Virus record (IMG/VR): IMGVR_UViG_3300025865_000001 | Origin: an uncultured virus (IMG/VR IMGVR_UViG_3300025865_000001) | Taxonomy: Duplodnaviria > Heunggongvirae > Uroviricota > Caudoviricetes | Length of the DNA: 60,635 nucleotides | Direction: 5' to 3' (one strand) | Shown: one piece after another, positions 1-60,635 of the stretch | How positions within the stretch are numbered: position 1 is the stretch's first letter | Layout of the letters: the number at the start of each line of letters is the position of its first letter | Made by a program: the position numbers and the translations under genes | Notes under the pieces: model-generated | The model's input: the letters and a program-made list of their open reading frames with translations, nothing else | Told to the model about the DNA's origin: nothing | The model's database searches: none

Positions 1-2
1 TT

Positions 3-401
3 GAGGCTTTTGAATCTCTTGAAGAAAGAGTTCGTTCTTTAGATGTAAACATTGGATTTAAAGACCGTGTTGAAAATGGATTGGCTAAGTTGTTGGAGAT
101 GATACGCCTTGATATGCCCATTCGCCATATTAGTATAATTACTAAAGTTACAGAAGTATTAAGGTATCTTGCTAATAATATTAATATACAAAGAGTATCA
201 ATGGAGATGCTGGCTAAACTTACAGAGAAAGTATCGACGACAATCAATCTTTATTCTATTCGTATGAATGTTGATGGTTTTTCTGCCTTATGGCGTAAGG
301 TTAAGGAATGGGACGACAATTTTACAGTTACACCAACCGTGTCTTATTATATGACAGATTGGGATAGTAGTACTTTTTCACAATTAGATATTATAGGATG
401 A
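3..401 (+). CDS. Hypothetical tail-module protein, 5'-truncated by the window edge
   Basis: Frame is open from base 3 to the TGA at 399-401; lies upstream of the tail fibre gene. Confidence 0.6.
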   Translation, partial: EAFESLEERVRSLDVNIGFKDRVENGLAKLLEMIRLDMPIRHISIITKVTEVLRYLANNINIQRVSMEMLAKLTEKVSTTINLYSIRMNVDGFSALWRKVKEWDDNFTVTPTVSYYMTDWDSSTFSQLDIIG

Positions 402-437
402 TAATATGATATATGCTTTTATTTATAGAAAGGAGTC

Positions 438-2297
438 ATGATGAGTACAACTCCTCATTTATCTTTAAATGTTTATGAAGCGGCAGATAATCCCTTAGTA
501 AAAACTTGGCGTGATGATTTATCGCTAAATTCTGCCGGTTCTTCATTAGTAAAAATTGATACCTGGGCGGGACAAACAGAAACTCGACTTGGCGACCTAG
601 AGGAATCTCGAAAAACTTTTAGAATTATTGCGACTTCTGCTGTCCAGGATAACTATACTGCAACCTCTGCTGAACTAGTCTCTTTAGTTGCCGGAATACA
701 ATTACAATTCTCGGCAGACCAAGTTAACATCGGTGGTTCTACACTTAATATTAATTCTCTGGGTTCTAAAACGATACGTAAGATAAATAACCTTGGAACA
801 ACGGTTGACCTTGAACTAAATGATATTATACCCAATAGAATGTATACATTTGAATATGATGGTACTATCTGGATTTTAAGGTCTGGGTTTACTGGTTCTC
901 AAATTGTTATTAATGGTACGGTTGGAAATATTATTTCAATTGATGCTGAGAACAATCCAGCCGACTCTAATATTGCTATTGTTGGTGGAAAAATTACGTC
1001 TGCTGGTATTGCGTTGGGAAGTGGGATTGTTGATGATGGCACTGGTAATATTATGTTGTCTGATACGGGTGTTGCAGCAGGAACTTATGTTGGATTAACT
1101 GTAGATGGCAAGGGTAGGATTACAGAAGTCGCCACGCCTAACCCATCACCTACAGGAAATGAAATACTAATTTCAACCGATGGCGCATTATCATGGGATG
1201 CACAAGCCCCAGACAGTGCAAAACTTGGAGGTCAATTACCAGCATATTATTTATCAACCACTGCAAAGGCTGCCGATTCTGATAAACTCAATGGGCAATT
1301 AGCAAGTTATTACCTAACAACAACGGGCAAAGCTGCCGATGCTGATAAATTAGATAATTTGGATAGTGCCGATTTTTGGAAAAAAACAGACAATGTGACT
1401 GCTGACAAGGTGGATGATGCACACGCTTCCGCCACTCCTGCTGCTGCCACTATCCCCATTGCAGATGCGGGTGGCAAACTGGCGGTTGGATGGTTGCCTC
1501 TATGGCCAAATCGAAATATTATTATCAATGGTGGTTTTACCATCAATCAGCGTGGTCGTCTCTCTGGTACCGCTCTTGCCGTCGGAGTCTATGGGCACGA
1601 TAGATGGAAAGGTGGGTCGGCACAATACGCTGGTGACTATACTTTTACTCAACTTGCCAGCCCAACAGTAATAACATTTGTTGATGCAAACAGGTCTTTA
1701 ATTCAAGTGATAGAAGATAAGAATGTTTACGGTGGAACTTATATTCTATCATGGATAGGTACGGCGCAAGGAAGATATGCCGTCAACAGCGCCACGCCTG
1801 CTGGGGCTTACGCCGCCAGTCCAATTGTGATAACCGGACAAAATCCTGGTACTGTCATGTCAGTAGAGTTTAAGGGAGGGACACTTGGCGAAGTGCAACT
1901 TGAACTTGGTACAGTAAAAACAGCATTTGAGTTTAGACCGTTTCAGCAAGAATTAGCGCTGTGCCAGAGATATTGTCCATTCTGGACTTTGGCAGGAGAC
2001 AAACTCTTATGCAATGCGATGGCTACTGGCTCGTCCGCTCTTTTCGGGATATTAAAGCTTCCTGTAACTTCAAGAGTTGTACCGACAGGTGCAAGAATGA
2101 CTGGAGGATGGGCCGCAATTACTCCTGCTTTCGGCGTTACTGGTTCAGGTTCGTTCAGTTATGCTCCTTATTCGAATACAGAGTATCTTGGACTAACCTT
2201 GAATGCCATATCAGGAGAAGGCTTAGTCGCTGGAAATGCCACATTTATTTATACAGGTGGAGGCGGAACAATAGAAGCCACCGGATGTGAACTGTAG
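438..2297 (+). CDS. Tail fibre / receptor-binding protein
   Basis: GTYxxxTVDxKGRIT motif, AADSDKLxG repeats, C-terminal NRNIIINGGF...ELALCQRY domain typical of phage tail fibres; RBS AAGGAG. Confidence 0.8.
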   Translation: MMSTTPHLSLNVYEAADNPLVKTWRDDLSLNSAGSSLVKIDTWAGQTETRLGDLEESRKTFRIIATSAVQDNYTATSAELVSLVAGIQLQFSADQVNIGGSTLNINSLGSKTIRKINNLGTTVDLELNDIIPNRMYTFEYDGTIWILRSGFTGSQIVINGTVGNIISIDAENNPADSNIAIVGGKITSAGIALGSGIVDDGTGNIMLSDTGVAAGTYVGLTVDGKGRITEVATPNPSPTGNEILISTDGALSWDAQAPDSAKLGGQLPAYYLSTTAKAADSDKLNGQLASYYLTTTGKAADADKLDNLDSADFWKKTDNVTADKVDDAHASATPAAATIPIADAGGKLAVGWLPLWPNRNIIINGGFTINQRGRLSGTALAVGVYGHDRWKGGSAQYAGDYTFTQLASPTVITFVDANRSLIQVIEDKNVYGGTYILSWIGTAQGRYAVNSATPAGAYAASPIVITGQNPGTVMSVEFKGGTLGEVQLELGTVKTAFEFRPFQQELALCQRYCPFWTLAGDKLLCNAMATGSSALFGILKLPVTSRVVPTGARMTGGWAAITPAFGVTGSGSFSYAPYSNTEYLGLTLNAISGEGLVAGNATFIYTGGGGTIEATGCEL

Positions 2298-2314
2298 TAG
2301 AAAGGATGAAATAC

Positions 2315-2416
2315 ATGAAACCTATCATCGACATTAGTTACTGGCAAGACCCTCGCAATATCAACTATGACAAGTTGTGTGCGGCGGTTGATGGCGTGAT
2401 TATTTGTACTAACTAA
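2315..2416 (+). pseudogene. Truncated N-terminus of a GH25-type muramidase/endolysin
   Basis: MKPIIDISYWQDPRNINYDKLCAAVDGVIICTN* resembles the GH25 start (IDxSxWQ...I.W/Y); its stop overlaps the palindrome at 2416. Confidence 0.6.
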
Positions 2417-2513
2417 TAAAAGCTTAGTTTTATTTGAAGGTTTATTTTTGAAACTTTCAGTTTATCAACCAAAAAATTTATAAATTTGGGAATTTCCCAA
2501 AAAAGGAGAAATT

Positions 2514-3314
2514 ATGACTACAGCTGTTATATCTGATTATTTGGAGGGAATGTTCCTCAACTACGTTTTACGTAGTGTTGCTTTCTCTTCGCCGACGAGT
2601 GTTTATCTCGCCTTGTTCACAGCCACACCGTCTGATGCTGGTGGTGGTACCGAAGTTAGTGGTGGAACTTATTCACGTTTCACTTTAACGGGTGCTTTTG
2701 ATGTAGCTTCTGCTGGTGCAACACAAAATACTGCCATTATTACTTTCCCGACTGCAACTGCGGTCTGGGGTCTGGTAACTAGTGTTGGTATCTTTGATGC
2801 AATTACTGGTGGCAACCTCTTATTCTATGGTTCATTTGGTTCCAACCTGCAAGTTGATACGGGCGACACCCTGTCAATTGCTGCTGGTGCTCTGGATATT
2901 TCATTGGGTGGAGATATTGGTACGTTCCTTGCCAATGAAATGCTTGACCATATCCTCAAGGCTGCTACTTTTACACAACCTGCCGCTGCATGGTTGACTT
3001 TGTATACAACTATGCCAAATGCTGCCGATTCCGGTGGTGTGGAAGTGACTGGTGGCGCATATGCCCGCGTAACCTGTCATGGCGCTGCCAAATGGGATGC
3101 GCCAACTGCTACGGGTGGTGACACTGAAAATACTGCTACCGAAACATTCCCTGTGGCAACTGCCGATTGGGGTACTGTTGTTGGTATGGGTATTAGAACC
3201 GCCAATGCCGCTGGAAGTTTGCTCTTCTTCAAAACTCTAACAGCGAGCAAAACCGTTTACAACGGTGATACGTTCCGCTTTAGTGCTGGAGCTATTGATA
3301 TTGTTTTAAGCTAA
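2514..3314 (+). CDS. Phage tail/virion protein with two tandem homologous domains
   Basis: Two ~130-aa copies (ALFTATPSDAGGGTEVSGG.Y.R ... ITFPTATA.WG.V...GIFDA.TGGNLLF); RBS AGGAG. Confidence 0.75.
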   Translation: MTTAVISDYLEGMFLNYVLRSVAFSSPTSVYLALFTATPSDAGGGTEVSGGTYSRFTLTGAFDVASAGATQNTAIITFPTATAVWGLVTSVGIFDAITGGNLLFYGSFGSNLQVDTGDTLSIAAGALDISLGGDIGTFLANEMLDHILKAATFTQPAAAWLTLYTTMPNAADSGGVEVTGGAYARVTCHGAAKWDAPTATGGDTENTATETFPVATADWGTVVGMGIRTANAAGSLLFFKTLTASKTVYNGDTFRFSAGAIDIVLS

Positions 3315-3331
3315 TTTATTAGTTTAATGCT

Positions 3332-3400
3332 AAATCGGGGTGGGGAAACCCACCCCATTTTAAGAGTGGGGTATAAGAGATTATACTCCAGTCTTAAAGT
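3332..3400 (+). terminator. GC-rich hairpin followed by a second long hairpin (putative terminator)
   Basis: GGGGTGGG-GAAA-CCCACCCC then TTTAAGAGTGGGGTATAA-GAGA-TTATACTCCAGTCTTAAA. Confidence 0.55.
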
Positions 3401-3434
3401 GAAACTTTTAAGTGTAAACAAGTAGAGGTGAAAT

Positions 3435-3497
3435 ATGATTCATGAAGCAGAAGTCACCGTTGTTGTTAGCACTGACCTACGAACCAAGAAATCCTAA
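3435..3497 (+). pseudogene. 20-aa mini-ORF, possible remnant of a repeat-protein gene
   Basis: Strong RBS AGAGGTG; MIHEAEVTVVVSTDL resembles the IHEGEVVIVSTS repeat in 4149..9341; stop overlaps the palindrome at 3497. Confidence 0.4.
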
Positions 3498-3561
3498 TAA
3501 AAGGTTTCTTTTATATAAAAATATATTTGCCATAAAGGGCAGAAATTATTAGAGGTGAATT

Positions 3562-4149
3562 ATGACAATTAATCCGACCATCTCTTATAACGATGTCTAT
3601 TATACCCATGGTGGTGATATAGGTGGGTATGATAATTATAGCGGGAATAGTTTCCCTGTTGAAGAAAATAGTACTTTGCTAGCAAAAGTATCAGCCTTCG
3701 GAGGAAGCCTTGTTGGTAAAAAGGTATTGGTGTGTGGATGTGCCTACGGATTTACTGTTAAATATTTGGTGGGCGTTGGTGTAAATGCATTTGGAATGGA
3801 TATAAGTTCATATGCTATATCACAAGCACCTGCCGAAATATCTAGCAGATTGATTGTTGGGGATGTAAGACTTGCTACTGATTTTGCAAGAGTTAAATCA
3901 TTGGCGAAAATTACTAGCAACAAAAAATTTGACATGATAATTGATGAAGATATGATGTGTTGCCTAAATGACGCAGACGCGGTTATTTATTGTAATCTAA
4001 TGAGGCAATATGGGACATGGGTCGTTCATCTTATTGATGTAAATCCTCATCTCGCTACTTGGTATAACTTTCACACCTTAGCAGAATGGAAAAGTCTGGT
4101 GGGCATGAGCGACAAGTATTATGCGCGTTTCTCATGGAGTGAGGTCTAA
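3562..4149 (+). CDS. Class I SAM-dependent methyltransferase
   Basis: KVLVCGCAYG motif I, GMDIS motif, GDV, FDMII. Confidence 0.75.
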   Translation: MTINPTISYNDVYYTHGGDIGGYDNYSGNSFPVEENSTLLAKVSAFGGSLVGKKVLVCGCAYGFTVKYLVGVGVNAFGMDISSYAISQAPAEISSRLIVGDVRLATDFARVKSLAKITSNKKFDMIIDEDMMCCLNDADAVIYCNLMRQYGTWVVHLIDVNPHLATWYNFHTLAEWKSLVGMSDKYYARFSWSEV

Positions 4150-7100
4150 TGGCTGCTCCTACTCTTCCAATTCTAGTCCCAACCGGATATATTACCTATT
4201 CTGGCACTGCTCCCACCACAACCACTGTTGGGAACATTGACAATACCATAGCTAGTCCAGACGCCGCTTATTTAGTATTCGCCGCGAACTCTATTACAAG
4301 TGCATTCTATGATATAACGGATATGCCCACGGACTTCGTGAAAATTAAGACGCTGACATATAATATTCGCTATAAGATTGAAACCCTAGCTGGCGACACA
4401 GAAACCCTAAAGGTACAAGTATTCAAATCTGACAGAACTACAGCATTAACAGATATAGCTCAAGTTGTGTCAACTACTGCAAATATTACTATTATTAATA
4501 AAGGGAATACTTCTTTAACAATTAATGCGACTGGTCTTGCTGCTACAAAAGCAGATTGGGATGCAGCAGTTATAGCAATATCTACAACTCACTCTGTCAA
4601 TATGGGTGCCGACGGCTCTGTTTGGAGTGTGGACGAAGTTGAACTTAATGGCACTTACGACGCCCCTCCTGTCATAACCCTTGAAACTCCCACAACAGGA
4701 GCAACGGTTGGAACTACACCAGCTTTAATCTTCCACGGGGACGACCCCAATGCTGACAATGGGCTTGAGTATCAGCTACAGGTAGATACACAAATAGATT
4801 TCCATACACTTGAGGGAGGAATTAATACTTATTATTTTGATGGACACCTTGGGATAACTGACCCAAATTCAGTTTGGACAACAATTCCTATCGCAAACGC
4901 ATTTGATGGTTTAACCTCCACTTACGCTTCTATCAATGGAGTGAATGGCACTATTTCAACAAATTATGTATATGGAAAAGGGACTACCGCTCCAAGTGAA
5001 GGTGGAACGATAACGGGGGTAAGGGCTCGTGTATATCACAGTTCTGGTTCTTCTGATGTTTCGGAGACACATTTTTATACTAGTGGTTTGGCTCAAGATT
5101 TGGGGTCAATTTCAGAAGACCCTTTAACTGGAGGAGATTGGGCATCATATATAACATTATCAACTCCTTCTGGCGGATGGACTTGGGCAAAACTACAAAC
5201 GTTAGAAGTCAAATTTTTTGAGTTATCTGGTTTGGGGTCGATGCAAATGTGTAGGTTGGAAGTAGAAGTAACATCTACAACAATTTCTAACCCCCTTCTC
5301 GACTCCCTCTCCACCGATGCGGCGGGTGACTTTGAAGCAGGACACCCGTATGATAGCGCCGAACAGGTAACTTACACGGTACAAACCGCCTTGGGCGCGG
5401 ATACTTATTACTGGCGCGTTAGAAGTATAGACCCGACCGGAAGCAACACTTGGGGGGCTTGGGTCGGTGACACGTTCACTGTTATTAGTGTTCAAACATA
5501 CGAGGGCGCAAGTGCTCTCTCTGGTACTTCTATTCTTACAATCACTGGCTCTGTAACCAAAGCTTCTGTAACGCACGAAGGTGCATCTGCATTATCAACA
5601 ACATCCGTTTTAACAGCCGTTGGTTCCGTAACCCATGTTACCTATGAAGACGCATCTGTATTATCAACAACATCTACCTTAACTTCTACTGGCGCTATAG
5701 TACATGCAACCCTTGAGGGGGCAAATGTTATAAGCGGTGCCTCTTTATTAACTGTTGTGGGTAGTATTTCTCATCAAACTATCGATTCTGAAACATCAAT
5801 CGGTAGTATATCTACATTAATAACAATAGGTAGTGTATCACACCAAATACTTGAAGGAGCAATTGCAATTGCAGTTACTTCTACTATTACAGTAGTAGGT
5901 ACTGGAGTACACGCTATATACGAAGGTGCATGTACCCTTTCCGTTACTTCCGAATTACTCGTTTTGGATACTGTTGTTAAAACCCACGGCGGTGCTACTG
6001 TAATAGCAGTATTATCAGAACTTTTGACGGTTGGCTCAGTTAGCCACATCACTCATGATGGCGCAAACACCATAGATGTCACTTCGGAGTCTCTAGTTAT
6101 TGGCTCGGTAGTTCACGTTACAACTTCTGGCGAAAGTGCAATAAATGTAACCTCAGATTTAGCAATTACGGGTACTGTTACCCACGCTATTATTGATGGT
6201 GAAATCAGCATGGCTGCAAGCTCTAGTATAACTCTTGCCGATTCGGTCTTACACCAAATGTTAGAAGGCACTTCAAATATTATTGTAATGTCAGACCTGC
6301 TTGTGTTCCCAGAAACATCGGGCACACACGAAGGTGTTACTACTATCCAAAGTACTTCCGCTCTGGAAGTGGTTGGTTCTGTATCACACCAAACTATAGA
6401 GGGCGCTGTTTCTATAAATGGAACGTCCGCTCTTATTGTAGATGGTACGGTATTGCATCAAATTCTGGAAGGAGCCTCAAATATAACCGTTTCATCCGAG
6501 TTGTTGGCTGTCGATTCGATAACACACGCAACTCTTGAAGGTGAAACAAGTCTTACACAAAATTCAGATTTTACTATCCTTGGTAACGTTTTACACGCTA
6601 TTACTGATGGGGAATCTAGTATTACAAACGCAAGCGAATTAATAGTTACTGGTACTGTTACCCACGCTTTGGTTAATGCTGAGACCACTGTTCTTCAAAC
6701 ATCAAGTTTGACTGCTGATGGCTCTGTATTACATCAAACCGTTGAGGCTGAAAGTGCCCTAGCAACAACTTCTTCGCTAACTATCTTGGGCGAAACAACA
6801 CATGCGACATTTGAAGGCGCTACAAATATTCTTGTAACATCCGAAGTATTTGCCGTATCTACAAAGACAAGTATACACGAAGGGGCTACTAACATTCAAA
6901 GCAGTTCTGCTTTGACTGTGGTGGACTCTGTGCTACATGCTATTTGGGATGTCACAAGTGGTGTAGATGCGACTTCCGCCCTTACCATAAGCGGTTCTGT
7001 TTTACATCAAGTTATAGATGGAGCTTCTGATATTATTAGCTCTTCTGAACTGGTGATATTTGGAATTATAACACACGCTATATTTGAGGGATTATCGGCT

Positions 7101-9341
7101 ATTAGCGGTTCGTCTGAACTGTTGCTTGCTGGTTCTGCGCTTCATACCGTTCTAGAAGCTAGTACTAACGTTATTGTAACATCTGAATTAGTAGCTATTG
7201 GCGAAGGCGCATTACTTATACATGAAGGCGCTACTAATATTTCTGTAACTTCTGAACTCACTGCTATTGGCTCTGGAGCGTATCTTATACGTGAAGGCGC
7301 TTCAACAATAGATGTTTCTTCAAGTCTAACCACCGATGGTTCTACCACCCATGTTACTAATAATGGTGAAAGTACTATTTCCATTACTTCTACGATGGCT
7401 ATTCTTGCCTCCGTTACTCACGTTATACACGAGAGCATGGTTGTAATCAATAGTACAAGTGAAATACTAGTTAGTGGTACGCGAACAGGTTTTGATAGTG
7501 GCGAAACAGATATTACACAAAATTCAACGCTAAGCGTCGAAGGGCTGATTACCCATGCTGTTTGGGAAGCCGATGTTTCTATTAATGAAACTTCCGTCCT
7601 AACCACCGATGGCACGGTACTACATAAAATTGTTGAAGGCGCTACTGATATTTTCGTAACGTCTGAATTAATGACTTTCCCTGAAACAGCAGGTACATAT
7701 GAAGCTGTTTCTGGAATATCAGGTACTTCTGTTTTGGGAGTTGAAGGTTTAGTATTACACCAGACCATAGAAGGAAATGTTTCTATAAACGAAGCGTCTG
7801 TCCTTTCTGCGGACGTGTATGTTCTACACCAAACTCTTGAAGGCGTTATAAGTATAAATGTTTCATCCGACTTGTTGATTGCGGGTTTAGTAAACCATAA
7901 TATTACAGAAGGTGAAACAAGGATTGCACAAAGTTCAAGTTTAAGTATCGAAGGAATTGCTACTCACCAAACTATCGAGGCAAGTGTAGAAATTATACAA
8001 ACGTCCTCTTTGGTTGCTATGGGTGCGGTAACACATGTTATCTTTGGTGCTGAAACTGAAATATCTCAAATCTCTGAGTTAACCGTTATAGGCGATGTTG
8101 TTCACCAAACTATCGGTGGGGCAATAGACATAAACGTTAATTCTGTCATAGCAGTAGCCGGAAATGTTGCTCATACAACTATCGAAGGCTCTACAAACAT
8201 TGATGTAACATCTGAGTTACTAACTTTCCCAGAACTAGCAAAAGGAATATTAGAAGGTGTTGTTAGAGTTGAACAAGATTCAACCCTTGCAATATCCGCT
8301 ACACTTATTCATGCTACACTTGAAGGTGCTACCTCAATCAATGTTAGTTCTGAGGCAGATACGGTTGGTTCAATACTTCACATAATACATGAAGGTTTAG
8401 TTGAAATTACACAATCATCTGAAATGCTTGTTAGCTCAGGCGCTACAAGTATGCACGATGGTGAAACAAATATAAATAATAGTTCAAATCTCATTGTTAT
8501 TGGTGGCATTACTCATGCTTTACATGATGCATTAGCGACCATTGACATAAATTCTGAGATTATTGGCGCTTTTGAAAAATCTAGTACTAGAGATGGAATA
8601 TCTAATATTGATATCATATCATCTTTAGATATATTGGGTAATGTTACACATGCAACTATTGATGGTAGTGCAACATTTGATGTGACCTCTAGGCTTTTGG
8701 CTATTCCAGAAGTAGCGGGTACTTTGGAAGGTATGGCAAACATATCACCAAGTTCTGCATTAGTGATAACGGCAAATGTTATACATGCAACATTATCAGG
8801 TACGACATCAATAGATACATCTTCTACGCTAATAGCTGATGCTTTGATAGTACATCAGACCTTAGAGGCGTATACAAATATTATCGAAGCATCAACACTC
8901 CATATTACTGGAGTTACGGGTGCTACCACGGATAGTGAAACAGATATTCAGATACAGTCAGAACTTAATATAACTGTAACAATATTGCACTATATACACG
9001 AAGGATTGTCTGATATTGCCTGTGCTTCTAGTTTTGAGGTTTCTGGCGATGTTACACACGTAATACACGAAGGCGAAGTTGTAATTGTTAGTACATCTGC
9101 CATACAATTAAATGGGCATATACTTGTAGATATTCAGTATACGGAGATTGCACAATTCTTTGTTGTGATGAACGTCCAGGCAGTCTTTACAGTACAGTTA
9201 ACAAAATCTATTGTAAAGACTGTAAAATTACTTACACATACACCCTTTACTGTACAAACACAAACAGGAATAGACTTTACAGTAGAATCACAACAATTAA
9301 TAGAATTACAAACATATCAAGAGTTATCGGAGGTTAAATGA
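4149..9341 (+). CDS. Giant virion/fibre protein: N-terminal beta-sandwich domains plus ~50 copies of a 23-aa repeat
   Basis: FN3-like YYWRVRSID motif; repeat HxTxEGxxxIxxxSxLxxxGxV, e.g. HATLEGANVISGASLLTVVGSIS. Confidence 0.75.
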   Translation: MAAPTLPILVPTGYITYSGTAPTTTTVGNIDNTIASPDAAYLVFAANSITSAFYDITDMPTDFVKIKTLTYNIRYKIETLAGDTETLKVQVFKSDRTTALTDIAQVVSTTANITIINKGNTSLTINATGLAATKADWDAAVIAISTTHSVNMGADGSVWSVDEVELNGTYDAPPVITLETPTTGATVGTTPALIFHGDDPNADNGLEYQLQVDTQIDFHTLEGGINTYYFDGHLGITDPNSVWTTIPIANAFDGLTSTYASINGVNGTISTNYVYGKGTTAPSEGGTITGVRARVYHSSGSSDVSETHFYTSGLAQDLGSISEDPLTGGDWASYITLSTPSGGWTWAKLQTLEVKFFELSGLGSMQMCRLEVEVTSTTISNPLLDSLSTDAAGDFEAGHPYDSAEQVTYTVQTALGADTYYWRVRSIDPTGSNTWGAWVGDTFTVISVQTYEGASALSGTSILTITGSVTKASVTHEGASALSTTSVLTAVGSVTHVTYEDASVLSTTSTLTSTGAIVHATLEGANVISGASLLTVVGSISHQTIDSETSIGSISTLITIGSVSHQILEGAIAIAVTSTITVVGTGVHAIYEGACTLSVTSELLVLDTVVKTHGGATVIAVLSELLTVGSVSHITHDGANTIDVTSESLVIGSVVHVTTSGESAINVTSDLAITGTVTHAIIDGEISMAASSSITLADSVLHQMLEGTSNIIVMSDLLVFPETSGTHEGVTTIQSTSALEVVGSVSHQTIEGAVSINGTSALIVDGTVLHQILEGASNITVSSELLAVDSITHATLEGETSLTQNSDFTILGNVLHAITDGESSITNASELIVTGTVTHALVNAETTVLQTSSLTADGSVLHQTVEAESALATTSSLTILGETTHATFEGATNILVTSEVFAVSTKTSIHEGATNIQSSSALTVVDSVLHAIWDVTSGVDATSALTISGSVLHQVIDGASDIISSSELVIFGIITHAIFEGLSAISGSSELLLAGSALHTVLEASTNVIVTSELVAIGEGALLIHEGATNISVTSELTAIGSGAYLIREGASTIDVSSSLTTDGSTTHVTNNGESTISITSTMAILASVTHVIHESMVVINSTSEILVSGTRTGFDSGETDITQNSTLSVEGLITHAVWEADVSINETSVLTTDGTVLHKIVEGATDIFVTSELMTFPETAGTYEAVSGISGTSVLGVEGLVLHQTIEGNVSINEASVLSADVYVLHQTLEGVISINVSSDLLIAGLVNHNITEGETRIAQSSSLSIEGIATHQTIEASVEIIQTSSLVAMGAVTHVIFGAETEISQISELTVIGDVVHQTIGGAIDINVNSVIAVAGNVAHTTIEGSTNIDVTSELLTFPELAKGILEGVVRVEQDSTLAISATLIHATLEGATSINVSSEADTVGSILHIIHEGLVEITQSSEMLVSSGATSMHDGETNINNSSNLIVIGGITHALHDALATIDINSEIIGAFEKSSTRDGISNIDIISSLDILGNVTHATIDGSATFDVTSRLLAIPEVAGTLEGMANISPSSALVITANVIHATLSGTTSIDTSSTLIADALIVHQTLEAYTNIIEASTLHITGVTGATTDSETDIQIQSELNITVTILHYIHEGLSDIACASSFEVSGDVTHVIHEGEVVIVSTSAIQLNGHILVDIQYTEIAQFFVVMNVQAVFTVQLTKSIVKTVKLLTHTPFTVQTQTGIDFTVESQQLIELQTYQELSEVK

Positions 9342-9670
9342 AGTCAACATTTATTAACAAGGGAGACGTTGGCACTATCTTTAGGCTAATCGTCACAGAT
9401 AAAGACGGCGTACCAATTGACATTTCTACCGCCGATACTAAATTTATTTATTTCCACAGTCCAGCAGGACAGAATATAAAGAAAACTGCGACATTTTTTA
9501 CTGATGGTACTGATGGCATTTTACAATATGTTACCGTTTCGGGTGATATAGATGTATTTGGATTATGGGTAGTAGAAGGATATGTAGAAACAACATTAGG
9601 TAAATTTTTTACTGAAAAAGCTAATTTTACTGTATATAGTACACTTAGCCCAGAAACACCTATTGTATAA
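9338..9670 (+). CDS. BppU-N-like / Ig-like virion protein
   Basis: GDVGTIFRL...DIS.A...DG.LQY...GDID..G.W..EG.V pattern; coupled to the upstream gene by an ATGA overlap. Confidence 0.55.
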   Translation: MKSTFINKGDVGTIFRLIVTDKDGVPIDISTADTKFIYFHSPAGQNIKKTATFFTDGTDGILQYVTVSGDIDVFGLWVVEGYVETTLGKFFTEKANFTVYSTLSPETPIV

Positions 9671-9819
9671 CCGAGAAGCCCGAAAAGGTTATCTGAGTAG
9701 GGCATCTCATCCTATTTAGGAAGGGAGATATCAGAAATCACATTAATAAGAAAAGGATTTGCTATGAAGATATTTAAAATAACAATAAGTACTTTTATTC
9801 CAGTTTTGGGAAGTAATTT

Positions 9820-10470
9820 ATGACTGCCGAAGAGGCAATCAGCGTAGCTCGCCTTGCCAAACAAGTTGATGAAATGAAGCGAGAGATGGTAACGAAAGAC
9901 CTGCTCAAAACAGAAGTTGGACGTATTGATACAGCATTAAATGCGCATGTCGAATACACAAAGATGGCTAATGCGGCAGAGGCTAAACGATTGGACGCTA
10001 TTCGAGAAGTTGATGCTACGGCTATCAAAGTGGCAAATGATAGAGCTGTTGAACAAGCCGCACTTCTGGCGAAACAAGTGGAGTCGGTTGCCTCAACGTT
10101 GAGGGAACTTGTATCAACAACCGCTGCTGCTGCTGCTGAAACTCAAGCCCAATTATTTACTCCAATCAACAACAGACTCGATAAAATTGAGGGCAAGCAG
10201 AACGAGGATAGAGGCAAGGCGACTTTTGCAGACCCCATGCTTACCGCGCTAGTTGCTAAGATGGAAAGCATTGCGCTCACCCTTTCGAAAGCTGAGGGAA
10301 AAACGGGGGTGACAGACCCGATGCTAGACGCGCTAAATGCTAAGGTTGATGCCCTCGCAATACTCATTACTAAAAACGAGGGTAAAGATGAGGGTATGGG
10401 CAAGTTGTGGGGCTGGATTGTTAGTGGAATCATGCTGGTTCTTGCCATCGCCGCGAGGGTTATAAAATAA
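9820..10470 (+). CDS. Coiled-coil protein with C-terminal TM helix (holin/spanin-like)
   Basis: Long helical Ala-rich region; C-terminal LWGWIVSGIMLVLAIA; last gene of the late operon. Confidence 0.5.
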   Translation: MTAEEAISVARLAKQVDEMKREMVTKDLLKTEVGRIDTALNAHVEYTKMANAAEAKRLDAIREVDATAIKVANDRAVEQAALLAKQVESVASTLRELVSTTAAAAAETQAQLFTPINNRLDKIEGKQNEDRGKATFADPMLTALVAKMESIALTLSKAEGKTGVTDPMLDALNAKVDALAILITKNEGKDEGMGKLWGWIVSGIMLVLAIAARVIK

Positions 10471-10483
10471 GAATATTGTTAAA

Positions 10484-10520
10484 TAAAAATAGGGCACTCT
10501 AACCAGTGCCTTATTTTTTT
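10484..10520. terminator. Bidirectional intrinsic terminator between convergent operons
   Basis: AAAAATAGGGCACT-CTAACC-AGTGCCTTATTTTTTT. Confidence 0.8.
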
Positions 10521-10525
10521 GCGCT

Positions 10526-10699
10526 TTATATGTTGTTTATAATATTTTTTTGGCTAATTAATTGTTCATAAATAGCATCAATATCTGTATCACCATCATC
10601 AGTCCAAACTTGAGGTGATAATTGTAAGTTTTCAAAATCGGGTAATACAAATACCCAATTACAACCATCTCGTATAACACGCATTTCTTCTATTACCAT
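10526..10699 (-). CDS. Hypothetical 57-aa protein
   Basis: ATG with RBS GGAG, open to TAA; contains DGCNWVFVLPDFENLQLSP. Confidence 0.55.
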   Translation of the reverse strand: MVIEEMRVIRDGCNWVFVLPDFENLQLSPQVWTDDGDTDIDAIYEQLISQKNIINNI

Positions 10700-10729
10700 T
10701 TATTTTCTCCTAATAAAAGATACTTTTTA

Positions 10730-11011
10730 TTATAACATTGGCGGAACAGTTATCCCAATATTGTTATTCCAATCTTCAATCGCACCTTCTCGATGTCTTC
10801 TGCTCCTTGTTCTGATGTTACAAGTATAGCATTTTACAAAGAAATTTATGCGATTGGCTGTACCTTTGATGAAATAATTAATCAAATGTGGCTGATTACC
10901 ACACCCACATAAATTTAGTGCGCTTCTTCCTGAGCAATGACAAAAGAAACCATTAACAGATTCAGTATCATTACAAATTGGTTTGTGACATATTGGACAA
11001 TTGTTCATCAT
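10730..11011 (-). CDS. Lar-like (restriction alleviation) zinc-finger protein
   Basis: CGCG...VKCYTC...AIEDWN pattern. Confidence 0.55.
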   Translation of the reverse strand: MMNNCPICHKPICNDTESVNGFFCHCSGRSALNLCGCGNQPHLINYFIKGTANRINFFVKCYTCNIRTRSRRHREGAIEDWNNNIGITVPPML

Positions 11012-11033
11012 AAAAGATACCTTTCATTTTTTC

Positions 11034-11396
11034 TTATAGATTTTGTTTATTCCAATAATTAATAACATTATGAAAAGATTTTATATTAGAAATGTCTAAT
11101 GATTCTGGATTAGCTAGTACTAATTTTTTATTGAGAGCAAAAGCAATGCCTAAGTCAAAAATACTACCCGTGCTTTTATCGTCCCAAAAAATATGTACTT
11201 CATCAGCATCACCAATAGCATTTTTATTATCTGTACAAATTCGCCACCCACCCGTATCATCCTTCTGATTTGTATCTCTTGCGGGATAATAAACCTTGTT
11301 ACCTGTTTTTTCTAATTGTTCTATATATTCTTTCATTTTTTCTTTTTGTTCATCGGTAGCATTTCTTACAGGACATATTAAAAATATTTTTTTCAT
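11034..11396 (-). CDS. Nucleoside 2-deoxyribosyltransferase-fold protein
   Basis: IFLICPV...YYPARD...ADEVHI...STGSIFDLGIAFALNKK. Confidence 0.65.
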   Translation of the reverse strand: MKKIFLICPVRNATDEQKEKMKEYIEQLEKTGNKVYYPARDTNQKDDTGGWRICTDNKNAIGDADEVHIFWDDKSTGSIFDLGIAFALNKKLVLANPESLDISNIKSFHNVINYWNKQNL

Positions 11397-12469
11397 TTAT
11401 TGCCTAACCTTTTCATTTTGTTTCCAAATTTTTCTGTATATACATCTGTATATTGTTTATAATTATTAAATCCTTTTATACGAGTATCGGGATTTAAAAA
11501 ACTATTTATGTTTCCAACGGGGCACCATAATTTATCAAAATTTTCATCTTCTTTAGCTGTTACAAAATATGTATAATTATATTTTAACCAATTATCAAAT
11601 TCTTTTCCGATTGTATCAATACCACAGCAATTTCGGCTATCTGATAAATAATGTAAATCATTATCACCAGCTCCCAATTTAATTTTAGTAATTTTTTTAA
11701 TTTCATTAAAATTATATTCTTTTATTTCTTTTTTAAGTTCCATATTACGCATAGAACTAGGATAATAATAATCTTCTTTGTTTATAAGTGGCGCAAATAA
11801 GTTTTTAATTTCCTTATTATCGTTTGGAATTTTTAAATGTTCTATGGTAATATAGTTAACAATATTTTCAACAGCAACTACGACCTTCTTGGCTTGTTCT
11901 AAATCAATTAGTGGTTGTAAGCGCATAGATACCCAAAAACCATTATCGTGTAATTTTTGCATAAACGCAATTCTTTCTATTGCGCTTGGGGTATTTCCTT
12001 CATATTTATTAAGAAAACTATCATCATATCCCATTAAGCTAATTTGAAAAGCGTGGATTTTATTATCCATAATTTCCCAATATTTTTCAGGTAAGAAAGC
12101 TTGCTTGGTAGATATAACCATTGGATAATTATATTTTTTGGTCAATTCCAATAATTTATAAGACAATCCTAATTCAAATTCTCTTTTTTGAAAAGGGTCT
12201 GACATTCCACCTAAATGCAAAGGAACTTTTCTTTTTAGGAGTTCAACTGTCACATCCTTATATTCTCTATCGGATTCAAAAGCCTTTATAAATAATTTTT
12301 CAATTTGTTCAAATTCTGCATTATCATAACCTTTTTGAATACCACCACCGCGATTGTTAGCAAAACAATAATTGCAACCAAAATTACAACCCCGATATAG
12401 GTCTATTCTAAAAGCATTTCCACAAAAACGAAACTGCTGAGTTAATTGAATTGGATAAGTATATGTCAT
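11393..12469 (-). CDS. Radical SAM protein (spore photoproduct lyase-like family)
   Basis: GCNFGCNYC, GGMSDPFQ, ISTK, RLQP motifs. Confidence 0.8.
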   Translation of the reverse strand: MTYTYPIQLTQQFRFCGNAFRIDLYRGCNFGCNYCFANNRGGGIQKGYDNAEFEQIEKLFIKAFESDREYKDVTVELLKRKVPLHLGGMSDPFQKREFELGLSYKLLELTKKYNYPMVISTKQAFLPEKYWEIMDNKIHAFQISLMGYDDSFLNKYEGNTPSAIERIAFMQKLHDNGFWVSMRLQPLIDLEQAKKVVVAVENIVNYITIEHLKIPNDNKEIKNLFAPLINKEDYYYPSSMRNMELKKEIKEYNFNEIKKITKIKLGAGDNDLHYLSDSRNCCGIDTIGKEFDNWLKYNYTYFVTAKEDENFDKLWCPVGNINSFLNPDTRIKGFNNYKQYTDVYTEKFGNKMKRLGNK

Positions 12470-12484
12470 AATGAAATCCTTCTT

Positions 12485-12997
12485 TTATTCAATGTCGTGC
12501 CTACTGATTTCTTTTAATGGTAGTACCGTTGGGTCTGAAAAATCATATTCAACAACTTCAAAACCGGCTCCCCAAAAACAACCTTCAACATCGAGAGTAT
12601 TGTCAAATTCATTGTATATAGGTTCTATCCAGCAAAAGAACTGCTGATATTTATATGTAGCTTCTGGTTCATAGCAATATTCTTTTCGATTTGTAAGGTC
12701 TAGTATACTATAGCCACCATGATAATCTCTACCACAAACCATGTAATCATTTCCATTAGTGTGGTGAAGAAAAAGAGAATAAAAACTAGAATAATTTCTT
12801 TTTATATCAAAAAGAAGTTCATCTGTTTCATTAGAATAAACTTTTCCCCTTGTAAAATTCCAATAACGTTTTTCTGGAGTACCAATGGTATAATATGAAA
12901 CCACTACCCGATACTTATTATCATCCGAGTGCCTTATGTCTGGGGCTTTGGTAGGTTTGATATTTTCTTCTATAAAATATTCGTCAATATTATTCAT
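12485..12997 (-). CDS. Hypothetical protein
   Basis: 170-aa ORF in operon. Confidence 0.7.
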   Translation of the reverse strand: MNNIDEYFIEENIKPTKAPDIRHSDDNKYRVVVSYYTIGTPEKRYWNFTRGKVYSNETDELLFDIKRNYSSFYSLFLHHTNGNDYMVCGRDYHGGYSILDLTNRKEYCYEPEATYKYQQFFCWIEPIYNEFDNTLDVEGCFWGAGFEVVEYDFSDPTVLPLKEISRHDIE

Positions 12998-13002
12998 AAG
13001 TA

Positions 13003-13548
13003 TTATTTACCTGTGCTTCCAAATCCTTTATCTCCTCTACCGGTATCATCTAATTTTTCTACCTTGTCATAGGGATGAATATTTATATACATTGTAATCA
13101 ATTGTGCGATTCGGTCACCCTTCTTTACTTCAAATGGTTTATAACTATGATTGAATAAATGTACCATTAGTTCACCGCGATATGTTGCATCAATACAACC
13201 TGCACCAACTTCAATCTTATGTTTTACAGATAAGCCACTACGAGACCAAAGCAATCCTACGTAATTGTCAGGTACGGCAATTTTAATGCCAGTATGAACT
13301 AAGATAGATGAACGTGGTGGAATTGTAATGTCTTCATTTGAAGGCACGTCTAATCCAGCGTCGAATTTATTGATTTTTGTTAACTCAAATTCTTCTGTTG
13401 TATAACTACCAGTCATTGGGGATGATTGTATATAGGACAACCCTTTAAACCAATCACTGCTATCGGTATTATCATTTGTGCTTGTTCCTATATTAGTTGT
13501 AAATATATTATCATTTTCTTGAGTCATATTGTATCCTATACCATACAT
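13003..13548 (-). CDS. dut: Trimeric dUTPase
   Basis: DAGLD, SRSGL, GCIDATYRG, RIAQLI, RGDKGFGSTG motifs; true start may be 13527. Confidence 0.95.
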   Translation of the reverse strand: MYGIGYNMTQENDNIFTTNIGTSTNDNTDSSDWFKGLSYIQSSPMTGSYTTEEFELTKINKFDAGLDVPSNEDITIPPRSSILVHTGIKIAVPDNYVGLLWSRSGLSVKHKIEVGAGCIDATYRGELMVHLFNHSYKPFEVKKGDRIAQLITMYINIHPYDKVEKLDDTGRGDKGFGSTGK

Positions 13549-16493
13549 ACATCATTATTACAAAACTTTTCGCCAACCGCATCGTCTGTGCTCTTGGTAA
13601 AATCAATGGGGGCAATATTTAAAATCATATTATTATATTCCTCTTCGGTAATTGCTTCATATGGCATTTGTGGATAAGCGCCATATTCTAATGTTGGAAG
13701 GAAACTTACACCCTTCAATTGATATTGATAGTACTCAAGTGCCCTTGCTATATCTTTACCTTCTGTATCTGGGTCGAATGTCACAGTTTGAGATACCTGA
13801 TTATCGCTCCAATATCTTTGCATAAAAGCACCCAGAGATAATTGTTCCCACATAGATACATCTTTGATAGTACGCATTTTCTTTCCAAGTGAAACTGGAA
13901 ACTCTACGACTAAGGTGCTATCCTCTTGCCCAACTGCCACCTCAACTTTATATCCTGCGTTTTTAAGTGGTTCAACCAAATCAGAATGCTTAGATAGACG
14001 AATACGCCTAATATAAAAATTACTTTCTGGATAATGTATACCGGCGGTTGCACCAGCTAAAAGACTGACAGTGCCACTAGGTTTTACTGTTGTTACCTTG
14101 ATACTTTTAGGAATGGCAAGCCAATCTGAATAAATGCCATCATAATAACGGACTGTTTGATATCCATCCTCACACCATTTTTTTAATTCTTCAAGTCCTC
14201 TATCTGCAATGAATTGAGCGATACCGGACATCGATAAACCAATGCGCCGATTCCTCAACATAACTCGATTGGTTTCTGCCCAATGTGTTTTAGCGAGTGT
14301 TACAGTTTTGGCATAGAGATAGGCAAATTTTAGGGTGCGTTTGTAATCCTCTAGGTCATTATTCCTATTTGGGAAGGTTTCTACTAGCAAACAAGATTCA
14401 TAGGATTCCAAACTCTGTTCGTTACAATTGTGGGCAATAATTCCGTTGACAATTCCCCAATGATTATTTTCCATCGAGAAATCATAAACATCAATGCTGG
14501 CATAATCTTTGATAGAGCGAACATATGGTGCCTGTTCTATCATAAGTCTCATAAACTTTTGCTTTTTATATTCTTGATAAAAATTTATCTCATTATAAAA
14601 TTTTATTTTTTCGTCATATTTATTGATATTGAGGTCGTAACTTTCTTTAAGAGTATATAAACCATTGCTAAATTGAACTTGAGTTGGCTTATTGGTGGTG
14701 ATATATGAGCCTATATCAAATGTTTCACGTAATATGTGTTGCAAATTTTCAATAAATTTTCTGCTAGTTGCCTTATACGTTATTCTCCCTGTAGATATAA
14801 TCGACCCATTTGCGGAAAAACATCCGCGTAAAAATGAAGCTTTTTCTTTTTTAGACCAACTATCAAACGTTGCTGGAAAATTGCGGTTTGGTAATGTTTT
14901 TCCATCAAATCCCAACGCAATTAATTCGTCTTTAATATCCTGAATATATGCAACCTTCTTGTTCTTGCCAATGGTATATTTCCTACTTTCAATCAGTTTA
15001 AAAATATCTTGGTCTTTTGTTCCTATATGTGCTTCGATACCATGATGTCGTGTTGAATTCAATCGTCCCAAACATCCATCGCCCTGCATAAACCCATAGA
15101 GAATATATTTGCTGTCAAGATTTGTATATGTCAAAAATGGCATAAATTTGTTGTTTTTAGCGTTAGATGCTATTATCTCGCCATTGGTTGTCTTAAATAG
15201 ATGATTTGGCGTACAGATAATTTCATTATTGTTGGATAAAGTTAATTTGACAGTGGACTTGTTGCCACTGTGAAACACTTTTCCAATTTGAATATCGCCA
15301 TTTTCAGCTACTAGGTTTACCGTTTTCCCATCGAGGCTTCCGATGGGTTGATATCCTATGTCGGTAAGAATAGGTGTATTATACGAAAAACAAGGATTTG
15401 CCCCCACAACTTTTATATCTTTATAATCGGGTTTATCTCCCATTCTAGAATATGCTCTTGCATTGTCAAGCCATAATACACCTGGTTCGCCATTATCTTT
15501 AATGTGGTTGGCAATATCAGTATAGTCCATGCCGAGTTTTGCAAAAACAGAGTTATTAGAAGTCCAACCATAATCCATGCGGTCTGGATTTAGTTCATAA
15601 TTTTTTAGGTTTAAAAAGTCTTTATCATTTGCATCACCAAAAGCTATTTCCGCTGTTCGTCGGACATTTCCCGCAATTACACACTTGCCAATCATATTCA
15701 TCGCATCAACAATATCGCTCGATGCAATCTTATCACCTATTCTTTTATTTAGTAATTGTTTTATATTGTTATGCAATTGTTTCAATGCATCAGAACCACT
15801 TGCTACACCACCAAAACCTTTGATTGGTTCTCCTGCGGGTCGAATAAGCGAATAATCAAAGCCCACTGTTTTTTGATTTGGCAAAAAATATGAATTGATA
15901 AGTTTCTCAACACTAATAACCCACCCCTCACGGTCATCTGTGATTTGATAAATGTCTAATTCTTCAAGCGGTTGACTAATAATAAGTTTACCGGCTCCTC
16001 TAGTATCAAATCCAACCCCAACACCCAGCATAGAGGCGTCCATAAGAAAACAAAATGGTTCTGCCAGATTGTCTTTAATATTTTCTGTTGTTACCATCGC
16101 ACAAGAATTGAGGGCTAAATACAAACCTTTTTCTTCTGTAATTGGGCTTCCCCAAGCCCATAGTCCTCTTCCTGCTGGAAGAAACTTCATAGAAAACATT
16201 CTTTCATACATTTCCTGTGCTGATTGTTGAGCCTTACGATTATCCCAGCCTAGATTATTGCTTATAATCCACTTTTTTTGCATGGTATAAACACCCTCTA
16301 TAACACGCCTAATAGTTTGCCACCATTCTTCTTTGTTTCCATCTGGAAGCAACCTTGAATAAGTTCTTCGATAAGTTAATTCTCCAAGCCCATTAAAACC
16401 AAAATCTGGTTTACGTGTTTTATATACTGTAAGAAATTCTTCTGAAAGTCTAAATAGCCTAATATCTTGCTGTTGCTGTTCGTATAATGCCAA
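13536..16493 (-). CDS. nrdJ: Class II (B12-dependent) ribonucleotide reductase containing an intein
   Basis: TYRRTYSR, GNVRRTA, NPC...CNEQSL, KPSGTVS, PYEAI, C-terminal CxxxxC. Confidence 0.92.
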   Translation of the reverse strand: MALYEQQQQDIRLFRLSEEFLTVYKTRKPDFGFNGLGELTYRRTYSRLLPDGNKEEWWQTIRRVIEGVYTMQKKWIISNNLGWDNRKAQQSAQEMYERMFSMKFLPAGRGLWAWGSPITEEKGLYLALNSCAMVTTENIKDNLAEPFCFLMDASMLGVGVGFDTRGAGKLIISQPLEELDIYQITDDREGWVISVEKLINSYFLPNQKTVGFDYSLIRPAGEPIKGFGGVASGSDALKQLHNNIKQLLNKRIGDKIASSDIVDAMNMIGKCVIAGNVRRTAEIAFGDANDKDFLNLKNYELNPDRMDYGWTSNNSVFAKLGMDYTDIANHIKDNGEPGVLWLDNARAYSRMGDKPDYKDIKVVGANPCFSYNTPILTDIGYQPIGSLDGKTVNLVAENGDIQIGKVFHSGNKSTVKLTLSNNNEIICTPNHLFKTTNGEIIASNAKNNKFMPFLTYTNLDSKYILYGFMQGDGCLGRLNSTRHHGIEAHIGTKDQDIFKLIESRKYTIGKNKKVAYIQDIKDELIALGFDGKTLPNRNFPATFDSWSKKEKASFLRGCFSANGSIISTGRITYKATSRKFIENLQHILRETFDIGSYITTNKPTQVQFSNGLYTLKESYDLNINKYDEKIKFYNEINFYQEYKKQKFMRLMIEQAPYVRSIKDYASIDVYDFSMENNHWGIVNGIIAHNCNEQSLESYESCLLVETFPNRNNDLEDYKRTLKFAYLYAKTVTLAKTHWAETNRVMLRNRRIGLSMSGIAQFIADRGLEELKKWCEDGYQTVRYYDGIYSDWLAIPKSIKVTTVKPSGTVSLLAGATAGIHYPESNFYIRRIRLSKHSDLVEPLKNAGYKVEVAVGQEDSTLVVEFPVSLGKKMRTIKDVSMWEQLSLGAFMQRYWSDNQVSQTVTFDPDTEGKDIARALEYYQYQLKGVSFLPTLEYGAYPQMPYEAITEEEYNNMILNIAPIDFTKSTDDAVGEKFCNNDVCMV
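14427..15392 (-). mobile_element. 322-aa intein with LAGLIDADG endonuclease in the NrdJ active-site NPC motif
   Basis: Begins CFSYNT; block B CTPNH; GFMQGDG and GCFSANG LAGLIDADG blocks; ends IIAHN followed by Cys. Confidence 0.92.
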
Positions 16494-16516
16494 TCTTGCC
16501 TCAGTTCTTATTTAAA

Positions 16517-17047
16517 CTATAGTAATTTATAGTGCTCAATGAATTTATCTAGTTCAAGTGCCAGATTCTCCTTACCAGTCTCTGAAACTACTTCCCAATC
16601 AAACGCATACCCATCTAATGCTTTTTCTGATGGGTGATTTTTTTGTGCTTCTGTAAGACCGCTATCAAAGTTAAGTCTTGTAACATGAACAGACAAGGTA
16701 TCAAAATTCTCTTTCATAATAGTAACTTCATCAGGGAACCTAGCGTCACATATGCAAAAGTAGTCATACTGGTCAACAAAAACTTTAATAAAGTTACACA
16801 CAATATCAACCCAAAATGTCGGGTATCTACTTCTTACAAAATTCGTTCCTAGCCATTGTAAAAGTGTTCGACCTGTCTCATCCTTTTTGCCATTCCACTC
16901 TAAATATTGTTTAGCAATAAACTTTAAATAATCTGCATAGTTTATGATTAAAACGCTTTTACCATTTATTTCCATTTTTTCTTTAAAAATTTCGCCAGAT
17001 AAACTCTTACCATGCTGCGCACTACCCGAAAAGGTGATTACTCGCAT
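16517..17047 (-). CDS. Deoxynucleoside monophosphate kinase
   Basis: SGSAQHGKS P-loop, YADYLK, RTLLQWLGT, DARFPDE, HPSE. Confidence 0.85.
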   Translation of the reverse strand: MRVITFSGSAQHGKSLSGEIFKEKMEINGKSVLIINYADYLKFIAKQYLEWNGKKDETGRTLLQWLGTNFVRSRYPTFWVDIVCNFIKVFVDQYDYFCICDARFPDEVTIMKENFDTLSVHVTRLNFDSGLTEAQKNHPSEKALDGYAFDWEVVSETGKENLALELDKFIEHYKLL

Positions 17048-17700
17048 ATTGTCGCTCTATTCTTCTTGGTGGGTTGAATTAACCATTTGGACATATCCCA
17101 TCCCGCGCTTATTCTATAATCTATAGTTTCTCTTTTAATGCCAGCCGTCTCTGCCCACTGCGTAAGAGTTTTGGTTTCGCCGTTAACGTTTATAATCCTA
17201 TTACTTCTCTGATTGTTGTTTTGTGTCTTCATGGTTGCCCACCGACAATTATCGGGGCAATAATTTTCGTTATTATCGATTCTATCTATAGAGAGTCCAG
17301 GATGCCAGCCATTGATAATCGCCCAATCTAAAAATGCTAAAAAATTATCTTTCCACTCATCGCACATAATAATGCCACGCCCACCATATAGCTTATAATT
17401 CTTGTCATGTTCGTGATAACATCTTGCAGTCATTCCAACCCAAGAGTTATATATATGACGATGATTTTTGGTCAATGTTTGGTTATTCCATTTTCCGTGC
17501 CTATTACGCTTACTGCCTACTTCATTTCTTAAACAACCACATGATTTCGTATTCCCATTTAAAAGACCACCCTGTAGTACAAATGTAGTCTTCCCGCATT
17601 CACAAATACATTCCCATGTTTTCCGCTTATTAGTTGTCTCTGTAGCAATTCTTACTAATGTAAGCCTACCAAAATTTTCGCCTTGTTTATACTCATGCAT
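17038..17700 (-). CDS. HNH homing endonuclease
   Basis: FGRLTLV, CICECG, YGGRGI, SIDRIDNNENYCPDNCRWAT. Confidence 0.88.
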   Translation of the reverse strand: MHEYKQGENFGRLTLVRIATETTNKRKTWECICECGKTTFVLQGGLLNGNTKSCGCLRNEVGSKRNRHGKWNNQTLTKNHRHIYNSWVGMTARCYHEHDKNYKLYGGRGIIMCDEWKDNFLAFLDWAIINGWHPGLSIDRIDNNENYCPDNCRWATMKTQNNNQRSNRIINVNGETKTLTQWAETAGIKRETIDYRISAGWDMSKWLIQPTKKNRATICE

Positions 17701-17703
17701 ATA

Positions 17704-18237
17704 TCATGTCCCAAACCACTCCATAATTTCTTTCCAATTATTTACTCTATTATAACCTTCACAATCTTTATTCCAGGGTTTGGTGAATAATAACTGGTCA
17801 CTAGCAAGCGTATTTTCAATATTGTGTATGCCATCATCTATCATAAAATGACCAAAAATTAAAGATTTATCTTTGGCTTCAATGTAATTCTCTAATGTAA
17901 CTGGAAATCCATTTTTTTGAAGCCAGAAGTACTTTGAGCCAGCAGTTTCGATTATTGGTGCAGTCACATATACGACCCGATAACCTCCAGCAATCAATCT
18001 TTTTACACCATCCAATGCTCCTTTTACTGGCGCTACCTTGTTATATAAATCATGGCTTTCTAAAATTTCGTATATCTTGCTCTTCCAATCTGGTTTGACA
18101 AAGTTAGATATGTCCCAATCTGTCACTATATTTGGAGTGATATTATCGTTTGCAAGTTCATTGTAGACGTGTAGCCACTCCTCAACGAGGTTGGCTAGCA
18201 CATCATCAACATCGACTAGAATAATATTATTTTTCAT
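17704..18237 (-). CDS. 5'(3')-deoxyribonucleotidase (HAD)
   Basis: VDVDDVLA, YVTA, K..WL, MIDD, PWN; start moved to MKNNII. Confidence 0.88.
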   Translation of the reverse strand: MKNNIILVDVDDVLANLVEEWLHVYNELANDNITPNIVTDWDISNFVKPDWKSKIYEILESHDLYNKVAPVKGALDGVKRLIAGGYRVVYVTAPIIETAGSKYFWLQKNGFPVTLENYIEAKDKSLIFGHFMIDDGIHNIENTLASDQLLFTKPWNKDCEGYNRVNNWKEIMEWFGT

Positions 18238-18637
18238 TGAATATAATAAATAGACGCCCTTGTTCTGATGGGTCAAAGTACGTCTCAACATCGCCGTTCA
18301 TAAAATAGACTCTCCCGCCGCCATCAATACGAACAATGGGTGCCTGATGTCCTGGCTTCATATTACCAACTTGCCTAATAAGTTGAATACCACCGAGAGA
18401 TACGGGATTTTCAATTTTCTTTGGTAATTCTACTGAACGAATTTTCTCCTCTAACTGCTCTGGTTCAAGAACTAGTTCCTCTTTTTTTTCAACTTCCCAA
18501 GGTGGTGATTCTACTGGAAGTTCCGGTTCTACTACTAATTTTGTTACTACGCCTTCGACTTTTAAATGACCTACTAGCCGTTCAAATTCTTGGTCTTTAT
18601 TTAAATTTAACTCATTTATTACTTTTTTACGTGTCAT
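18227..18637 (-). CDS. Hypothetical protein
   Basis: 136-aa ORF with RBS GGAGG downstream of a promoter. Confidence 0.7.
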   Translation of the reverse strand: MTRKKVINELNLNKDQEFERLVGHLKVEGVVTKLVVEPELPVESPPWEVEKKEELVLEPEQLEEKIRSVELPKKIENPVSLGGIQLIRQVGNMKPGHQAPIVRIDGGGRVYFMNGDVETYFDPSEQGRLFIIFNEK

Positions 18638-18670
18638 AAATTATTCCTCCGAATATATTTTTATATAGAT

Positions 18671-18699
18671 ATTATACCATATTTTCCTATAAATGTCAA
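18671..18699 (-). promoter_or_regulatory. Sigma70/sigmaA promoter
   Basis: TTGACA-N17-TATAAT with extended -10 TG. Confidence 0.85.
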
Positions 18700-21600
18700 G
18701 CAAAATGTTCTACAATTTTCAACAAGTCATCGGGTGAAACAATGCTATACTTATAAGTCCACCAATCATATTTCCCCTCCTCGTCCATGAATACGCCATC
18801 TTGAAAAGTTCTGCGTGGTTCCTTTTTAAAATATACTAGACTGCCGTCACTCCGTTTTGTAAAATCAAGTTTTATGATTTCATTACCACCAAATGGATTA
18901 TCCTCATAAACACTTTTTCTTATTTTCAATGAATTTACTGTGCCTGTTGCCAAGCAATAGGTTTCAACCCTTGGAGCATATTTAGTATCAACTGAGGTGA
19001 TATATAAATAATTTTTTGGAATATTATATTGTGCTTGAATGGCTCCTAGCACTTCTAAATCCATAGAAAGTTGGGTAACTAAATCAAAATGCTCGTCAGG
19101 AAGGCTATTCCAATACTCTTTCAAACCAGCCAATCTTTTTTCCTTAGTCGCATCTTTATGAGTACGGATATATCTATTCTTACCTTCAATAAATTCTTTG
19201 TGAAACTGGTAGAGTTTTTTATTGCCACCAAATTTTTCAAAAAATTGTATCATAATTAAGTTTTCAAAATAAGAGTACAACATAGAATGTTCTTCGGCAT
19301 AAATAAGCAGTTCCATAAAATCAGTGAATTCCTGTTGTGCTAGCGCCCACATATCCTCTCCAACTTTTTTACCAAGACCTTTGAGACTTTGAAGGCTAGA
19401 TGTTATTTCCCACTTATCTTTATCTGCAACAATTTTTCGATTGTCCTGCCCAAAACGATATGGTGGAAATTTAATTTTATAAGCGCGCTTTGCTTCATCT
19501 TTGGCAAGTGCCAATCTTTCCTTATCTCCATCATGTTCACATTGGTTTAGTAATACTTCATAAAATGCCAGAGGATATGTGGATTTCAAATAAGCACCAT
19601 AAAGACCATCACCAGCAACTGAGAACGAATGCGATGCGTTAAAACTATAGGCGGAACTATCCTCAATAACCTGCCACGTATCGGCGCTGATTTGTTCAGC
19701 TTTATCTTTTGGCAAATCTTCATCTTTTGAAAGGCGTTTTGTCATACCTTTCATAAATATGTCTTTATATTTGAATACTTTTTCTGCTCTTTTTTTAGCA
19801 ATATTTTTTACAACTTCATACGTTTCTGATATAGGAATACCAGCATAACGCATGACCGCCATAGCATTTTCTTGATATAGCATGTATGAATACGGAAACT
19901 GTTCAGTTTGTATTTGTTTATCTAAGGTAGGAACACCATAGTTAAAAGGTTCTCTATTCTCAAATCGATGATAGTATGATTTGAATCCAGGACGAATGGC
20001 TGCGACAAAAGCTGATAGTTCGGATATATTTTGGGGTGCATACTTAGCAACACGTCCGCTAGTAGAACCTTGTTCTAATTGATTAATACCAACAGTCCAA
20101 GCATTTTTATAAACTTCCCACACCTTATCATTATTTTCACTCAATTTGATAAGTTCAGGTAGTGTATGTGGTTTTATCCCTATTTTTTCGTATACTTGAT
20201 AAATCAATTCTACAACAGATACTTTCAGTAAATCATTTTTTAGAAAATGATATGCTTCTGCCCATAGTCCATCCATGAGCGTGCATAAATTATCTTTTAA
20301 TCTAATAAGACCAATTTCCTCTACAATATTATTGCTATAGAGAAGATAACCACATGGGGCAACCTTTGCATCACTAATAGTACCTTGATATTTTATACTT
20401 GCTTTATACATATTAGCATATTTTTTGTTGATGTAATCCATAACATCAATATCTTGTCTATCTTCTTCATTTTCTGCGTGCTTTATTGCCATTTCATATT
20501 TTTCGATATCGTCAGAAACAGCATTTGCAGTTGGGAAATCAAGTCCTTGTGAACGTGCGTAAATTTTCCAGGCTGCCTTTGGCTTTGCAGTACCATATGC
20601 AATCATTGGGAATGAATTATTTTCACCCAAGATTTCTTTCTGTGCTTGATAAAAGACTTCTGGATTACCTAAATTCAAATCAATATCTGGCAGAGTACCA
20701 GCATCAAGAATACGTTCTTTGGTAATAAACCGCTCTGGAAACAACTTTACTTCTGCTGAGATACGGTCAATTGTAGTAAACCCTAAGAGCTTTGAGACAT
20801 AAAAGCTAGGAGCAGAACCCCTAGATGTTAGGGTAATGTGTCCACCCATCTCAACACCACGTTTCACAATCGCATAGTCAAGTAGAAAATAGTCCGCCAT
20901 ATGAGTTTCAACAATGGTATCAACTTCTTTGGCTATTTCTTTTTCATATAGTTTCCACTTGTCTTTTGGTACATTATTCTTTTCTAATTCCCACTGTGAT
21001 TCAATCAACTCTGTGAAAATTATATCTTTTTCTTCCTGGGTTTTGTTGGAATAAATGGTTGGTAATTTAACATTACTACTAAAAATTGGGCTTGTATATT
21101 CTTCTACTTGCTCAAAAGTTAATGTATTGGATAGTGCTTCTTCAATCTGTGCCGTAGTCAATATACCCTGTTTTATAAATCGCCTGTATACTTCTTCATA
21201 ACTAGGAAAATCCATAAACCAGTTGTTTTCGTCTTCGTATTTTATTCCACGAGACAATAGAAAATCATCCCTATCTTTTGCCTGATTAGGATAAATATAA
21301 TGACTATCCATACCAGCAATAATAGGGATGTTGTACTGATTGCTTAAATTTATAATGAGTTTATTAAGTTCTGCCTGTTCCTTAACATGATGTGGCTGAA
21401 CTTCGAGAAAGAAATTATTGCCAAAGTGTTCTTGGCATTTTAGAATAATGTCTTGATATTTATCTAGTTTCCATATACCCGCAAGGCAAGCAGTGGTAAC
21501 CCAAACATCGTCTTTTGGTAAAGAGAACAGTAATCCTAAATCAATTCGAGCCTTGTAATAAAAGCCATCAATATTTGCTTGTGAAATAATCTTATTTATA

Positions 21601-21914
21601 GCCTTGCGCCCATTTTCATTCTTTGCTAAAAGAACAATATGCGCATTAGTTGCATCTTTTTTACCAGTTTCATCAATAGAAAGCCTATCTGTGACTATAT
21701 AGGCTTCTAATCCAAACAAAAACTTCAAATTGTTAGCTTTTGCCAAATCATAATATTCGATGTATCGCAATGAACTCCCGTGCTCTACCCCTGATAAAAC
21801 TGTTTGACCAAGTTCTAGTACACGACGACAATAGTCCAGAGGTGTTACCGCCGAATCGGGTGTAATCACATTGGAATACATTGAGTGCTTATGATAGTTT
21901 ACAAAGTTATTCAT
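18696..21914 (-). CDS. dnaE: DNA polymerase III alpha subunit
   Basis: PHP domain (HKHSMYS, DSHY), RGSA, PERF, PDIDL, YSFNASHS; start at MNNFVNY. Confidence 0.93.
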   Translation of the reverse strand: MNNFVNYHKHSMYSNVITPDSAVTPLDYCRRVLELGQTVLSGVEHGSSLRYIEYYDLAKANNLKFLFGLEAYIVTDRLSIDETGKKDATNAHIVLLAKNENGRKAINKIISQANIDGFYYKARIDLGLLFSLPKDDVWVTTACLAGIWKLDKYQDIILKCQEHFGNNFFLEVQPHHVKEQAELNKLIINLSNQYNIPIIAGMDSHYIYPNQAKDRDDFLLSRGIKYEDENNWFMDFPSYEEVYRRFIKQGILTTAQIEEALSNTLTFEQVEEYTSPIFSSNVKLPTIYSNKTQEEKDIIFTELIESQWELEKNNVPKDKWKLYEKEIAKEVDTIVETHMADYFLLDYAIVKRGVEMGGHITLTSRGSAPSFYVSKLLGFTTIDRISAEVKLFPERFITKERILDAGTLPDIDLNLGNPEVFYQAQKEILGENNSFPMIAYGTAKPKAAWKIYARSQGLDFPTANAVSDDIEKYEMAIKHAENEEDRQDIDVMDYINKKYANMYKASIKYQGTISDAKVAPCGYLLYSNNIVEEIGLIRLKDNLCTLMDGLWAEAYHFLKNDLLKVSVVELIYQVYEKIGIKPHTLPELIKLSENNDKVWEVYKNAWTVGINQLEQGSTSGRVAKYAPQNISELSAFVAAIRPGFKSYYHRFENREPFNYGVPTLDKQIQTEQFPYSYMLYQENAMAVMRYAGIPISETYEVVKNIAKKRAEKVFKYKDIFMKGMTKRLSKDEDLPKDKAEQISADTWQVIEDSSAYSFNASHSFSVAGDGLYGAYLKSTYPLAFYEVLLNQCEHDGDKERLALAKDEAKRAYKIKFPPYRFGQDNRKIVADKDKWEITSSLQSLKGLGKKVGEDMWALAQQEFTDFMELLIYAEEHSMLYSYFENLIMIQFFEKFGGNKKLYQFHKEFIEGKNRYIRTHKDATKEKRLAGLKEYWNSLPDEHFDLVTQLSMDLEVLGAIQAQYNIPKNYLYITSVDTKYAPRVETYCLATGTVNSLKIRKSVYEDNPFGGNEIIKLDFTKRSDGSLVYFKKEPRRTFQDGVFMDEEGKYDWWTYKYSIVSPDDLLKIVEHFA

Positions 21915-22584
21915 GTTTAAATTCTCCAAAGTATTGTTCTTCTGCTTGCTTTCTTGCCGTGATTGCTTCATCCTTAGTATCGAAACCACCAAGAAAATAA
22001 CGGTGAAATGAACACGTAATGTGAGCACGCCACCTGTTATTCCTTTTATCCAAACCTACCCCAGAAACTCCAGAAATATTGTTAGTAGATACCTTATGAT
22101 TAAAGGCATTTTGTTGGCTAGTGGCAAATCTAAGGTTGATTTTTCTATTATCCATAGTATTACCATTAATATGGTCTACAACTTGTCCGTATTGTGCGTT
22201 CATAACAACTCTATGAAAAAGTTCCCACTTGCCATTGTGCTTTATTTGTAGATATTTATCATCACGATGGTATCTGTTTATATATGTCTTAGAATCTTTA
22301 TATATATCAAAATCATCCCTATCAAGAATAACTGTTACTCCAGAAAGGGTAAATGTAATCGTGGCGTAATCATCTTTTATTTCCCAATATCCTACTCCGT
22401 CTTGCGAGTGACCACAAGATGTAGAAGTGCCAGCAATAAGGCAATATTTAGGAACATTACATATTTTACCGCAATCGCAACGGCATCGCACACAACTATG
22501 CACACCAATTATTCCTATATCCTCTATGACAACCCACTTACCAAATCTGACACCTATCGGGACGTTAATAACTTTTCTACTCAT
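21907..22584 (-). CDS. HNH-AP2 homing endonuclease
   Basis: HRVVM...VDHINGNTMDNRKINLR plus AP2 domain (SGVSGV...WRAHI...LGGF...A..AR..AE). Confidence 0.9.
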   Translation of the reverse strand: MSRKVINVPIGVRFGKWVVIEDIGIIGVHSCVRCRCDCGKICNVPKYCLIAGTSTSCGHSQDGVGYWEIKDDYATITFTLSGVTVILDRDDFDIYKDSKTYINRYHRDDKYLQIKHNGKWELFHRVVMNAQYGQVVDHINGNTMDNRKINLRFATSQQNAFNHKVSTNNISGVSGVGLDKRNNRWRAHITCSFHRYFLGGFDTKDEAITARKQAEEQYFGEFKHE

Positions 22585-22605
22585 TACATTCCTTTTCTAA
22601 GTATT

Positions 22606-22634
22606 ATTATACCACTTGTTTCATGTAGCGACAA
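22606..22634 (-). promoter_or_regulatory. Sigma70-type promoter
   Basis: TTGTCG-N17-TATAAT with TG. Confidence 0.6.
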
Positions 22635-23395
22635 GAGTTCCTAACGCCACATATGTAATAACAAAAGAACTCGTTTGCTTTAGTATTAGATGGTGTCCAT
22701 TCCTCTTCTTGCTTGATAATATCAATCTTTTCCTCAAAAGCCATAATACTTTCGGTAATTGCCATCGAGTTGCATGACTCTTGGTAAATATAATCGTCTC
22801 TAATGAACCAAATTCGAACCTCATCTACCATTATGCCTTCATCAAGCCAAAGTGCGTGGCAATATAAATATAACTGTGCAAGATAATCAGATATTTGTTG
22901 AGCCTTTTTTGCTTTGACAGTTTTCAATTTAGCAGTTTTATAATCAAATAATATAATCTTGCCAGTCTTTTTTTCTTTCAAAATCAAATCTGGTCTAGCC
23001 GTTACTTTCAAATCAGTAAGAGTAAAATCTATAGTCGATTCAATTGCTAACACTTCATAATCTTCTCTTGGAAATGCAAAATCTTCAAAGAATGCCAAGC
23101 CAGCAAGATAATATGATTGGGCTAGATTTACGTATGCGTTGGGTGGATATGGCAGGTTGACTATTTGTTCATATTGTTTCTTATAATAGTCAGGCAAATC
23201 CCACATATCTAATTCCTCAGAAAAATATTTTTCTAAAACACTATGAACGAGTGTACCGAATTGGGCAAAAGCATTATTTTCTTTATCTACTACATCTATA
23301 TAACCCAATTTAAACCCATACTTACATTGGTTGAAGCTATTTACAGAGCTAAAGCTATATTTGATATTTTCTAATATAAAATCATATTCGCCCAT
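22607..23395 (-). CDS. Cas4-like PD-(D/E)XK exonuclease
   Basis: SFSS...C, GTLVH, RPDLI..DYKT, QLYLY, CxxxCxxxxxC; start at MGEYDF. Confidence 0.85.
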   Translation of the reverse strand: MGEYDFILENIKYSFSSVNSFNQCKYGFKLGYIDVVDKENNAFAQFGTLVHSVLEKYFSEELDMWDLPDYYKKQYEQIVNLPYPPNAYVNLAQSYYLAGLAFFEDFAFPREDYEVLAIESTIDFTLTDLKVTARPDLILKEKKTGKIILFDYKTAKLKTVKAKKAQQISDYLAQLYLYCHALWLDEGIMVDEVRIWFIRDDYIYQESCNSMAITESIMAFEEKIDIIKQEEEWTPSNTKANEFFCYYICGVRNSCRYMKQVV

Positions 23396-23399
23396 GTCA

Positions 23400-25340
23400 T
23401 CACTCCAAAAAGAACTCGCCCTCTTGTGAGGGTTTTGACTTTGGAATATAAGCCTTAGTGTTTTTATTCCACTTGTATCGCTTATATTTTTCGCTTTCAA
23501 TGGAATAAAACCGATAATCGGGGTAATTAAAGTTGAGCATAGCCTTACCAAGCCTTCCACTATACCTATTTTTTAAAACATCCACTGACACATCATGTTC
23601 AATTGGTTCATATCCCTTTTTATACCCTCCTCTGTTATCAGATATGCCCTCTTTTTCTTTCTCTGATACTCTACGAACAGAAAGAACATATTGAGCCATG
23701 TTGGTAAGATTACCTGACCCACCAACATCATCAGTAATAAGTTCGGTTTGATTTACGCTAATTTTTCTTGGGTGAATAACTAGTGCTATTAGAATGCCAT
23801 AGGTTTGAGCAATCCTAATCAGTCCAGCCATAAACTCCTTTTGTTTTTGAAGAACACTTGAAGTATCATCTGCACCCTCAAGGTCTAGCATCATCAAATT
23901 ATCTAAAATCCAGATTTTAGCACCGTACTTGCGCGTTACATTAATACCAGTGTCCAATACATCAGTAGCTAGAATAGTATTATTATCATAAACCCAAACC
24001 CTATTATTGTACCAATCAGAAATTTGTTTTCTAGCACTAGTATCGATAGTTCTTGTAGCCTGATTATCAGAACTAATTACATACTCTTCACCCGCTAAGT
24101 TTAAGTCTATCCAACTTCTCAATACTTTAGCATCGAGTTCACCGGAATAATAAAAAATATCATAACCTTGATTGAGTGCTTCACTAACAAATATTTGATT
24201 AGAAAATGAACTCTTACCGCTTCCTGATTTTCCAGTCAGTACTACCACACTACCCATTAAAAATTTATAAATTATGTCGTCTACAGTTTTAAGGTGTGTA
24301 AAAAGTCCATCGGCTAATGCAATATTAAAATCTCCAACACCTGCAAGATTGCTAACGCCAGCTACCGGTATTTCCTGAGCGCTTTCAATCAGAGTCATTA
24401 CCTTGTCTTTGCCAAAATAATATAAAACTTCATTGGCATCTTTTACTGGAATCCCTTTACCATCGGCATCTGTTAAAGTTGGAGGTAGGTCGATAATAAG
24501 TGTACGCCACGTACCAAGCCTATTGGCAACATCTTTTCTTGATTTAATTCCTGGTGCATCATTATCGAACCAAAGGATTATTTTGTCAAATTGTTCTAAC
24601 CAATCCCAACATTCCTCTAAAAATCCCTTATTCTCAGTGCCTCCTGGAATTGATACAACATTTGAATAACCGGCTTCGAATACTGACATAGTGTCGGTCT
24701 GGCCTTCAGTAAGAAGTAGTGGTTTAGTTGGGTCAATCTTATTCATACCAAATAATATAGGCTTATTGTCATATTTAGGCAAATACCATTCTTTGGCTTC
24801 TCCGTGCTCAACTTTTCTCGCGGGTCTTTGTTTAACAGTAGTTAGGACATCGTTCTCATCATAGAAATTCCAGGCTACCGTACCACTAAGTTGCTTTACA
24901 TCAAAATAATCAAGTGTCTTTATGCTAATTTTACGTTTTGCAAAGTACGTATCAACAAGGTCTCGATTATCATCTGGCGTATATTCTGGGTATTTATAAT
25001 CTCTTGCTTTTACACCCTTCTGTCCAAATTTGTATTCAATGCCAACTTGTTCAAATAACTTTTGAATTGCGCCAAGGTATGTCAGATTGTTGAATGCCAT
25101 ATAGTGGTCAATAATCCCATAAACCTTACCACATCCAAAACATTTAAACGCATTATCTTTAGGGTTCCAAATAAAACTTGGTGTATCTTCGTGATGCCAT
25201 TGACAAACGCTTTTTAAATTTTTTTCATCAAATTGTTCTAATTGCAAATCTTTTGCAATAACATAGGCTGCTTTATCTCCAAGTTTATTTTTTGCTTCTA
25301 TGATTAATTCTCGCGGAATAATCATTGACACCTCTTTCAT
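23400..25340 (-). CDS. Primase-helicase (T7 gp4/Twinkle-like)
   Basis: CHC2-type Zn finger, TOPRIM EG..D and DND, Walker A GKSGSGKS, LDNL, HPRK, KNR. Confidence 0.92.
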   Translation of the reverse strand: MKEVSMIIPRELIIEAKNKLGDKAAYVIAKDLQLEQFDEKNLKSVCQWHHEDTPSFIWNPKDNAFKCFGCGKVYGIIDHYMAFNNLTYLGAIQKLFEQVGIEYKFGQKGVKARDYKYPEYTPDDNRDLVDTYFAKRKISIKTLDYFDVKQLSGTVAWNFYDENDVLTTVKQRPARKVEHGEAKEWYLPKYDNKPILFGMNKIDPTKPLLLTEGQTDTMSVFEAGYSNVVSIPGGTENKGFLEECWDWLEQFDKIILWFDNDAPGIKSRKDVANRLGTWRTLIIDLPPTLTDADGKGIPVKDANEVLYYFGKDKVMTLIESAQEIPVAGVSNLAGVGDFNIALADGLFTHLKTVDDIIYKFLMGSVVVLTGKSGSGKSSFSNQIFVSEALNQGYDIFYYSGELDAKVLRSWIDLNLAGEEYVISSDNQATRTIDTSARKQISDWYNNRVWVYDNNTILATDVLDTGINVTRKYGAKIWILDNLMMLDLEGADDTSSVLQKQKEFMAGLIRIAQTYGILIALVIHPRKISVNQTELITDDVGGSGNLTNMAQYVLSVRRVSEKEKEGISDNRGGYKKGYEPIEHDVSVDVLKNRYSGRLGKAMLNFNYPDYRFYSIESEKYKRYKWNKNTKAYIPKSKPSQEGEFFLE

Positions 25341-25346
25341 AGAATG

Positions 25347-25379
25347 GGTGAGGTGGGGCTATAAAACCCCACCTTATCC
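25347..25379 (-). terminator. Hairpin between ssb and primase-helicase
   Basis: AGGTGGGG-CTATAAAA-CCCCACCT. Confidence 0.45.
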
Positions 25380-25392
25380 GAATAAACTTGAA

Positions 25393-25782
25393 TTAGAATG
25401 GCAGTTCGTCCTTTGAAACGTCGCCAGATTTTACCGTTGGGGGTGTGTCCATCCTAGGTTTACCTTTTGGGGTCACATCCGCACCTTCTATTGGTGCAAT
25501 CTGGAAAACCTTGATGGTCGGGGATTGTGGAAAAACCTTTTTCCCCTCTTTATTTATGTATGGTTCGACATCTACAGTACCAGAAATCATAACTCTTGCA
25601 CCATTTTCAATATCGCTAAGTGCTTCATGAGCATCTCCAAAAAAGCGTGCAAAATTCCAATTTGAATTTAGCCATTCACCACTTTGCTTATCTTTACGTG
25701 ATGTGGTCATACGTACTATGGAATACTTACCCTTATTGTCTACTTCCCAAATTGTTGCGTAATTCTCTTTGAAATAAATCAT
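25393..25782 (-). CDS. ssb: Single-stranded DNA-binding protein
   Basis: OB-like N-terminus, acidic DELPF tail, adjacent to Sak4. Confidence 0.8.
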   Translation of the reverse strand: MIYFKENYATIWEVDNKGKYSIVRMTTSRKDKQSGEWLNSNWNFARFFGDAHEALSDIENGARVMISGTVDVEPYINKEGKKVFPQSPTIKVFQIAPIEGADVTPKGKPRMDTPPTVKSGDVSKDELPF

Positions 25783-26795
25783 TCTGCTTGCTCCTTATTT
25801 ATGGTTTCTGCTTCTGCCAATTCTTTTGCTTTCTTTTCTGCCACCATTGTTTCTAATCGAACTTTTAGTGCTTCGGCAGTGGCTAATAATTTAATACGAT
25901 TAGGATTTCCTTTTTCACTTTCGTATTCATATAAAACTGTCATCAAATCTTTGTTCTTTTGCCCACCAAGAGCCTTACAATATTCCACAAGAATTGGCTG
26001 AAGTTTTTCCAACTTCTCATTATCTTGTTCCTGCTGAATAGAAGTTGTAGCTTCTTCATATCGCTTTGGGGTAATGTGGTCAACCTTACCAGTATTTGCC
26101 CAAGCAATAATTTTCTCGCCATCTTTTTCTGAGATAATCATTGCACCTTCATCTTCAAACAGGTGCGTATTATCTTTTTGTGAAACAGCAAGATTGCCAA
26201 TTTGTTCAATCAAGAACGAAGCCGTAAATTCGTATTCAAATCCTTCACGTTGCTTGCCACCGACACCAAGTTTACTAACCGTGGTCTTTCCACCACTTTC
26301 CTGTGACATAACATACTGGTCTTTGCCACGCATGGTTGCGACAATGTGAATAGGGGAATCTCCAATACCCATAATAAATCTATCGTGTCTAGGAGTAACC
26401 TTAGACCATGCCTGATATGTTCCACCAGCGAGTTGTTGTAATTCCAAACATCCGCCTTTACCTTCCCATTCTGGTGAAGTACTATCTATAATTAGTATTG
26501 GATAGTCTGCGTTTACTGCTGCATCAATACATTGAATATATCGTTCTGGATTATAAGGGGCTTCCAAATCCAAAATATCATATTTAAACTCGTCCGCATA
26601 ATAACGTCCGCGAGCACCTTCGCTATTGATAAATGCTATACGTCCATTCTGTTCAAGCCCAAGGCTTTTTAATTTTTTCAACATACCAGTAGCCATGCGC
26701 AAAGCAGAATATGTTTTGCCACTGCCACTAGCTCCCATAAGGGCAACTTTAGTCCAAATTTTTTCTCTTACTGCTGCATCAAATGTAAATTCCAT
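25779..26795 (-). CDS. Sak4-like AAA ATPase / single-strand annealing recombinase
   Basis: GASGSGKT, IIDS, HIVATMR, QREGFEYEF. Confidence 0.85.
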   Translation of the reverse strand: MEFTFDAAVREKIWTKVALMGASGSGKTYSALRMATGMLKKLKSLGLEQNGRIAFINSEGARGRYYADEFKYDILDLEAPYNPERYIQCIDAAVNADYPILIIDSTSPEWEGKGGCLELQQLAGGTYQAWSKVTPRHDRFIMGIGDSPIHIVATMRGKDQYVMSQESGGKTTVSKLGVGGKQREGFEYEFTASFLIEQIGNLAVSQKDNTHLFEDEGAMIISEKDGEKIIAWANTGKVDHITPKRYEEATTSIQQEQDNEKLEKLQPILVEYCKALGGQKNKDLMTVLYEYESEKGNPNRIKLLATAEALKVRLETMVAEKKAKELAEAETINKEQAE

Positions 26796-26796
26796 A

Positions 26797-27276
26797 TTAT
26801 TCCTGTTCCTCTGCTTTATTCTTTATAAACTTTAAAATTTCCGACTTCCAGTCTGGAGTATCTACATTAAAATACATGCAATTATCTTTTAAACCAGTTT
26901 CTTCTGTTTTAGACAGGTGTATTATAATAATGTTTTTTGCCTCTTCTTCTGAAAGCCGTTTTGTAAGCTCAACGTCAAGGTTATGCAGAATTAGTAAATT
27001 AGTTTTCTCGTCCTTCATCAATTTGTAAATAAGTTCTTGGGTATAAGTCAGTTCGTAATCCCAATATTTATCTACAAGACTCTTAAAATCTTCAATGAAT
27101 TCATAAAATTTTGTAGTACGCTTACCATTCCATCCAAGATATTGACGAGTTAAAAATGACAGATAGTTTTTGCTATTGCCATTCCATACCCAAAAACCAT
27201 TTACTTTTACTAACTCATTGAGTTGATTTTTACCTTCGCTATCTCCATAAAGAGCAATAATTAGTTTTCTTGTCAT
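26797..27276 (-). CDS. Degenerate dNMP-kinase-like paralog
   Basis: NYLSFLTRQYLGWNGK resembles DYLKFIAKQYLEWNGK of 16517..17047; P-loop eroded (YGDSEGK). Confidence 0.5.
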   Translation of the reverse strand: MTRKLIIALYGDSEGKNQLNELVKVNGFWVWNGNSKNYLSFLTRQYLGWNGKRTTKFYEFIEDFKSLVDKYWDYELTYTQELIYKLMKDEKTNLLILHNLDVELTKRLSEEEAKNIIIIHLSKTEETGLKDNCMYFNVDTPDWKSEILKFIKNKAEEQE

Positions 27277-27403
27277 AGATTAACATATCCTTTTTAGTTT
27301 TATTATTGTATGAAAAAATTTATAATATTCCCTTATGCCTCCTTTATAGTAAATCGATTTTCACTAACAAGTTAATACGAATCCTTCAAATGAAAGACTC
27401 ATT

Positions 27404-28237
27404 TTATAAATAACTTTTATATAGACTTTCAGACACATACTCCTTATTAGATGTTCCTATAGTCCTTCTAAAAGAGGAATTTCCTGAATATAAATAAACA
27501 TGGGTTTTATAAACGTCCTCTGGAACTGCATGAGTCATATCGGAAGAAGTTGTTTTACCGTCAAATGACAAAAGATATTTTCCCCTTTGGATTCTTAACC
27601 AATTCCAAAGTAAGTCATAATCTATTGTACCATAGTACATTCCTTTTGTACCTGCATATGGTGGGTCTAAATATAACAAATCATTATCATTTGAAACTAT
27701 TCCTTCATAAGATTTGGACTCAAAGATAACATTATTTTTATTTAATAGTTCATTCCAGTTCATAACTATGCTATTTAATGTTTCTGGAATAATACCATTT
27801 CTGGTTACATGAAAGGCGTTATTAAATTTACCATTTCTATTATATCTTGGCATCCCATTTACTGTTGTTCGCATAATAAACATAAAATCAACAGGAGATT
27901 TTTCTAAATTAAATCGTTCTCTAATAGCAGAATAAAATTTCTTTTTTTTTTCTATGTCAGAGTTTTTATTTAGTTCATTCCATAAATCACTATACCCAAC
28001 AGTTACTATTTTAGGCGTCAATTGTATCATCTTCCATAAATCTATCAAATCATTATTTATATCTGACACCTTAAAATTATCTACTTTTTTATTAGATACC
28101 ATGAGTTGATACAGGACTGAACCTCCACCCAAAAATGGTTCATAATAAGTTTCAATCTCATCAGGAAACATATCTACAATTTTCTCTGACTGACTTCTTT
28201 TACTTCCAGACCATTTTATTGCTGGTTTAATTTTCAA
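27404..28237 (-). CDS. Dam-like (D12 class) DNA adenine methyltransferase
   Basis: KWSGSK, EPFLGGGSV, SDIN, YLDPPY. Confidence 0.92.
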   Translation of the reverse strand: MKIKPAIKWSGSKRSQSEKIVDMFPDEIETYYEPFLGGGSVLYQLMVSNKKVDNFKVSDINNDLIDLWKMIQLTPKIVTVGYSDLWNELNKNSDIEKKKKFYSAIRERFNLEKSPVDFMFIMRTTVNGMPRYNRNGKFNNAFHVTRNGIIPETLNSIVMNWNELLNKNNVIFESKSYEGIVSNDNDLLYLDPPYAGTKGMYYGTIDYDLLWNWLRIQRGKYLLSFDGKTTSSDMTHAVPEDVYKTHVYLYSGNSSFRRTIGTSNKEYVSESLYKSYL

Positions 28238-28287
28238 GTTTGTTTTCCCTTTGAATAAATCAATAGTTTTATTTAAACGCTTAAAAC

Positions 28288-28316
28288 ATTATACAACATT
28301 TTTGTCTATTTATCAA
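28288..28316 (-). promoter_or_regulatory. Sigma70-type promoter
   Basis: TTGATA-N17-TATAAT. Confidence 0.7.
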
Positions 28317-28361
28317 GTTGCTTGTACAACCTATAACTTATATCAGCCCTGTCGCCTTTTG

Positions 28362-28916
28362 TCATTTTGCACACTCATAACCACCTTTCTGAGTTTCAAA
28401 TCTCTGAGACCAGCGACGTGTAGCACTTCTGCTCATTTTTTGCTTCGTTTTCTCGGATAAATGTTTGCCCTTGTTAACTTCGGATAGACGTTTACACGTT
28501 TCTTTGGTGTGGTGCTTACCTTTATGCGAATCAGACATTAGTTTGCGTGTTTCGTCAGACATAGGAGGTCTTGTTTTCCAAGCCTCCCGCATCTTGTGCT
28601 TTGCTTCTTCCGAAAGTTTGATTCCCAAGTTGCTTCCGGCTTTTTGACGAATATTATAGGAGGGCTTTAGCCCTTTAATTAGCACATCCTCGTAATAAAG
28701 TAGGTTTTCGATGTCGCAGTATAAAATAAATTTAAACTCAAAACTGTCAGCACCAAGATTGTTCCAATCACGCTGAAGGTCAGTATTGTGGTGACGATTT
28801 GTACCCAATGTATAACGATGATATCGCCAACGTCTACGAAAATTAACAGCGCTCCCGATGTAAAAATCGCCCGTAATAGTATTGGCAATCTTATATATCC
28901 CACTAAGATATTGCAT
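28362..28916 (-). CDS. GIY-YIG homing endonuclease with NUMOD3 repeats
   Basis: GIYKI...YIGSA, HSEETKxKMS-like repeats. Confidence 0.9.
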   Translation of the reverse strand: MQYLSGIYKIANTITGDFYIGSAVNFRRRWRYHRYTLGTNRHHNTDLQRDWNNLGADSFEFKFILYCDIENLLYYEDVLIKGLKPSYNIRQKAGSNLGIKLSEEAKHKMREAWKTRPPMSDETRKLMSDSHKGKHHTKETCKRLSEVNKGKHLSEKTKQKMSRSATRRWSQRFETQKGGYECAK

Positions 28917-29121
28917 TGTCGTCTTTCATTTTCTCCACATACACTGTGATACTTGATTTATTTGATTGATTATCGAGTACATACGTTTCGCCATCGCTGA
29001 ATACACACATGCGCAATACACCTTGATTAAAAGAACCATCCTGGTGAACTGCATTATTGACTGACATAAAAACTTTGTTTGCATCGGCATCATCTGGAAA
29101 TCTAACAATTATTTTTTTCAT
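28903..29121 (-). CDS. Hypothetical protein
   Basis: 72-aa ORF with RBS GGAG. Confidence 0.6.
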   Translation of the reverse strand: MKKIIVRFPDDADANKVFMSVNNAVHQDGSFNQGVLRMCVFSDGETYVLDNQSNKSSITVYVEKMKDDNAIS

Positions 29122-29124
29122 TCT

Positions 29125-29205
29125 TTAACTCCAATCAGTGTTATCAGCAGACAAAATAATAATGCCAACTAATATTAGTGCAACTGCCAATAATACAATT
29201 TCCAT
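29125..29205 (-). CDS. 26-aa hydrophobic peptide; a second copy starts at 29425
   Basis: MEIVLLAVALILVGIIILSADNTDWS; near-identical start MEIVLLAVALLIVGIIL at 29318..29425. Confidence 0.55.
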   Translation of the reverse strand: MEIVLLAVALILVGIIILSADNTDWS

Positions 29206-29260
29206 GTTATAACATCCTCATTTTCTTTTAACTTTTTTAGTAGGTTTACCAAACGTTTTA

Positions 29261-29373
29261 GATTTGGTATCGATATCTATTAAAGAAGTTTTAACGGCAG
29301 ACATGCAATACCCAATATCAACGCCGACGGCGACGGCGTTTGGAATTATTAATTATTTGGTTGCCATTACTCC
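29261..29373 (-). pseudogene. Decayed internal fragment of rtcB
   Basis: Translates GVMATK*LIIPNAVAVGVDIGYCMSAVKTSLIDIDTKS versus intact GVMATKEVIIPNAVGVDIGCGMSAVKTSLTDIDTES at ~35510-35620. Confidence 0.85.
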
Positions 29374-29426
29374 ACAGAATAATGCCAACTATTAATAGTG
29401 CAACCGCTAATAGTACAATTTCCATT

Positions 29427-29937
29427 TTATAAAAGCTCCATTTTATTGCGAAACTTTGAAAAATCGTGGGCAACATTCAAGTAAGACTTTGTGAATATCC
29501 CAAACTCCTCACATATTTCAAAGGCAGCGTTTATCCCAAGCCAGCCATCGTGTACAAGGTTCATCAATATCCACACTCTAACCTCGTTATCGGTTAGACT
29601 AATGCTCCGTGCTACTTTGAGCCACTCCATGCCTTGTTCACAACTCATGTTATGATATTCGCGCATCTTATTTCCTTTTAACTTTTTTAGTTGGCTTGCC
29701 AAGTGTTTTAGATTTTTGCTTTTTTTCACTTGTTTGTAACTTACCAAACTCCACCTTATTTGCTTCTACAAATTCTAAAAAGCGTACATTATTGTCTTGT
29801 ATGTATTTATCTACGCCATAATCATCTATCAGTTTATCACATTCTTTATGAACAAAGAGATTGACATATGGTCTGTCAAATGCAATTTGAGTTCCTGTAT
29901 CAATCAGTATTTCTTTTTTACAATAAAAACAGTTCAT
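29427..29937 (-). CDS. Two small hypothetical proteins (29668..29937 with CxxC; 29427..~29667)
   Basis: ORF track and operon packing. Confidence 0.55.
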
Positions 29938-29971
29938 ATTTCCTCACGACTGATACACTCCCTCTTAAATA

Positions 29972-30043
29972 TGACCTCGCTTGGATTTGCACCAAGGCTA
30001 CCCGTTTAGGGGACGGGCGTGCTGTCTATTACACCACAAAGTC
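29972..30043 (-). tRNA. tRNA-Arg(CCT)
   Basis: Cloverleaf GACTTTG/CGAGGTC, CCCGT-CCCCTAA-ACGGG, T-arm CTTGG-TGCAAAT-CCAAG; C at position 33. Confidence 0.8.
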
Positions 30044-30046
30044 GTA

Positions 30047-30119
30047 TAACTCTGCTTGGATTTGCACCAAGACTCCTAATTTAGAAGATTAGTGTGCTAT
30101 TCTATTACACTACAGAATT
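30047..30119 (-). tRNA. tRNA-Arg(TCT)
   Basis: CTAAT-CTTCTAA-ATTAG; T-arm identical to the neighbouring Arg tRNA. Confidence 0.85.
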
Positions 30120-30120
30120 G

Positions 30121-30194
30121 TAGCCGATGAGAGACTCGAACTCCCACTATCTTCCGTGTAAAAGAAGCGTTTTGACCAATTAGACTAATCGGCT
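30121..30194 (-). tRNA. tRNA-Val(TAC)
   Basis: AGCCGAT/ATCGGCT, CTTCT-TTTACAC-GGAAG, TTCGAGT loop. Confidence 0.88.
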
Positions 30195-30198
30195 ATAG

Positions 30199-30269
30199 CA
30201 ACCCGCAGTTGACTCGAACAACTATCGTCTGTTTTGAAGGCAGACATGTTACCATTTACACCAGCGAGT
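30199..30269 (-). tRNA. tRNA with TCA anticodon (Trp-derived opal suppressor)
   Basis: Acceptor and T stems identical to adjacent tRNA-Trp; loop CT-TCA-AA; C-A mismatch at 31:39; short variable arm. Confidence 0.8.
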
Positions 30270-30274
30270 TATAG

Positions 30275-30346
30275 CAACCCGCAGTTGATTCGAACAACTA
30301 CCTCCCGTTTTGGAGACGGGAATGCTACCATTAGCACCAGCGAGTT
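30275..30346 (-). tRNA. tRNA-Trp(CCA)
   Basis: CCCGT-CTCCAAA-ACGGG, G discriminator. Confidence 0.9.
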
Positions 30347-30356
30347 ATAAAATAGG

Positions 30357-30428
30357 CTGACAGAGCGAGACTCGAACTTGCAATACCAACTTCAAAGGCT
30401 GGTGTGTTGCCGATTACACCATCTGTCA
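30357..30428 (-). tRNA. tRNA-Gln(TTG)
   Basis: TGACAGA/TCTGTCA, CCAGC-CTTTGAA-GTTGG. Confidence 0.88.
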
Positions 30429-30439
30429 AGATTATTTAG

Positions 30440-30512
30440 TGCTTCGGAAAGGAGTCGAACCTTTAACCTGCGCCTTATAAGAGCGAAACTCTAACCATTG
30501 AGCTACCGAAGC
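30440..30512 (-). tRNA. tRNA-Ile(TAT)
   Basis: GCTTCGG/CCGAAGC, loop CT-TAT-AA, TTCGACT. Confidence 0.85.
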
Positions 30513-30516
30513 ATAG

Positions 30517-30588
30517 TAGCGGGCTTCGGTATTGCACCGAATACAATCAGCTTATGGGGCTAACATGTCGCTTTCCCATCTGCCCGCA
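30517..30588 (-). tRNA. tRNA-CAT (Met; 1:72 mismatch as in initiators)
   Basis: TTAGC-CCCATAA-GCTGA; T-arm TTCGG-TGCAATA-CCGAA; atypical D-arm. Confidence 0.7.
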
Positions 30589-30659
30589 GTGTGCCCATAC
30601 AAGGTAGTGACTTCTCGACGATACGTATAGCTCATTGCTACCTTGTACGGTTAATAAAT

Positions 30660-30688
30660 ATTGTATCATACTTTTATGATTTTGTCAA
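30660..30688 (-). promoter_or_regulatory. Promoter of the tRNA cluster
   Basis: TTGACA-N17-TACAAT with TG. Confidence 0.85.
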
Positions 30689-30703
30689 ATAGCAAAATTC
30701 AAC

Positions 30704-31986
30704 CTATTTTTTATCTAACTTAGATTGGTATTTGGCAATGGCATCCGCAAATTTAGCAAAGGCATTCGCAGCATCACTTGATGACGCACTCTCTGGAAAC
30801 ACAAAAAAGGCACTTGATGGTAGAGGTGTTCCCATAATGTCATTAGTTTCAATAATTTTAATTTCAGGAATAAACTTCACATGAAATACAGCGCCACATT
30901 TGGAACAAAGAAATGGGGCATGACGATTTACATTTTCCATTACGGCTTGAGGGGCGTCTTTAAATTTATATACGTGTAATAAACACTCTCCGCTCTTACT
31001 TTGAGCCTCGTAAATTTCGCCACACTTCGGGCAAGGTAAAAGAATTGTGTCATAGCATCCCATTTTTCTCCTTTATATAAAACCACACTTTTATCTTTTA
31101 GTATCAATAGCGCATATGCACGTATTCGTCATTCTCATCATAAATGCATTCCACGTGTTTGTGATACCACTTACTCTTAGGACATGTTACTTTTGTGTAA
31201 TATATTTTCTCTCCTGTTTCGCTGTTGTACGAAGCTAGGTATGATTTCTTAATAACCTTTGAACCGCAAATATAACAGTAATTCATCCTGTCTAAGTCGC
31301 TCGACTCTTTTACTACTTCAACATCAGTTTCATCCATTTTTCTCCTTTATATAAAACAACCCCTTTATTTTTTTGTCAAGGGACAAAATATATTCAATAG
31401 CCTTACAAGAAAATTACCGTCTCTTTTTAATGTCATAGAAGAAATTCTCGATTCGCACTTTTATCCGTCGAAAGAAATAGTTGTAAGGAAGAAGGCGAAG
31501 TTCGTATTTCAAATATCTCCACAGTGTCATGCCACGCAAGTTTATCTTGTTGACGCTCCAAACTGGATTGTCTCTCCAAGTTGGATAAGAAAGTTTCTCG
31601 TAGAAGTTGCGGTAGCCCATGCCAGAAATGTCCGTGTAGGGAACTGCGATGTAGTAAAGCGTTACATCGCCCTTGAGAATTCCAATGTGAGTTGTGTTTG
31701 GCGCGGTCTTTACGTGTTCAAAAAATGGTTCGGGACGGTATTTGCTAATGTATTCATCACCAAACCTAATGTCGTTAAGTGTAAGTATGCTTCCAGCCTC
31801 TTCGAGAAACTCTATTTCGATAAACTCACACGTATAGTTAGTCTCCGCTTTTCCGTGTAAATAAGAATCTAACGAACTTGTCAACACCCCCGTATGCATA
31901 TTTTTTATTAAATTGGCAGGTATGCGAACCACATCACAGTTTTCGTAAACGATGTCAATGAAATCAAAGTCAATTTCTAAGTTCAT
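30704..31986 (-). CDS. Three hypothetical proteins (30704..31063 Zn-finger, 31104..31337 Zn-finger, 31414..31986)
   Basis: ORFs with RBS; CxxC pairs; palindromes at the junctions. Confidence 0.7.
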
Positions 31987-32055
31987 ATTTCCCTTTCATT
32001 TATTCCCCTTATTTGCATATTTATTCGGGGAGGTAGAGATTCTATCTCTGAGGAG

Positions 32056-32311
32056 TAGGGTAGCCGAGATTCGGACTCGGTTACGGGATTTTATGTCGGA
32101 AATGTTAGAGTGTAGATATTAGACTACCGCTCCTAACGCGCTCAAACTACCTATTCGATACACGTATCCTGTGCGACCACCTCTTATTGCGTTGATTCCT
32201 ATCCATTTAAGTAACGTTTCAGATACAGATAGGGGCTTGTCAATTCAAGCTCAACTCGTAGCCAAGTCTTTTCCCGTTCAGTCGCGTAGCTGTTCCACCA
32301 GCTGCTACCCT
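32056..32311 (-). ncRNA. 256-nt structured RNA with tRNA-like ends
   Basis: Acceptor AGGGTAG/CTACCCT, D-like GCTG/CAGC, T-arm CCGAG-TCCGAAT-CTCGG, closing helix ACGGGA/TCCCGT around a ~190-nt multi-hairpin insert. Confidence 0.65.
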
Positions 32312-32313
32312 AA

Positions 32314-32385
32314 TGGAGCTTGAGGGTACTGCCCCCTCTTTTTCTCCTTGCAAGAGAGATGTAATTCCTTCTATACTAAAGCCCC
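32314..32385 (-). tRNA. tRNA-Ala(TGC)
   Basis: GGGGCTT/AAGCTCC with G3:U70, loop CT-TGC-AA; atypical T-loop GGCAGTA. Confidence 0.8.
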
Positions 32386-32652
32386 GATGTTAAAGTACTA
32401 AGTTGTGTGCCCCTTATTCGCACATTTATTCGGGGCAATCTTGTACGGTTTTCCTTCGCAAGTAGCATTCCGGCAATCCCTACCAATGCTCCCTTCTCCT
32501 TCTCTTGCAAAGTACTTCATTGTGCCAAGATTTTCTTACTTACCCAAATCGCTATATTGGGTTTTGCTCTTTATTTTTCGCATTTATTCAGAGCAGTCTT
32601 GTCTCCACCGTAATGATTGTTTGCGCGTCAAGACTTAACACGTTCATGCTAT

Positions 32653-32776
32653 TGGGGCAGTCAGGATTTGAACCTGATGCGCTTCTTGTGGTAAGGTTCT
32701 TTACTGCGTATATACTTCCACGGTTGGTTGTCGCGCCACCTGTTATGTTGTGTGTTCTCATCCACACCGCTGCCTC
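32653..32776 (-). ncRNA. 124-nt tRNA-like RNA without a canonical anticodon arm
   Basis: GAGGCAG/CTGCCCC, GTGT/ACAC D-like arm, TCAGG-TTCAAAT-CCTGA T-arm. Confidence 0.55.
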
Positions 32777-32785
32777 AATTTTGAA

Positions 32786-32892
32786 CTCGCCCTTATTTCA
32801 GTTGCATAGCGAGTAGCAACTCACATTTTCCAGTGCATAGAACTCACCGGCTCGACCTTATTTTAGTTCCATATCGAGTAGGAACTCACATT
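32786..32892 (-). ncRNA. Two 42-nt H-type pseudoknot repeats (type III antitoxin-like)
   Basis: AATGTG-AGTTGC-TA-CTCGC-TAT-GCAACT-GAAATAAGG-GCGAG and AATGTG-AGTTCC-TA-CTCGA-TAT-GGAACT-AAAATAAGG-TCGAG; 4 of 5 differences are compensatory. Confidence 0.8.
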
Positions 32893-32915
32893 GAAGAGAA
32901 CTGTTCTCCAGCGAA

Positions 32916-33137
32916 TCAGGCTGGGGGTAAAAATAAGTGATAGTCGGCAACAGTCTTTCCGTTTTCGTTCATAATATATATTTTGCCTGAACTAAAAGTT
33001 TCTACTGGAGCGTCTTTATACCACACAAACAAACTTGCTTGTTTTCCTATTATTGTTGGAAGATTATATCTAACACTTTCAACATCGGATTTTACAAACT
33101 CACTACCGTCTTCTTCAACTACTTTAATTGTAAACAT
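32916..33137 (-). CDS. Hypothetical 73-aa protein
   Basis: MFTIKVVEEDG...IYIMNENGKTV; RBS AGGAG. Confidence 0.7.
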   Translation of the reverse strand: MFTIKVVEEDGSEFVKSDVESVRYNLPTIIGKQASLFVWYKDAPVETFSSGKIYIMNENGKTVADYHLFLPPA

Positions 33138-33172
33138 GTTTCTTCTCCTGATTCTACTTCTTCTGATATGCT

Positions 33173-33349
33173 GGCACTTTCGTCTCCGGTGTATTATCGT
33201 GCCCGCCGGAAGGCATTTTCGCCTTCTCCACATGGGAGGGGCGTCCCCAGCCTACAGCCGACTGGTGGGCTTTTGGGAGTTCCTAAAGTGCGCATCGTTG
33301 AGAGGCGTAGGAACTTCACCGTTTGGCTGGCAATTACCTTTTAGGCTAG
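33173..33349 (-). ncRNA. Rod-shaped RNA (33247-33349) plus pseudoknot/hairpin (33173-33226)
   Basis: Nested stems CTAGCCTA/TAGGCTGG, CAGCCAA/TCGGCTG, GGTG/CACC, AGTTCCTA/TAGGAACT; crossing TCCGG/CCGGA and GGCAC/GTGCC. Confidence 0.5.
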
Positions 33350-33360
33350 TCCAGTCAAGT

Positions 33361-33433
33361 AGCGGGTGATGAGGCTTGAACTCATAACTTTCTCTTTGGT
33401 AAAGAGATGTTCTACCAATTGAACTATACCCGC
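33361..33433 (-). tRNA. tRNA-Gly(ACC)
   Basis: GCG...CGC acceptor with U discriminator, TCTCT-TTACCAA-AGAGA. Confidence 0.82.
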
Positions 33434-33465
33434 AATATAAATCATGCATTTTATTTTTACTCCCA

Positions 33466-33548
33466 GAGGCGCGGATGGAATTGAACCATCATTGGGACGC
33501 TTTCATTTTAGAATGTTTTCGTCCGTTATCTGAGCCACCAGCACGCCG
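33466..33548 (-). ncRNA. tRNA-like RNA with elongated anticodon arm
   Basis: GGCGTG/CGCGCC, CTG-GTGGCT-CAG, GGACG/CGTCC enclosing a CATT/AATG hairpin, GATGG-TTCAATT-CCATC. Confidence 0.55.
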
Positions 33549-33555
33549 TTCATAA

Positions 33556-33632
33556 AGCAAGGTAAGGATTTGCACCTATTAGACTGTTTGGTGGGCATCC
33601 CAACCAAAACCTACGCCTGTTACGCTCTTGCC
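33556..33632 (-). ncRNA. Degenerate tRNA/tmRNA-TLD-like RNA
   Basis: GGCAAG/CTTGCT ends, long central hairpin TTTGGT.GGG/CCCACCAAA, AGG-TGCAAAT-CCT T-loop. Confidence 0.4.
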
Positions 33633-33635
33633 TTG

Positions 33636-33716
33636 TGGAGCTGCTGGGAGTCGAACCCAGGTTCCTCGCATATTCGGAATGTAATTCCGATATTACAAGG
33701 CGTACCCGTCAGCCCC
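33636..33716 (-). ncRNA. Minimal tmRNA: tRNA-like domain only
   Basis: GGGGCTG/CAGCTCC-A with G3:U70, stemless D region, P2 hairpin, 3-nt AAC linker, CTGGG-TTCGACT-CCCAG; no mRNA-like domain. Confidence 0.75.
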
Positions 33717-33717
33717 G

Positions 33718-34519
33718 TCAATCATTAAGTTCTCCGTCTAAACTAACACCTAGTCTGGCTAAAATTCTATTATTGTAATAATCAATTTCTTCGGGTGACT
33801 CTGGATATTCACCAAATAAGCGTGCTAAACTTTCATACTGAGACGCCAGCCAGCATACGTCACAGGCTTCTTCAATAATTCCTTCTTCACCAATTTTGTC
33901 ACGAAGTTCCCTATGTTTTGGGTCGGGGTGTGTGTATGATACTCCATTTTCGATGCGCACAGTGCCGTGACCGCCGTTGCAAGAATTGTTGTTGCATTTC
34001 GGACACTCTAAATAGGCACACTCACAAGCTTTACACCAACCCCACCAGAATACCATCATATCCAATTTTTCTTTGGATATTTCTTTCCATAATCTTTTGT
34101 GCCAGTTAGGTATCTTCAATCTATTCTTTTCAGCATGTCTATTGCATCGGTAATAATTGACTTTAGCATGTGCTTTGTAACGGTAAAATCGAATATCCAT
34201 TTTGGTCTATATCTCATAGCTTCGTGAAATTGTTTGTTATAAGTTTCCATGTCAAGTTCACCGTTCATATATCGTTCGACTACTGCTTCTGGCGACTCTT
34301 TTTTATTCAACTTACCAACTCTGCATCATTGACTAATGCTGTCAATGCCGCTATTACAAATTCTTTTGACATAGTTTCAGCGTGAATAAGGGTTTTATCG
34401 CACTTTGTGATTATCGTTATTTGCCCGTAGCCTTTGGCTATCTCGTTCCAATCCAACACAAAACCAATTCCGCCACCGTTCGTACAGGCAGATACTTGAG
34501 AAATCTCAGATGTTATCAT
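33718..34519 (-). CDS. Three small hypothetical proteins (33718..34200 Cys-rich, 34116..34310, 34307..34519)
   Basis: ORF track, overlapping stop/start packing. Confidence 0.6.
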
Positions 34520-34597
34520 AAGGCTCCTTTACAACTTCATTGTGCTAAGTTATCATTAATGCTAATTATTTACCATGAAAGTTTCATGTACTAATAT

Positions 34598-34626
34598 AGT
34601 ATACTACAAATTCACTGCCTTGTCAA
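34598..34626 (-). promoter_or_regulatory. Sigma70-type promoter upstream of the ncRNA island
   Basis: TTGACA-N17-TATACT. Confidence 0.8.
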
Positions 34627-34636
34627 GTACCAATTA

Positions 34637-35779
34637 TTATCCTTTAATGCTAGCCAAAGGAGTTAATTCCACAATCGCCTTTACTAAGTCTTTTTGATTT
34701 TCCATTACAACATCTATCGGTTTATAAGCGCCTGGAGCTTCGTCTAGGTCTTGGATAGTTCGTAAACCATGAATAATTCCAGCCATTTTTTTTTGTTCTT
34801 CTTCTAGATTTAAAGTTCTTCCTGCTTCCTTTCTTCCCATGCGTCTTCCTGCACCATGTGAAGATGACTCAAAGCTATCAGCGTTTCCAAGCCCTTCGGT
34901 GATATAGCTTTTTGTTCCCATTGAGCCTGGAATAATACCCCGTAATCCTAATGTTGCTTTGGTTGCACCTTTTCTATGAACAAGGACGTTTTGTCCAAAG
35001 TGATGTTCCATAATCGCATAATTGTGATGAATATTTACCCTGTCTAGTTCTGAACAAACATTAGTAGCGGAAACAATACCCATTATTCTATCCATCATAA
35101 GAGCACGATTTGCAAAAGCGAAATCAAGACAATAATTCATCGCTGTTAAGTATTCTTGCCCTTCTATTGTGTCCAAAGGTAAAAATGCAAGGTCTTTATC
35201 TGGAATATTAGATACCCATTGTTCACAAAGTGTCTGTGCTTTTTTATGGTATTCAGTGGCAGTTTTTAATCCAAAATTACGACTTCCAGAATGTAGCATT
35301 ACCCAAATATGACCGTCGTTTCCTTTTTGAATTTCAATAAAATGATTTCCTCCGCCAAGTGTTCCCAATTGGCTTCTTGCAGAAGTTAATTCTTTTTGAA
35401 TAATTGCAATATCAGGAGCATTGTCAAAACCAGCCCATCCTTGATTTTCTTTTTGGTGTGAAAAACCCACTGGAACTACTTTACGAATTTCTCCCATAAT
35501 AGTTTTAATGGATTCGGTATCTATATCCGTAAGAGATGTTTTAACGGCAGACATCCCGCACCCGATATCAACTCCGACTGCGTTTGGGATTATTACTTCT
35601 TTGGTTGCCATGACTCCGCCAATGGGCATACCATAGCCCTGATGACTGTCTGGCATGATGGCAATCCATTTGACTGCGAATGGATGGTTAGCTAAATTCT
35701 TAGCTTGAGCCAATGCCCCGTCTTCAATATCATCGAGCCACAATTTAATCGGAAGTTTTTCAGTATCAATAACTCTCAT
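34637..35779 (-). CDS. rtcB: RtcB RNA ligase
   Basis: MPDSHQGYG, VGVDIGCG, LGGGNHFIE, HSGSR, HRKG, HGAGR, DEAPGAYK. Confidence 0.95.
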   Translation of the reverse strand: MRVIDTEKLPIKLWLDDIEDGALAQAKNLANHPFAVKWIAIMPDSHQGYGMPIGGVMATKEVIIPNAVGVDIGCGMSAVKTSLTDIDTESIKTIMGEIRKVVPVGFSHQKENQGWAGFDNAPDIAIIQKELTSARSQLGTLGGGNHFIEIQKGNDGHIWVMLHSGSRNFGLKTATEYHKKAQTLCEQWVSNIPDKDLAFLPLDTIEGQEYLTAMNYCLDFAFANRALMMDRIMGIVSATNVCSELDRVNIHHNYAIMEHHFGQNVLVHRKGATKATLGLRGIIPGSMGTKSYITEGLGNADSFESSSHGAGRRMGRKEAGRTLNLEEEQKKMAGIIHGLRTIQDLDEAPGAYKPIDVVMENQKDLVKAIVELTPLASIKG

Positions 35780-35813
35780 TTTTAACTCCTATTTGCTATT
35801 GTTAATTATTATT

Positions 35814-35842
35814 ATTTTACTACAACTTCCATCCTTTGTCAA
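35814..35842 (-). promoter_or_regulatory. Promoter of rtcB
   Basis: TTGACA-N17-TAAAAT. Confidence 0.75.
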
Positions 35843-35851
35843 GAGAGAGTT

Positions 35852-38488
35852 TTATGTTATTCCATTTGGGTTCTCTTCGACTCTGCCCTTTCCGTGACAT
35901 ACCCAGCATTCGACAGCTTTAGGATATGGCTCATACCACTTTGTTACGTCTACCATGCCACTACCATTACAGTTACGACACTGATAACCGAATATCTTCC
36001 TAAACAGGTTTATAATTTTCATTCGTCCTCCCCGATAATCTTGTTCGCGAGTGCGAAGCAAAACCCTGTCCCTAAAATTGCCCCAGCATAGTTGACAGCT
36101 TGCACTATGCCGATATTTACTCCGGTAAGCTGAATACACCTTCCCGCTAATATTGCAAACAAGATAACAAAGATTCTATCTAACGTTTTCATTTCTCACC
36201 TCCTTCTGGTGGAACAAAACAACCACACCTGTAACAAAATCGCAATATCACTCCATAATCCATACGTAACCAACCCCACATGTGTTCACAATATTTACAC
36301 ATTTTTCTTACCGCCTAGCGCAGCCAGCGCGACTTCTGCCTTTTCAATGTGCGTCAATGCTGCATCAGCACCTTTCTGTGTTCCTAGTCTGTAGCAGACC
36401 ATCAATGCTCGGCGCCCATCGGAGATTTGCTGTGTCCATTTCAGTCGCTTCTCTGACACTATCAACCGCACCTGAGTGTCGGCAAGGTCACGACTGAGAC
36501 GTTCTATTTCAGCAAGCGCCACTAATGCTGCATCGGCAACTTGCGAGTCCCAACTGCCGTAAGCGTCTGGGTTGCTACCTTGCCACTCTTTGTAGGAAAG
36601 GCATTGTTCTTTCAATTCGTCTAGGTTCATTCCACACTCTACTTTGCTTGAACGTAAATAAGATAAGGCGACCCAGAGTTATACAGGTCTAATTTAGCTT
36701 TCACACTATACTCGTTCATTGCTAAAATCTCACACATTCTCCTTGCATCTTTTTCGTCTTGAATTTCAAAGACAATAGTTTGTTGCAATTCCTCACTCAC
36801 TTCACACTCTCCTTCTCATAATCCATAGATGATTGTTTTATAGAACAAGTACCGTCACGATGAACTATCAATACGACATAGGGTAAGTTGTCTTTCTTTG
36901 CTGAGTACACCAACATACCAACACTGTTATAGTCTATGTAAGACGGGTCGTCTGCCTTTTCTGCCATCGAATAACGGTGATCTCGAAACGCTCCACCTAT
37001 TGAATTGGCGTGCCAAATTATTACTTCATGGGGAAATAATTTGTACCTTTCCGAAAACTCAAATCGTTTCTTATTCATTTATCGCTCTCCTTTGCTTTGG
37101 TCGCTTCCCATTCAGTTACAAGGGCATTAGCAATTTCAATAATCTTGACCATTCTACGGGAATTCCATTGTGAATCTGTCATGTATGTCACGGGGTGTAG
37201 TGGCTCTGGTATCACCCCCGCTTGTGCTAGTTCTCGAAGTTTACCGAGTCCCTCCACCAGTTTCTCAATCAGTACATCACGAGAGGCAAGTTGTTGTGCA
37301 GTTACTTTCTTGTCTTCATTCAACACACAAAAGTCTTTTATGTCGAATGGAGAACTCTGTTTTTTGTATAGATACAATGCGCCATTTCCGTAATCTTTAG
37401 TGCCATATCCTTTTCCTCGGAGAATATAATGGTTATCACACTCCGTTGCTTCAAATTCAATTCCACTTGGAACACCAGTCCAAAAACCAAAATCTTGCCC
37501 ATAAGTAAATTTATTATCTTTAGGAAATTTAACTCGCATATTATTCCTCACCGCCTTCTATTGCTTTACTTTCACCAACAAGTTTACCCCACCTACGCAT
37601 ATAGTTACCAAACCCCAACAGGTACTTAAGCACACTTGCCATTTCCCACCCAAGTTTAATCATTTTTTTGATAAGAACGTTACGTTCAGCAAGTTTGGCT
37701 TCAAGGGAAATATTCAATAAAAGTAGGTTTTGAATATTATCAGTCATTTTAAAAACTTCATTAGCTATTTTCGGTATCTCGAATTCAAATCTCGATGGGT
37801 TTCCTACATGTAAATAAATGGCTTTTCCACAACATGGACAAAGTTGTTCTGTATTGGTACTCATTTAGTCTCCTTTTTCACATGGTGGCAACAAATTTGT
37901 AACCATCCGAGTTGTAAATCCCATTTTATAACATTCCACATATATCGGTCAAAGAAAACCAAGAAAAATCTAAATGGCTCATTAAAGCGCCAAGTAAAAT
38001 CTAATTTGCCTTTCATTTCATTTCCTTCCATATGTTTGCAAGGTTTCTCCAATCAAAATACACGTCCATATCATCCCGTGTATCAATACTTGCAAGAATG
38101 GCTAACTTATCTCCCACCTTTACCAGTTGTTCGATAAACGCATCGCGTTTAGCAAGCTTGGTAAGTAGGGCATCTTTCGGGAATCTTAAAATTCGTGCCC
38201 CACAAGCTCCACACATATCAAAAACCTCGCCATCACGAGCCTCGTCTACCCCTTGCTCGTGTCCACACATTTGGCATTTCATTTCGTCTCCTTGTTTTGT
38301 TTTAGACTAAAACCGTCGCAAGATACCAACCATATGGGGTCGAAATTAAATGGCCACATAAACCATCCGCTTCTAACGCCATGAGGAACTCCACTTACTT
38401 TTGATTTACGATTAGAACATTCGCTATGAGCATCCCCTAGAACGTCTTGTCTGTGAGTGCATTCGTAACAATTAGGTTTTTCGTTCAT
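35852..38488 (-). CDS. Array of small hypothetical ORFs (e.g. 36295..36630, 36797..37078, 37075..37551, 37541..37864, 37861..38052, 38013..38282, 38279..38488)
   Basis: Tightly packed, translationally coupled; several share a C-terminal module. Confidence 0.65.
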
Positions 38489-39411
38489 TTTGTCTCCATG
38501 TCGTTTACTACGTTATCGGGATTTTCTATCTGTATTCTATACCATTCTGGAAAACCCTTTGTTATACCTCGTGATATTTTTTGCCAGGCGAAAGTGAAAA
38601 ATCGTTCCATGATTTCGTCTTTGCATTCTTTTAGAACATCCTGATTTACCTCTTTTAGAAGCGCCGGAATGTCCTGCATTTCACCTTGAAGTTCTCCAGA
38701 ATCACGCAAATGTTGAACAGCCTTTTGCCAACGAGACTCGGTTCGATATGCCTCTGTCAATTCTTGGACAATATCAGTGGTAGTTGGATTAATCTTTTTC
38801 CAGTTAACGGCGTTTATTTCCTGAAAGTCAGAACGTACAATTTTTGCCATTGCAACTTTCTTTTCAGCGGTGAATACACTGTAATTCTTGATAACAACTC
38901 CCTCAATTTTTGTACCACCGAGAATTGAATCATGTGCTAACCAATCTGGTTGCATTGTATCAATAGTAGTTTTTGCAAACACTCCCTCAACAAAGCATGG
39001 CACTACTTCTAACCCAATCCGTTCCGCTTCTTTTTGAACATCGGCATAAGGTAAGTAACTTTCCAAGCCGTCACAAATGTCGAATAGGATAATGTTATTT
39101 TTTGGAACACGCCAGTAAACGAGTGTGTTGTGCTTGGGTTTTCTTAGATATTCACCTCGATACGTCCAATTAGGGTGAAGTTGTAAACGATTATTGTTTG
39201 CCCATTCGGCTGCAAGATTGAACATTCCTTCTGGCTTATCAACGTTTATTTCGGCATTTTTTGAACGCATACTGAGAACCAAATCATCATCAACGCCAAA
39301 CGAAATTTGAGAACCGTCAACCTTTTCTTGAATAATGACGTGACCATTTAGAACATCGGCAACCATCTTGTGTCCTAAAGCGCAAACGTCGGGATACCCG
39401 TGTAAATGCAT
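38485..39411 (-). CDS. ATP-dependent RNA ligase (Rnl2-like)
   Basis: QEKVDGS motif I, YRGE, LFDI, EGVVIK, AKIV. Confidence 0.85.
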   Translation of the reverse strand: MHLHGYPDVCALGHKMVADVLNGHVIIQEKVDGSQISFGVDDDLVLSMRSKNAEINVDKPEGMFNLAAEWANNNRLQLHPNWTYRGEYLRKPKHNTLVYWRVPKNNIILFDICDGLESYLPYADVQKEAERIGLEVVPCFVEGVFAKTTIDTMQPDWLAHDSILGGTKIEGVVIKNYSVFTAEKKVAMAKIVRSDFQEINAVNWKKINPTTTDIVQELTEAYRTESRWQKAVQHLRDSGELQGEMQDIPALLKEVNQDVLKECKDEIMERFFTFAWQKISRGITKGFPEWYRIQIENPDNVVNDMETK

Positions 39412-39412
39412 A

Positions 39413-40510
39413 TTAACTTCTTATCTCCATTTTTGTATCGTGTTCAACTTGTTCGACATTGATAATTTCTGCAACATCATCATTTATTAGCCCGAAGATG
39501 CCCTCCGATTCGATTGAACCCATAACGATTTCTTCAAATGTATCACCAAGGGACATGTCATAATCATCACAACTATTATACAAGCGTACTTTCAAAGTAA
39601 CAATCGCGTCATAAGACTTGCCTCTGTTTGCTTTCATTTTTTTCTCCTCCGCCACTCATAAAGAATATAGACAAGAACCATAACAACAATGTAGACTAGC
39701 CCACCAAATGCTATTGCATAAAAAAATCCTAAAGACTCACTCATTTCGTCTCCTTCCATTTGGTAGCTAGTTCGCGCCAGTTCTTTATGCGGAGACTCGG
39801 ATGGTCACGCAGTTTTGTCAAACGCGCCACTTCATAGTGAATCGCCAACCAGTTCCCCGCATATATCAGTCTCTCAATCAGATTGTTGCGTGAGGCAATA
39901 ACAGATTGAAGCCGTATAATTTCTGCAAGGGCTTCTGAATAGAAGAGTTCACCAAATGCATCCCACTTTTCCCAAGCTTCACTTTCATTCAATGTAACAT
40001 TTCCATTACCATTCGCCACTATTTTTGCGCGAGATACAGTCTCCAGGAAACTTCGTTTATCATGGATATAGTCTTGAGTAAATTGGCTATATTTTTCCGT
40101 TGTTTCTGACGATAGTAATGTACTCTTCATTTTACCCTCTCATATCCAGCAAGAATAGCATTTAAGTTATCATTTAATTTTCGCGCTTGGCTAAAATCTT
40201 GCGCTGAATTAAGGGCAAAAATAGCATTGACTAGTTGATTCATCATATTACGTAGAGCAGCATTTTCCTCAGCTATCAATTGAAAAGCCCTCATTACACC
40301 ATCTTTTGCTAATGTTTCATTGGCAAGTTTATTTTGCAATTGTTTAATGTTATCTGTTAAAGGACAAACCATATCCTCATCAGTAATAGCATGGGCGACC
40401 TCTACATCACCATATGTTAGCAAAACTTTATCGCCGACATTATAACCATAAAACATACATAATAAATTCTTTCCTATCCAACGTTTGCAATTTATACAAG
40501 GGTGTGTCAT
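39413..40510 (-). CDS. Three hypothetical proteins (39413..39655, 39741..40130, 40127..40510)
   Basis: ORF track. Confidence 0.65.
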
Positions 40511-41430
40511 TTAGTCTCCATTTTAGTTTGTTCTATTCTTACCTTAGCATTATTATACAGGTATTTTAGACTTAAGTCAAGCCCAATTCCATTTCGCCCC
40601 AACTGAATGGCGGTTGCCACAGTTGTACCAGACCCTACAAATGGGTCAAATACGACGCCACCTTCCGGCGCTCCTGCCAAAATACATGGTTTAATAAGTT
40701 CTGGATTAAAGGTTGCATAATGTGCTCCCTTATATGGCTTCACTGTTACCGTCCAAACATCACGTTTATTTTTTCCTCCATTGGCATAATAATCATGTGC
40801 ACCAGATGAAGTTCTCCCGCCTGGAAATGAATTGTTCCAATCCTCAACACTTTTATTCCTAGGAGGCTGTGGTTTACTTACATAAGGTTCTTTTATAGCA
40901 TCACTATTGTAGTAATATCTACGTGATTTACTTAATAAAAAGATATATTCATGCGACCTTGTACATCTATCTTTTACACTCTCTGGCATCGGGTTTGGCT
41001 TCGCCCAGATAATATCCTGCCTGAGATACCAGCCGTCCACCTGTAGTGCAAACGCAAGCATCCAGGATATTCCAATTAAATCTTTTTCTTTATATCCTTC
41101 TTGGAGTGGTTTATAACCTGACACAATGACACCTTTGCTATTACGTGTCATATTGCCAGCATATTTTTCACCAGCTTGTCGCAGTGAGTGAGCATAAGAA
41201 TCGCCAATATTAACCCACAAAGTTCCGTCGTCTCGTAATACTCTCTTGCACTCACGAAAAACATTGACGAGATTAATGATATATTCATCAGGTGATTGTT
41301 CAAGCCCAATCTCGCCATTGTCAGTACCAATTCCATATTGTCGATGTCCATAGTAAGGAGGACTCGTCACAATTGTATGGACACATTTACTAGCAAGCGG
41401 AATTAATAATGCATTGCCATTGATAACCAT
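40507..41430 (-). CDS. N4/N6 DNA methyltransferase (beta class, SPPY)
   Basis: TSPPYY, IIWAKPNPMPES, DPFVGSGTT. Confidence 0.92.
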   Translation of the reverse strand: MVINGNALLIPLASKCVHTIVTSPPYYGHRQYGIGTDNGEIGLEQSPDEYIINLVNVFRECKRVLRDDGTLWVNIGDSYAHSLRQAGEKYAGNMTRNSKGVIVSGYKPLQEGYKEKDLIGISWMLAFALQVDGWYLRQDIIWAKPNPMPESVKDRCTRSHEYIFLLSKSRRYYYNSDAIKEPYVSKPQPPRNKSVEDWNNSFPGGRTSSGAHDYYANGGKNKRDVWTVTVKPYKGAHYATFNPELIKPCILAGAPEGGVVFDPFVGSGTTVATAIQLGRNGIGLDLSLKYLYNNAKVRIEQTKMETK

Positions 41431-42678
41431 TTATACAGCCAAATCCAACAAACGTTTTTGCTCTTGGGTATATTCAATTCTTCGTTTAGCGATTTCCAGA
41501 TATTCAGCATTATTGTCAATTCCTATAAAATTGCGCCTTTCCAATACAGCTGCGCATCCAGTCGTACCAGACCCCACAAATGGGTCTAGCACCACGCCAC
41601 CCGTCGGTGTTTTAGTTAGACGACATAAATATCGCATCAGGGCAAGAGGTTTAACGGTGGGATGGTGATTCTGCATTAACGTTGCATCTGGATATCCATT
41701 CCCCCTGTTTGCTCGAATGCTCCCATACTCTTGTACCCCTTTTTCTTCCATCCCCTCCAGCCCTGCATTGCGTTCACTCCTACTCGCCTTAGCACAATAA
41801 AAAAAGCGTGCTGCTGAACCATTGCCATCATAACCTCTTGCGCCACGATTCCTTTGAAAAGTTCCGCCCCACGTATTAGCCTCCTCATCACAGACTACTG
41901 GTTTTTCAATATGATTGGTCTTGCTATCTGGAAATAACCCTACGACCTCATCACTCCCATCTAAAATAATATTTGCAGGAAAGCGACCAGAATTGCGAAC
42001 AACGGGTGGGGTATGAAATTCTTTTACGCCCCAGCCTCCGTCTGTCGTGGCAAATCTGTTCGGGTCACCTTCTAATATTCCTTCCACCCGTCCCCCATCA
42101 ATATTGAGACCAGCCACGCCCCACTTGAGTGCATTTTCAGCGAACGTGCCGTCAATCGGTTTCATTGCTATACAGATAAGCTCCATTGCGGGCTTCAATG
42201 CTGTGCCCCACCCGTCCCAGAGTTGGGCGAAATCGGATTGAGGGTTAACTGCTCTAGCAACTTTGCTATGATTGTACCCATTTTTATCGCCCTTAATTCC
42301 ATGCCGCGAGTTCCCCGTTTCTTCTCCGGCAACATAACTTCCTTCTGTTTTATCAATCGCCTTGCTGATATTGTGCGACTTGGGAAATCCCTGTCCATAA
42401 ATCCAAGCTATCGTATCTCTGATTTCCCAGCCAGCATCTTCAATAGCAACCACTAACCGATGAAATGTACGTGTACCACCCATAGCCAATAATATTGCTC
42501 CAGGTTTAGCAACTCTCAACGCTTCTTGCCAGAATGCAACACCTGGTACACCCTTATCCCAATCCTTGCCCATGAACTTTAGTCCATATGGCGGGTCAGT
42601 AATAATAGAGTCTACCGAATTCTCCGATAATGTTGTCATCACTTCAAGACAATCGCCAAGTAGCAAATCAACAGTCAT
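41431..42678 (-). CDS. N6/N4 DNA methyltransferase (beta class, DPPY)
   Basis: TDPPYG, HPTVKP, DPFVGSGTT. Confidence 0.92.
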   Translation of the reverse strand: MTVDLLLGDCLEVMTTLSENSVDSIITDPPYGLKFMGKDWDKGVPGVAFWQEALRVAKPGAILLAMGGTRTFHRLVVAIEDAGWEIRDTIAWIYGQGFPKSHNISKAIDKTEGSYVAGEETGNSRHGIKGDKNGYNHSKVARAVNPQSDFAQLWDGWGTALKPAMELICIAMKPIDGTFAENALKWGVAGLNIDGGRVEGILEGDPNRFATTDGGWGVKEFHTPPVVRNSGRFPANIILDGSDEVVGLFPDSKTNHIEKPVVCDEEANTWGGTFQRNRGARGYDGNGSAARFFYCAKASRSERNAGLEGMEEKGVQEYGSIRANRGNGYPDATLMQNHHPTVKPLALMRYLCRLTKTPTGGVVLDPFVGSGTTGCAAVLERRNFIGIDNNAEYLEIAKRRIEYTQEQKRLLDLAV

Positions 42679-42944
42679 TATGCTTTCTCAACACTGGTAT
42701 TATCGACTGATTTATTATCAACCTGTTGTTTATAGATTTGATAACAGAACCAAAGATGTCCGATTTGTAACATTGTCCACATACTTTCTGAAAACTTTTC
42801 ATCACTAATCGATTGAATAAGACTTCCCTTAGCCCAATCGACAAATTTTGGATATGGCAAATCTAATATCTCTGTGGGATAGCCAATAGGATTTACACTA
42901 AAACTTTTATCATCTTTTTGTACATCTAATGTAATCTTAGTCAT
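42678..42944 (-). CDS. Hypothetical protein
   Basis: 88-aa ORF. Confidence 0.6.
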   Translation of the reverse strand: MTKITLDVQKDDKSFSVNPIGYPTEILDLPYPKFVDWAKGSLIQSISDEKFSESMWTMLQIGHLWFCYQIYKQQVDNKSVDNTSVEKA

Positions 42945-43538
42945 TTATTCCACCGATGTTTTAATATTATCTAAGTCGCTCGCATTAACAGTTCCAGTAG
43001 TTCGATAACTTGATGTCATACTGCTGATAGTCTCATAAGTGCTTTTGTAACCAGCTCCAGTGTTGGCTTGATTAGCAATCATAGAAATTCCAAGAGATTT
43101 CCCAACCTGGAAACTGTCCATATTGGCACCAACAAAAATAAACTTCCAGCCTAGTTTTTCCTTTTGCTTAATTAATTGAAAAACCTCTTCCCTTGTGCAT
43201 TCTTTACTGGCATTTTCTAATCCATCCGTATTGATGAACACAATAACATTATCTTTTTTCTTGGCTTTCAAACAACTAACGGCATGACTCATAGCATCGA
43301 GCAAAGCCGTAGTTCCTCTAGCAAAATAAACCTTATTGTCAATATGGTTGGCAACTTGAATATCTACATCCGAATATTGTTCGATATATTCATCATCAAA
43401 CAAAACTAACGTAATATTCGCCTTATCGGTGAGTTTTTTTTGCTCATCTAAAAAGTGATTGAAGCCTCCGATAACATCATCTGTAAAAGATTGCATTGAC
43501 CCACTTCTGTCTAGAATACATAAAATTTTGGTTTTCAT
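42945..43538 (-). CDS. vWA domain protein
   Basis: LDRSGSM MIDAS, GTTALLDA, TDGLENAS. Confidence 0.9.
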   Translation of the reverse strand: MKTKILCILDRSGSMQSFTDDVIGGFNHFLDEQKKLTDKANITLVLFDDEYIEQYSDVDIQVANHIDNKVYFARGTTALLDAMSHAVSCLKAKKKDNVIVFINTDGLENASKECTREEVFQLIKQKEKLGWKFIFVGANMDSFQVGKSLGISMIANQANTGAGYKSTYETISSMTSSYRTTGTVNASDLDNIKTSVE

Positions 43539-43594
43539 AATTCTCCTTTGGTTTAATATATAAATATTATCATAAAATTATTCTTTTATCAACA

Positions 43595-43858
43595 TTATTT
43601 AATAGCAAGAAACACCCTAACTTCTTCTGTTATACCTTTTTCTGTATGTGTGACGTTGATGTAGCCCTCACCGCTTCGAACTTTTTTGCTATCCAGTTTG
43701 ATTACATTTTTTGACATTTTTATATCAAGTTCGCTGTGGTCAAAAGTAAAAGTACAATCACCACTGATTTCTTTTTGGTTATTATCAAAACATATAATTT
43801 GCAGTGTTTGTGGCGAACTACTTTTATATAAAGTAAGGTAACGTGACATAACGTCCAT
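43595..43858 (-). CDS. Hypothetical protein
   Basis: 87-aa ORF with RBS. Confidence 0.6.
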   Translation of the reverse strand: MDVMSRYLTLYKSSSPQTLQIICFDNNQKEISGDCTFTFDHSELDIKMSKNVIKLDSKKVRSGEGYINVTHTEKGITEEVRVFLAIK

Positions 43859-43867
43859 ATAAATCTC

Positions 43868-44899
43868 CTAGTTTAAATCTTTGATAGAATTTTTACCTGC
43901 TAAAATAAATTCTCCATGACTACGCATCTCGTCAAGATTCTTTGCATTTAAATATGTTCCAGCAGATTTAATACCCCAAGAAAACTCATCAACAAACTGT
44001 TTTAATGACATTGTTTTTTCTATATCTTTAGAAAAACCCTCAACTGATTTAATCTGTGTATGTTTAAATTCCATCAACTCCCTGCTAGCCATGCCATAAA
44101 CTTTATTATCATTAGGACTTTCAAAAGTTTGCGCAAATAGACTACCCGCCATGCATAAATCACTACCAGCCACGATGGACTTTACAAAGTCTCCACTATT
44201 TTTAATTCCACCATCGGAAACAATAAACACATCAATATTTTCTGTTTCTAATAGTGCTGTTATTTGTGGAACACCAATCCCCGTAACATTTCTAGTACTA
44301 CAAAGACCTCCACCGCCAATGCCAATGCGAATCATATCAACGCCGTTGTTATACAATGCCATCGCACCTTCATATGTTGCCACGTTGCCAGCCATCAACA
44401 AGGTGTCTAGGTTATTTTGATTAATGTATTTGCTAAGTTTGTCACATACATAGAGCAAAGTAGACGTATAACCATTTGCAACATCAACTAAAAAGATTGT
44501 TGGGTTCATATCGAGCATAGAGTAAGTGCGTTTTGGAGATTCGGATAGCCCAACTGATAACCCATATCTCTGAGCCTTAGAGATTATGCTTACTTCGTTA
44601 TCCCATTCCGCCTCGGTGTTATAGAACCGGTGCAGGATACCCAAGCCACCCATTTCAGCAAGCATTACTGAAAAGTTTGCATCAACTATATTGCGCATCG
44701 GGCTGGCAATCAATGGAAAATCTAATTTGCATTTATCTGTTAAAGTAACAGAAATATCAACTTCTTCCCTAGATTTTATATCTGACGGTATTGGTTTAAT
44801 TAAAACGTCATCAAACTCTAGTCCTTGTGGTGTACTATAAAGAGTTTCTTGTTGAAAAAACGTTTGTTCGGGTGTACTGCACCAGCCTGGCATATCCAT
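43868..44899 (-). CDS. IMP dehydrogenase / GMP reductase family protein without CBS domains
   Basis: FDDVLI, GLGILHR, DVANG, AGNVAT, GIGGGGLCSTR, SDGGI, YGMAS. Confidence 0.88.
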   Translation of the reverse strand: MDMPGWCSTPEQTFFQQETLYSTPQGLEFDDVLIKPIPSDIKSREEVDISVTLTDKCKLDFPLIASPMRNIVDANFSVMLAEMGGLGILHRFYNTEAEWDNEVSIISKAQRYGLSVGLSESPKRTYSMLDMNPTIFLVDVANGYTSTLLYVCDKLSKYINQNNLDTLLMAGNVATYEGAMALYNNGVDMIRIGIGGGGLCSTRNVTGIGVPQITALLETENIDVFIVSDGGIKNSGDFVKSIVAGSDLCMAGSLFAQTFESPNDNKVYGMASRELMEFKHTQIKSVEGFSKDIEKTMSLKQFVDEFSWGIKSAGTYLNAKNLDEMRSHGEFILAGKNSIKDLN

Positions 44900-44906
44900 A
44901 GTTCTC

Positions 44907-45158
44907 CTAATCTGTCTTTGGTGTAAATATATCTAATTTATCATTTAGTCTTTCGTTTTCTACACGTAGACTTATGACTTGACTAATGGCTGGGCTAATA
45001 AAGTTTTTTATATCTTCTTTAATAGCTTTTATTTCGTTATGCACACGTATATCATCAGGATTATATGATGATGATTTTTTCACTGCGGATATTAAATTAT
45101 TGAGCATGTGGTCTAACTCATCCATATATTGTGGAGAACCGATTCTATTCATTTTCAC
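44907..45158 (-). CDS. Hypothetical coiled-coil protein
   Basis: 83-aa ORF. Confidence 0.55.
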   Translation of the reverse strand: MKMNRIGSPQYMDELDHMLNNLISAVKKSSSYNPDDIRVHNEIKAIKEDIKNFISPAISQVISLRVENERLNDKLDIFTPKTD

Positions 45159-45735
45159 CTTTCAATGTCTTCAAATATTGTTCCTCAGCTACTACAAATG
45201 CTTCGGTGTTATTGTATCCACAACTTCTGGGTTCTGGGCATATACCGCCTCTGTAAACACAAGTCGGCACACAGAATGAAACAATTTCTGGATTAACTTT
45301 AGCCAATTCGTTCAAGAAAAAATTCCAGGCATATGTAGTTTCTTTACTCGCCTTATTACACAATCTCACTTTTGAAATATTGATAATTGCCTGTACATTT
45401 GCTCTACAAGCATGTAGAACAGGATAACTTTGTGGGGCATAATTCCTATCATATTTAGGTTGCCTATCATTACGTTGTGATTGTACAAAATGCTCTATCC
45501 CAATCTTATGTCTTACAAAATGGGTAGATACCCATGAGGGTAAATTATACCACCTCCAAATAACTTCTAATGTTCTTATGGGAGAATGCTCTGACTTTAA
45601 AATCATATTCTTCCATTGGGGAGTCATAGTTCTTACTTCATTATTACCCATCGTTGTCAAAGCAAGTAACTTTGTTATAGCCCAATCACTCTCTGTCGGA
45701 CTTTTTATAATCTCTACTTCTAAATTTTTAAGCAT
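45145..45735 (-). CDS. thyX: Flavin-dependent thymidylate synthase
   Basis: EHSPIR, THFVRH...QSQR, RLC, C-terminal CxxxxxxCPExxSCG. Confidence 0.8.
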   Translation of the reverse strand: MLKNLEVEIIKSPTESDWAITKLLALTTMGNNEVRTMTPQWKNMILKSEHSPIRTLEVIWRWYNLPSWVSTHFVRHKIGIEHFVQSQRNDRQPKYDRNYAPQSYPVLHACRANVQAIINISKVRLCNKASKETTYAWNFFLNELAKVNPEIVSFCVPTCVYRGGICPEPRSCGYNNTEAFVVAEEQYLKTLKGENE

Positions 45736-45737
45736 AA

Positions 45738-46355
45738 TTATAAACCCTTCGTGGTGAAACTAGTTGGTGGTATCCAACCAATTGCTGGCTCTCCATGATG
45801 CCGACCCCTTTCCCAAATAAACCACGCAAATGCCGTTACACCACCTTTGTACCTATCAAAATCACCATCTTTGGCACAAGCCAAACGCTGAGAATATACC
45901 CAAACTTTTTTCATTGGATGTTCCCGAAAGAAGTTGTAACGTGATTGTCCTTCCAAAAAGCGAATGTTAAGGAGCATAGCACACTTATTATGCATCAAAC
46001 GAATTGCTTGTTCGCAGAATTCCAAAGCATATTTATACGGAGGATTAGTAATAATATCATATTCGTCATCAAATTCTAGTGCTTCTGATGATAAAAAATT
46101 TAATATAGCCATATCGCTTGTTCTTTGTATAATATCGGTTTTAAAAACTTTTTTGCCAATTCGTTCCTCTAATCTGTTGGCTAAATGATTTTCTCCAGCA
46201 GCACATTCCCATATAAACTCACCGAATGTCTCTACTTTCAATAAATCATCAATCGCTTGGGGAGAGGTAGCATAAAAATCATCCTCCTGCCTAAGTTCTG
46301 GTTTATGATTGCTTGCACCAATAGCCCTATATACCCAACTATCTTTCATATTCAT
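45738..46355 (-). CDS. Small DNA adenine methyltransferase (NPPY)
   Basis: DDFYATS, WECAAG, IITNPPY, AWFIW. Confidence 0.85.
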   Translation of the reverse strand: MNMKDSWVYRAIGASNHKPELRQEDDFYATSPQAIDDLLKVETFGEFIWECAAGENHLANRLEERIGKKVFKTDIIQRTSDMAILNFLSSEALEFDDEYDIITNPPYKYALEFCEQAIRLMHNKCAMLLNIRFLEGQSRYNFFREHPMKKVWVYSQRLACAKDGDFDRYKGGVTAFAWFIWERGRHHGEPAIGWIPPTSFTTKGL

Positions 46356-46579
46356 CTTTCTCTTTTAAGGCACAACACTAAATAACAAAAGCATAGCTGA
46401 AACAAAAGCGACGATACAACTAAAGAGTATCATTAAACGATATAGCATATTTTGTTTATCATTATTCCATCTATGTTCCATACTATACGCACAAAAGTAC
46501 ATAAAACATATAGAAAGAATAAGAACTATAAAGTATAAATATTTCAATTTTACCTCAATGTTAATTAAATTTTTGTCAG

Positions 46580-46652
46580 TGCCTTCTAAAGGACTTGCGC
46601 CTTTATTTTCACCTTGAAAGGATGCTTTCCTAACTCTTTAGAAGAAGAAGGC
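46580..46652 (-). tRNA. Isolated, divergent tRNA-Glu(TTC)
   Basis: GCCTTCT/AGAAGGC, loop CT-TTC-AA, AAAGG-CGCAAGT-CCTTT; own promoter. Confidence 0.6.
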
Positions 46653-46672
46653 TTGTGTGCTATTACTTATTT

Positions 46673-46701
46673 AGTATAGCACATTTCAATTTATATGTCA
46701 A
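46673..46701 (-). promoter_or_regulatory. Promoter of the isolated tRNA
   Basis: TTGACA-N17-TATACT with TG. Confidence 0.8.
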
Positions 46702-46904
46702 GGGTCAGATTTTTATTAGATTTAAAATATGATGTGTCGGGAAATTTCTTTGGTTCGTCATCAATAACCTCACTATTCAAACTTATAATGCCCGATATAA
46801 GTTTTGAAACTTTATCAGAAATTTCTTGATTTTTCACCTTATCATCAGATTGAGATATGTTCTTTAAGTCAATCAATTCCTTAATAATGGTTTCTTTATC
46901 CATC

Positions 46905-47495
46905 TTACCTTTCAGTTGTTACATCAAAATTGACTTCAAACATTTTTCTGCTGGCAATGTAGTCCACTATGTGAATAAGTTTTTGATATTCTGTTATTGG
47001 GCGTGGGGCAAATTCTTTGCCACTGCGTTTATCAAAATTCCAATACCCCATATGACTTGAAATAACAGATAGAATTACATCCTCTTGTTCTTCTGTAATA
47101 AGATTTTTAAGCGATGCATTACTTTTCAATTCATTGACCGCAATCATAGGATGGTCTTGAACCGTATAAGTTTGCAAATGTACACCCGATTTCCAACCAT
47201 CATGCAAAATAAATGCTGTGATTAGTAAGTCTTTATCATCTTCAGGGATATCCTGATACCAGCCAACTCTAAACATTTCAAGTAGTAACATAACACCAGC
47301 TTTGACATGCCTGACCAAACCCCCTTGTCCAAGAGCATAATTTGGATGGTATTTACCAGTACTTGATGCCGGAATAACAAAAAAATAATCCGGCATACTT
47401 TCAACTGCCATAGTGGCATATAGTTTAACTTGGGGATTGCGTATGTATTCCAGTTCCTTCTCGAAAACCTTAATTTTATCCATTACTTGCGACAT
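46905..47495 (-). CDS. HD-domain phosphohydrolase
   Basis: PASSTGKYHP, GGLVRH, LHDGWK, SHMG, VDYIASR. Confidence 0.85.
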   Translation of the reverse strand: MSQVMDKIKVFEKELEYIRNPQVKLYATMAVESMPDYFFVIPASSTGKYHPNYALGQGGLVRHVKAGVMLLLEMFRVGWYQDIPEDDKDLLITAFILHDGWKSGVHLQTYTVQDHPMIAVNELKSNASLKNLITEEQEDVILSVISSHMGYWNFDKRSGKEFAPRPITEYQKLIHIVDYIASRKMFEVNFDVTTER

Positions 47496-47501
47496 TTTAT
47501 C

Positions 47502-48377
47502 CTATAAAATAGATTGTTGATTAGTCATAGCGGTATCTAATACGTGGCTACGAAGATGTGCGTACCTTTTAGTAGTATCAATACTGCTGTGCCCCAAAGC
47601 TTGTTGAGCCACATAAATATCGGTATTTACCTCTAAAAGATTAGCTGTAAACGTATGACGCAATGAGTGCGTATGAATTTCTTCAATACGCTCCGCAGAA
47701 AAGCCAGCCCTTACCATTGCGGTCTTAACTCTCATACGAATAGCCTCACCAGAATATTTGGTAAGGTTCTTTGATATAAATAAATATGGAAGCCCTGATG
47801 CTTGTGCTCTTTTTTCTCTGTTTTTTAGTTGTGCAGATAAAAACATAGTGGCATCAGGATGAATAGCTAAAATACGTTGTTTATTGCCTTTACCATTAAT
47901 TTTGATGCGCATATTATCCATGACATCCGATAACTTAATGTTGATAAGCTCTGACCTGCGTAAGCCCATAGTTAGTAGTAGCAAAAGCATTAACTTATCT
48001 TCTGCATTTTTAGAATGAGCAACCAGTTCAATCATCTCGTTTCTTGATAAGTAGGCTTGGATGGTACTCGATTCCTCTACCTTCTCAGCAAAATCAAATG
48101 GATTAATGGTCAAATATTGTTTACGTTTCAGCCAGTTATACATAGCTTTGATTGGTCTCAGATAAGTATTGACTGATGTTGGTTTCATTTGCTTTTGAAG
48201 ATTGATTTGAAACATGTCGGCATTGAGAACGGTAACAGATTTTAACCCTTCGAAACTATCAATAGCCAAAAAATCACAGAGCATTTTGATTGCCCTTTTA
48301 TATAATGTTTGTGTACAAGGACTTTTAGTATTTAATGTTGAAAAATAAACATCTAATTCAGTAATTTTGTTTTCCAT
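47502..48377 (-). CDS. Tyrosine recombinase (XerC/D-like)
   Basis: GLRRSE (R), GKGNK (K), HSLRH, LGH, TTKRY; core-binding domain, no arm-binding extension. Confidence 0.95.
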   Translation of the reverse strand: MENKITELDVYFSTLNTKSPCTQTLYKRAIKMLCDFLAIDSFEGLKSVTVLNADMFQINLQKQMKPTSVNTYLRPIKAMYNWLKRKQYLTINPFDFAEKVEESSTIQAYLSRNEMIELVAHSKNAEDKLMLLLLLTMGLRRSELINIKLSDVMDNMRIKINGKGNKQRILAIHPDATMFLSAQLKNREKRAQASGLPYLFISKNLTKYSGEAIRMRVKTAMVRAGFSAERIEEIHTHSLRHTFTANLLEVNTDIYVAQQALGHSSIDTTKRYAHLRSHVLDTAMTNQQSIL

Positions 48378-48404
48378 TTCAACTCCTTTTCTTAGTATAC
48401 AATC

Positions 48405-48433
48405 ATTATATCATATGCCAATATAAATGTCAA
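48405..48433 (-). promoter_or_regulatory. Consensus promoter of the recombinase
   Basis: TTGACA-N17-TATAAT with TG. Confidence 0.88.
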
Positions 48434-48454
48434 TAGCATAATTGGAAACTATTT

Positions 48455-48688
48455 CTAATTTTCTACTCTCATATAGGGTGAAATTATTTCAAATAAACAG
48501 CGCTGACACAAGTCGCATGTTATATGTCGCATATCCCCAAAGACTGAACCATAACCTCCTACAAAGTCTATCGTTAAAAATTCTTGTATTTCCAATACAT
48601 CGTCATTATTATACTCGTGCCCACAACAATCGCAAATAATAGACTTTTTTACGTTAAGAACTTTTTTTACTTTTTTATATTTTATCAT
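48455..48688 (-). CDS. Small Zn-finger hypothetical protein
   Basis: CDCCG...GGYGSVFGD...DLCQRC. Confidence 0.7.
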   Translation of the reverse strand: MIKYKKVKKVLNVKKSIICDCCGHEYNNDDVLEIQEFLTIDFVGGYGSVFGDMRHITCDLCQRCLFEIISPYMRVEN

Positions 48689-48692
48689 TTTT

Positions 48693-49574
48693 TTATCCTA
48701 TCTCCAAATAAAGGACGGCTTTCATTTCGGCTTTCTTTTTTGCCCACCGTAGGCTAGCGCTTTCACGAATCTTGCGCCTTGTTTCTTCAGGCGGATGTTT
48801 GCCAAAGTTGGGGTTTAGTTCACCTTTGTTTGCCTCAGACATTTTTGCACGAGTTTCGGTTGAGCGGTGCATACCAGTCAAAACTTTCGACAGTTTTGCG
48901 CGGGTTTCTTCGGATATTGGTGGTCTATTTTTCGCTGACTCACTCATTTTTGCACGAGTTTCTGCCGTGCGCGGTGGTCTATTTTGCTGTGACGTGGACA
49001 TCTTTGCTAATGTTTCGACTGAACACTTATGTCCAAGACTTTTTGTATTACCCCTTTGTGCCTCGCTCAACTTCGCACGAGTTGATTCTGATGGGTGTAT
49101 ACCTATTTGTGCAATGCTAATTTTTGCGCGAGTCTCGGTAGACAGATGCTTGCCAAAATTGTAACAAAGTTCACCTTTTTTTGCCTCGCTCATTTTTGAG
49201 CGGGTTTCGGTTGTGTGATACTGACCCTTATGAGATTCGCTCATCTTGCTTTTGGATTCGTCAGAGAAATATCTGCCTTGCATTGGAGCTTTGGCATCTG
49301 TTGCAATATTGTATGCGGGTTTTAGTAACTTGATAAACCCATCTTCAAAGTACAATTTATGCTCTCTGTCACACAATAATATAATACTAAACTCAAATGC
49401 TTGCTCCCCATACTTATTCCAAGCATTTTGCAAATGTGTGTTGCCGTGTATATTTTTACGCAACTCGCAGCGATGACGACTCCATCGGCTGTGTACATTG
49501 ACCGAACCCCCAAGATAATAATCTCTAGTAATAATATTCAGAATCTTGTATATCCCACAAAGTTTAGCAATCAT
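48693..49574 (-). CDS. GIY-YIG homing endonuclease with many NUMOD3 repeats
   Basis: GIYKI...YLGGS; repeated ETRAKMSE. Confidence 0.9.
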   Translation of the reverse strand: MIAKLCGIYKILNIITRDYYLGGSVNVHSRWSRHRCELRKNIHGNTHLQNAWNKYGEQAFEFSIILLCDREHKLYFEDGFIKLLKPAYNIATDAKAPMQGRYFSDESKSKMSESHKGQYHTTETRSKMSEAKKGELCYNFGKHLSTETRAKISIAQIGIHPSESTRAKLSEAQRGNTKSLGHKCSVETLAKMSTSQQNRPPRTAETRAKMSESAKNRPPISEETRAKLSKVLTGMHRSTETRAKMSEANKGELNPNFGKHPPEETRRKIRESASLRWAKKKAEMKAVLYLEIG

Positions 49575-49677
49575 TTTGCACCCTCTCAATGAAAAAGAGA
49601 GTATCCTTCATTGGTGGATGAAAGTATACTCTCTATTTTCTGATTTATTTGGATGACCACCATCATCTATAAAGCAA

Positions 49678-49706
49678 ATTGTAGCACACTCTCGTTGTTT
49701 TGTCAA
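49678..49706 (-). promoter_or_regulatory. Sigma70-type promoter
   Basis: TTGACA-N17-TACAAT with TG. Confidence 0.8.
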
Positions 49707-49766
49707 GCTTTTTTATATTAACGTTTTGTTAACATTTATGATTCACCTTTTACCACAAGGGCAAGT

Positions 49767-50846
49767 TTATGATGGTAAAGTACTTGCGATTTTCTCCCAG
49801 TCAACGCTTCGTGGGTTAAAACTAATATCTATGATGTTATTATACGCTTTACCCGTATTTAAAAGTGTAACAGGAATGCCAGTTTCTTTTTCGATTTTAT
49901 CAACGAAAAGTCTTGCTCCCTTTGTAATATCACTCCAAGTTTTTGCGTTCTTTACTTCTGGGAAAGCGTGCTCCAGGAAGGTAAGAGCTATTTGCGTAGC
50001 GCCATTGACTTCTACTGCCTTTTTTAGCATATCAAAATCAAACTCGGCTTTTCTACGAATTTTCCCTTCGATAGAACTTATTTCGACCAATCCTCTGTCG
50101 ATAATTTCTTGTTCAGATAATTCTCTACCAGCACCCATGTCGTTTGCAGAATATTGACTCCCCTCACGTGAAGGCATTGCCTTGACAACAAGTATAACAT
50201 CTTTAATATTTTTCCAGGATAGTAAAACATCATCGGCAACTGCCATTGCCGTTACGTTATCAGATGTCACATTGGGATAGTCTGGTGAAAAAGCCAAAGA
50301 TAGAAAAGTGCCCTGTGAACCTTCTATAACAACCGAATTATCTTTACATGCCTTATTTATTTCTTCACCTACATCCATTATCATTCCAGATAATGCAGGG
50401 ATATCTTTTGCTTGTTGAGCCTTACGTGCAACAAAATCTTTTCGGCATTCGCCAGTTCCACTCATGGTTGAGCCAATAGCTTTCATGCCCTTGCTATCTT
50501 GTTCTTTTTGAATATGTTCCGTTGTAACAATAGGTGAACGATAATCCACAAATACTCTGCCATCAAGATGATACCTTGCTATTTCTTTAAATAACCAGTC
50601 TGGATTTACAGCCACCCCAGAGCCGATAAGAACTTTAGTTTCTGGATTAAAAATCCATCCTAACGGCAGTTGGTTGCATTTCAAGTATGTTTTCTCGTCT
50701 TCCAAAAATATACCATGTTCTGCATTTGGCCCTGTTCCGCCCCTTGCAGCAAATTTAGCATGGTCTCGTACATTAATATAAGCACTAATTAAACCCTTGC
50801 CCTCATCTCCCCAAGCCCCACCAATAATAATATTTGCACCATTCAT
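49767..50846 (-). CDS. Adenylosuccinate synthetase-family protein (short archaeal type, divergent active site)
   Basis: WGDEGKG, GPNAEH, EGSQG, YPNVTS, NGATQIALT. Confidence 0.88.
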   Translation of the reverse strand: MNGANIIIGGAWGDEGKGLISAYINVRDHAKFAARGGTGPNAEHGIFLEDEKTYLKCNQLPLGWIFNPETKVLIGSGVAVNPDWLFKEIARYHLDGRVFVDYRSPIVTTEHIQKEQDSKGMKAIGSTMSGTGECRKDFVARKAQQAKDIPALSGMIMDVGEEINKACKDNSVVIEGSQGTFLSLAFSPDYPNVTSDNVTAMAVADDVLLSWKNIKDVILVVKAMPSREGSQYSANDMGAGRELSEQEIIDRGLVEISSIEGKIRRKAEFDFDMLKKAVEVNGATQIALTFLEHAFPEVKNAKTWSDITKGARLFVDKIEKETGIPVTLLNTGKAYNNIIDISFNPRSVDWEKIASTLPS

Positions 50847-50879
50847 AATTATATAGCCTCCAATTTTAATTTTTCATTG

Positions 50880-53062
50880 TTACGCTTCTTCATTGAATAC
50901 TCCGTCTACTACTACCACTTGTTTAGGCTCATTAGTTTTCTTCCCCATAAAAAATGATGCAACTACAAGGACTTTCATATTATTAATATCTACTGGCACT
51001 CCGAATAATATCCCATCTGTAGCACCTTTAACAATTTGTCCGTATAGGTCATCTATTGTTTCTTCGTATGTCACAAAATCACCTTCTTTTTATAATGTCC
51101 CCAACCGTCCCAATCTTTGTCCTTAGTATACTCGTCCGCATGTTCTTTTGCACACCTTGAACAATGAGCTTTAGAATTGTTCCCGTCGGTATCATAAACA
51201 TCTATCCACCCCTTCGGATAGTACGCCGTGTCTTCATCATAGTTTCCGTCTTTGTCAACCTCTGAAACAATCTTTCCACAAATGTCACATACGTAAATAC
51301 GGGTTTGAATTATCACAAACTCTCCTTCCTTTTGTTTTTCACTTCTTCATAATGTTTATCACACAAGGTCAATACCCAACCCAAATCGTTTCGCAAAGTT
51401 CCCTTTTCGCCACAAACTTCGCATAATTGATAACTTTCATCTTCATAAAAACTTATCAAATCAAAATACCAGTCCGGGCAAGGAGAAACATAAAATCTTA
51501 ATCCTCCCCATTTTTCTTTTACTTGCAAAACGTGAACAGATTTTGGTTTTGCATCATATAGTTTTTCAATAAGCGGTTTCCATCCTGTCCCAACACATTG
51601 AATGGCGGTGTCTCTTTTCAAACCGTTGCCATAAAATACGCTTTCAGGATTTCGGCACTTTTTATAAAACATAACCAAAGTATACCACAATTTTTTCATA
51701 AAATCTCCATTGTCACTTGTCCAGTATAAGAGCCTTTATAAAGAGGCACATAAATCCGCAAAATTTCCACAATAAGAATAATATAAACATGCCCACTATT
51801 ATCATAAAATCTCTCTTTATCTTTTAATCTTTATATTGAATATATGTTTAAATTCTTCCCAAAGTAATACAAGTCCTGTTTTTTCTACAAATGACGAGCA
51901 ATTAGGACAATAATCTTCGCCATGGATAGAGCCTTCAAGCCAAACTGTACCCGTTCCTTTACACCTTTTGCAAATCATAAAATCTCACTTTTAATCTACA
52001 AATTCTGTTCCAGTCCATACACGGACTTCAATTCTATCTATTCCTAATTGCCTAGCAACTGATAAACGATGATTTCCATGTATAACATACCAATTTAAAT
52101 TAATTATAATTGGCTCTTTTATACCATTCTTTTTTACGTCATTTAATAAAGAATCAAATCTTTCGTTTCCTGGCATAACTCCATCATTGGGAGGGTATTC
52201 GCAACGAATTAATTTAGTAGGAATTAACATTTTGGTAACACCCTTGATATGATTCTTTTTCTATTAATAAAGTCATGAAATCTCCCTTTTATTTGCCAAA
52301 GTTATCAAATTGTCTTTTGTCGACTTCTATAAGTTTGTCAACTATCTTTTCTCTGAAAGGCTTGTCTCTGGTAAGCCACCATACGAATCTACGGAGAATA
52401 TTTTTATCGTCTTTGCACTGTTTGTCCATTAGGTATTTAGCGCTTTCCTCATATTCGGGATGCCTTCCTAAAATCCAATCACAGATAATAACATCCTCCA
52501 TCTGCTGGGTGCAATCCCACTCTGCGGTTTTATTTTTCAAGCAGTTTAGCATTTTGTCCTATCCATATTACTCTTCCATCTTTTACATTTTCCATAATTA
52601 TCTGCGCCGAAACGCTTATGATATGCTTTGCAGAGCGGGTATATCCCCGAAGCAACTGCATTACGGTCAACGTACAAACAATTCCAGCACCCGTCTTGTA
52701 AATAATATCCTTTTGGTCTATAGACTTTTCTCATATTATTGTGCTTCCATTTCCTCCATAACTTTGAGGGTTTTCAACATCTCAGCGTCATCTTCCAGGC
52801 GTTTGATTAAAAATTGTAATCGTTTAATTAAGACATCCTGCTCATCCATTGATGTTGCTCGGATTTGGTCAATATCAATATCTTTTCGTTCCCGTCCAGT
52901 TCCACAGTACAAAATATTGGAAAATCTTAGCCCTCTTACAACATCTGTATTACTGCAATATACAAAGGGATTTGGATACCTAGGATTAACACCATGCTCT
53001 TCGCACCAAAGTTTAAACTGTTGAAAATTTCCAGCAATAACTAATATTTTAGTATTTGTCAT
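50880..53062 (-). CDS. Array of small hypothetical ORFs, including a ParB/Srx-like protein (51991..52230)
   Basis: ORF track; GIKEPI...IHGNHR ParB-N motif. Confidence 0.65.
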
Positions 53063-53394
53063 AGAACATTCCTTTCACAATCGGGACATCTTTCATATAA
53101 ATCATCCAGATTATATACTAAATCGACTTTAGCATATCGCTGTTCATCTGGTAAGTAAGACAAGTCTGGTTGCTCATATGGACTCTGATGATTATATCCT
53201 CTATTTAGCATTTCCTGCACTAACTCATTGTGCCTTATCTGCATATTATCTGGCTCTATAAGGACAATTGGATAAATGCGCCCAACTATACTATGGTGCT
53301 TTTCAAAATTATGCCTGTGCTTATGAATTTCTCCATGCTCTCCGAGCAAATGCTTTCTGCACAATAATGTTGGGTCAATCATCCACATTCTCAT
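53059..53394 (-). CDS. Pyrimidine-dimer DNA glycosylase (DenV-like)
   Basis: MRMW...LCRKHLLGEH.E.H...EMLNRGYNH. Confidence 0.75.
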   Translation of the reverse strand: MRMWMIDPTLLCRKHLLGEHGEIHKHRHNFEKHHSIVGRIYPIVLIEPDNMQIRHNELVQEMLNRGYNHQSPYEQPDLSYLPDEQRYAKVDLVYNLDDLYERCPDCERNVL

Positions 53395-53409
53395 TATAAA
53401 ATGTTCCTT

Positions 53410-56081
53410 TTATTCTATCTCTATCATTTTATACTCAAGTTTTTTAACGCCTTGAGTTTCCAGCCACTTAAGAAAATCGCCTTTTTCAATACCGTTTTTC
53501 TTGTCAGAAGTATCATTACGCATCATCCAATCAATAGTAAAATCTCCTGTTAAAGCGTTTCCTTTGGCAGAATAGGCATTGACAATCCAAGGAAGACTTA
53601 TTTTTATCTTAGCTTTTATTCCTTTGCTTTCCAAAAATTTCACAACAAGGCTGGAATCAAAAGCAAAATCATCAGGGACTTCATATAAATAAATATCGTT
53701 TCTCTCAAGTTCGTCATAATCAAATTCAACTATGTTATGTACATATATCATAAAGCGCTCCTTTTATCCCATTTTTTTGAATAGCAAAAATATAACTGCA
53801 ATAGTTCCTAAACCACCGATTGCACTAGCAATCAGTTTTAATCCTGACGCTATAGCATTCAAAGCGTCAATCAATAGCTGTATTTGTTCTGGTGTAAGTG
53901 TCATAAAATCCTCTATTTAATTAATCTTTGCAGTTCATTAAGAACGATTTGCGCTAACTTCTTAAGGTTTTCCTTTGATTCTCTTTCATTTGCTCCATAG
54001 GCATAGATAGAGCAATCGCCATGAGAAGACCCCAGACTAAATTGCTTCTCTATTGATGACTCAAAACTTTCAAAAGTTTCTTTCTTATCATTATAAATTT
54101 TTATTTCCATTTAATCACTATGCCATTTTCTTTTTTCGACTTCTATAAACTTGTGGATTATCTCACAGGCTTCAGAGTTTGTTAACAAACTGCACTCATC
54201 CTCTTCCTCAGTTACCCGAATAGAAATATCAGTTACCCATTTTTTCGCTAAATTTCCTTCATAAGTAATCAGAAATTCATAAAAGGAAATCAGTTCTTTC
54301 CGTAGATATTGTGCTATAAGTTCATCCATTATAGAATATTCCTTTTTTATCCCATTTTTTTGAAGAACAAAAATAGAAGCGCAATAGTTCCAAAAGCACT
54401 AATTGCACTAGCAATCATTCTTAGTCCTGAAGCTATGGCATTCAAAGCTTCAATTAGTAGTTGTATTTGTTCTGGTGTAATTGTCATAAAATGCTCCTCT
54501 TATTGCTTAATTGTATTCTTATCGAATTATACCAGATAACTCGTTCAGTATTTTAAAATCATCAAAAGAAAAACCAACCAGAACCCGATAACCATGTCCA
54601 TATATACTAATCTTTTCTAAAATAACCATTCTTCCGTTGTATAACATTGCGTATTTTCCTGACGGAAGCTTTACGGATTCCTTATCGACTAAATCTATCA
54701 TTTTATCGTCCATAGTTTCTCCAATGAAACATTTGTTTTATTTATTCGGTGGCTTGAACTTACCTAAATGGTTTATCAAAACTTTTTCAGTAGTGTCGTC
54801 ATCTATATGATAATTTTCGTCTCCAAAACCAGCGAAATTATACAAGAGTTGACCTAATCTCAAATCTGGAAATAAGTGCCACAACTTTGAAATCAGTCCT
54901 AAAATTCTATCAATTCTATCAGGGTTTCGCATAAAAACCTCCTTTTACCTTTGACATTTCACCGGCAACAATTCGCAAATCTGTTCTATCCACTGCGGGG
55001 ATGAGCTTACCACGTGTTTTTAGCACCTCAATAAGTTTATCTGCATATTTTTCGCCTTGCTCAAAAGCGCTCGACTCTCTGGTTGGCATCGTCTGCATGG
55101 CATAGCCATCACTGTATGCACCTCGTATAATTTTTTGAAGCATCTCTTTAGTTATTGAAAATGTTTCTGCTGCCATAAAAATCTCCTTTACTCTTTCATC
55201 CACAAAGCTAATCGGTCTTCAAGAACCTCTTTGTAAGATAGAAACTCCGATAGACCTTCGGCTGTAAAACTACCCCCATACTCGTCTCCTCCAGCTTTAT
55301 CAAAGGTTTCCTCAAACAATTCTTTATTTGATAAAGACCGTGCCACTTCCAAATATTTTTGCATACCATCCGCATAGGTCATAAAAATCTCCTTTTATTC
55401 TAATTGTTGAGAATAAAGTTTTTTACATTGATTTTCTATTGCGTTTATTACCCAATCTGGGCAATTATAATCTTGTTGTATTTCCATTAAATCTTGTTTG
55501 AGTAGCACCCCTCTCCCAACACCATCAGCCCACATTTTTATATGAAAATTAATAGAAGCTTTACATAATAAGAGTTGGTTTAATAACTCTGGCTCGCAAC
55601 ACGAAATATTCTTACCTCGACTATCAATAGACAACAAACACTCTTTTGCAGTATAGCCTTCTTCATCAGGCATGGCTTGATATTTGGTTGGTGCGCCACA
55701 AAAGTTAAATATATCTTTATTGTTTAGATAAAAATCGTAGTCTCTTTCAAAATTTTTAGAATATTTCATACTTGTTATATAATCCATACTCCCAAATCAT
55801 AAAACTTACCCTCCACCTATTGGGTCAGCATAACCGCTTGTACGGTCACCTGGCACAATATAATGGAATGCGTCTGCACGTTCAATAGACTCTCTGTTAT
55901 TCCATTTATTTTTTTCTAGCATAAAACCAACATATTGGTCAGCGGTAGAAATAGAGATATTATATTTTTCATACAGCGCAAATAACTCTTTAAAAAATTC
56001 ATCAAGATTTGTCTCAGCTATGAATTCTTTATCATCGTGTAATTCTTGTATATCATATCTGCCAACTAAGTATTGTTTCAC
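53410..56081 (-). CDS. Cassette-like array of about ten small ORFs separated by palindromes
   Basis: ORF track plus two 46-aa paralogs at 53764..53904 and 54347..54487. Confidence 0.65.
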
Positions 56082-56112
56082 AAGTTTTGTCCTTTGAATT
56101 TTTGCTTAGACT

Positions 56113-56490
56113 CTATTGCACGTCAATATCAGGAATAATAATAGATGGTTTAAAAATAATTCTGTAATGGTAGGCGCTAACATTTGCAGATTCAAGTTGC
56201 TCTGCAAAGTAGGTTACGTTGTCAGACAGTCCTAGGAAATGCTTTTTATACTGGTTATCGCCGGTTTTGCATATGACAGACAATTCTCCAGCAGGGTCTG
56301 CGTTTCCAAGAGAGCAAAATCCTTCAATTTGAAGAATGTAGTCATTGGTAATACCGTTATAAAATACAATTCTGCGCACAATTTCAAAACTGTCGGCAGA
56401 CCTTGACATGTTGCTCGAAGCAACATCGGCTGCCGTGCAAGCCGTTATCAAGATTGCAAGCACCATTAAAACAATAACTAATTTTTTCAC
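56113..56490 (-). CDS. Phage lipoprotein
   Basis: Signal peptide with lipobox ITAC; RRIVFYNGIT, KKHFLGLSDNVTYF. Confidence 0.8.
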   Translation of the reverse strand: MKKLVIVLMVLAILITACTAADVASSNMSRSADSFEIVRRIVFYNGITNDYILQIEGFCSLGNADPAGELSVICKTGDNQYKKHFLGLSDNVTYFAEQLESANVSAYHYRIIFKPSIIIPDIDVQ

Positions 56491-56525
56491 TATATCTATC
56501 TCCTTTTATTTTTTCTAGATAAAAC

Positions 56526-57504
56526 TTACTTTTTATCTTCTTTTGGAATGTTGATAACCTGAGCAAGGGATAGTTCAATAAGATTCAAAACCTTGCGCTT
56601 ATTCTTTAAATCTTCATACGCAGTCCATGAACCATGTTTCTTTTTCATTCTGCAAACAAGAAGACCTTTTTTCGCAGAATATTTATCGTCTGGCAAACAA
56701 GTTGCGCGTGTTTCAGTTCCATCAGACCAAAATGCAATGGTTAAAGGTTCTGCGTTAACGAGTTTTACCAACCTCGGTTTGTTTAGGTCTGCATTAGGGA
56801 AACACATTGCAGTAACTAAACTATTGATAGTATTAGCTAGCACATACTCTCCGGTATTTTTAAACATATTGTTATTTACCTTTCCTTTTTTATTAGTTAT
56901 ATTATTTTTATTTTGTTGTTGAATATTATTAGACATCATCAAATACTTTCCAATCTCTATTTTTTCTTTGTCTACGGCTCAAGCCATGCCACGATTCCAC
57001 CTCTCCAGTTATAATTTGCTCGTCAGTTTTAGTATCTATCCAAGAGTTCTCACTCCAATCAAAAAAGCCTATTGTTTTAGAGCCATCAATTAAGAACAAG
57101 TTGACCTCTACGGAATATCCCTTGAAATTCTTACTCTCTTTTGGCAATTTTATTTCCATGTGTGCTCCTTTTAACCAATTATACTATATGTTTTTAGTCA
57201 TGTCAAGTTATTTGCTATTCCGATCACCGAGAAAACGATTATAACATTCGTCTATCAATAGTTCCAGGGTAGCACTAACATCTTTTTTGTTTTTAACGAT
57301 TTCAAGCATCATGTCTTCATCATTATCAAACGATTCACAATATAGAACTATCTCACCAGTATTAAGGGTTTCCATACTAAAATAATAACTATTCGCTATT
57401 AAATCATTTACCATATTATAGTAGCAACTAGAACATTCTATATACTTTGCGCAAGTTTTACCATTACCTCCTTCAATAAATTCAGTGATTTTCACATTCT
57501 CCAT
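56526..57504 (-). CDS. Three hypothetical proteins (56526..56942, 56929..57159, 57208..57504)
   Basis: ORF track. Confidence 0.6.
57178..57206 (-). promoter_or_regulatory. Consensus sigma70 promoter upstream of the small-ORF arrays
   Basis: TTGACA-N17-TATAAT. Confidence 0.85.
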
Positions 57505-57505
57505 A

Positions 57506-58660
57506 TTAAGCCCTTTCTAAACTTCTGAAAAAAGCAGAAAATATATCTTGAATTACATTAACGGTTACGGCATTACCAATCATTTTATATCGCTGAGCAT
57601 CGGAAATAATGGCACCATTTTTGCCAAGTATTGTAAAGTTATCAGGAAATGATTGCAATCTTTCACATTCCAATGGGGTCAATCTACGAATAGATATACC
57701 ATCATAAATACCAGAACGTTGTTGATGGTTATCAAATCCCTTGTAATAACTGGCATCAATAGTTGTGAACATATCTTTTTCCTGAAAATTAAAATGATTT
57801 TTTACAATAATTGTTGGTTGCCCACTACCGTCTTCTCGTGCTCTTGCAAGCATATTGTCTTTTTGCACAGTCGTCAGTGCATTAGTCACACCATCTGAAC
57901 GTGGTTCAAATTGTTGCTCTGTTTTGCCGTCCACATTATATCGCCCACGTTGTGCGATTATCACTGGCTGACCACTACCATCTTCTCGTGCTCTCGCCGG
58001 AATAGTTGGAGATAAAAGTTCTTTTGTTTGACGAAATCCTTTGCCATCATTGTGGGTTCTTAAAGTCCCAACCGCTATTAGTGAAGTTGTGGTAACGGCT
58101 TCTTTTGATTTCTCACCTTGTTCATCATTATATCTGAAAGGAAATACTTCTGGTCTGGGTCTTCCTCTAAGATGTCCGATAACAAAAATTCTTTGTCGGT
58201 TTTGGGGAACTCTGTGATATCTCGAATTAAGAAGTTGCCATTGACAATCATACCCAAGTTCGGTAAACGTTGAGATAATTCGTTTAAAGCTATGTCCGTT
58301 TGCATGATTGAGCAACCCTTTAACGTTTTCAAAAACGAAATAGGAAGGTTGTTTGTCTCGCAAAATTCTTGCGTAATCGTAGAATAATGTACCTCTGGCA
58401 TCTTCAAATCCCTTTCTTTCTCCTGATATAGACCAGCTTTGACATGGAGTACCCCCAACAAGTATATCAAAATCTGGTAAGTCATTTGTATCAATTTTAC
58501 CAATGTCACCAAAGTTGGCTACATTTGGAAATTGCCGTTCATAAACAGAAATAGCATATTTATCAATTTCTGAATATCCAATACATTCTGTATTAGGATT
58601 GGCTTTTTTAATTCCTAAATGAAATCCTCCAATACCAGAAAAAGCATCAAAAAATTTCAT
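57506..58660 (-). CDS. DNA cytosine-C5 methyltransferase
   Basis: FSGIGG, GTPCQ, ENV, QNRQR, RRLTPLECERLQSFPD, GNAV. Confidence 0.95.
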   Translation of the reverse strand: MKFFDAFSGIGGFHLGIKKANPNTECIGYSEIDKYAISVYERQFPNVANFGDIGKIDTNDLPDFDILVGGTPCQSWSISGERKGFEDARGTLFYDYARILRDKQPSYFVFENVKGLLNHANGHSFKRIISTFTELGYDCQWQLLNSRYHRVPQNRQRIFVIGHLRGRPRPEVFPFRYNDEQGEKSKEAVTTTSLIAVGTLRTHNDGKGFRQTKELLSPTIPARAREDGSGQPVIIAQRGRYNVDGKTEQQFEPRSDGVTNALTTVQKDNMLARAREDGSGQPTIIVKNHFNFQEKDMFTTIDASYYKGFDNHQQRSGIYDGISIRRLTPLECERLQSFPDNFTILGKNGAIISDAQRYKMIGNAVTVNVIQDIFSAFFRSLERA

Positions 58661-59328
58661 CGTATCCTTTCTACTGCTTTTGAATATGTATACGGGTCTT
58701 TCTCAATGCCAAGATAACATCTGGTATGCAATTTACACCACTCTGCTACAGTACCAGAACCCATAAACAAATCTAAGATTAAATCCCATTCATCTGTAAA
58801 AGGCAAAAGCAATCTATCAAAAAGTTTAAGGGGTTTTTGATATGGCAAGTTCTTTCCATTATCGTCTTTAATTCTCTCTTTGCTCACAGTGGAAAAATTG
58901 CCCAAATCATCGAAAACCGAACAAGGCGTTTTGGTTATACGTCCTGATGGGTTAAATCCAGGACTCAACGTCTTTTTAGGCACTTGAATACGTTCTGAGT
59001 ACCATTTCCAATCATTACCGTTTGCATAAATCAGGATATAATCGTGCTTATTTGGAAATCCTTTTCGTGGTTGCCCACCCCACTCCTGTTTGTAAATGCA
59101 TATATTAATTTTGGTTGCATGAGGCATTAAATCTAGTTTTAGTTTTAGTTCTGCAATCGTTGAGTCGTCTGTTTGTGCAATAAAAATACCGCTATTAGGA
59201 ATTAATGCACCCCAAAACTTATCAATCCATTCAAAATTCTTATTTTGATACATGTAGTCCGCATAAATTAATGCAACATCTTTAGGCGGTTCTACATTCA
59301 TATTATCATTGTTAATTGTGGCAATCAT
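58657..59328 (-). CDS. N4/N6 DNA methyltransferase-like protein with altered motif IV
   Basis: ADYMY where DPPY is expected; QKP, LDLFMGSGT, GIE. Confidence 0.75.
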   Translation of the reverse strand: MIATINNDNMNVEPPKDVALIYADYMYQNKNFEWIDKFWGALIPNSGIFIAQTDDSTIAELKLKLDLMPHATKINICIYKQEWGGQPRKGFPNKHDYILIYANGNDWKWYSERIQVPKKTLSPGFNPSGRITKTPCSVFDDLGNFSTVSKERIKDDNGKNLPYQKPLKLFDRLLLPFTDEWDLILDLFMGSGTVAEWCKLHTRCYLGIEKDPYTYSKAVERIR

Positions 59329-59937
59329 TTACTTATTAGTCCAAGCAAGACTTGTATTGCGTAAAAAGCAGGATTAGCAATTCTCATAGCTCCGCCAACA
59401 AGAAACCCCACAAAGCCAATCCAAAACAGCATAGTCCCAATTATCCAGCCTGCTTTTTCTTCAAGGGCATCATCCGCGTTAACATATTTTTTGTGTGGGT
59501 TTCTTTCTACGTTCCGCCAGTCGCTTCCGTATAAAACAACTATTTTACCATTTTGTGCCATCATGATGAGAGCACATACTAAAAACGGAATTGAAATAAG
59601 AATAGTACTCCACCCATTAACATAAGCTTGTCTTATGGCAATTTTCCATAACTCTGGTGCTGTTTGTTGAACAATTTCAATTAGTTTATTCAGGATTTCT
59701 TCCATTGGCTTCCTCTTTTCTACGGGCTTGTGTAATAATTAAATTTGCCTTATCAAAATCTTTCTTGTCAATCATACCATACAGCGTGTTATACAAATCT
59801 AAATTGTAACTCAAAATTAGTATAGCAAGTTTTAGTTTGTCATTTTCCTTGTTCGTAGATTCGTTTTTAATAGAGGGCCATAGTATGTCAGCCAATACCA
59901 ACAATAGTACCAATATTATTATGCCTGAGTAATTCAT
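59325..59937 (-). CDS. Two small membrane proteins (59325..59705, 59686..59937)
   Basis: Hydrophobic segments. Confidence 0.65.
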
Positions 59938-59962
59938 AATTCCCTTTCTGTTATAGGCTTAG

Positions 59963-59979
59963 AAGCCCCGAAGGGCTTC
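59963..59979. terminator. Short GC hairpin
   Basis: GAAGCCC-CGAA-GGGCTTC. Confidence 0.45.
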
Positions 59980-60000
59980 GTGTTATACGTTGAAAATACT

Positions 60001-60633
60001 TTAGCATCGACTGCAAATATAAGATTCCCTTGTATCGTTGATGGGTGCGCCACATTTGACACAATACAATTCAGCGCCCACCACTACATGAGGTGTTTTC
60101 TTGACACTCTTTGGCTTAGCCAATATTGTATCACTACCATGTTTGAAATCATGGTACATGTTATCTGCACCAACTTCGTAGTTAATTCTACCATTACGGG
60201 CAATACCCCAAGAATTTTCTATCCCAAGATAATCACTAATCTGCTTTTCAAGAATTAGGCGAATTTCTTTGGCTAATGCGTCATTATAGCGTGGATATTG
60301 TCGACTTCCAACAAATGCTGAATTCTCTTTATCAAAGTAAATAGCCTGACGCCATGCCTTGCTATTCCCAACAAATGTTAGTCTCTTGCGTTTGAAAGTT
60401 TCCTCAGTACCATTGTAACGAAATGCAACAAGAGTACTACTATCAAGCAAGATAGAACCAGCACCCGTAGCATAACTTCCATTGCCAATTTCATGGCAAC
60501 TTTGCCAGCTATAGTTGTTCATAGATTCTGTTAAGTAATCGTATGGGTCAATTGAAATTGCCAGACGGGTTTTAATTTTACGGGTTTCAAGCATGGTTGC
60601 CAAATCATCAGAAAATTCTTTATTCTGTGTAAG
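60001..60633 (-). CDS. Phage hypothetical protein, 5'-truncated by the window edge
   Basis: Frame open to the window end; SIDPYDYLT.S...WQSCH, C-terminal CxxC...CxxC. Confidence 0.7.
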   Translation of the reverse strand, partial: LTQNKEFSDDLATMLETRKIKTRLAISIDPYDYLTESMNNYSWQSCHEIGNGSYATGAGSILLDSSTLVAFRYNGTEETFKRKRLTFVGNSKAWRQAIYFDKENSAFVGSRQYPRYNDALAKEIRLILEKQISDYLGIENSWGIARNGRINYEVGADNMYHDFKHGSDTILAKPKSVKKTPHVVVGAELYCVKCGAPINDTRESYICSRC

Positions 60634-60635
60634 CC

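What the first reader, a model, noticed from the sequence alone, without database searches (positions are those of the whole stretch)
2416..56536. Candidate integron-like gene-cassette system: fixed-spacer palindromes at gene borders plus a tyrosine recombinase
Seen: 9 exact and about 12 one-mismatch copies of ATAAAA-N6-TTTTAT, nearly all at gene junctions, densest at 51.7-56.5 kb. A rough estimate at ~65% AT gives under one exact chance hit in 60 kb. Single genes or gene pairs are bracketed on both sides: Lar-like (10713/11010, near-identical spacers GATACT/GATACC), NDT+radical SAM (11010/12471), Dam (27390/28255), tail protein (2416/3497), a Zn-finger ORF (31077/31351). The arms supply TAA stops and often the TTTTATG start. 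Spacers such as GCTTAG, CCACAC, CATTTG and CTTACT carry no RBS, so the motif is not only a translation signal. Known: tyrosine recombinases act on inverted arms around 6-8 bp spacers. Inference: the Xer-like enzyme at 47502..48377, under a consensus promoter, inserts, excises or shuffles single-gene cassettes across the genome.
Basis: partly seen in the sequence, partly recalled or inferred. Interest (0 to 1): 0.88.

Follow-up and report, generated by a model that had tools for sequence, protein, structure and literature searches.

The report
Gene-border palindromes of SPbeta-like phages
A short palindromic DNA signal between genes of this phage is real, is shared by a whole group of large Bacillus-type phages including the model phage SPbeta, and marks exact points where these phages swap genes, but the protein that reads it is still unknown.

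Summary
ATAAAA-N6-TTTTAT occurs 9 times exactly in the window (0.11 expected) and 23 times with at most one mismatch. The excess is only at N6.

It is not private to this phage. The same core, (W)TRAAA-N6-TTTYA(W), is the top palindrome in SPbeta, phi3T, Tsamsa, Geobacillus E3, Perkons and several IMG/VR phages. Variant arms occur in phiCD211 and MT835469. Five unrelated Bacillus phages lack it.

The two arms vary independently, so it is read as duplex half-sites, not as a hairpin. Every site in a genome has its own spacer. Orthologous sites keep that spacer (57 of 60 nt) while flanks drift to 77% or are replaced.

In the SPbeta family, homology with relatives stops exactly at site edges. One in-window duplication runs from site to site.

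The cassette-border idea is therefore partly right. Integron-like excision by the window's Xer-like enzyme is not supported. Spacers differ within a genome, that enzyme's subfamily is absent from 3 motif-bearing phages, and a different, universal YomM-like recombinase is the better candidate.

Best reading (about 0.4): same-spacer, in-register site-specific exchange between related genomes. Main rival (about 0.3): operator or roadblock sites.

The parts
2416..2433 (.). exact site, spacer GCTTAG, upstream of fibre-like gene 2514-3314 (+)
3497..3514 (.). exact site, spacer GGTTTC, 47 nt upstream of gene 3562-4149 (+)
10713..10730 (.). exact site; stop of ORF 10730-11011 abuts the left arm; SD and ATG of ORF 10526-10699 lie 13 nt after the right arm (minus strand)
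11010..11027 (.). 1-mismatch site (ATGAAA half-site); right arm overlaps the ATG of ORF 10730-11011
12471..12488 (.). 1-mismatch site (TTTCAT); TAA stop in the left arm, SD in the spacer, ATG of the radical SAM gene 1 nt after
27390..27407 (.). 1-mismatch site; the TAA stop of the Dam-like gene lies in the left arm
28255..28272 (.). 1-mismatch site 17 nt upstream of the Dam-like gene start
29429..29446 (.). exact site, spacer TGGAGC on the coding strand (SD in the spacer)
31077..31094 (.). exact site 13 nt upstream of the ATG of ORF 30704-31063
31351..31368 (.). 1-mismatch site 13 nt upstream of the ATG of ORF 31104-31337; downstream flank is the same as at 31077
33437..33454 (.). 1-mismatch site 3 nt upstream of tRNA-Gly (33361-33433, minus strand); not a translation start
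43572..43589 (.). exact site lying between the -35 (TTGATA) and an extended -10 (TGaTAATAT) of a promoter-like sequence, read from the sequence
51977..51994 (.). 1-mismatch site; TAA stop in the left arm, right arm overlaps the ATG of ORF 51817-51978
52275..52292 (.). 1-mismatch site (TTTCAT), SD GGGAGA in the spacer
53396..53413 (.). exact site; TAA stop in the left arm; ATG of the pyrimidine-dimer glycosylase-like gene 1 nt after
53750..53767 (.). 1-mismatch site; stop, SD and start all within the element; downstream end of duplicated unit A
54486..54503 (.). 1-mismatch site; SD in the spacer, ATG in the right arm; upstream end of duplicated unit B
54724..54741 (.). 1-mismatch site (TTTCAT), 10 nt upstream of the ATG of ORF 54519-54713
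54931..54948 (.). 1-mismatch site, SD GGAGG in the spacer, ATG in the right arm
55381..55398 (.). exact site; TAA stop, SD GGAG and ATG all inside the 18 bp
56519..56536 (.). exact site 28 nt upstream of the start of the VG64-family gene 56113-56490
47502..48377 (-). Xer-like tyrosine recombinase, 291 aa, with all of R-K-H-R-H-Y; YopP-like subfamily; one candidate reader, not the best one
48405..48433 (-). consensus sigma-A-type promoter TTGACA-17-TATAAT with TG, upstream of the recombinase gene
53762..53913 (-). copy A of a duplicated 46-aa membrane-protein gene unit whose homology runs from one site-like element to the next
54345..54496 (-). copy B of the same unit (86.8% identical over 152 bp)

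Best explanation
The motif is the core of a clade-wide duplex-DNA recognition site, (W)TRAAA-N6-TTTYA(W). It is carried by the large DnaE-polymerase siphoviruses related to SPbeta, Tsamsa, Geobacillus E3, Perkons and phiCD211, and the window's phage belongs to this group. Outer arm positions are more weakly conserved, and the arms reach 10-14 bp in some lineages.

A phage-encoded dimeric protein reads the two arms as independent half-sites. Each site sits in the few bases between a stop codon and the next ribosome-binding site, or contains them. Each has a private 6-bp spacer.

Most likely mechanism: the sites are crossover points for conservative, tyrosine-recombinase-type exchange between the same site (same spacer) on two related genomes in one cell. 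Genes or gene pairs lying between two sites are then swapped in register, much as laboratory cassette exchange uses heterospecific lox sites. Unlike spacers prevent deletions within a genome.

Candidate enzymes:
- The catalytically intact YomM-like recombinase found in all 13 genomes compared. In this phage it lies outside the window, at L094:14175-15173.
- Less likely, the YopP-like enzyme at 47502-48377.

Shown: the motif, its N6 specificity, its spread across the clade, half-site independence, spacer uniqueness and conservation, and the coincidence of homology ends with site edges.

Inferred: that a recombinase binds the sites, that exchange is site-specific, and that exchange is the selected function.
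For: (1) Real and N6-specific in the window and in the 122-kb composite of this phage (11 exact, 29 with at most 1 mismatch).

(2) Spread across the clade. Exact N6 counts:
- SPbeta 13
- phi3T 14
- Tsamsa 20
- E3 17
- Perkons 9
- G004 11
- G005 10
- G006 17
- G008 14
Other spacings gave 0-2 in the genomes scanned at other spacings.

A de novo scan ranks it the top 6-mer palindrome in comp, SPbeta, Tsamsa, G006 and E3. It also finds ATGAAA-N6-TTTCAT in MT835469 (9 against 0.29 expected) and in Perkons (8), and TTAAAA-N6-TTTTAA in phiCD211 (12 against 0.93). SPP1, phi105, SPO1, AR9 and Bastille together hold 1 exact site in 621 kb. 79 unrelated IMG/VR loci hold 2 in 1.21 Mb, both in G004.

(3) Half-sites vary independently. 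Perkons has 9 A/A, 8 G/G and 21 mixed sites (19.0 expected). MT835469 has 1, 9 and 8 (7.2 expected). Among orientable mixed sites, 10 are G.U and 12 are A.C. In the window the predicted RNA hairpins are weak, -0.5 to -5.0 kcal/mol for the 9 exact sites.

(4) Spacers. 0 direct identical pairs within any of 9 genomes. In G004 against G005 (syntenic, 78.6% identity where alignable), spacers match at 57 of 60 nt and arms at 197 of 200. The 7 homologous 40-nt flanks average 76.8%, and 13 of 20 flanks are unrelated (binomial p=1.5e-4).

(5) Junctions. I used 600-bp queries centred on 5 SPbeta sites, with the site at query positions 292-309. Partial alignments to other SPbeta-family records start at 283-293 or end at 308-309 in 9 of 12, 9 of 20, 11 of 11, 10 of 18 and 7 of 11 non-self records. 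Two of these sites lie in 320-bp and 508-bp intergenic regions. Site-bearing gaps hold homology breakpoints more often than other gaps: SPbeta against phi3T 13 of 26 versus 24 of 193, p=2.7e-5.

(6) In-window. A duplicated 46-aa gene unit is bounded by site-like elements at both ends.

(7) Enzymes. The YomM-like recombinase is in 13 of 13 genomes. R-K-H-R/K-H/W-Y are kept in the 11 rows aligned (g5 and g8 left out). The literature treats these phages' extra tyrosine integrases as unexplained (Perkons paper, passages read).

(8) Inverted arms around a 6-8 bp overlap is the standard geometry of tyrosine-recombinase core sites (established knowledge: XerCD/dif, Cre/loxP).
Against: - No enzyme-site link was tested or could be tested here.
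- Lactococcus phage WRP3 carries both recombinase subfamilies but shows no enrichment of this motif (5 against 2-5 at other spacings).
- Most homology breakpoints are not at sites: 66 of 74 in SPbeta against phi3T.
- With gaps matched for length (25-150 nt), the junction excess is significant in only 1 of 5 comparisons (p=6.8e-5; the others 0.08-0.39).
- The records behind the junction counts are related, so the number of independent events is far smaller than the number of records.
- In three laboratory phi3Ts x SPbeta hybrids, every real parental switch lies inside a long tract identical in both parents (1.4-13 kb). Ordinary homologous recombination therefore suffices there.
- The strictly conserved arms are only 6 bp in the window's phage, which is short for a recombinase arm.
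- The tight position just upstream of, or around, ribosome-binding sites fits an expression role as well. Of 205 sites in 6 genomes, 114 have an SD plus start within 50 nt on one side only.
- No related-but-different genome of the window's own phage was found, so the comparative evidence comes from relatives.
Confidence: 0.4

Rival explanations
1. The sites are operator or roadblock sites of a conserved phage regulator. A dimeric DNA-binding protein, possibly a small helix-turn-helix protein or a recombinase-fold protein that no longer recombines (as MrpR/SroF does at other sites), binds at gene starts. It tunes or blocks transcription, or insulates neighbouring genes. Gene-swap junctions coincide with the sites only because the sites are the one conserved island in short intergenic regions, and because identical short repeats favour illegitimate joining.
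For: - Duplex half-site reading.
- Position hugging ribosome-binding sites in Tsamsa, E3, Perkons and the window.
- One window site lies inside a promoter spacer (43572).
- Precedents. MrpR/SroF of SPbeta and phi3T is a recombinase-fold repressor with about 10 genomic sites (PMC10516654, abstract and passages; bioRxiv 10.1101/2025.11.27.690993, section 5). Stoperators are another (PMC9283540, abstract from the search listing).
- Laboratory hybrids need no special sites.
Against: - The four 11-12/12 consensus promoter matches in 41-60.6 kb do not overlap sites.
- Sites occur in early, late and accessory regions, and in convergent as well as divergent gaps of SPbeta.
- A regulator that ignores the spacer does not explain 57 of 60 spacer identity against 77% flanks.
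- It also does not explain homology ending within 1-2 nt of the site edge inside 320-bp and 508-bp gaps.
- BLAST-level profiling found no protein present in all motif-bearing genomes and absent from the three phages (WRP3, phiCD211, MT835469) that showed almost no exact ATAAAA motif. Two of those three were later found to carry variant arms.
- MrpR's own sites (SPBRE) are a different sequence.
Confidence: 0.3
2. The sites are an RNA-level intercistronic element. The transcript folds into an AUAAAA/UUUUAU hairpin that presents or precedes the Shine-Dalgarno sequence. It could also mark a processing or stabilising site read by a phage or host ribonuclease.
For: - Sites sit between stop and SD, or hold the SD in the 'loop', in about 10 window sites.
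- In G004 the arms extend to 10-14 bp, and one site folds at -15.1 kcal/mol.
- Two SPbeta sites are annotated stem_loop in the record.
Against: - There is no selection for pairing. Mixed A/G half-sites occur at the frequency expected for independence. A.C mismatches (12) are as common as G.U (10) in the transcribed orientation. The position-3 and position-16 variants are symmetric, 8 against 10.
- Window hairpins are marginal, -0.5 to -5.0 kcal/mol.
- Sites also lie in divergent and convergent gaps and directly upstream of a tRNA.
- Arm sequence, not just pairing, is conserved across phages whose DNA polymerases are only 36-40% identical.
Confidence: 0.08
3. One reading: an integron-like system in which the Xer-like enzyme at 47502-48377 excises, inserts and shuffles single-gene cassettes among the sites of one genome.
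For: - Intact catalytic residues and a consensus promoter.
- Single genes or pairs are bracketed by sites.
- One dispersed duplication of a [site]-gene-[site] unit lies in the window.
Against: - All spacers differ within each genome, which blocks classical tyrosine recombination between sites (established knowledge).
- The sites are 18-26 bp perfect palindromes, not attC-like structures.
- The enzyme aligns collinearly with XerD (residues 22-278 to 23-283), and IntI4 matches only residues 224-276.
- Its subfamily is missing from G006, MT835469 and phiCD211, which carry the motif or a variant.
- Sites keep syntenic positions between G004 and G005 rather than moving.
Confidence: 0.05
4. The motif is a by-product of translation signals in an AT-rich genome: TAA stop, A-rich extended Shine-Dalgarno, U-rich spacer and ATG.
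For: At 8 window sites the stop lies in the left arm. At 6 the ATG overlaps the right arm. About 10 spacers are SD-like.
Against: - The strict N6 peak has nothing at N5 or N7.
- About half of the window sites, and nearly all G004 and SPbeta sites, have non-SD spacers and lie upstream of a separate SD.
- The distance to the start codon varies from -2 to +47.
- The motif is absent from other Bacillus phages that use the same host translation signals.
Confidence: 0.03

Closest known systems
PeSLs (promoter-early stem-loops) of T4-type phages (Arbiol et al. 2010, PMC2839356, abstract read; 2014 follow-up PMC4122927, search listing only)
   Same: Short conserved intergenic repeats flank small non-essential genes. 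They mark the insertion, deletion and replacement joints between related phages, so genes between two repeats behave as shuffling modules.
   Different: PeSLs are composite sigma-70 promoters plus terminator stem-loops, and exchange is ascribed to recombination between the repeats themselves. Here the element is an 18-26 bp palindrome with a fixed 6-bp private spacer. It is not a promoter or a G+C-rich terminator. Its arms are read independently, and joints include the shared spacer.
Tyrosine-recombinase core sites and heterospecific-site cassette exchange (XerCD/dif, Cre/loxP and lox spacer variants; recalled, not read here)
   Same: Inverted arms around a 6-8 bp overlap region. Only sites with the same overlap recombine. 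Two unlike sites flanking a gene allow in-register replacement without deletion.
   Different: Natural systems use one site or a few sites per replicon with 11-13 bp arms. Here there are 20-50 sites per genome, each with its own spacer, and only 6 strictly conserved arm bases. No binding or catalysis has been shown.
SPBRE / MrpR (YopR, SroF) of SPbeta-family phages (PMC10516654, abstract and passages; bioRxiv 10.1101/2025.11.27.690993, section 5)
   Same: The same phage family. A repeated intergenic element is bound by a protein with a tyrosine-recombinase fold, which shows that such proteins in this clade read dispersed genomic sites.
   Different: I derived SPBRE from the ten ChAP-seq promoters as ..ACAAAtACAAAwAATATGTATA.., which is a different sequence. 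The phi3T box is asymmetric and bound by a monomer. MrpR lacks catalytic residues according to the paper. No MrpR homologue was found in the 122-kb composite of the window's phage.
Start-associated sequences and extended SAS of Cluster K mycobacteriophages (PMC3203893, passages read)
   Same: Conserved elements, including inverted repeats, lie just upstream of translation starts of a subset of genes. They are conserved with the gene family and their function is unknown.
   Different: ESAS are imperfect 17-bp repeats with a variable 4-13 bp spacer, tied to an asymmetric SAS and to one orientation. Here the spacing is fixed at 6 and the element is symmetric.
Stoperators of Cluster A mycobacteriophages (PMC9283540 and PMC6550527, search-listing abstracts)
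   Same: Tens of copies of one protein-binding site are spread through the genome in short intergenic spaces.
   Different: Stoperators are asymmetric, orientation-dependent and bound by a monomeric immunity repressor. No repressor is known here, and the site is a palindrome.
Integron attC/IntI cassettes (recalled)
   Same: Single genes are bounded by recombination-type palindromes, and a tyrosine recombinase is encoded nearby.
   Different: See the membership test. Site structure, enzyme type, array organisation and mobility pattern all differ.

Membership tests
Integron | IntI-type integrase with the extra IntI-specific segment | tested here: not met
   The best solved relative is XerD (E 7.6e-22), aligned collinearly (22-278 to 23-283). 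IntI4 matches only residues 224-276.
Integron | attC sites: imperfect palindromes of tens of bases, folded as single strands | tested here: not met
   The sites are 18-bp (up to 26-34 bp in G004) perfect-arm palindromes with a 6-nt spacer. The arms vary independently.
Integron | Cassette array next to the integrase gene and attI, with cassettes mobile between positions | tested here: not met
   Sites are spread over 2.4-56.5 kb of the window and over the whole 122-kb composite. They are syntenic between G004 and G005.
Tyrosine recombinase (Pfam PF00589), for ORF 47502-48377 | Catalytic domain with R-K-H-R-H/W-Y | tested here: met
   PF00589 E 4.2e-32. All six residues align with those of XerD.
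Tyrosine-recombinase core site | Inverted arms around a 6-8 bp overlap | tested here: met
   6-bp arms, longer with weaker outer positions, and a strict N6.
Tyrosine-recombinase core site | Partner sites share an identical overlap region | tested here: inconclusive
   Not met within a genome (0 direct identical pairs in 9 genomes). Met between orthologous sites of related genomes (57 of 60 nt; the whole site is shared at SPbeta-family junctions).
Tyrosine-recombinase core site | Bound and cleaved by the recombinase | not testable with these tools
   No DNA-protein prediction or assay was available.
SPBRE / MrpR system | The SPBRE sequence at MrpR ChAP-seq peaks | tested here: not met
   The motif common to the ten published target promoters differs from ATAAAA-N6-TTTTAT.
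SPBRE / MrpR system | A MrpR (YopR) homologue is encoded | tested here: not met
   No hit in the 122-kb composite by tblastn or BLAST clustering. About 2 kb of the 124,483-bp contig was not examined.
PeSL | Strong sigma-70-type promoter plus terminator stem-loop | tested here: not met
   The four 11-12/12 consensus promoter matches and the 17 terminator-like hairpins in 41-60.6 kb do not overlap sites. Only 43572 sits in a promoter-like spacer.
PeSL | Repeats lie at insertion, deletion or replacement joints between close relatives | tested here: met
   Met in relatives, not in the window's own phage.

The most novel reading that the evidence does not exclude
These phages may run a natural version of recombinase-mediated cassette exchange. 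Dozens of heterospecific sites share arms but each has a private 6-bp 'address'. A conserved late-module tyrosine recombinase (YomM-like) could then swap the genes between two addresses with any co-resident relative, always in register, without deleting its own genome. This would be a dedicated mechanism for modular phage evolution. It would also answer what the orphan tyrosine integrases of SPbeta, Tsamsa, E3 and Perkons are for.
Probability: 0.3. Interest if true: 0.9.

Novelty: new variant of a known kind. Interest (0 to 1): 0.7.

Why it matters
Phage genomes are mosaics, but joints are usually put down to chance illegitimate events or to homologous exchange. Here a sharply defined palindrome is conserved across phages whose polymerases are only 36-40% identical, and it sits exactly at many joints in the SPbeta family. 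SPbeta is a genetically tractable model.

Two outcomes would each be of interest:
- If a recombinase reads the sites, this would be a programmed, address-coded module-exchange system. It would give a function to the unexplained extra tyrosine integrases of this clade.
- If a regulator reads them, it would be a new global control element in SPbeta beside SPBRE.

Either way, the motif is a practical marker for module borders when annotating these phages.

I found no description of it. A string search of the paper library returned one unrelated paper. The Tsamsa and Perkons papers do not contain the words palindrome, inverted repeat or motif. The original 1999 SPbeta genome paper is not in the library, so I cannot exclude that it mentions the repeat. 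The SPBc2 record annotates 2 of 13 exact sites, and only as stem_loop.

Tried and rejected
(1) SPBRE identity: rejected. The MrpR target motif I derived differs.

(2) YonO promoter: rejected. The paper (passages) reports one late operon from one start, while the sites are spread through early, late and accessory regions.

(3) Host-wide signal: rejected. Five unrelated Bacillus phages hold 1 exact site in 621 kb.

(4) Search for a private reader protein. tblastn and all-against-all BLAST clustering over 13 genomes found no family present in all motif-bearing genomes and absent from the rest. Small, fast-evolving proteins could have been missed.

(5) Relatives of the window's own phage. Megablast and blastn against INPHARED, IMG/VR and the metagenome scan gave only the same phage (99.98-100% identity) or nothing. 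So no breakpoint test was possible in the window itself.

(6) Laboratory hybrids phi3Ts x SPbeta (three records). Parental switches lie in 1.4-13 kb tracts identical in both parents, which is uninformative about site use. The small 30-55 nt 'switches' probably reflect differences between the phi3T record I used and phi3Ts.

(7) Spacer sharing between clades. 34 identical pairs against 19.9 expected (3 of 500 shuffles reached 34). This shows a sequence preference in spacers, but I could not show orthology.

(8) Spacer uniqueness within genomes. 1 identical pair (inverted, at the start of the G006 contig) against 3.96 expected, with 86 of 1000 draws as low. This is a trend only.

(10) RNA-seq tools were not used. 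Prophages are silent without induction, and older runs are kept only as contigs, which cannot show RNA ends.

Full report
**1. The observation.**

100 dinucleotide-preserving shuffles gave a mean of 0.11 and never more than 1. Allowing one mismatch gives 23 sites, against a shuffle mean of 1.75 and a maximum of 5.

Scanning spacer lengths 0-20 gives 9 exact sites at N6 and 0-1 at every other spacing. With one mismatch the counts are 23 against 1-7. The everted arrangement shows nothing.

Of the 23 sites, 21 lie between ORFs. 27932 and 59531 lie inside long ORFs and are probably chance matches. All five bracketing claims are correct in position. The names NDT, radical SAM, Dam-type methylase and fibre-like protein are confirmed by Pfam. 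'Lar-like' and 'Zn-finger' found no family match.

**2. What the window alone suggests.**

From about 10.5 kb onward the genes are on the minus strand. Read on that strand, roughly ten spacers are Shine-Dalgarno sequences (GGAGAT, GGAGGT, GGAGCG and others).
- The left arm supplies the upstream TAA stop at 8 sites.
- The right arm overlaps the ATG at 5 sites, plus 51977.

A plain 'stop + SD + start' reading explains these sites but fails elsewhere.
- The N6 peak has no shoulder at N5 or N7.
- Other sites have non-SD spacers and sit 10-47 nt upstream of a separate SD.
- One site is 3 nt upstream of a tRNA gene.

Predicted RNA hairpins for the nine exact sites are weak, at -0.5 to -5.0 kcal/mol.

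**3. The phage and its relatives.**

The window is part of a phage genome of about 124 kb. Two IMG/VR contigs and one metagenome contig are 99.98-100% identical to it. I joined the window and the two IMG/VR contigs into a 122,458-bp composite, which holds 11 exact and 29 one-mismatch sites.

The phage encodes a DnaE-type polymerase. The best named relatives, at 36-40% identity, are Geobacillus virus E3, Perkons, Lactococcus 949-type phages, phiCD211 and c-st.

The motif is shared. Exact N6 counts:
- SPbeta 13
- phi3T 14
- Tsamsa 20
- E3 17
- Perkons 9
- IMG/VR G004 11
- G005 10
- G006 17
- SPbeta-like provirus G008 14

Other spacings gave 0-2 in the genomes scanned at other spacings.

A de novo scan of all 6-mer palindromes ranks it first in the composite, SPbeta, Tsamsa, G006 and E3. 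The scan also shows variant arms in phages that at first looked negative. MT835469 has ATGAAA-N6-TTTCAT 9 times (0.29 expected). phiCD211 has TTAAAA-N6-TTTTAA 12 times (0.93 expected). Perkons uses both ATAAAA and ATGAAA.

With the degenerate form WTRAAA-N6-TTTYAW, every genome except Lactococcus WRP3 shows a sharp N6 peak.

Five unrelated Bacillus phages, totalling 621 kb, hold one exact site. 79 unrelated IMG/VR loci, totalling 1.21 Mb, hold two, both in G004. The element therefore belongs to this phage clade and not to the hosts.

**4. How it is read.**

In genomes where A and G alternate at arm position 3, mixed sites occur at the frequency expected if the two arms vary independently.
- Perkons: 9 A/A, 8 G/G and 21 mixed, against 19.0 mixed expected.
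- MT835469: 1, 9 and 8, against 7.2 expected.

In the transcribed orientation, mixed sites give A.C mismatches (12) as often as G.U pairs (10).

So there is no selection for pairing. The arms are two half-sites on duplex DNA, which is the signature of a dimeric protein. Outer positions are more weakly conserved, with a T three bases outside the arm in most genomes. In G004 the arms are a near-invariant ATAGATAAAA/TTTTATCTAT, with 10 sites at no more than 2 mismatches and nothing between 2 and 4.

**5. It is not SPBRE, and not a YonO promoter.**

SPbeta has a known repeated element, SPBRE, bound by the recombinase-fold repressor MrpR (PMC10516654, abstract and passages). I derived the motif common to the ten published target promoters. 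It is ..ACAAAtACAAAwAATATGTATA.., a different sequence. The phi3T repressor box is asymmetric and bound by a monomer (preprint 10.1101/2025.11.27.690993, section 5).

YonO RNA polymerase drives one late operon from one start (PMC5467207, passages). The sites are spread through early, late and accessory regions. They lie in co-directional, convergent and divergent gaps.

**6. Spacers.**

Within each of nine genomes, no two sites share a spacer in direct orientation. One inverted pair lies at the start of the G006 contig. The pooled expectation was 3.96 pairs, so this is a trend and not significant.

Between G004 and G005 all ten shared sites keep their private spacer. These two genomes are syntenic but only 78.6% identical where alignable.
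- Spacers: 57 of 60 nt identical.
- Arms: 197 of 200 nt identical.
- The 7 homologous 40-nt flanks average 76.8% identity.
- 13 of 20 flanks are unrelated (p=1.5e-4).

**7. Junctions.**

In G004 against G005, homology stops at the outer edge of the element on one side or both sides at most sites. The pairs 79941/80611, 99844/100250 and 52829/53194 bracket conserved genes whose outside neighbours are unrelated.

In the SPbeta family I ran 600-bp queries centred on five sites, with the site at query positions 292-309. Partial alignments begin at 283-293 or end at 308-309 in the following numbers of non-self records:
- 9 of 12
- 9 of 20
- 11 of 11
- 10 of 18
- 7 of 11

Two of these sites lie in 320-bp and 508-bp intergenic regions, so the coincidence is not forced by lack of room. 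At one site, five records keep only a 63-bp island that ends at the site edge.

Genome-wide, the numbers are more modest.
- Only 8 of 74 SPbeta-phi3T breakpoints lie at sites, against 2.0 expected if breakpoints fall at random in intergenic DNA.
- Site-bearing gaps carry a breakpoint in 13 of 26 cases, against 24 of 193 for other gaps (p=2.7e-5).
- After matching gap length, only that comparison stays significant.
- The records are related, so independent events are fewer than records.

In the window itself the only event is a dispersed duplication of a 46-aa gene unit (53762-53913 and 54345-54496). Its homology runs from one site-like element to the next.

**8. Candidate readers.**

BLAST clustering of all ORFs of 13 genomes found no family private to the motif-bearing phages. 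It did separate two conserved tyrosine-recombinase subfamilies.

The YomM-like subfamily:
- It has one member in each of the 13 genomes.
- The gene lies next to or near the tape-measure gene.
- R-K-H-R/K-H/W-Y are kept in the 11 rows aligned (g5 and g8 left out).
- In this phage it lies outside the window, at L094:14175-15173 (PF00589).

The YopP-like subfamily:
- It is present in 10 of the 13 genomes.
- The window's Xer-like enzyme belongs to it by BLAST linkage to the Perkons and Tsamsa members.
- It is absent from G006, MT835469 and phiCD211.

The window's enzyme has all six catalytic residues and a perfect promoter.

The Perkons paper shows that integration there uses a serine integrase, and it leaves three tyrosine integrases unexplained (passages).

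WRP3 carries both subfamilies without the motif. That is a point against a simple link.

**9. Verdict on mechanism.**

Several facts fit exchange between same-spacer sites of two related genomes by a tyrosine recombinase:
- duplex half-sites;
- a fixed 6-bp spacer;
- private spacers that are conserved between genomes;
- joints that include the whole shared site;
- a universal intact recombinase of unknown role.

In outcome this resembles cassette exchange with heterospecific lox sites. I put this reading at about 0.4.

The main rival, at about 0.3, is an operator or roadblock site whose coincidence with joints is a by-product. It explains the hugging of ribosome-binding sites. It does not explain the spacer conservation or the edge-exact joints in long gaps.

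An RNA element is unlikely (0.08). The integron-like model with the window's enzyme is unlikely (0.05). Pure translation-signal composition is rejected as a full explanation.

Laboratory phi3Ts x SPbeta hybrids were uninformative, because all real switches lie in long identical tracts.

**10. Novelty.**

A string search of the paper library for the motif found one unrelated paper. The Tsamsa and Perkons papers do not contain the words palindrome, inverted repeat or motif. The SPBc2 record marks two of the 13 exact sites, and only as stem_loop. The 1999 SPbeta genome paper is not in the library, so prior mention there cannot be excluded.

The closest known kinds are:
- PeSLs of T4-type phages (PMC2839356, abstract);
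- SAS/ESAS of Cluster K mycobacteriophages (PMC3203893, passages);
- stoperators (search listing).

I file the element as a new variant of the known kind 'dispersed intergenic repeats at phage module borders'. There is a substantial chance that it is something new in mechanism.

Noticed in passing
window 30198-30270 (-): A tRNA with anticodon UCA (called SeC by ARAGORN) sits in a seven-tRNA cluster next to tRNA-Trp(CCA). It may be a phage-borne opal suppressor.
   Followed up: no
window 49767-50846 (-) and 46905-47495 (-): An adenylosuccinate-synthetase homologue hits the PHROG family named 2-aminooxy adenylosuccinate synthetase, which I recall (not from any call) as PurZ-type (E 3e-45; Pfam PF00709). 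An HD-domain protein lies 2.3 kb away. Together they hint at a 2-aminoadenine (Z-base) pathway. If this phage carries Z in place of A, the chemistry of the A/T-only arms would change.
   Followed up: partly
L095:16266-19067 (-), outside the window (same phage): A 933-aa protein clusters by BLAST with SPbeta YonO, the single-chain two-barrel RNA polymerase, and hits Pfam RdRP PF05183.
   Followed up: partly
L094:14175-15173 (-), outside the window (same phage): A YomM-like tyrosine recombinase gene lies 39 nt upstream of the tape-measure gene. One orthologue is present in each of the 13 genomes compared.
   Followed up: yes
window 40507-42678, 45738-46355, 27404-28237, 57506-59328: At least seven DNA methyltransferase genes are present. 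There are also four free-standing homing-endonuclease genes: GIY-YIG at 28362-28916 and 48693-49574, and HNH at 17038-17700 and 21907-22584.
   Followed up: no
window 56113-56490 (-): A 125-aa VG64-family protein (PHROG label 'RDF') is 60-71% identical in amino acids in about 200 unrelated IMG/VR phages. It is 67-72% identical in nucleotides in phages of Proteus, Vibrio, Acinetobacter and others. That is unusually conserved for a small phage protein.
   Followed up: no
window 34637-35779 and 38485-39411 (-): RtcB-type and a second RNA ligase are encoded near the tRNA genes. This could be a tRNA-repair set.
   Followed up: no
SPbeta 99497 and phi3T 89339 (L156, L229): The same site, with the same spacer and about 10 nt of one flank, occurs in the two phages in opposite orientation and with otherwise unrelated flanks.
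   Followed up: partly
G006 contig positions 11-28 and 179-196 (L214): This is the only identical-spacer pair found within a genome. The two sites are inverted, 168 bp apart, at the very start of the contig.
   Followed up: no
window 31077-31094 and 31351-31368: Both sites are followed by the same 22-nt leader (TTTTATataaaggagaaaaATGg). The two small genes therefore share a copied start region.
   Followed up: no

Follow-up and report, generated by a model that had tools for sequence, protein, structure and literature searches.

The window (the whole stretch of DNA that was analyzed, 60,635 nucleotides, deposited as IMG/VR record IMGVR_UViG_3300025865_000001 from an uncultured virus assigned to Caudoviricetes) encodes a DNA polymerase III alpha-type polymerase, a primase-helicase, a ribonucleotide reductase, and a tail fiber protein. 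Among cultured phages, those of Geobacillus, Lactococcus, Psychrobacillus, and Clostridioides carry the closest relatives of this polymerase (36-40% identity). Essentially all genes from ~11 to 51 kb lie on the minus strand, and the window also carries a seven-tRNA cluster and scattered tRNAs, every one of them on the same strand, together with two RNA ligase genes that adjoin tRNA genes (Table 1). Between a small open reading frame (ORF) and a tRNA-like remnant are exactly two direct copies of a 42-nt sequence (32786-32827 and 32851-32892; 88% identical; start-to-start period of 65 nt), likewise oriented on the minus strand. Public sequencing runs that contain this repeat region are labeled as peat and soil metagenomes. 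The tRNA-like remnant has a good T-arm and a 6/7 acceptor stem and spans ~125 nt; it was reported by ARAGORN only, with introns allowed and the threshold lowered, and Rfam reported no tRNA there at E ≤ 10.

Table 1. Repeat units and other features of the window (CM R1, covariance model built in this study; S1 and S2, first and second pseudoknot stems)
Feature	Positions	Strand	Remarks
CptI-like unit, copy 1 (46 nt)	32782..32827	-	S1 GUUGC/GCAAC plus A-U, S2 CUCGC/GCGAG; CM R1 65.3 bits, E = 4e-15
CptI-like unit, copy 2	32847..32892	-	S1 GUUCC/GGAAC, S2 CUCGA/UCGAG; CM R1 58.5 bits, E = 4e-13
Spacer between copies	32830..32850	-	Possible hairpin CCGGUG-AGUUCUAUG-CACUGG; contains GUGAGUUCUAUGCAC
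ORF, 73 aa	32916..33137	-	phrog_3909 (unknown function), E = 1e-7; ends 24 nt before copy 2
tRNA-like remnant, uncertain	32652..32777	-	GAGGCAG ... T-arm GGUUCAAAUCCUGA CUGCCCC A; a few nt after copy 1
tRNA-Gly(ACC)	33361..33433	-	Upstream of repeats
tRNA	32314..32385	-	Downstream of repeats; Rfam only, 45.2 bits
RtcB-type RNA ligase	34637..35779	-	phrog_1075, E = 8.8e-125; 1.7 kb upstream of repeats
Second RNA ligase	38485..39411	-	Adjoins tRNA genes, as does RtcB
tRNA, anticodon UCA	30198..30270	-	Normal length; ARAGORN label SeC
Second hairpin family	32005..32030	-	
Second hairpin family	32410..32435	-	
Second hairpin family	about 32570..32602	-	
ORF similar to phrog_1211	49767..50846	-	Adenylosuccinate-synthetase-like (PurZ-like)
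GIY-YIG/NUMOD3 homing endonuclease	28362..28916	-	Just past the tRNA cluster

Read on the minus strand, the copies consist of AAUGUG-A, GUUGC/GUUCC (copy 1/copy 2), UA, CUCGC/CUCGA, UAU, GCAAC/GGAAC, U, R-AAAUAAGG, and GCGAG/UCGAG. Each folds as an H-type pseudoknot with a first stem (S1) of 6 bp, a UA first loop (L1), a second stem (S2) of 5 bp, a UAU linker, and an A-rich loop ending in GG, with all 11 pairs formed. The loop lengths that an H-type pseudoknot needs are satisfied on the minus strand only (first loop, 2 nt; last loop, 9-10 nt). The five differences between the copies comprise one pair in S1 (G-C to C-G), one pair in S2 (C-G to A-U), and one loop base (G/A). The original prediction had described two 42-nt repeats 65 nt apart, a minus-strand H-type pseudoknot made of these same elements, and four compensatory differences out of five, one pair per stem, and each of these points was reproduced here. 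When five random substitutions were simulated 2,000,000 times, only 0.03% of the trials retained 11/11 pairs with at least two double changes. The 19-23 nt that separate the copies are nonrepeat sequence. The possible hairpin in this spacer includes one G.U pair, which on the plus strand would be A.C, and the stretch GUGAGUUCUAUGCAC within it resembles a CptI-like unit (see below) that has lost the 5' strand of S2 through an internal deletion.

Within the window, a pattern anchored on the loops of the pseudoknot (≤3 mismatches) matched the two copies only, against an expectation of 0.00 from 100 shuffles, and the covariance model described below likewise matched nothing but these copies. A generic descriptor of a 6+5-bp pseudoknot recovered five further sites in the window; a bare pseudoknot of this size is therefore not rare, and the significance of the copies rests on their repetition, their covariation, and their homology to CptI. 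Nested folding of 32640-32960 was no stabler than that of shuffled sequences (z = 0.02), a value that is uninformative because the copies fold as a pseudoknot. Two sequences, AAATAAGG and GAATAAATNNGC, were looked for as genome-wide motifs, and neither is one.

Homology to CptI units of bacterial cptIN loci

Rfam contains no family that matches the repeats at either gathering thresholds or E ≤ 10 (cmscan of 32300-33300 gave three matches, none overlapping them). A blastn search of the repeat region against cultured phages returned no match, and a pattern search with exact stems recovered only the window's own record. Thirteen loci retrieved through relatives of the RtcB and 73-aa ORF genes also contained no unit, the sole match (L017, E = 0.37) falling within an ORF. 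Since there was no Rfam family and close phage relatives lacked the element, we scanned a viral sequence collection for the loop sequences while allowing any bases in the two stems, and the matches were then filtered by pairing ability. In bacterial genomes, a loop-anchored pattern of this kind recovered 13 loci, all from Clostridia by record title. Five of them (L186, L192, L193, L194, and L196) contain two head-to-tail 46-nt units followed by a terminator hairpin and an ORF of ~160-175 aa, which is the textbook arrangement for a toxin-antitoxin system of type III; another (L190) has two units and a terminator followed by a broken toxin gene. Sigma70-like promoter hexamers were discerned by eye (no scan was run) 5' of the units in L190 and L188. 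The ORF of L193 matches the CptN toxin of PDB code 4RMO (E = 1.2e-26). Pfam offered no matching model for this ORF, and PADLOC, applied to two toxins adjoining homologous units, gave a marginal AbiQ match for that of L196 only (E = 0.0025).

A profile generated from five CptN-like toxins retrieved 80 further loci (L206-L285) that span Bacillota by title (Lachnospiraceae, Oscillospiraceae, Veillonella, Enterococcus, and others). A covariance model (CM R1) built from 23 phage and bacterial units detected 157 units in 79 of these 80 loci, all 5' of the toxin gene in the same orientation and nearly always in adjacent pairs; the record of the one remaining locus holds just 87 nt of upstream sequence. 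Both window copies score (Table 1) within the range of the bacterial units upstream of CptN (32.7-78.2 bits; n = 157). The closest bacterial unit differs from copy 1 in 4 alignment columns and from copy 2 in 8, and in three bacterial arrays, two of them with a broken or missing toxin gene, the first unit has exactly the sequence of one phage unit (L135).

The family as a whole displays strong covariation. In the 23 phage and bacterial units, 230/230 cells are paired and double changes occur at 6/10 pairs, a level reached in 0/500 shuffles. In an enlarged alignment of 150 units (110 distinct), 99.5% of 1,100 cells pair and 9/10 pairs show compensatory changes (again 0/500 shuffles reach this level), and controls in which the partner was slid pair in 18-31% of cells. 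The counts for S2 are unbiased because this stem was absent from the model used to fit the alignment. G.U pairs in the phage and bacterial units fit only the minus-strand orientation of the window. A unit variant in the metagenome contigs L286, L305, L323, and L356 (S1 UGUGC/GCACG or GCACA, S2 CACGA/UCGUG) leaves the loops unchanged and extends the covariation; in L305, a tRNA-His lies at a distance of 335 nt.

CptI_Er, the antitoxin of Eubacterium rectale, is described as an H-type pseudoknot of 45 nt in which the first loop is a single base and another loop is long and A-rich (PMC4627078). The window units resemble CptI (PDB code 4RMO) in being 45-46-nt H-type pseudoknots with two 5-bp stems, and CptI_Er in particular in the very short first loop, the UAU between the S2 5' and S1 3' strands, the 10-nt A-rich loop ending in GG, and the single-stranded tails with an A^AA junction where they join (as these are described in PMC4627078). 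The reverse complement of the one-repeat CptI_Er primer given in Table 2 of that report, read by eye, has its elements in the same order as the window units. Taken on sequence and covariation, the window repeats are complete units homologous to CptI, the antitoxin RNA of CptIN type III systems. The original prediction had called their geometry closest to CptI, and this assignment is borne out both by the comparison with CM R1, in which the copies score as bacterial units do, and by the presence of the same units in tandem upstream of CptN homologs.

ToxI and TenpI antitoxins share with the window units the organization as tandem pseudoknot repeats, which a cognate endoribonuclease processes and which in turn inhibit it; however, no sequence relation to them was seen, and the toxins beside homologous units match CptN. 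The preQ1-I type riboswitch, too, is a small pseudoknot of the H type, its first loop being 2 nt long and its third loop A-rich. The window units differ from it in having no Rfam match at E ≤ 10 and no consistent downstream ORF, and we set this likeness aside because homology to CptI accounts for the conserved loops. A preQ1-like riboswitch, a piece of tmRNA, and a minimal ribozyme, each considered on geometry or context, as well as a stop-codon read-through signal and a T4-type or sigma70 promoter, were dropped on finding the CptI homology.

Two further observations concern the bacterial arrays. In L206-L285, the middle pair of S1 (columns 11/26) reads U-A in 51 of the 110 distinct units and C-G in the other 59, and where both units of an array could be read, they usually differ at this pair (U-A and then C-G) and in the A-rich loop. 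A 2026 paper describes the known cptI repeats as near-identical. Nonidentity of adjacent units may prevent mispairing between repeats. Additionally, three bacterial contigs (L188, L189, and L198) carry two, one, and two CptI-like units, respectively, with no CptN ORF downstream; all three have a terminator-like hairpin, L188 has the sigma70-like hexamers mentioned above, and L189 adjoins a Phd/RelE-like pair (recognized by eye from the translations). Orphan CptI-like antitoxins are present outside recognized phages too.

Toxin-less units in phages and metagenomes

No toxin gene accompanies the units of the window. A tblastn search with five CptN proteins against its entire length gave a best E value of 0.6, and the neighboring ORFs produced no CptN-, ToxN-, or AbiQ-like match (Pfam on 12 ORFs; PADLOC on 10). 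CptN was searched for in the nearest record (G001) and was not found. The claim that the repeats are orphans, with no toxin gene following them, accordingly stood. Neither a sigma70-like promoter nor a terminator was called at the repeats, and no terminator with a same-strand cptN gene lies downstream of them as it would in a cptIN locus. The window units further differ from such loci in their 65-nt period and nonrepeat spacer: the 2012 survey lists head-to-tail cptI repeats of 40-48 nt in 1.9-3.4 copies, and it places all 33 of its 33 cptIN loci on chromosomes and none on a plasmid or phage (PMC3401426, Table 2), whereas the present units are phage located and copy 2 is devoid of a 3' junction. 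What the window does present is a toxin-less, antitoxin-like repeat carried by a phage, as expected of a phage antitoxin mimic. No report of a phage-borne CptI was found in the literature searched.

A scan of a viral sequence collection showed that the units recur: 13 matches in 12 contigs form 10/10 pairs, the best chance match forming 7/10. Four other viral records searched whole contain exactly one unit each, the window phage being the one with two. Five viral records carrying a unit were searched whole with the toxin profile, and none encodes CptN; two of these are rated 100% complete and have one unit apiece. The 2.5 kb on each side of the viral units were also checked, with no CptN found. 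The phage units occur in several types of context, namely, between a tRNA-Tyr and a small ORF followed by a tRNA-Ser, 3 nt before a tRNA-Ser, and next to a PhoH-like gene, where no tRNA lies less than 2.5 kb away. We considered the 73-aa ORF as part of a conserved module and rejected this, as only a 24-aa stretch is common to it and the small ORF beside another phage's unit (E = 0.003), which is too weak.

Among 71 metagenome loci with the motif, 13 have a CptN homolog that starts ≤400 nt downstream, another 27 lie no more than 400 nt from tRNA genes (mostly from one phage lineage and hence nonindependent), and 31 have neither CptN nor a tRNA within 1.2 kb. One of the metagenome units (L313) shares the S2 variant of copy 1, CUCGC/GCGAG. 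One unit-bearing phage type lies within large contigs of bacterial isolates (L187 and L191), apparently as a prophage. Three bacterial genomes carrying the tRNA-array phage type, also an apparent prophage, gave no CptN when searched with a single-protein query. Short soil and peat contigs (runs X5-X7) match the copy-2 unit alone (32850-32892) and then continue into unrelated sequence (G+C-rich in X6); the unit is therefore also present in other genomes of such habitats.

CptN cuts the CptI precursor to leave a 2',3'-cyclic phosphate on A45 of CptI_Er (PMC4627078), and from this position we predicted the cleavage sites of the units. Copy 1 has junction-like sequences on both sides (5' GGAA^AAUG and 3' UUCA^AAAU). 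Copy 2 lacks one A at its 5' junction (CUUC-AAUG) and carries a 3' tail of CCGG in place of UUCA, which makes it the sole unit among the 150 aligned without the 3' CA. Judged by these sequences, copy 1 is the likelier active unit, and copy 2 may be weaker or inactive. The sequence CA^AAU is retained on both sides in 4 of 5 other viral unit types inspected although their neighbors are nonrepeat sequence, the remaining type (L143) having AUA^AAU and UUUA^UAA instead; this retention in the absence of repeat neighbors argues that cutting by CptN still matters. Both window copies also have rare bases in the 5' tail, namely, a G at column 7 (7/150 units) and an A at column 8 (9/150).

A contig of a related strain (run X6, record 8) bears on constraint. 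It differs from the window at 24 positions over 583 nt, of which none falls in copy 2, two fall in copy 1 (both at the start of the variable loop), and five fall in the 23-nt spacer. The stretch 32828-32850 is the most variable, with 5 changes against 2 in the 84 nt of both repeats.

Possible role of the phage-borne units

Phage phiTE escapes ToxIN by means of a phage-encoded pseudo-ToxI RNA (PMC3475682), as the original prediction had stated, and by analogy with this precedent, a decoy function is the most likely one for the window units. We consider it probable that they act as a phage decoy against host CptN-mediated abortive infection. The carrier would be a phage of a Bacillota-type host, in which the CptI units would be cotranscribed with the genes of the tRNA region during infection. 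Host CptN, cutting at the conserved A^AAU junctions, tRNA-processing enzymes, or both would release an RNA of ~46 nt. Once the host's own labile CptI decays, the phage RNA would occupy CptN and so block abortive infection. A single CptI unit is reported to be fully antitoxic, and noncognate CptIs gave no protection (PMC4627078). ToxN, which had been proposed along with CptN as the target, is not plausible, since cross-protection by CptI is lacking even among CptN toxins in that report. Given such highly cognate-specific recognition and the rare tail bases of the window copies, binding to any particular CptN is not assured.

The similarity to phiTE is that of phage-borne, toxin-less type III antitoxin repeats, whose mimicry has been shown in phiTE and is proposed here. 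The pseudo-ToxI differs in belonging to the ToxI family, in being 36 nt long, and in being directed against ToxN; wild-type phiTE has 1.5 repeats, which cannot form a whole pseudoknot and are nonfunctional until expansion or recombination (PMC3475682). In contrast, whole CptI units occur naturally in several phage lineages and within tRNA gene regions. Phages with an antidote only are also exemplified by T4 Dmd and the orphan DarG-like antitoxins (PMC5086642), but these are proteins and not a 46-nt RNA.

We find it unlikely that the repeats are instead a decaying relic, that is, a captured host cptIN locus or antitoxin array whose toxin was lost and whose repeats are drifting without function. 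The noncanonical period, the spacer that looks like an internally deleted unit, and the loss of the 3' junction from copy 2 would accord with such an origin, and bacterial loci with a broken toxin or toxin-less arrays are known (L190, L198, L188, and L189). Nevertheless, the intercopy changes are compensatory rather than disruptive and leave both pseudoknots intact, the repeats changed less than the spacer in the related strain, and intact single units with both junctions recur across unrelated phage contexts, including two complete genomes. There is a slighter chance that the units are functional CptI used in conflicts between mobile elements, where they would disarm cptIN addiction (postsegregational killing) or protect lysogens rather than allow an escape from abortive infection. 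CptIN_Er is reported to stabilize plasmids and not to abort coliphages (PMC4627078), and one unit-bearing phage type is apparently a prophage (L187 and L191). Against this, the window phage seems large, with a DNA polymerase III alpha, primase-helicase, and ribonucleotide reductase of its own, and the lysogen genomes checked with a single-protein query show no CptN.

It is improbable that the repeats are a cis-acting element of the tRNA-region transcript, such as a processing or stability signal, that merely resembles CptI: although the element adjoins tRNA genes in most phage contexts and its flanks are conserved, its loops, tails, and junctions are nearly base for base those of the units upstream of cptN genes, the L135 phage unit has the same sequence as the leading unit in three bacterial arrays, and one phage's unit has no tRNA within 2.5 kb. 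We give hardly any credence to a DNA-level element, i.e., a promoter or protein-binding site composed of interleaved inverted repeats. While a TTGTTG-N16-TAAAAT arrangement can be read by eye in some family members, the -10-like hexamer is TGAAAT in many others, no promoter-like site was called at the repeats, and neither the compensatory changes at 9/10 pairs nor the strand-specific G.U pairs are expected of such a site. Against the relic, the cis-acting element, and the DNA site alike stand the compensatory changes, the preserved junctions, and the fact that units recur in complete phage genomes.

Returning to the decoy, we tentatively propose, with less assurance than for the decoy function itself, that several Bacillota phage lineages could have domesticated whole CptI units as RNA antidotes in highly expressed tRNA arrays, from which they would be released by tRNA-processing enzymes or by CptN at the retained CA^AAU. 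So far, RNA mimicry of type III antitoxins is known from one laboratory system, the phiTE escape mutants. New here are a different family (CptI), naturally complete units, and their occurrence in several phage lineages, mostly in tRNA arrays. CptIN has had no demonstrated antiphage role since its description in 2012: the only reported tests of phage resistance, performed in E. coli with coliphages, gave none (PMC3401426 and PMC4627078), and as of 2016 no antiphage activity of CptIN had been observed (PMC5086642). A phage-borne antidote is the counteradaptation expected if CptIN is an abortive-infection system. If the decoy reading is correct, the units would represent the first natural, nonlaboratory RNA antitoxin mimicry and the first, albeit indirect, evidence of CptIN acting against phages. 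The finding provides concrete RNA/toxin pairs, and it suggests that the intergenic "junk" of phage tRNA clusters can conceal antidefense RNAs.

RtcB ligates ends that carry a 2',3'-cyclic phosphate or a 3'-phosphate to ends with a 5'-OH. By virtue of this end chemistry, the RtcB ligase close to the repeats could rejoin RNAs that a CptN-type toxin has cut, and with the repeats it would constitute a small RNA-damage counterdefense region; should the decoy reading hold, the decoy may cooperate with RtcB in that the latter would reseal cuts bearing 2',3'-cyclic phosphates. The set made up of RtcB and the second RNA ligase could counter ribonuclease toxins that leave cyclic-phosphate ends.

The window has several other features of note. 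A tRNA with the anticodon UCA, situated beside a tRNA-Trp(CCA) in the seven-tRNA cluster, resembles a suppressor that reads UGA; genetic code 4, prompted by this tRNA, was tried and rejected, as the genes were not lengthened coherently. A second family of minus-strand hairpins has a 5-bp stem around the loop GAAUAAAUNUGCRAAUAA, with compensatory stems (GCCCC/GGGGC versus GCUCU/AGAGC), one copy being located just 5' of a 190-aa ORF and another just 5' of a tRNA (Table 1). The GIY-YIG/NUMOD3 homing endonuclease gene follows the tRNA cluster. Several DNA methyltransferases are also encoded, and a modified genome is hinted at by the ORF that matches phrog_1211, since the annotation of this family is modified-base synthesis.
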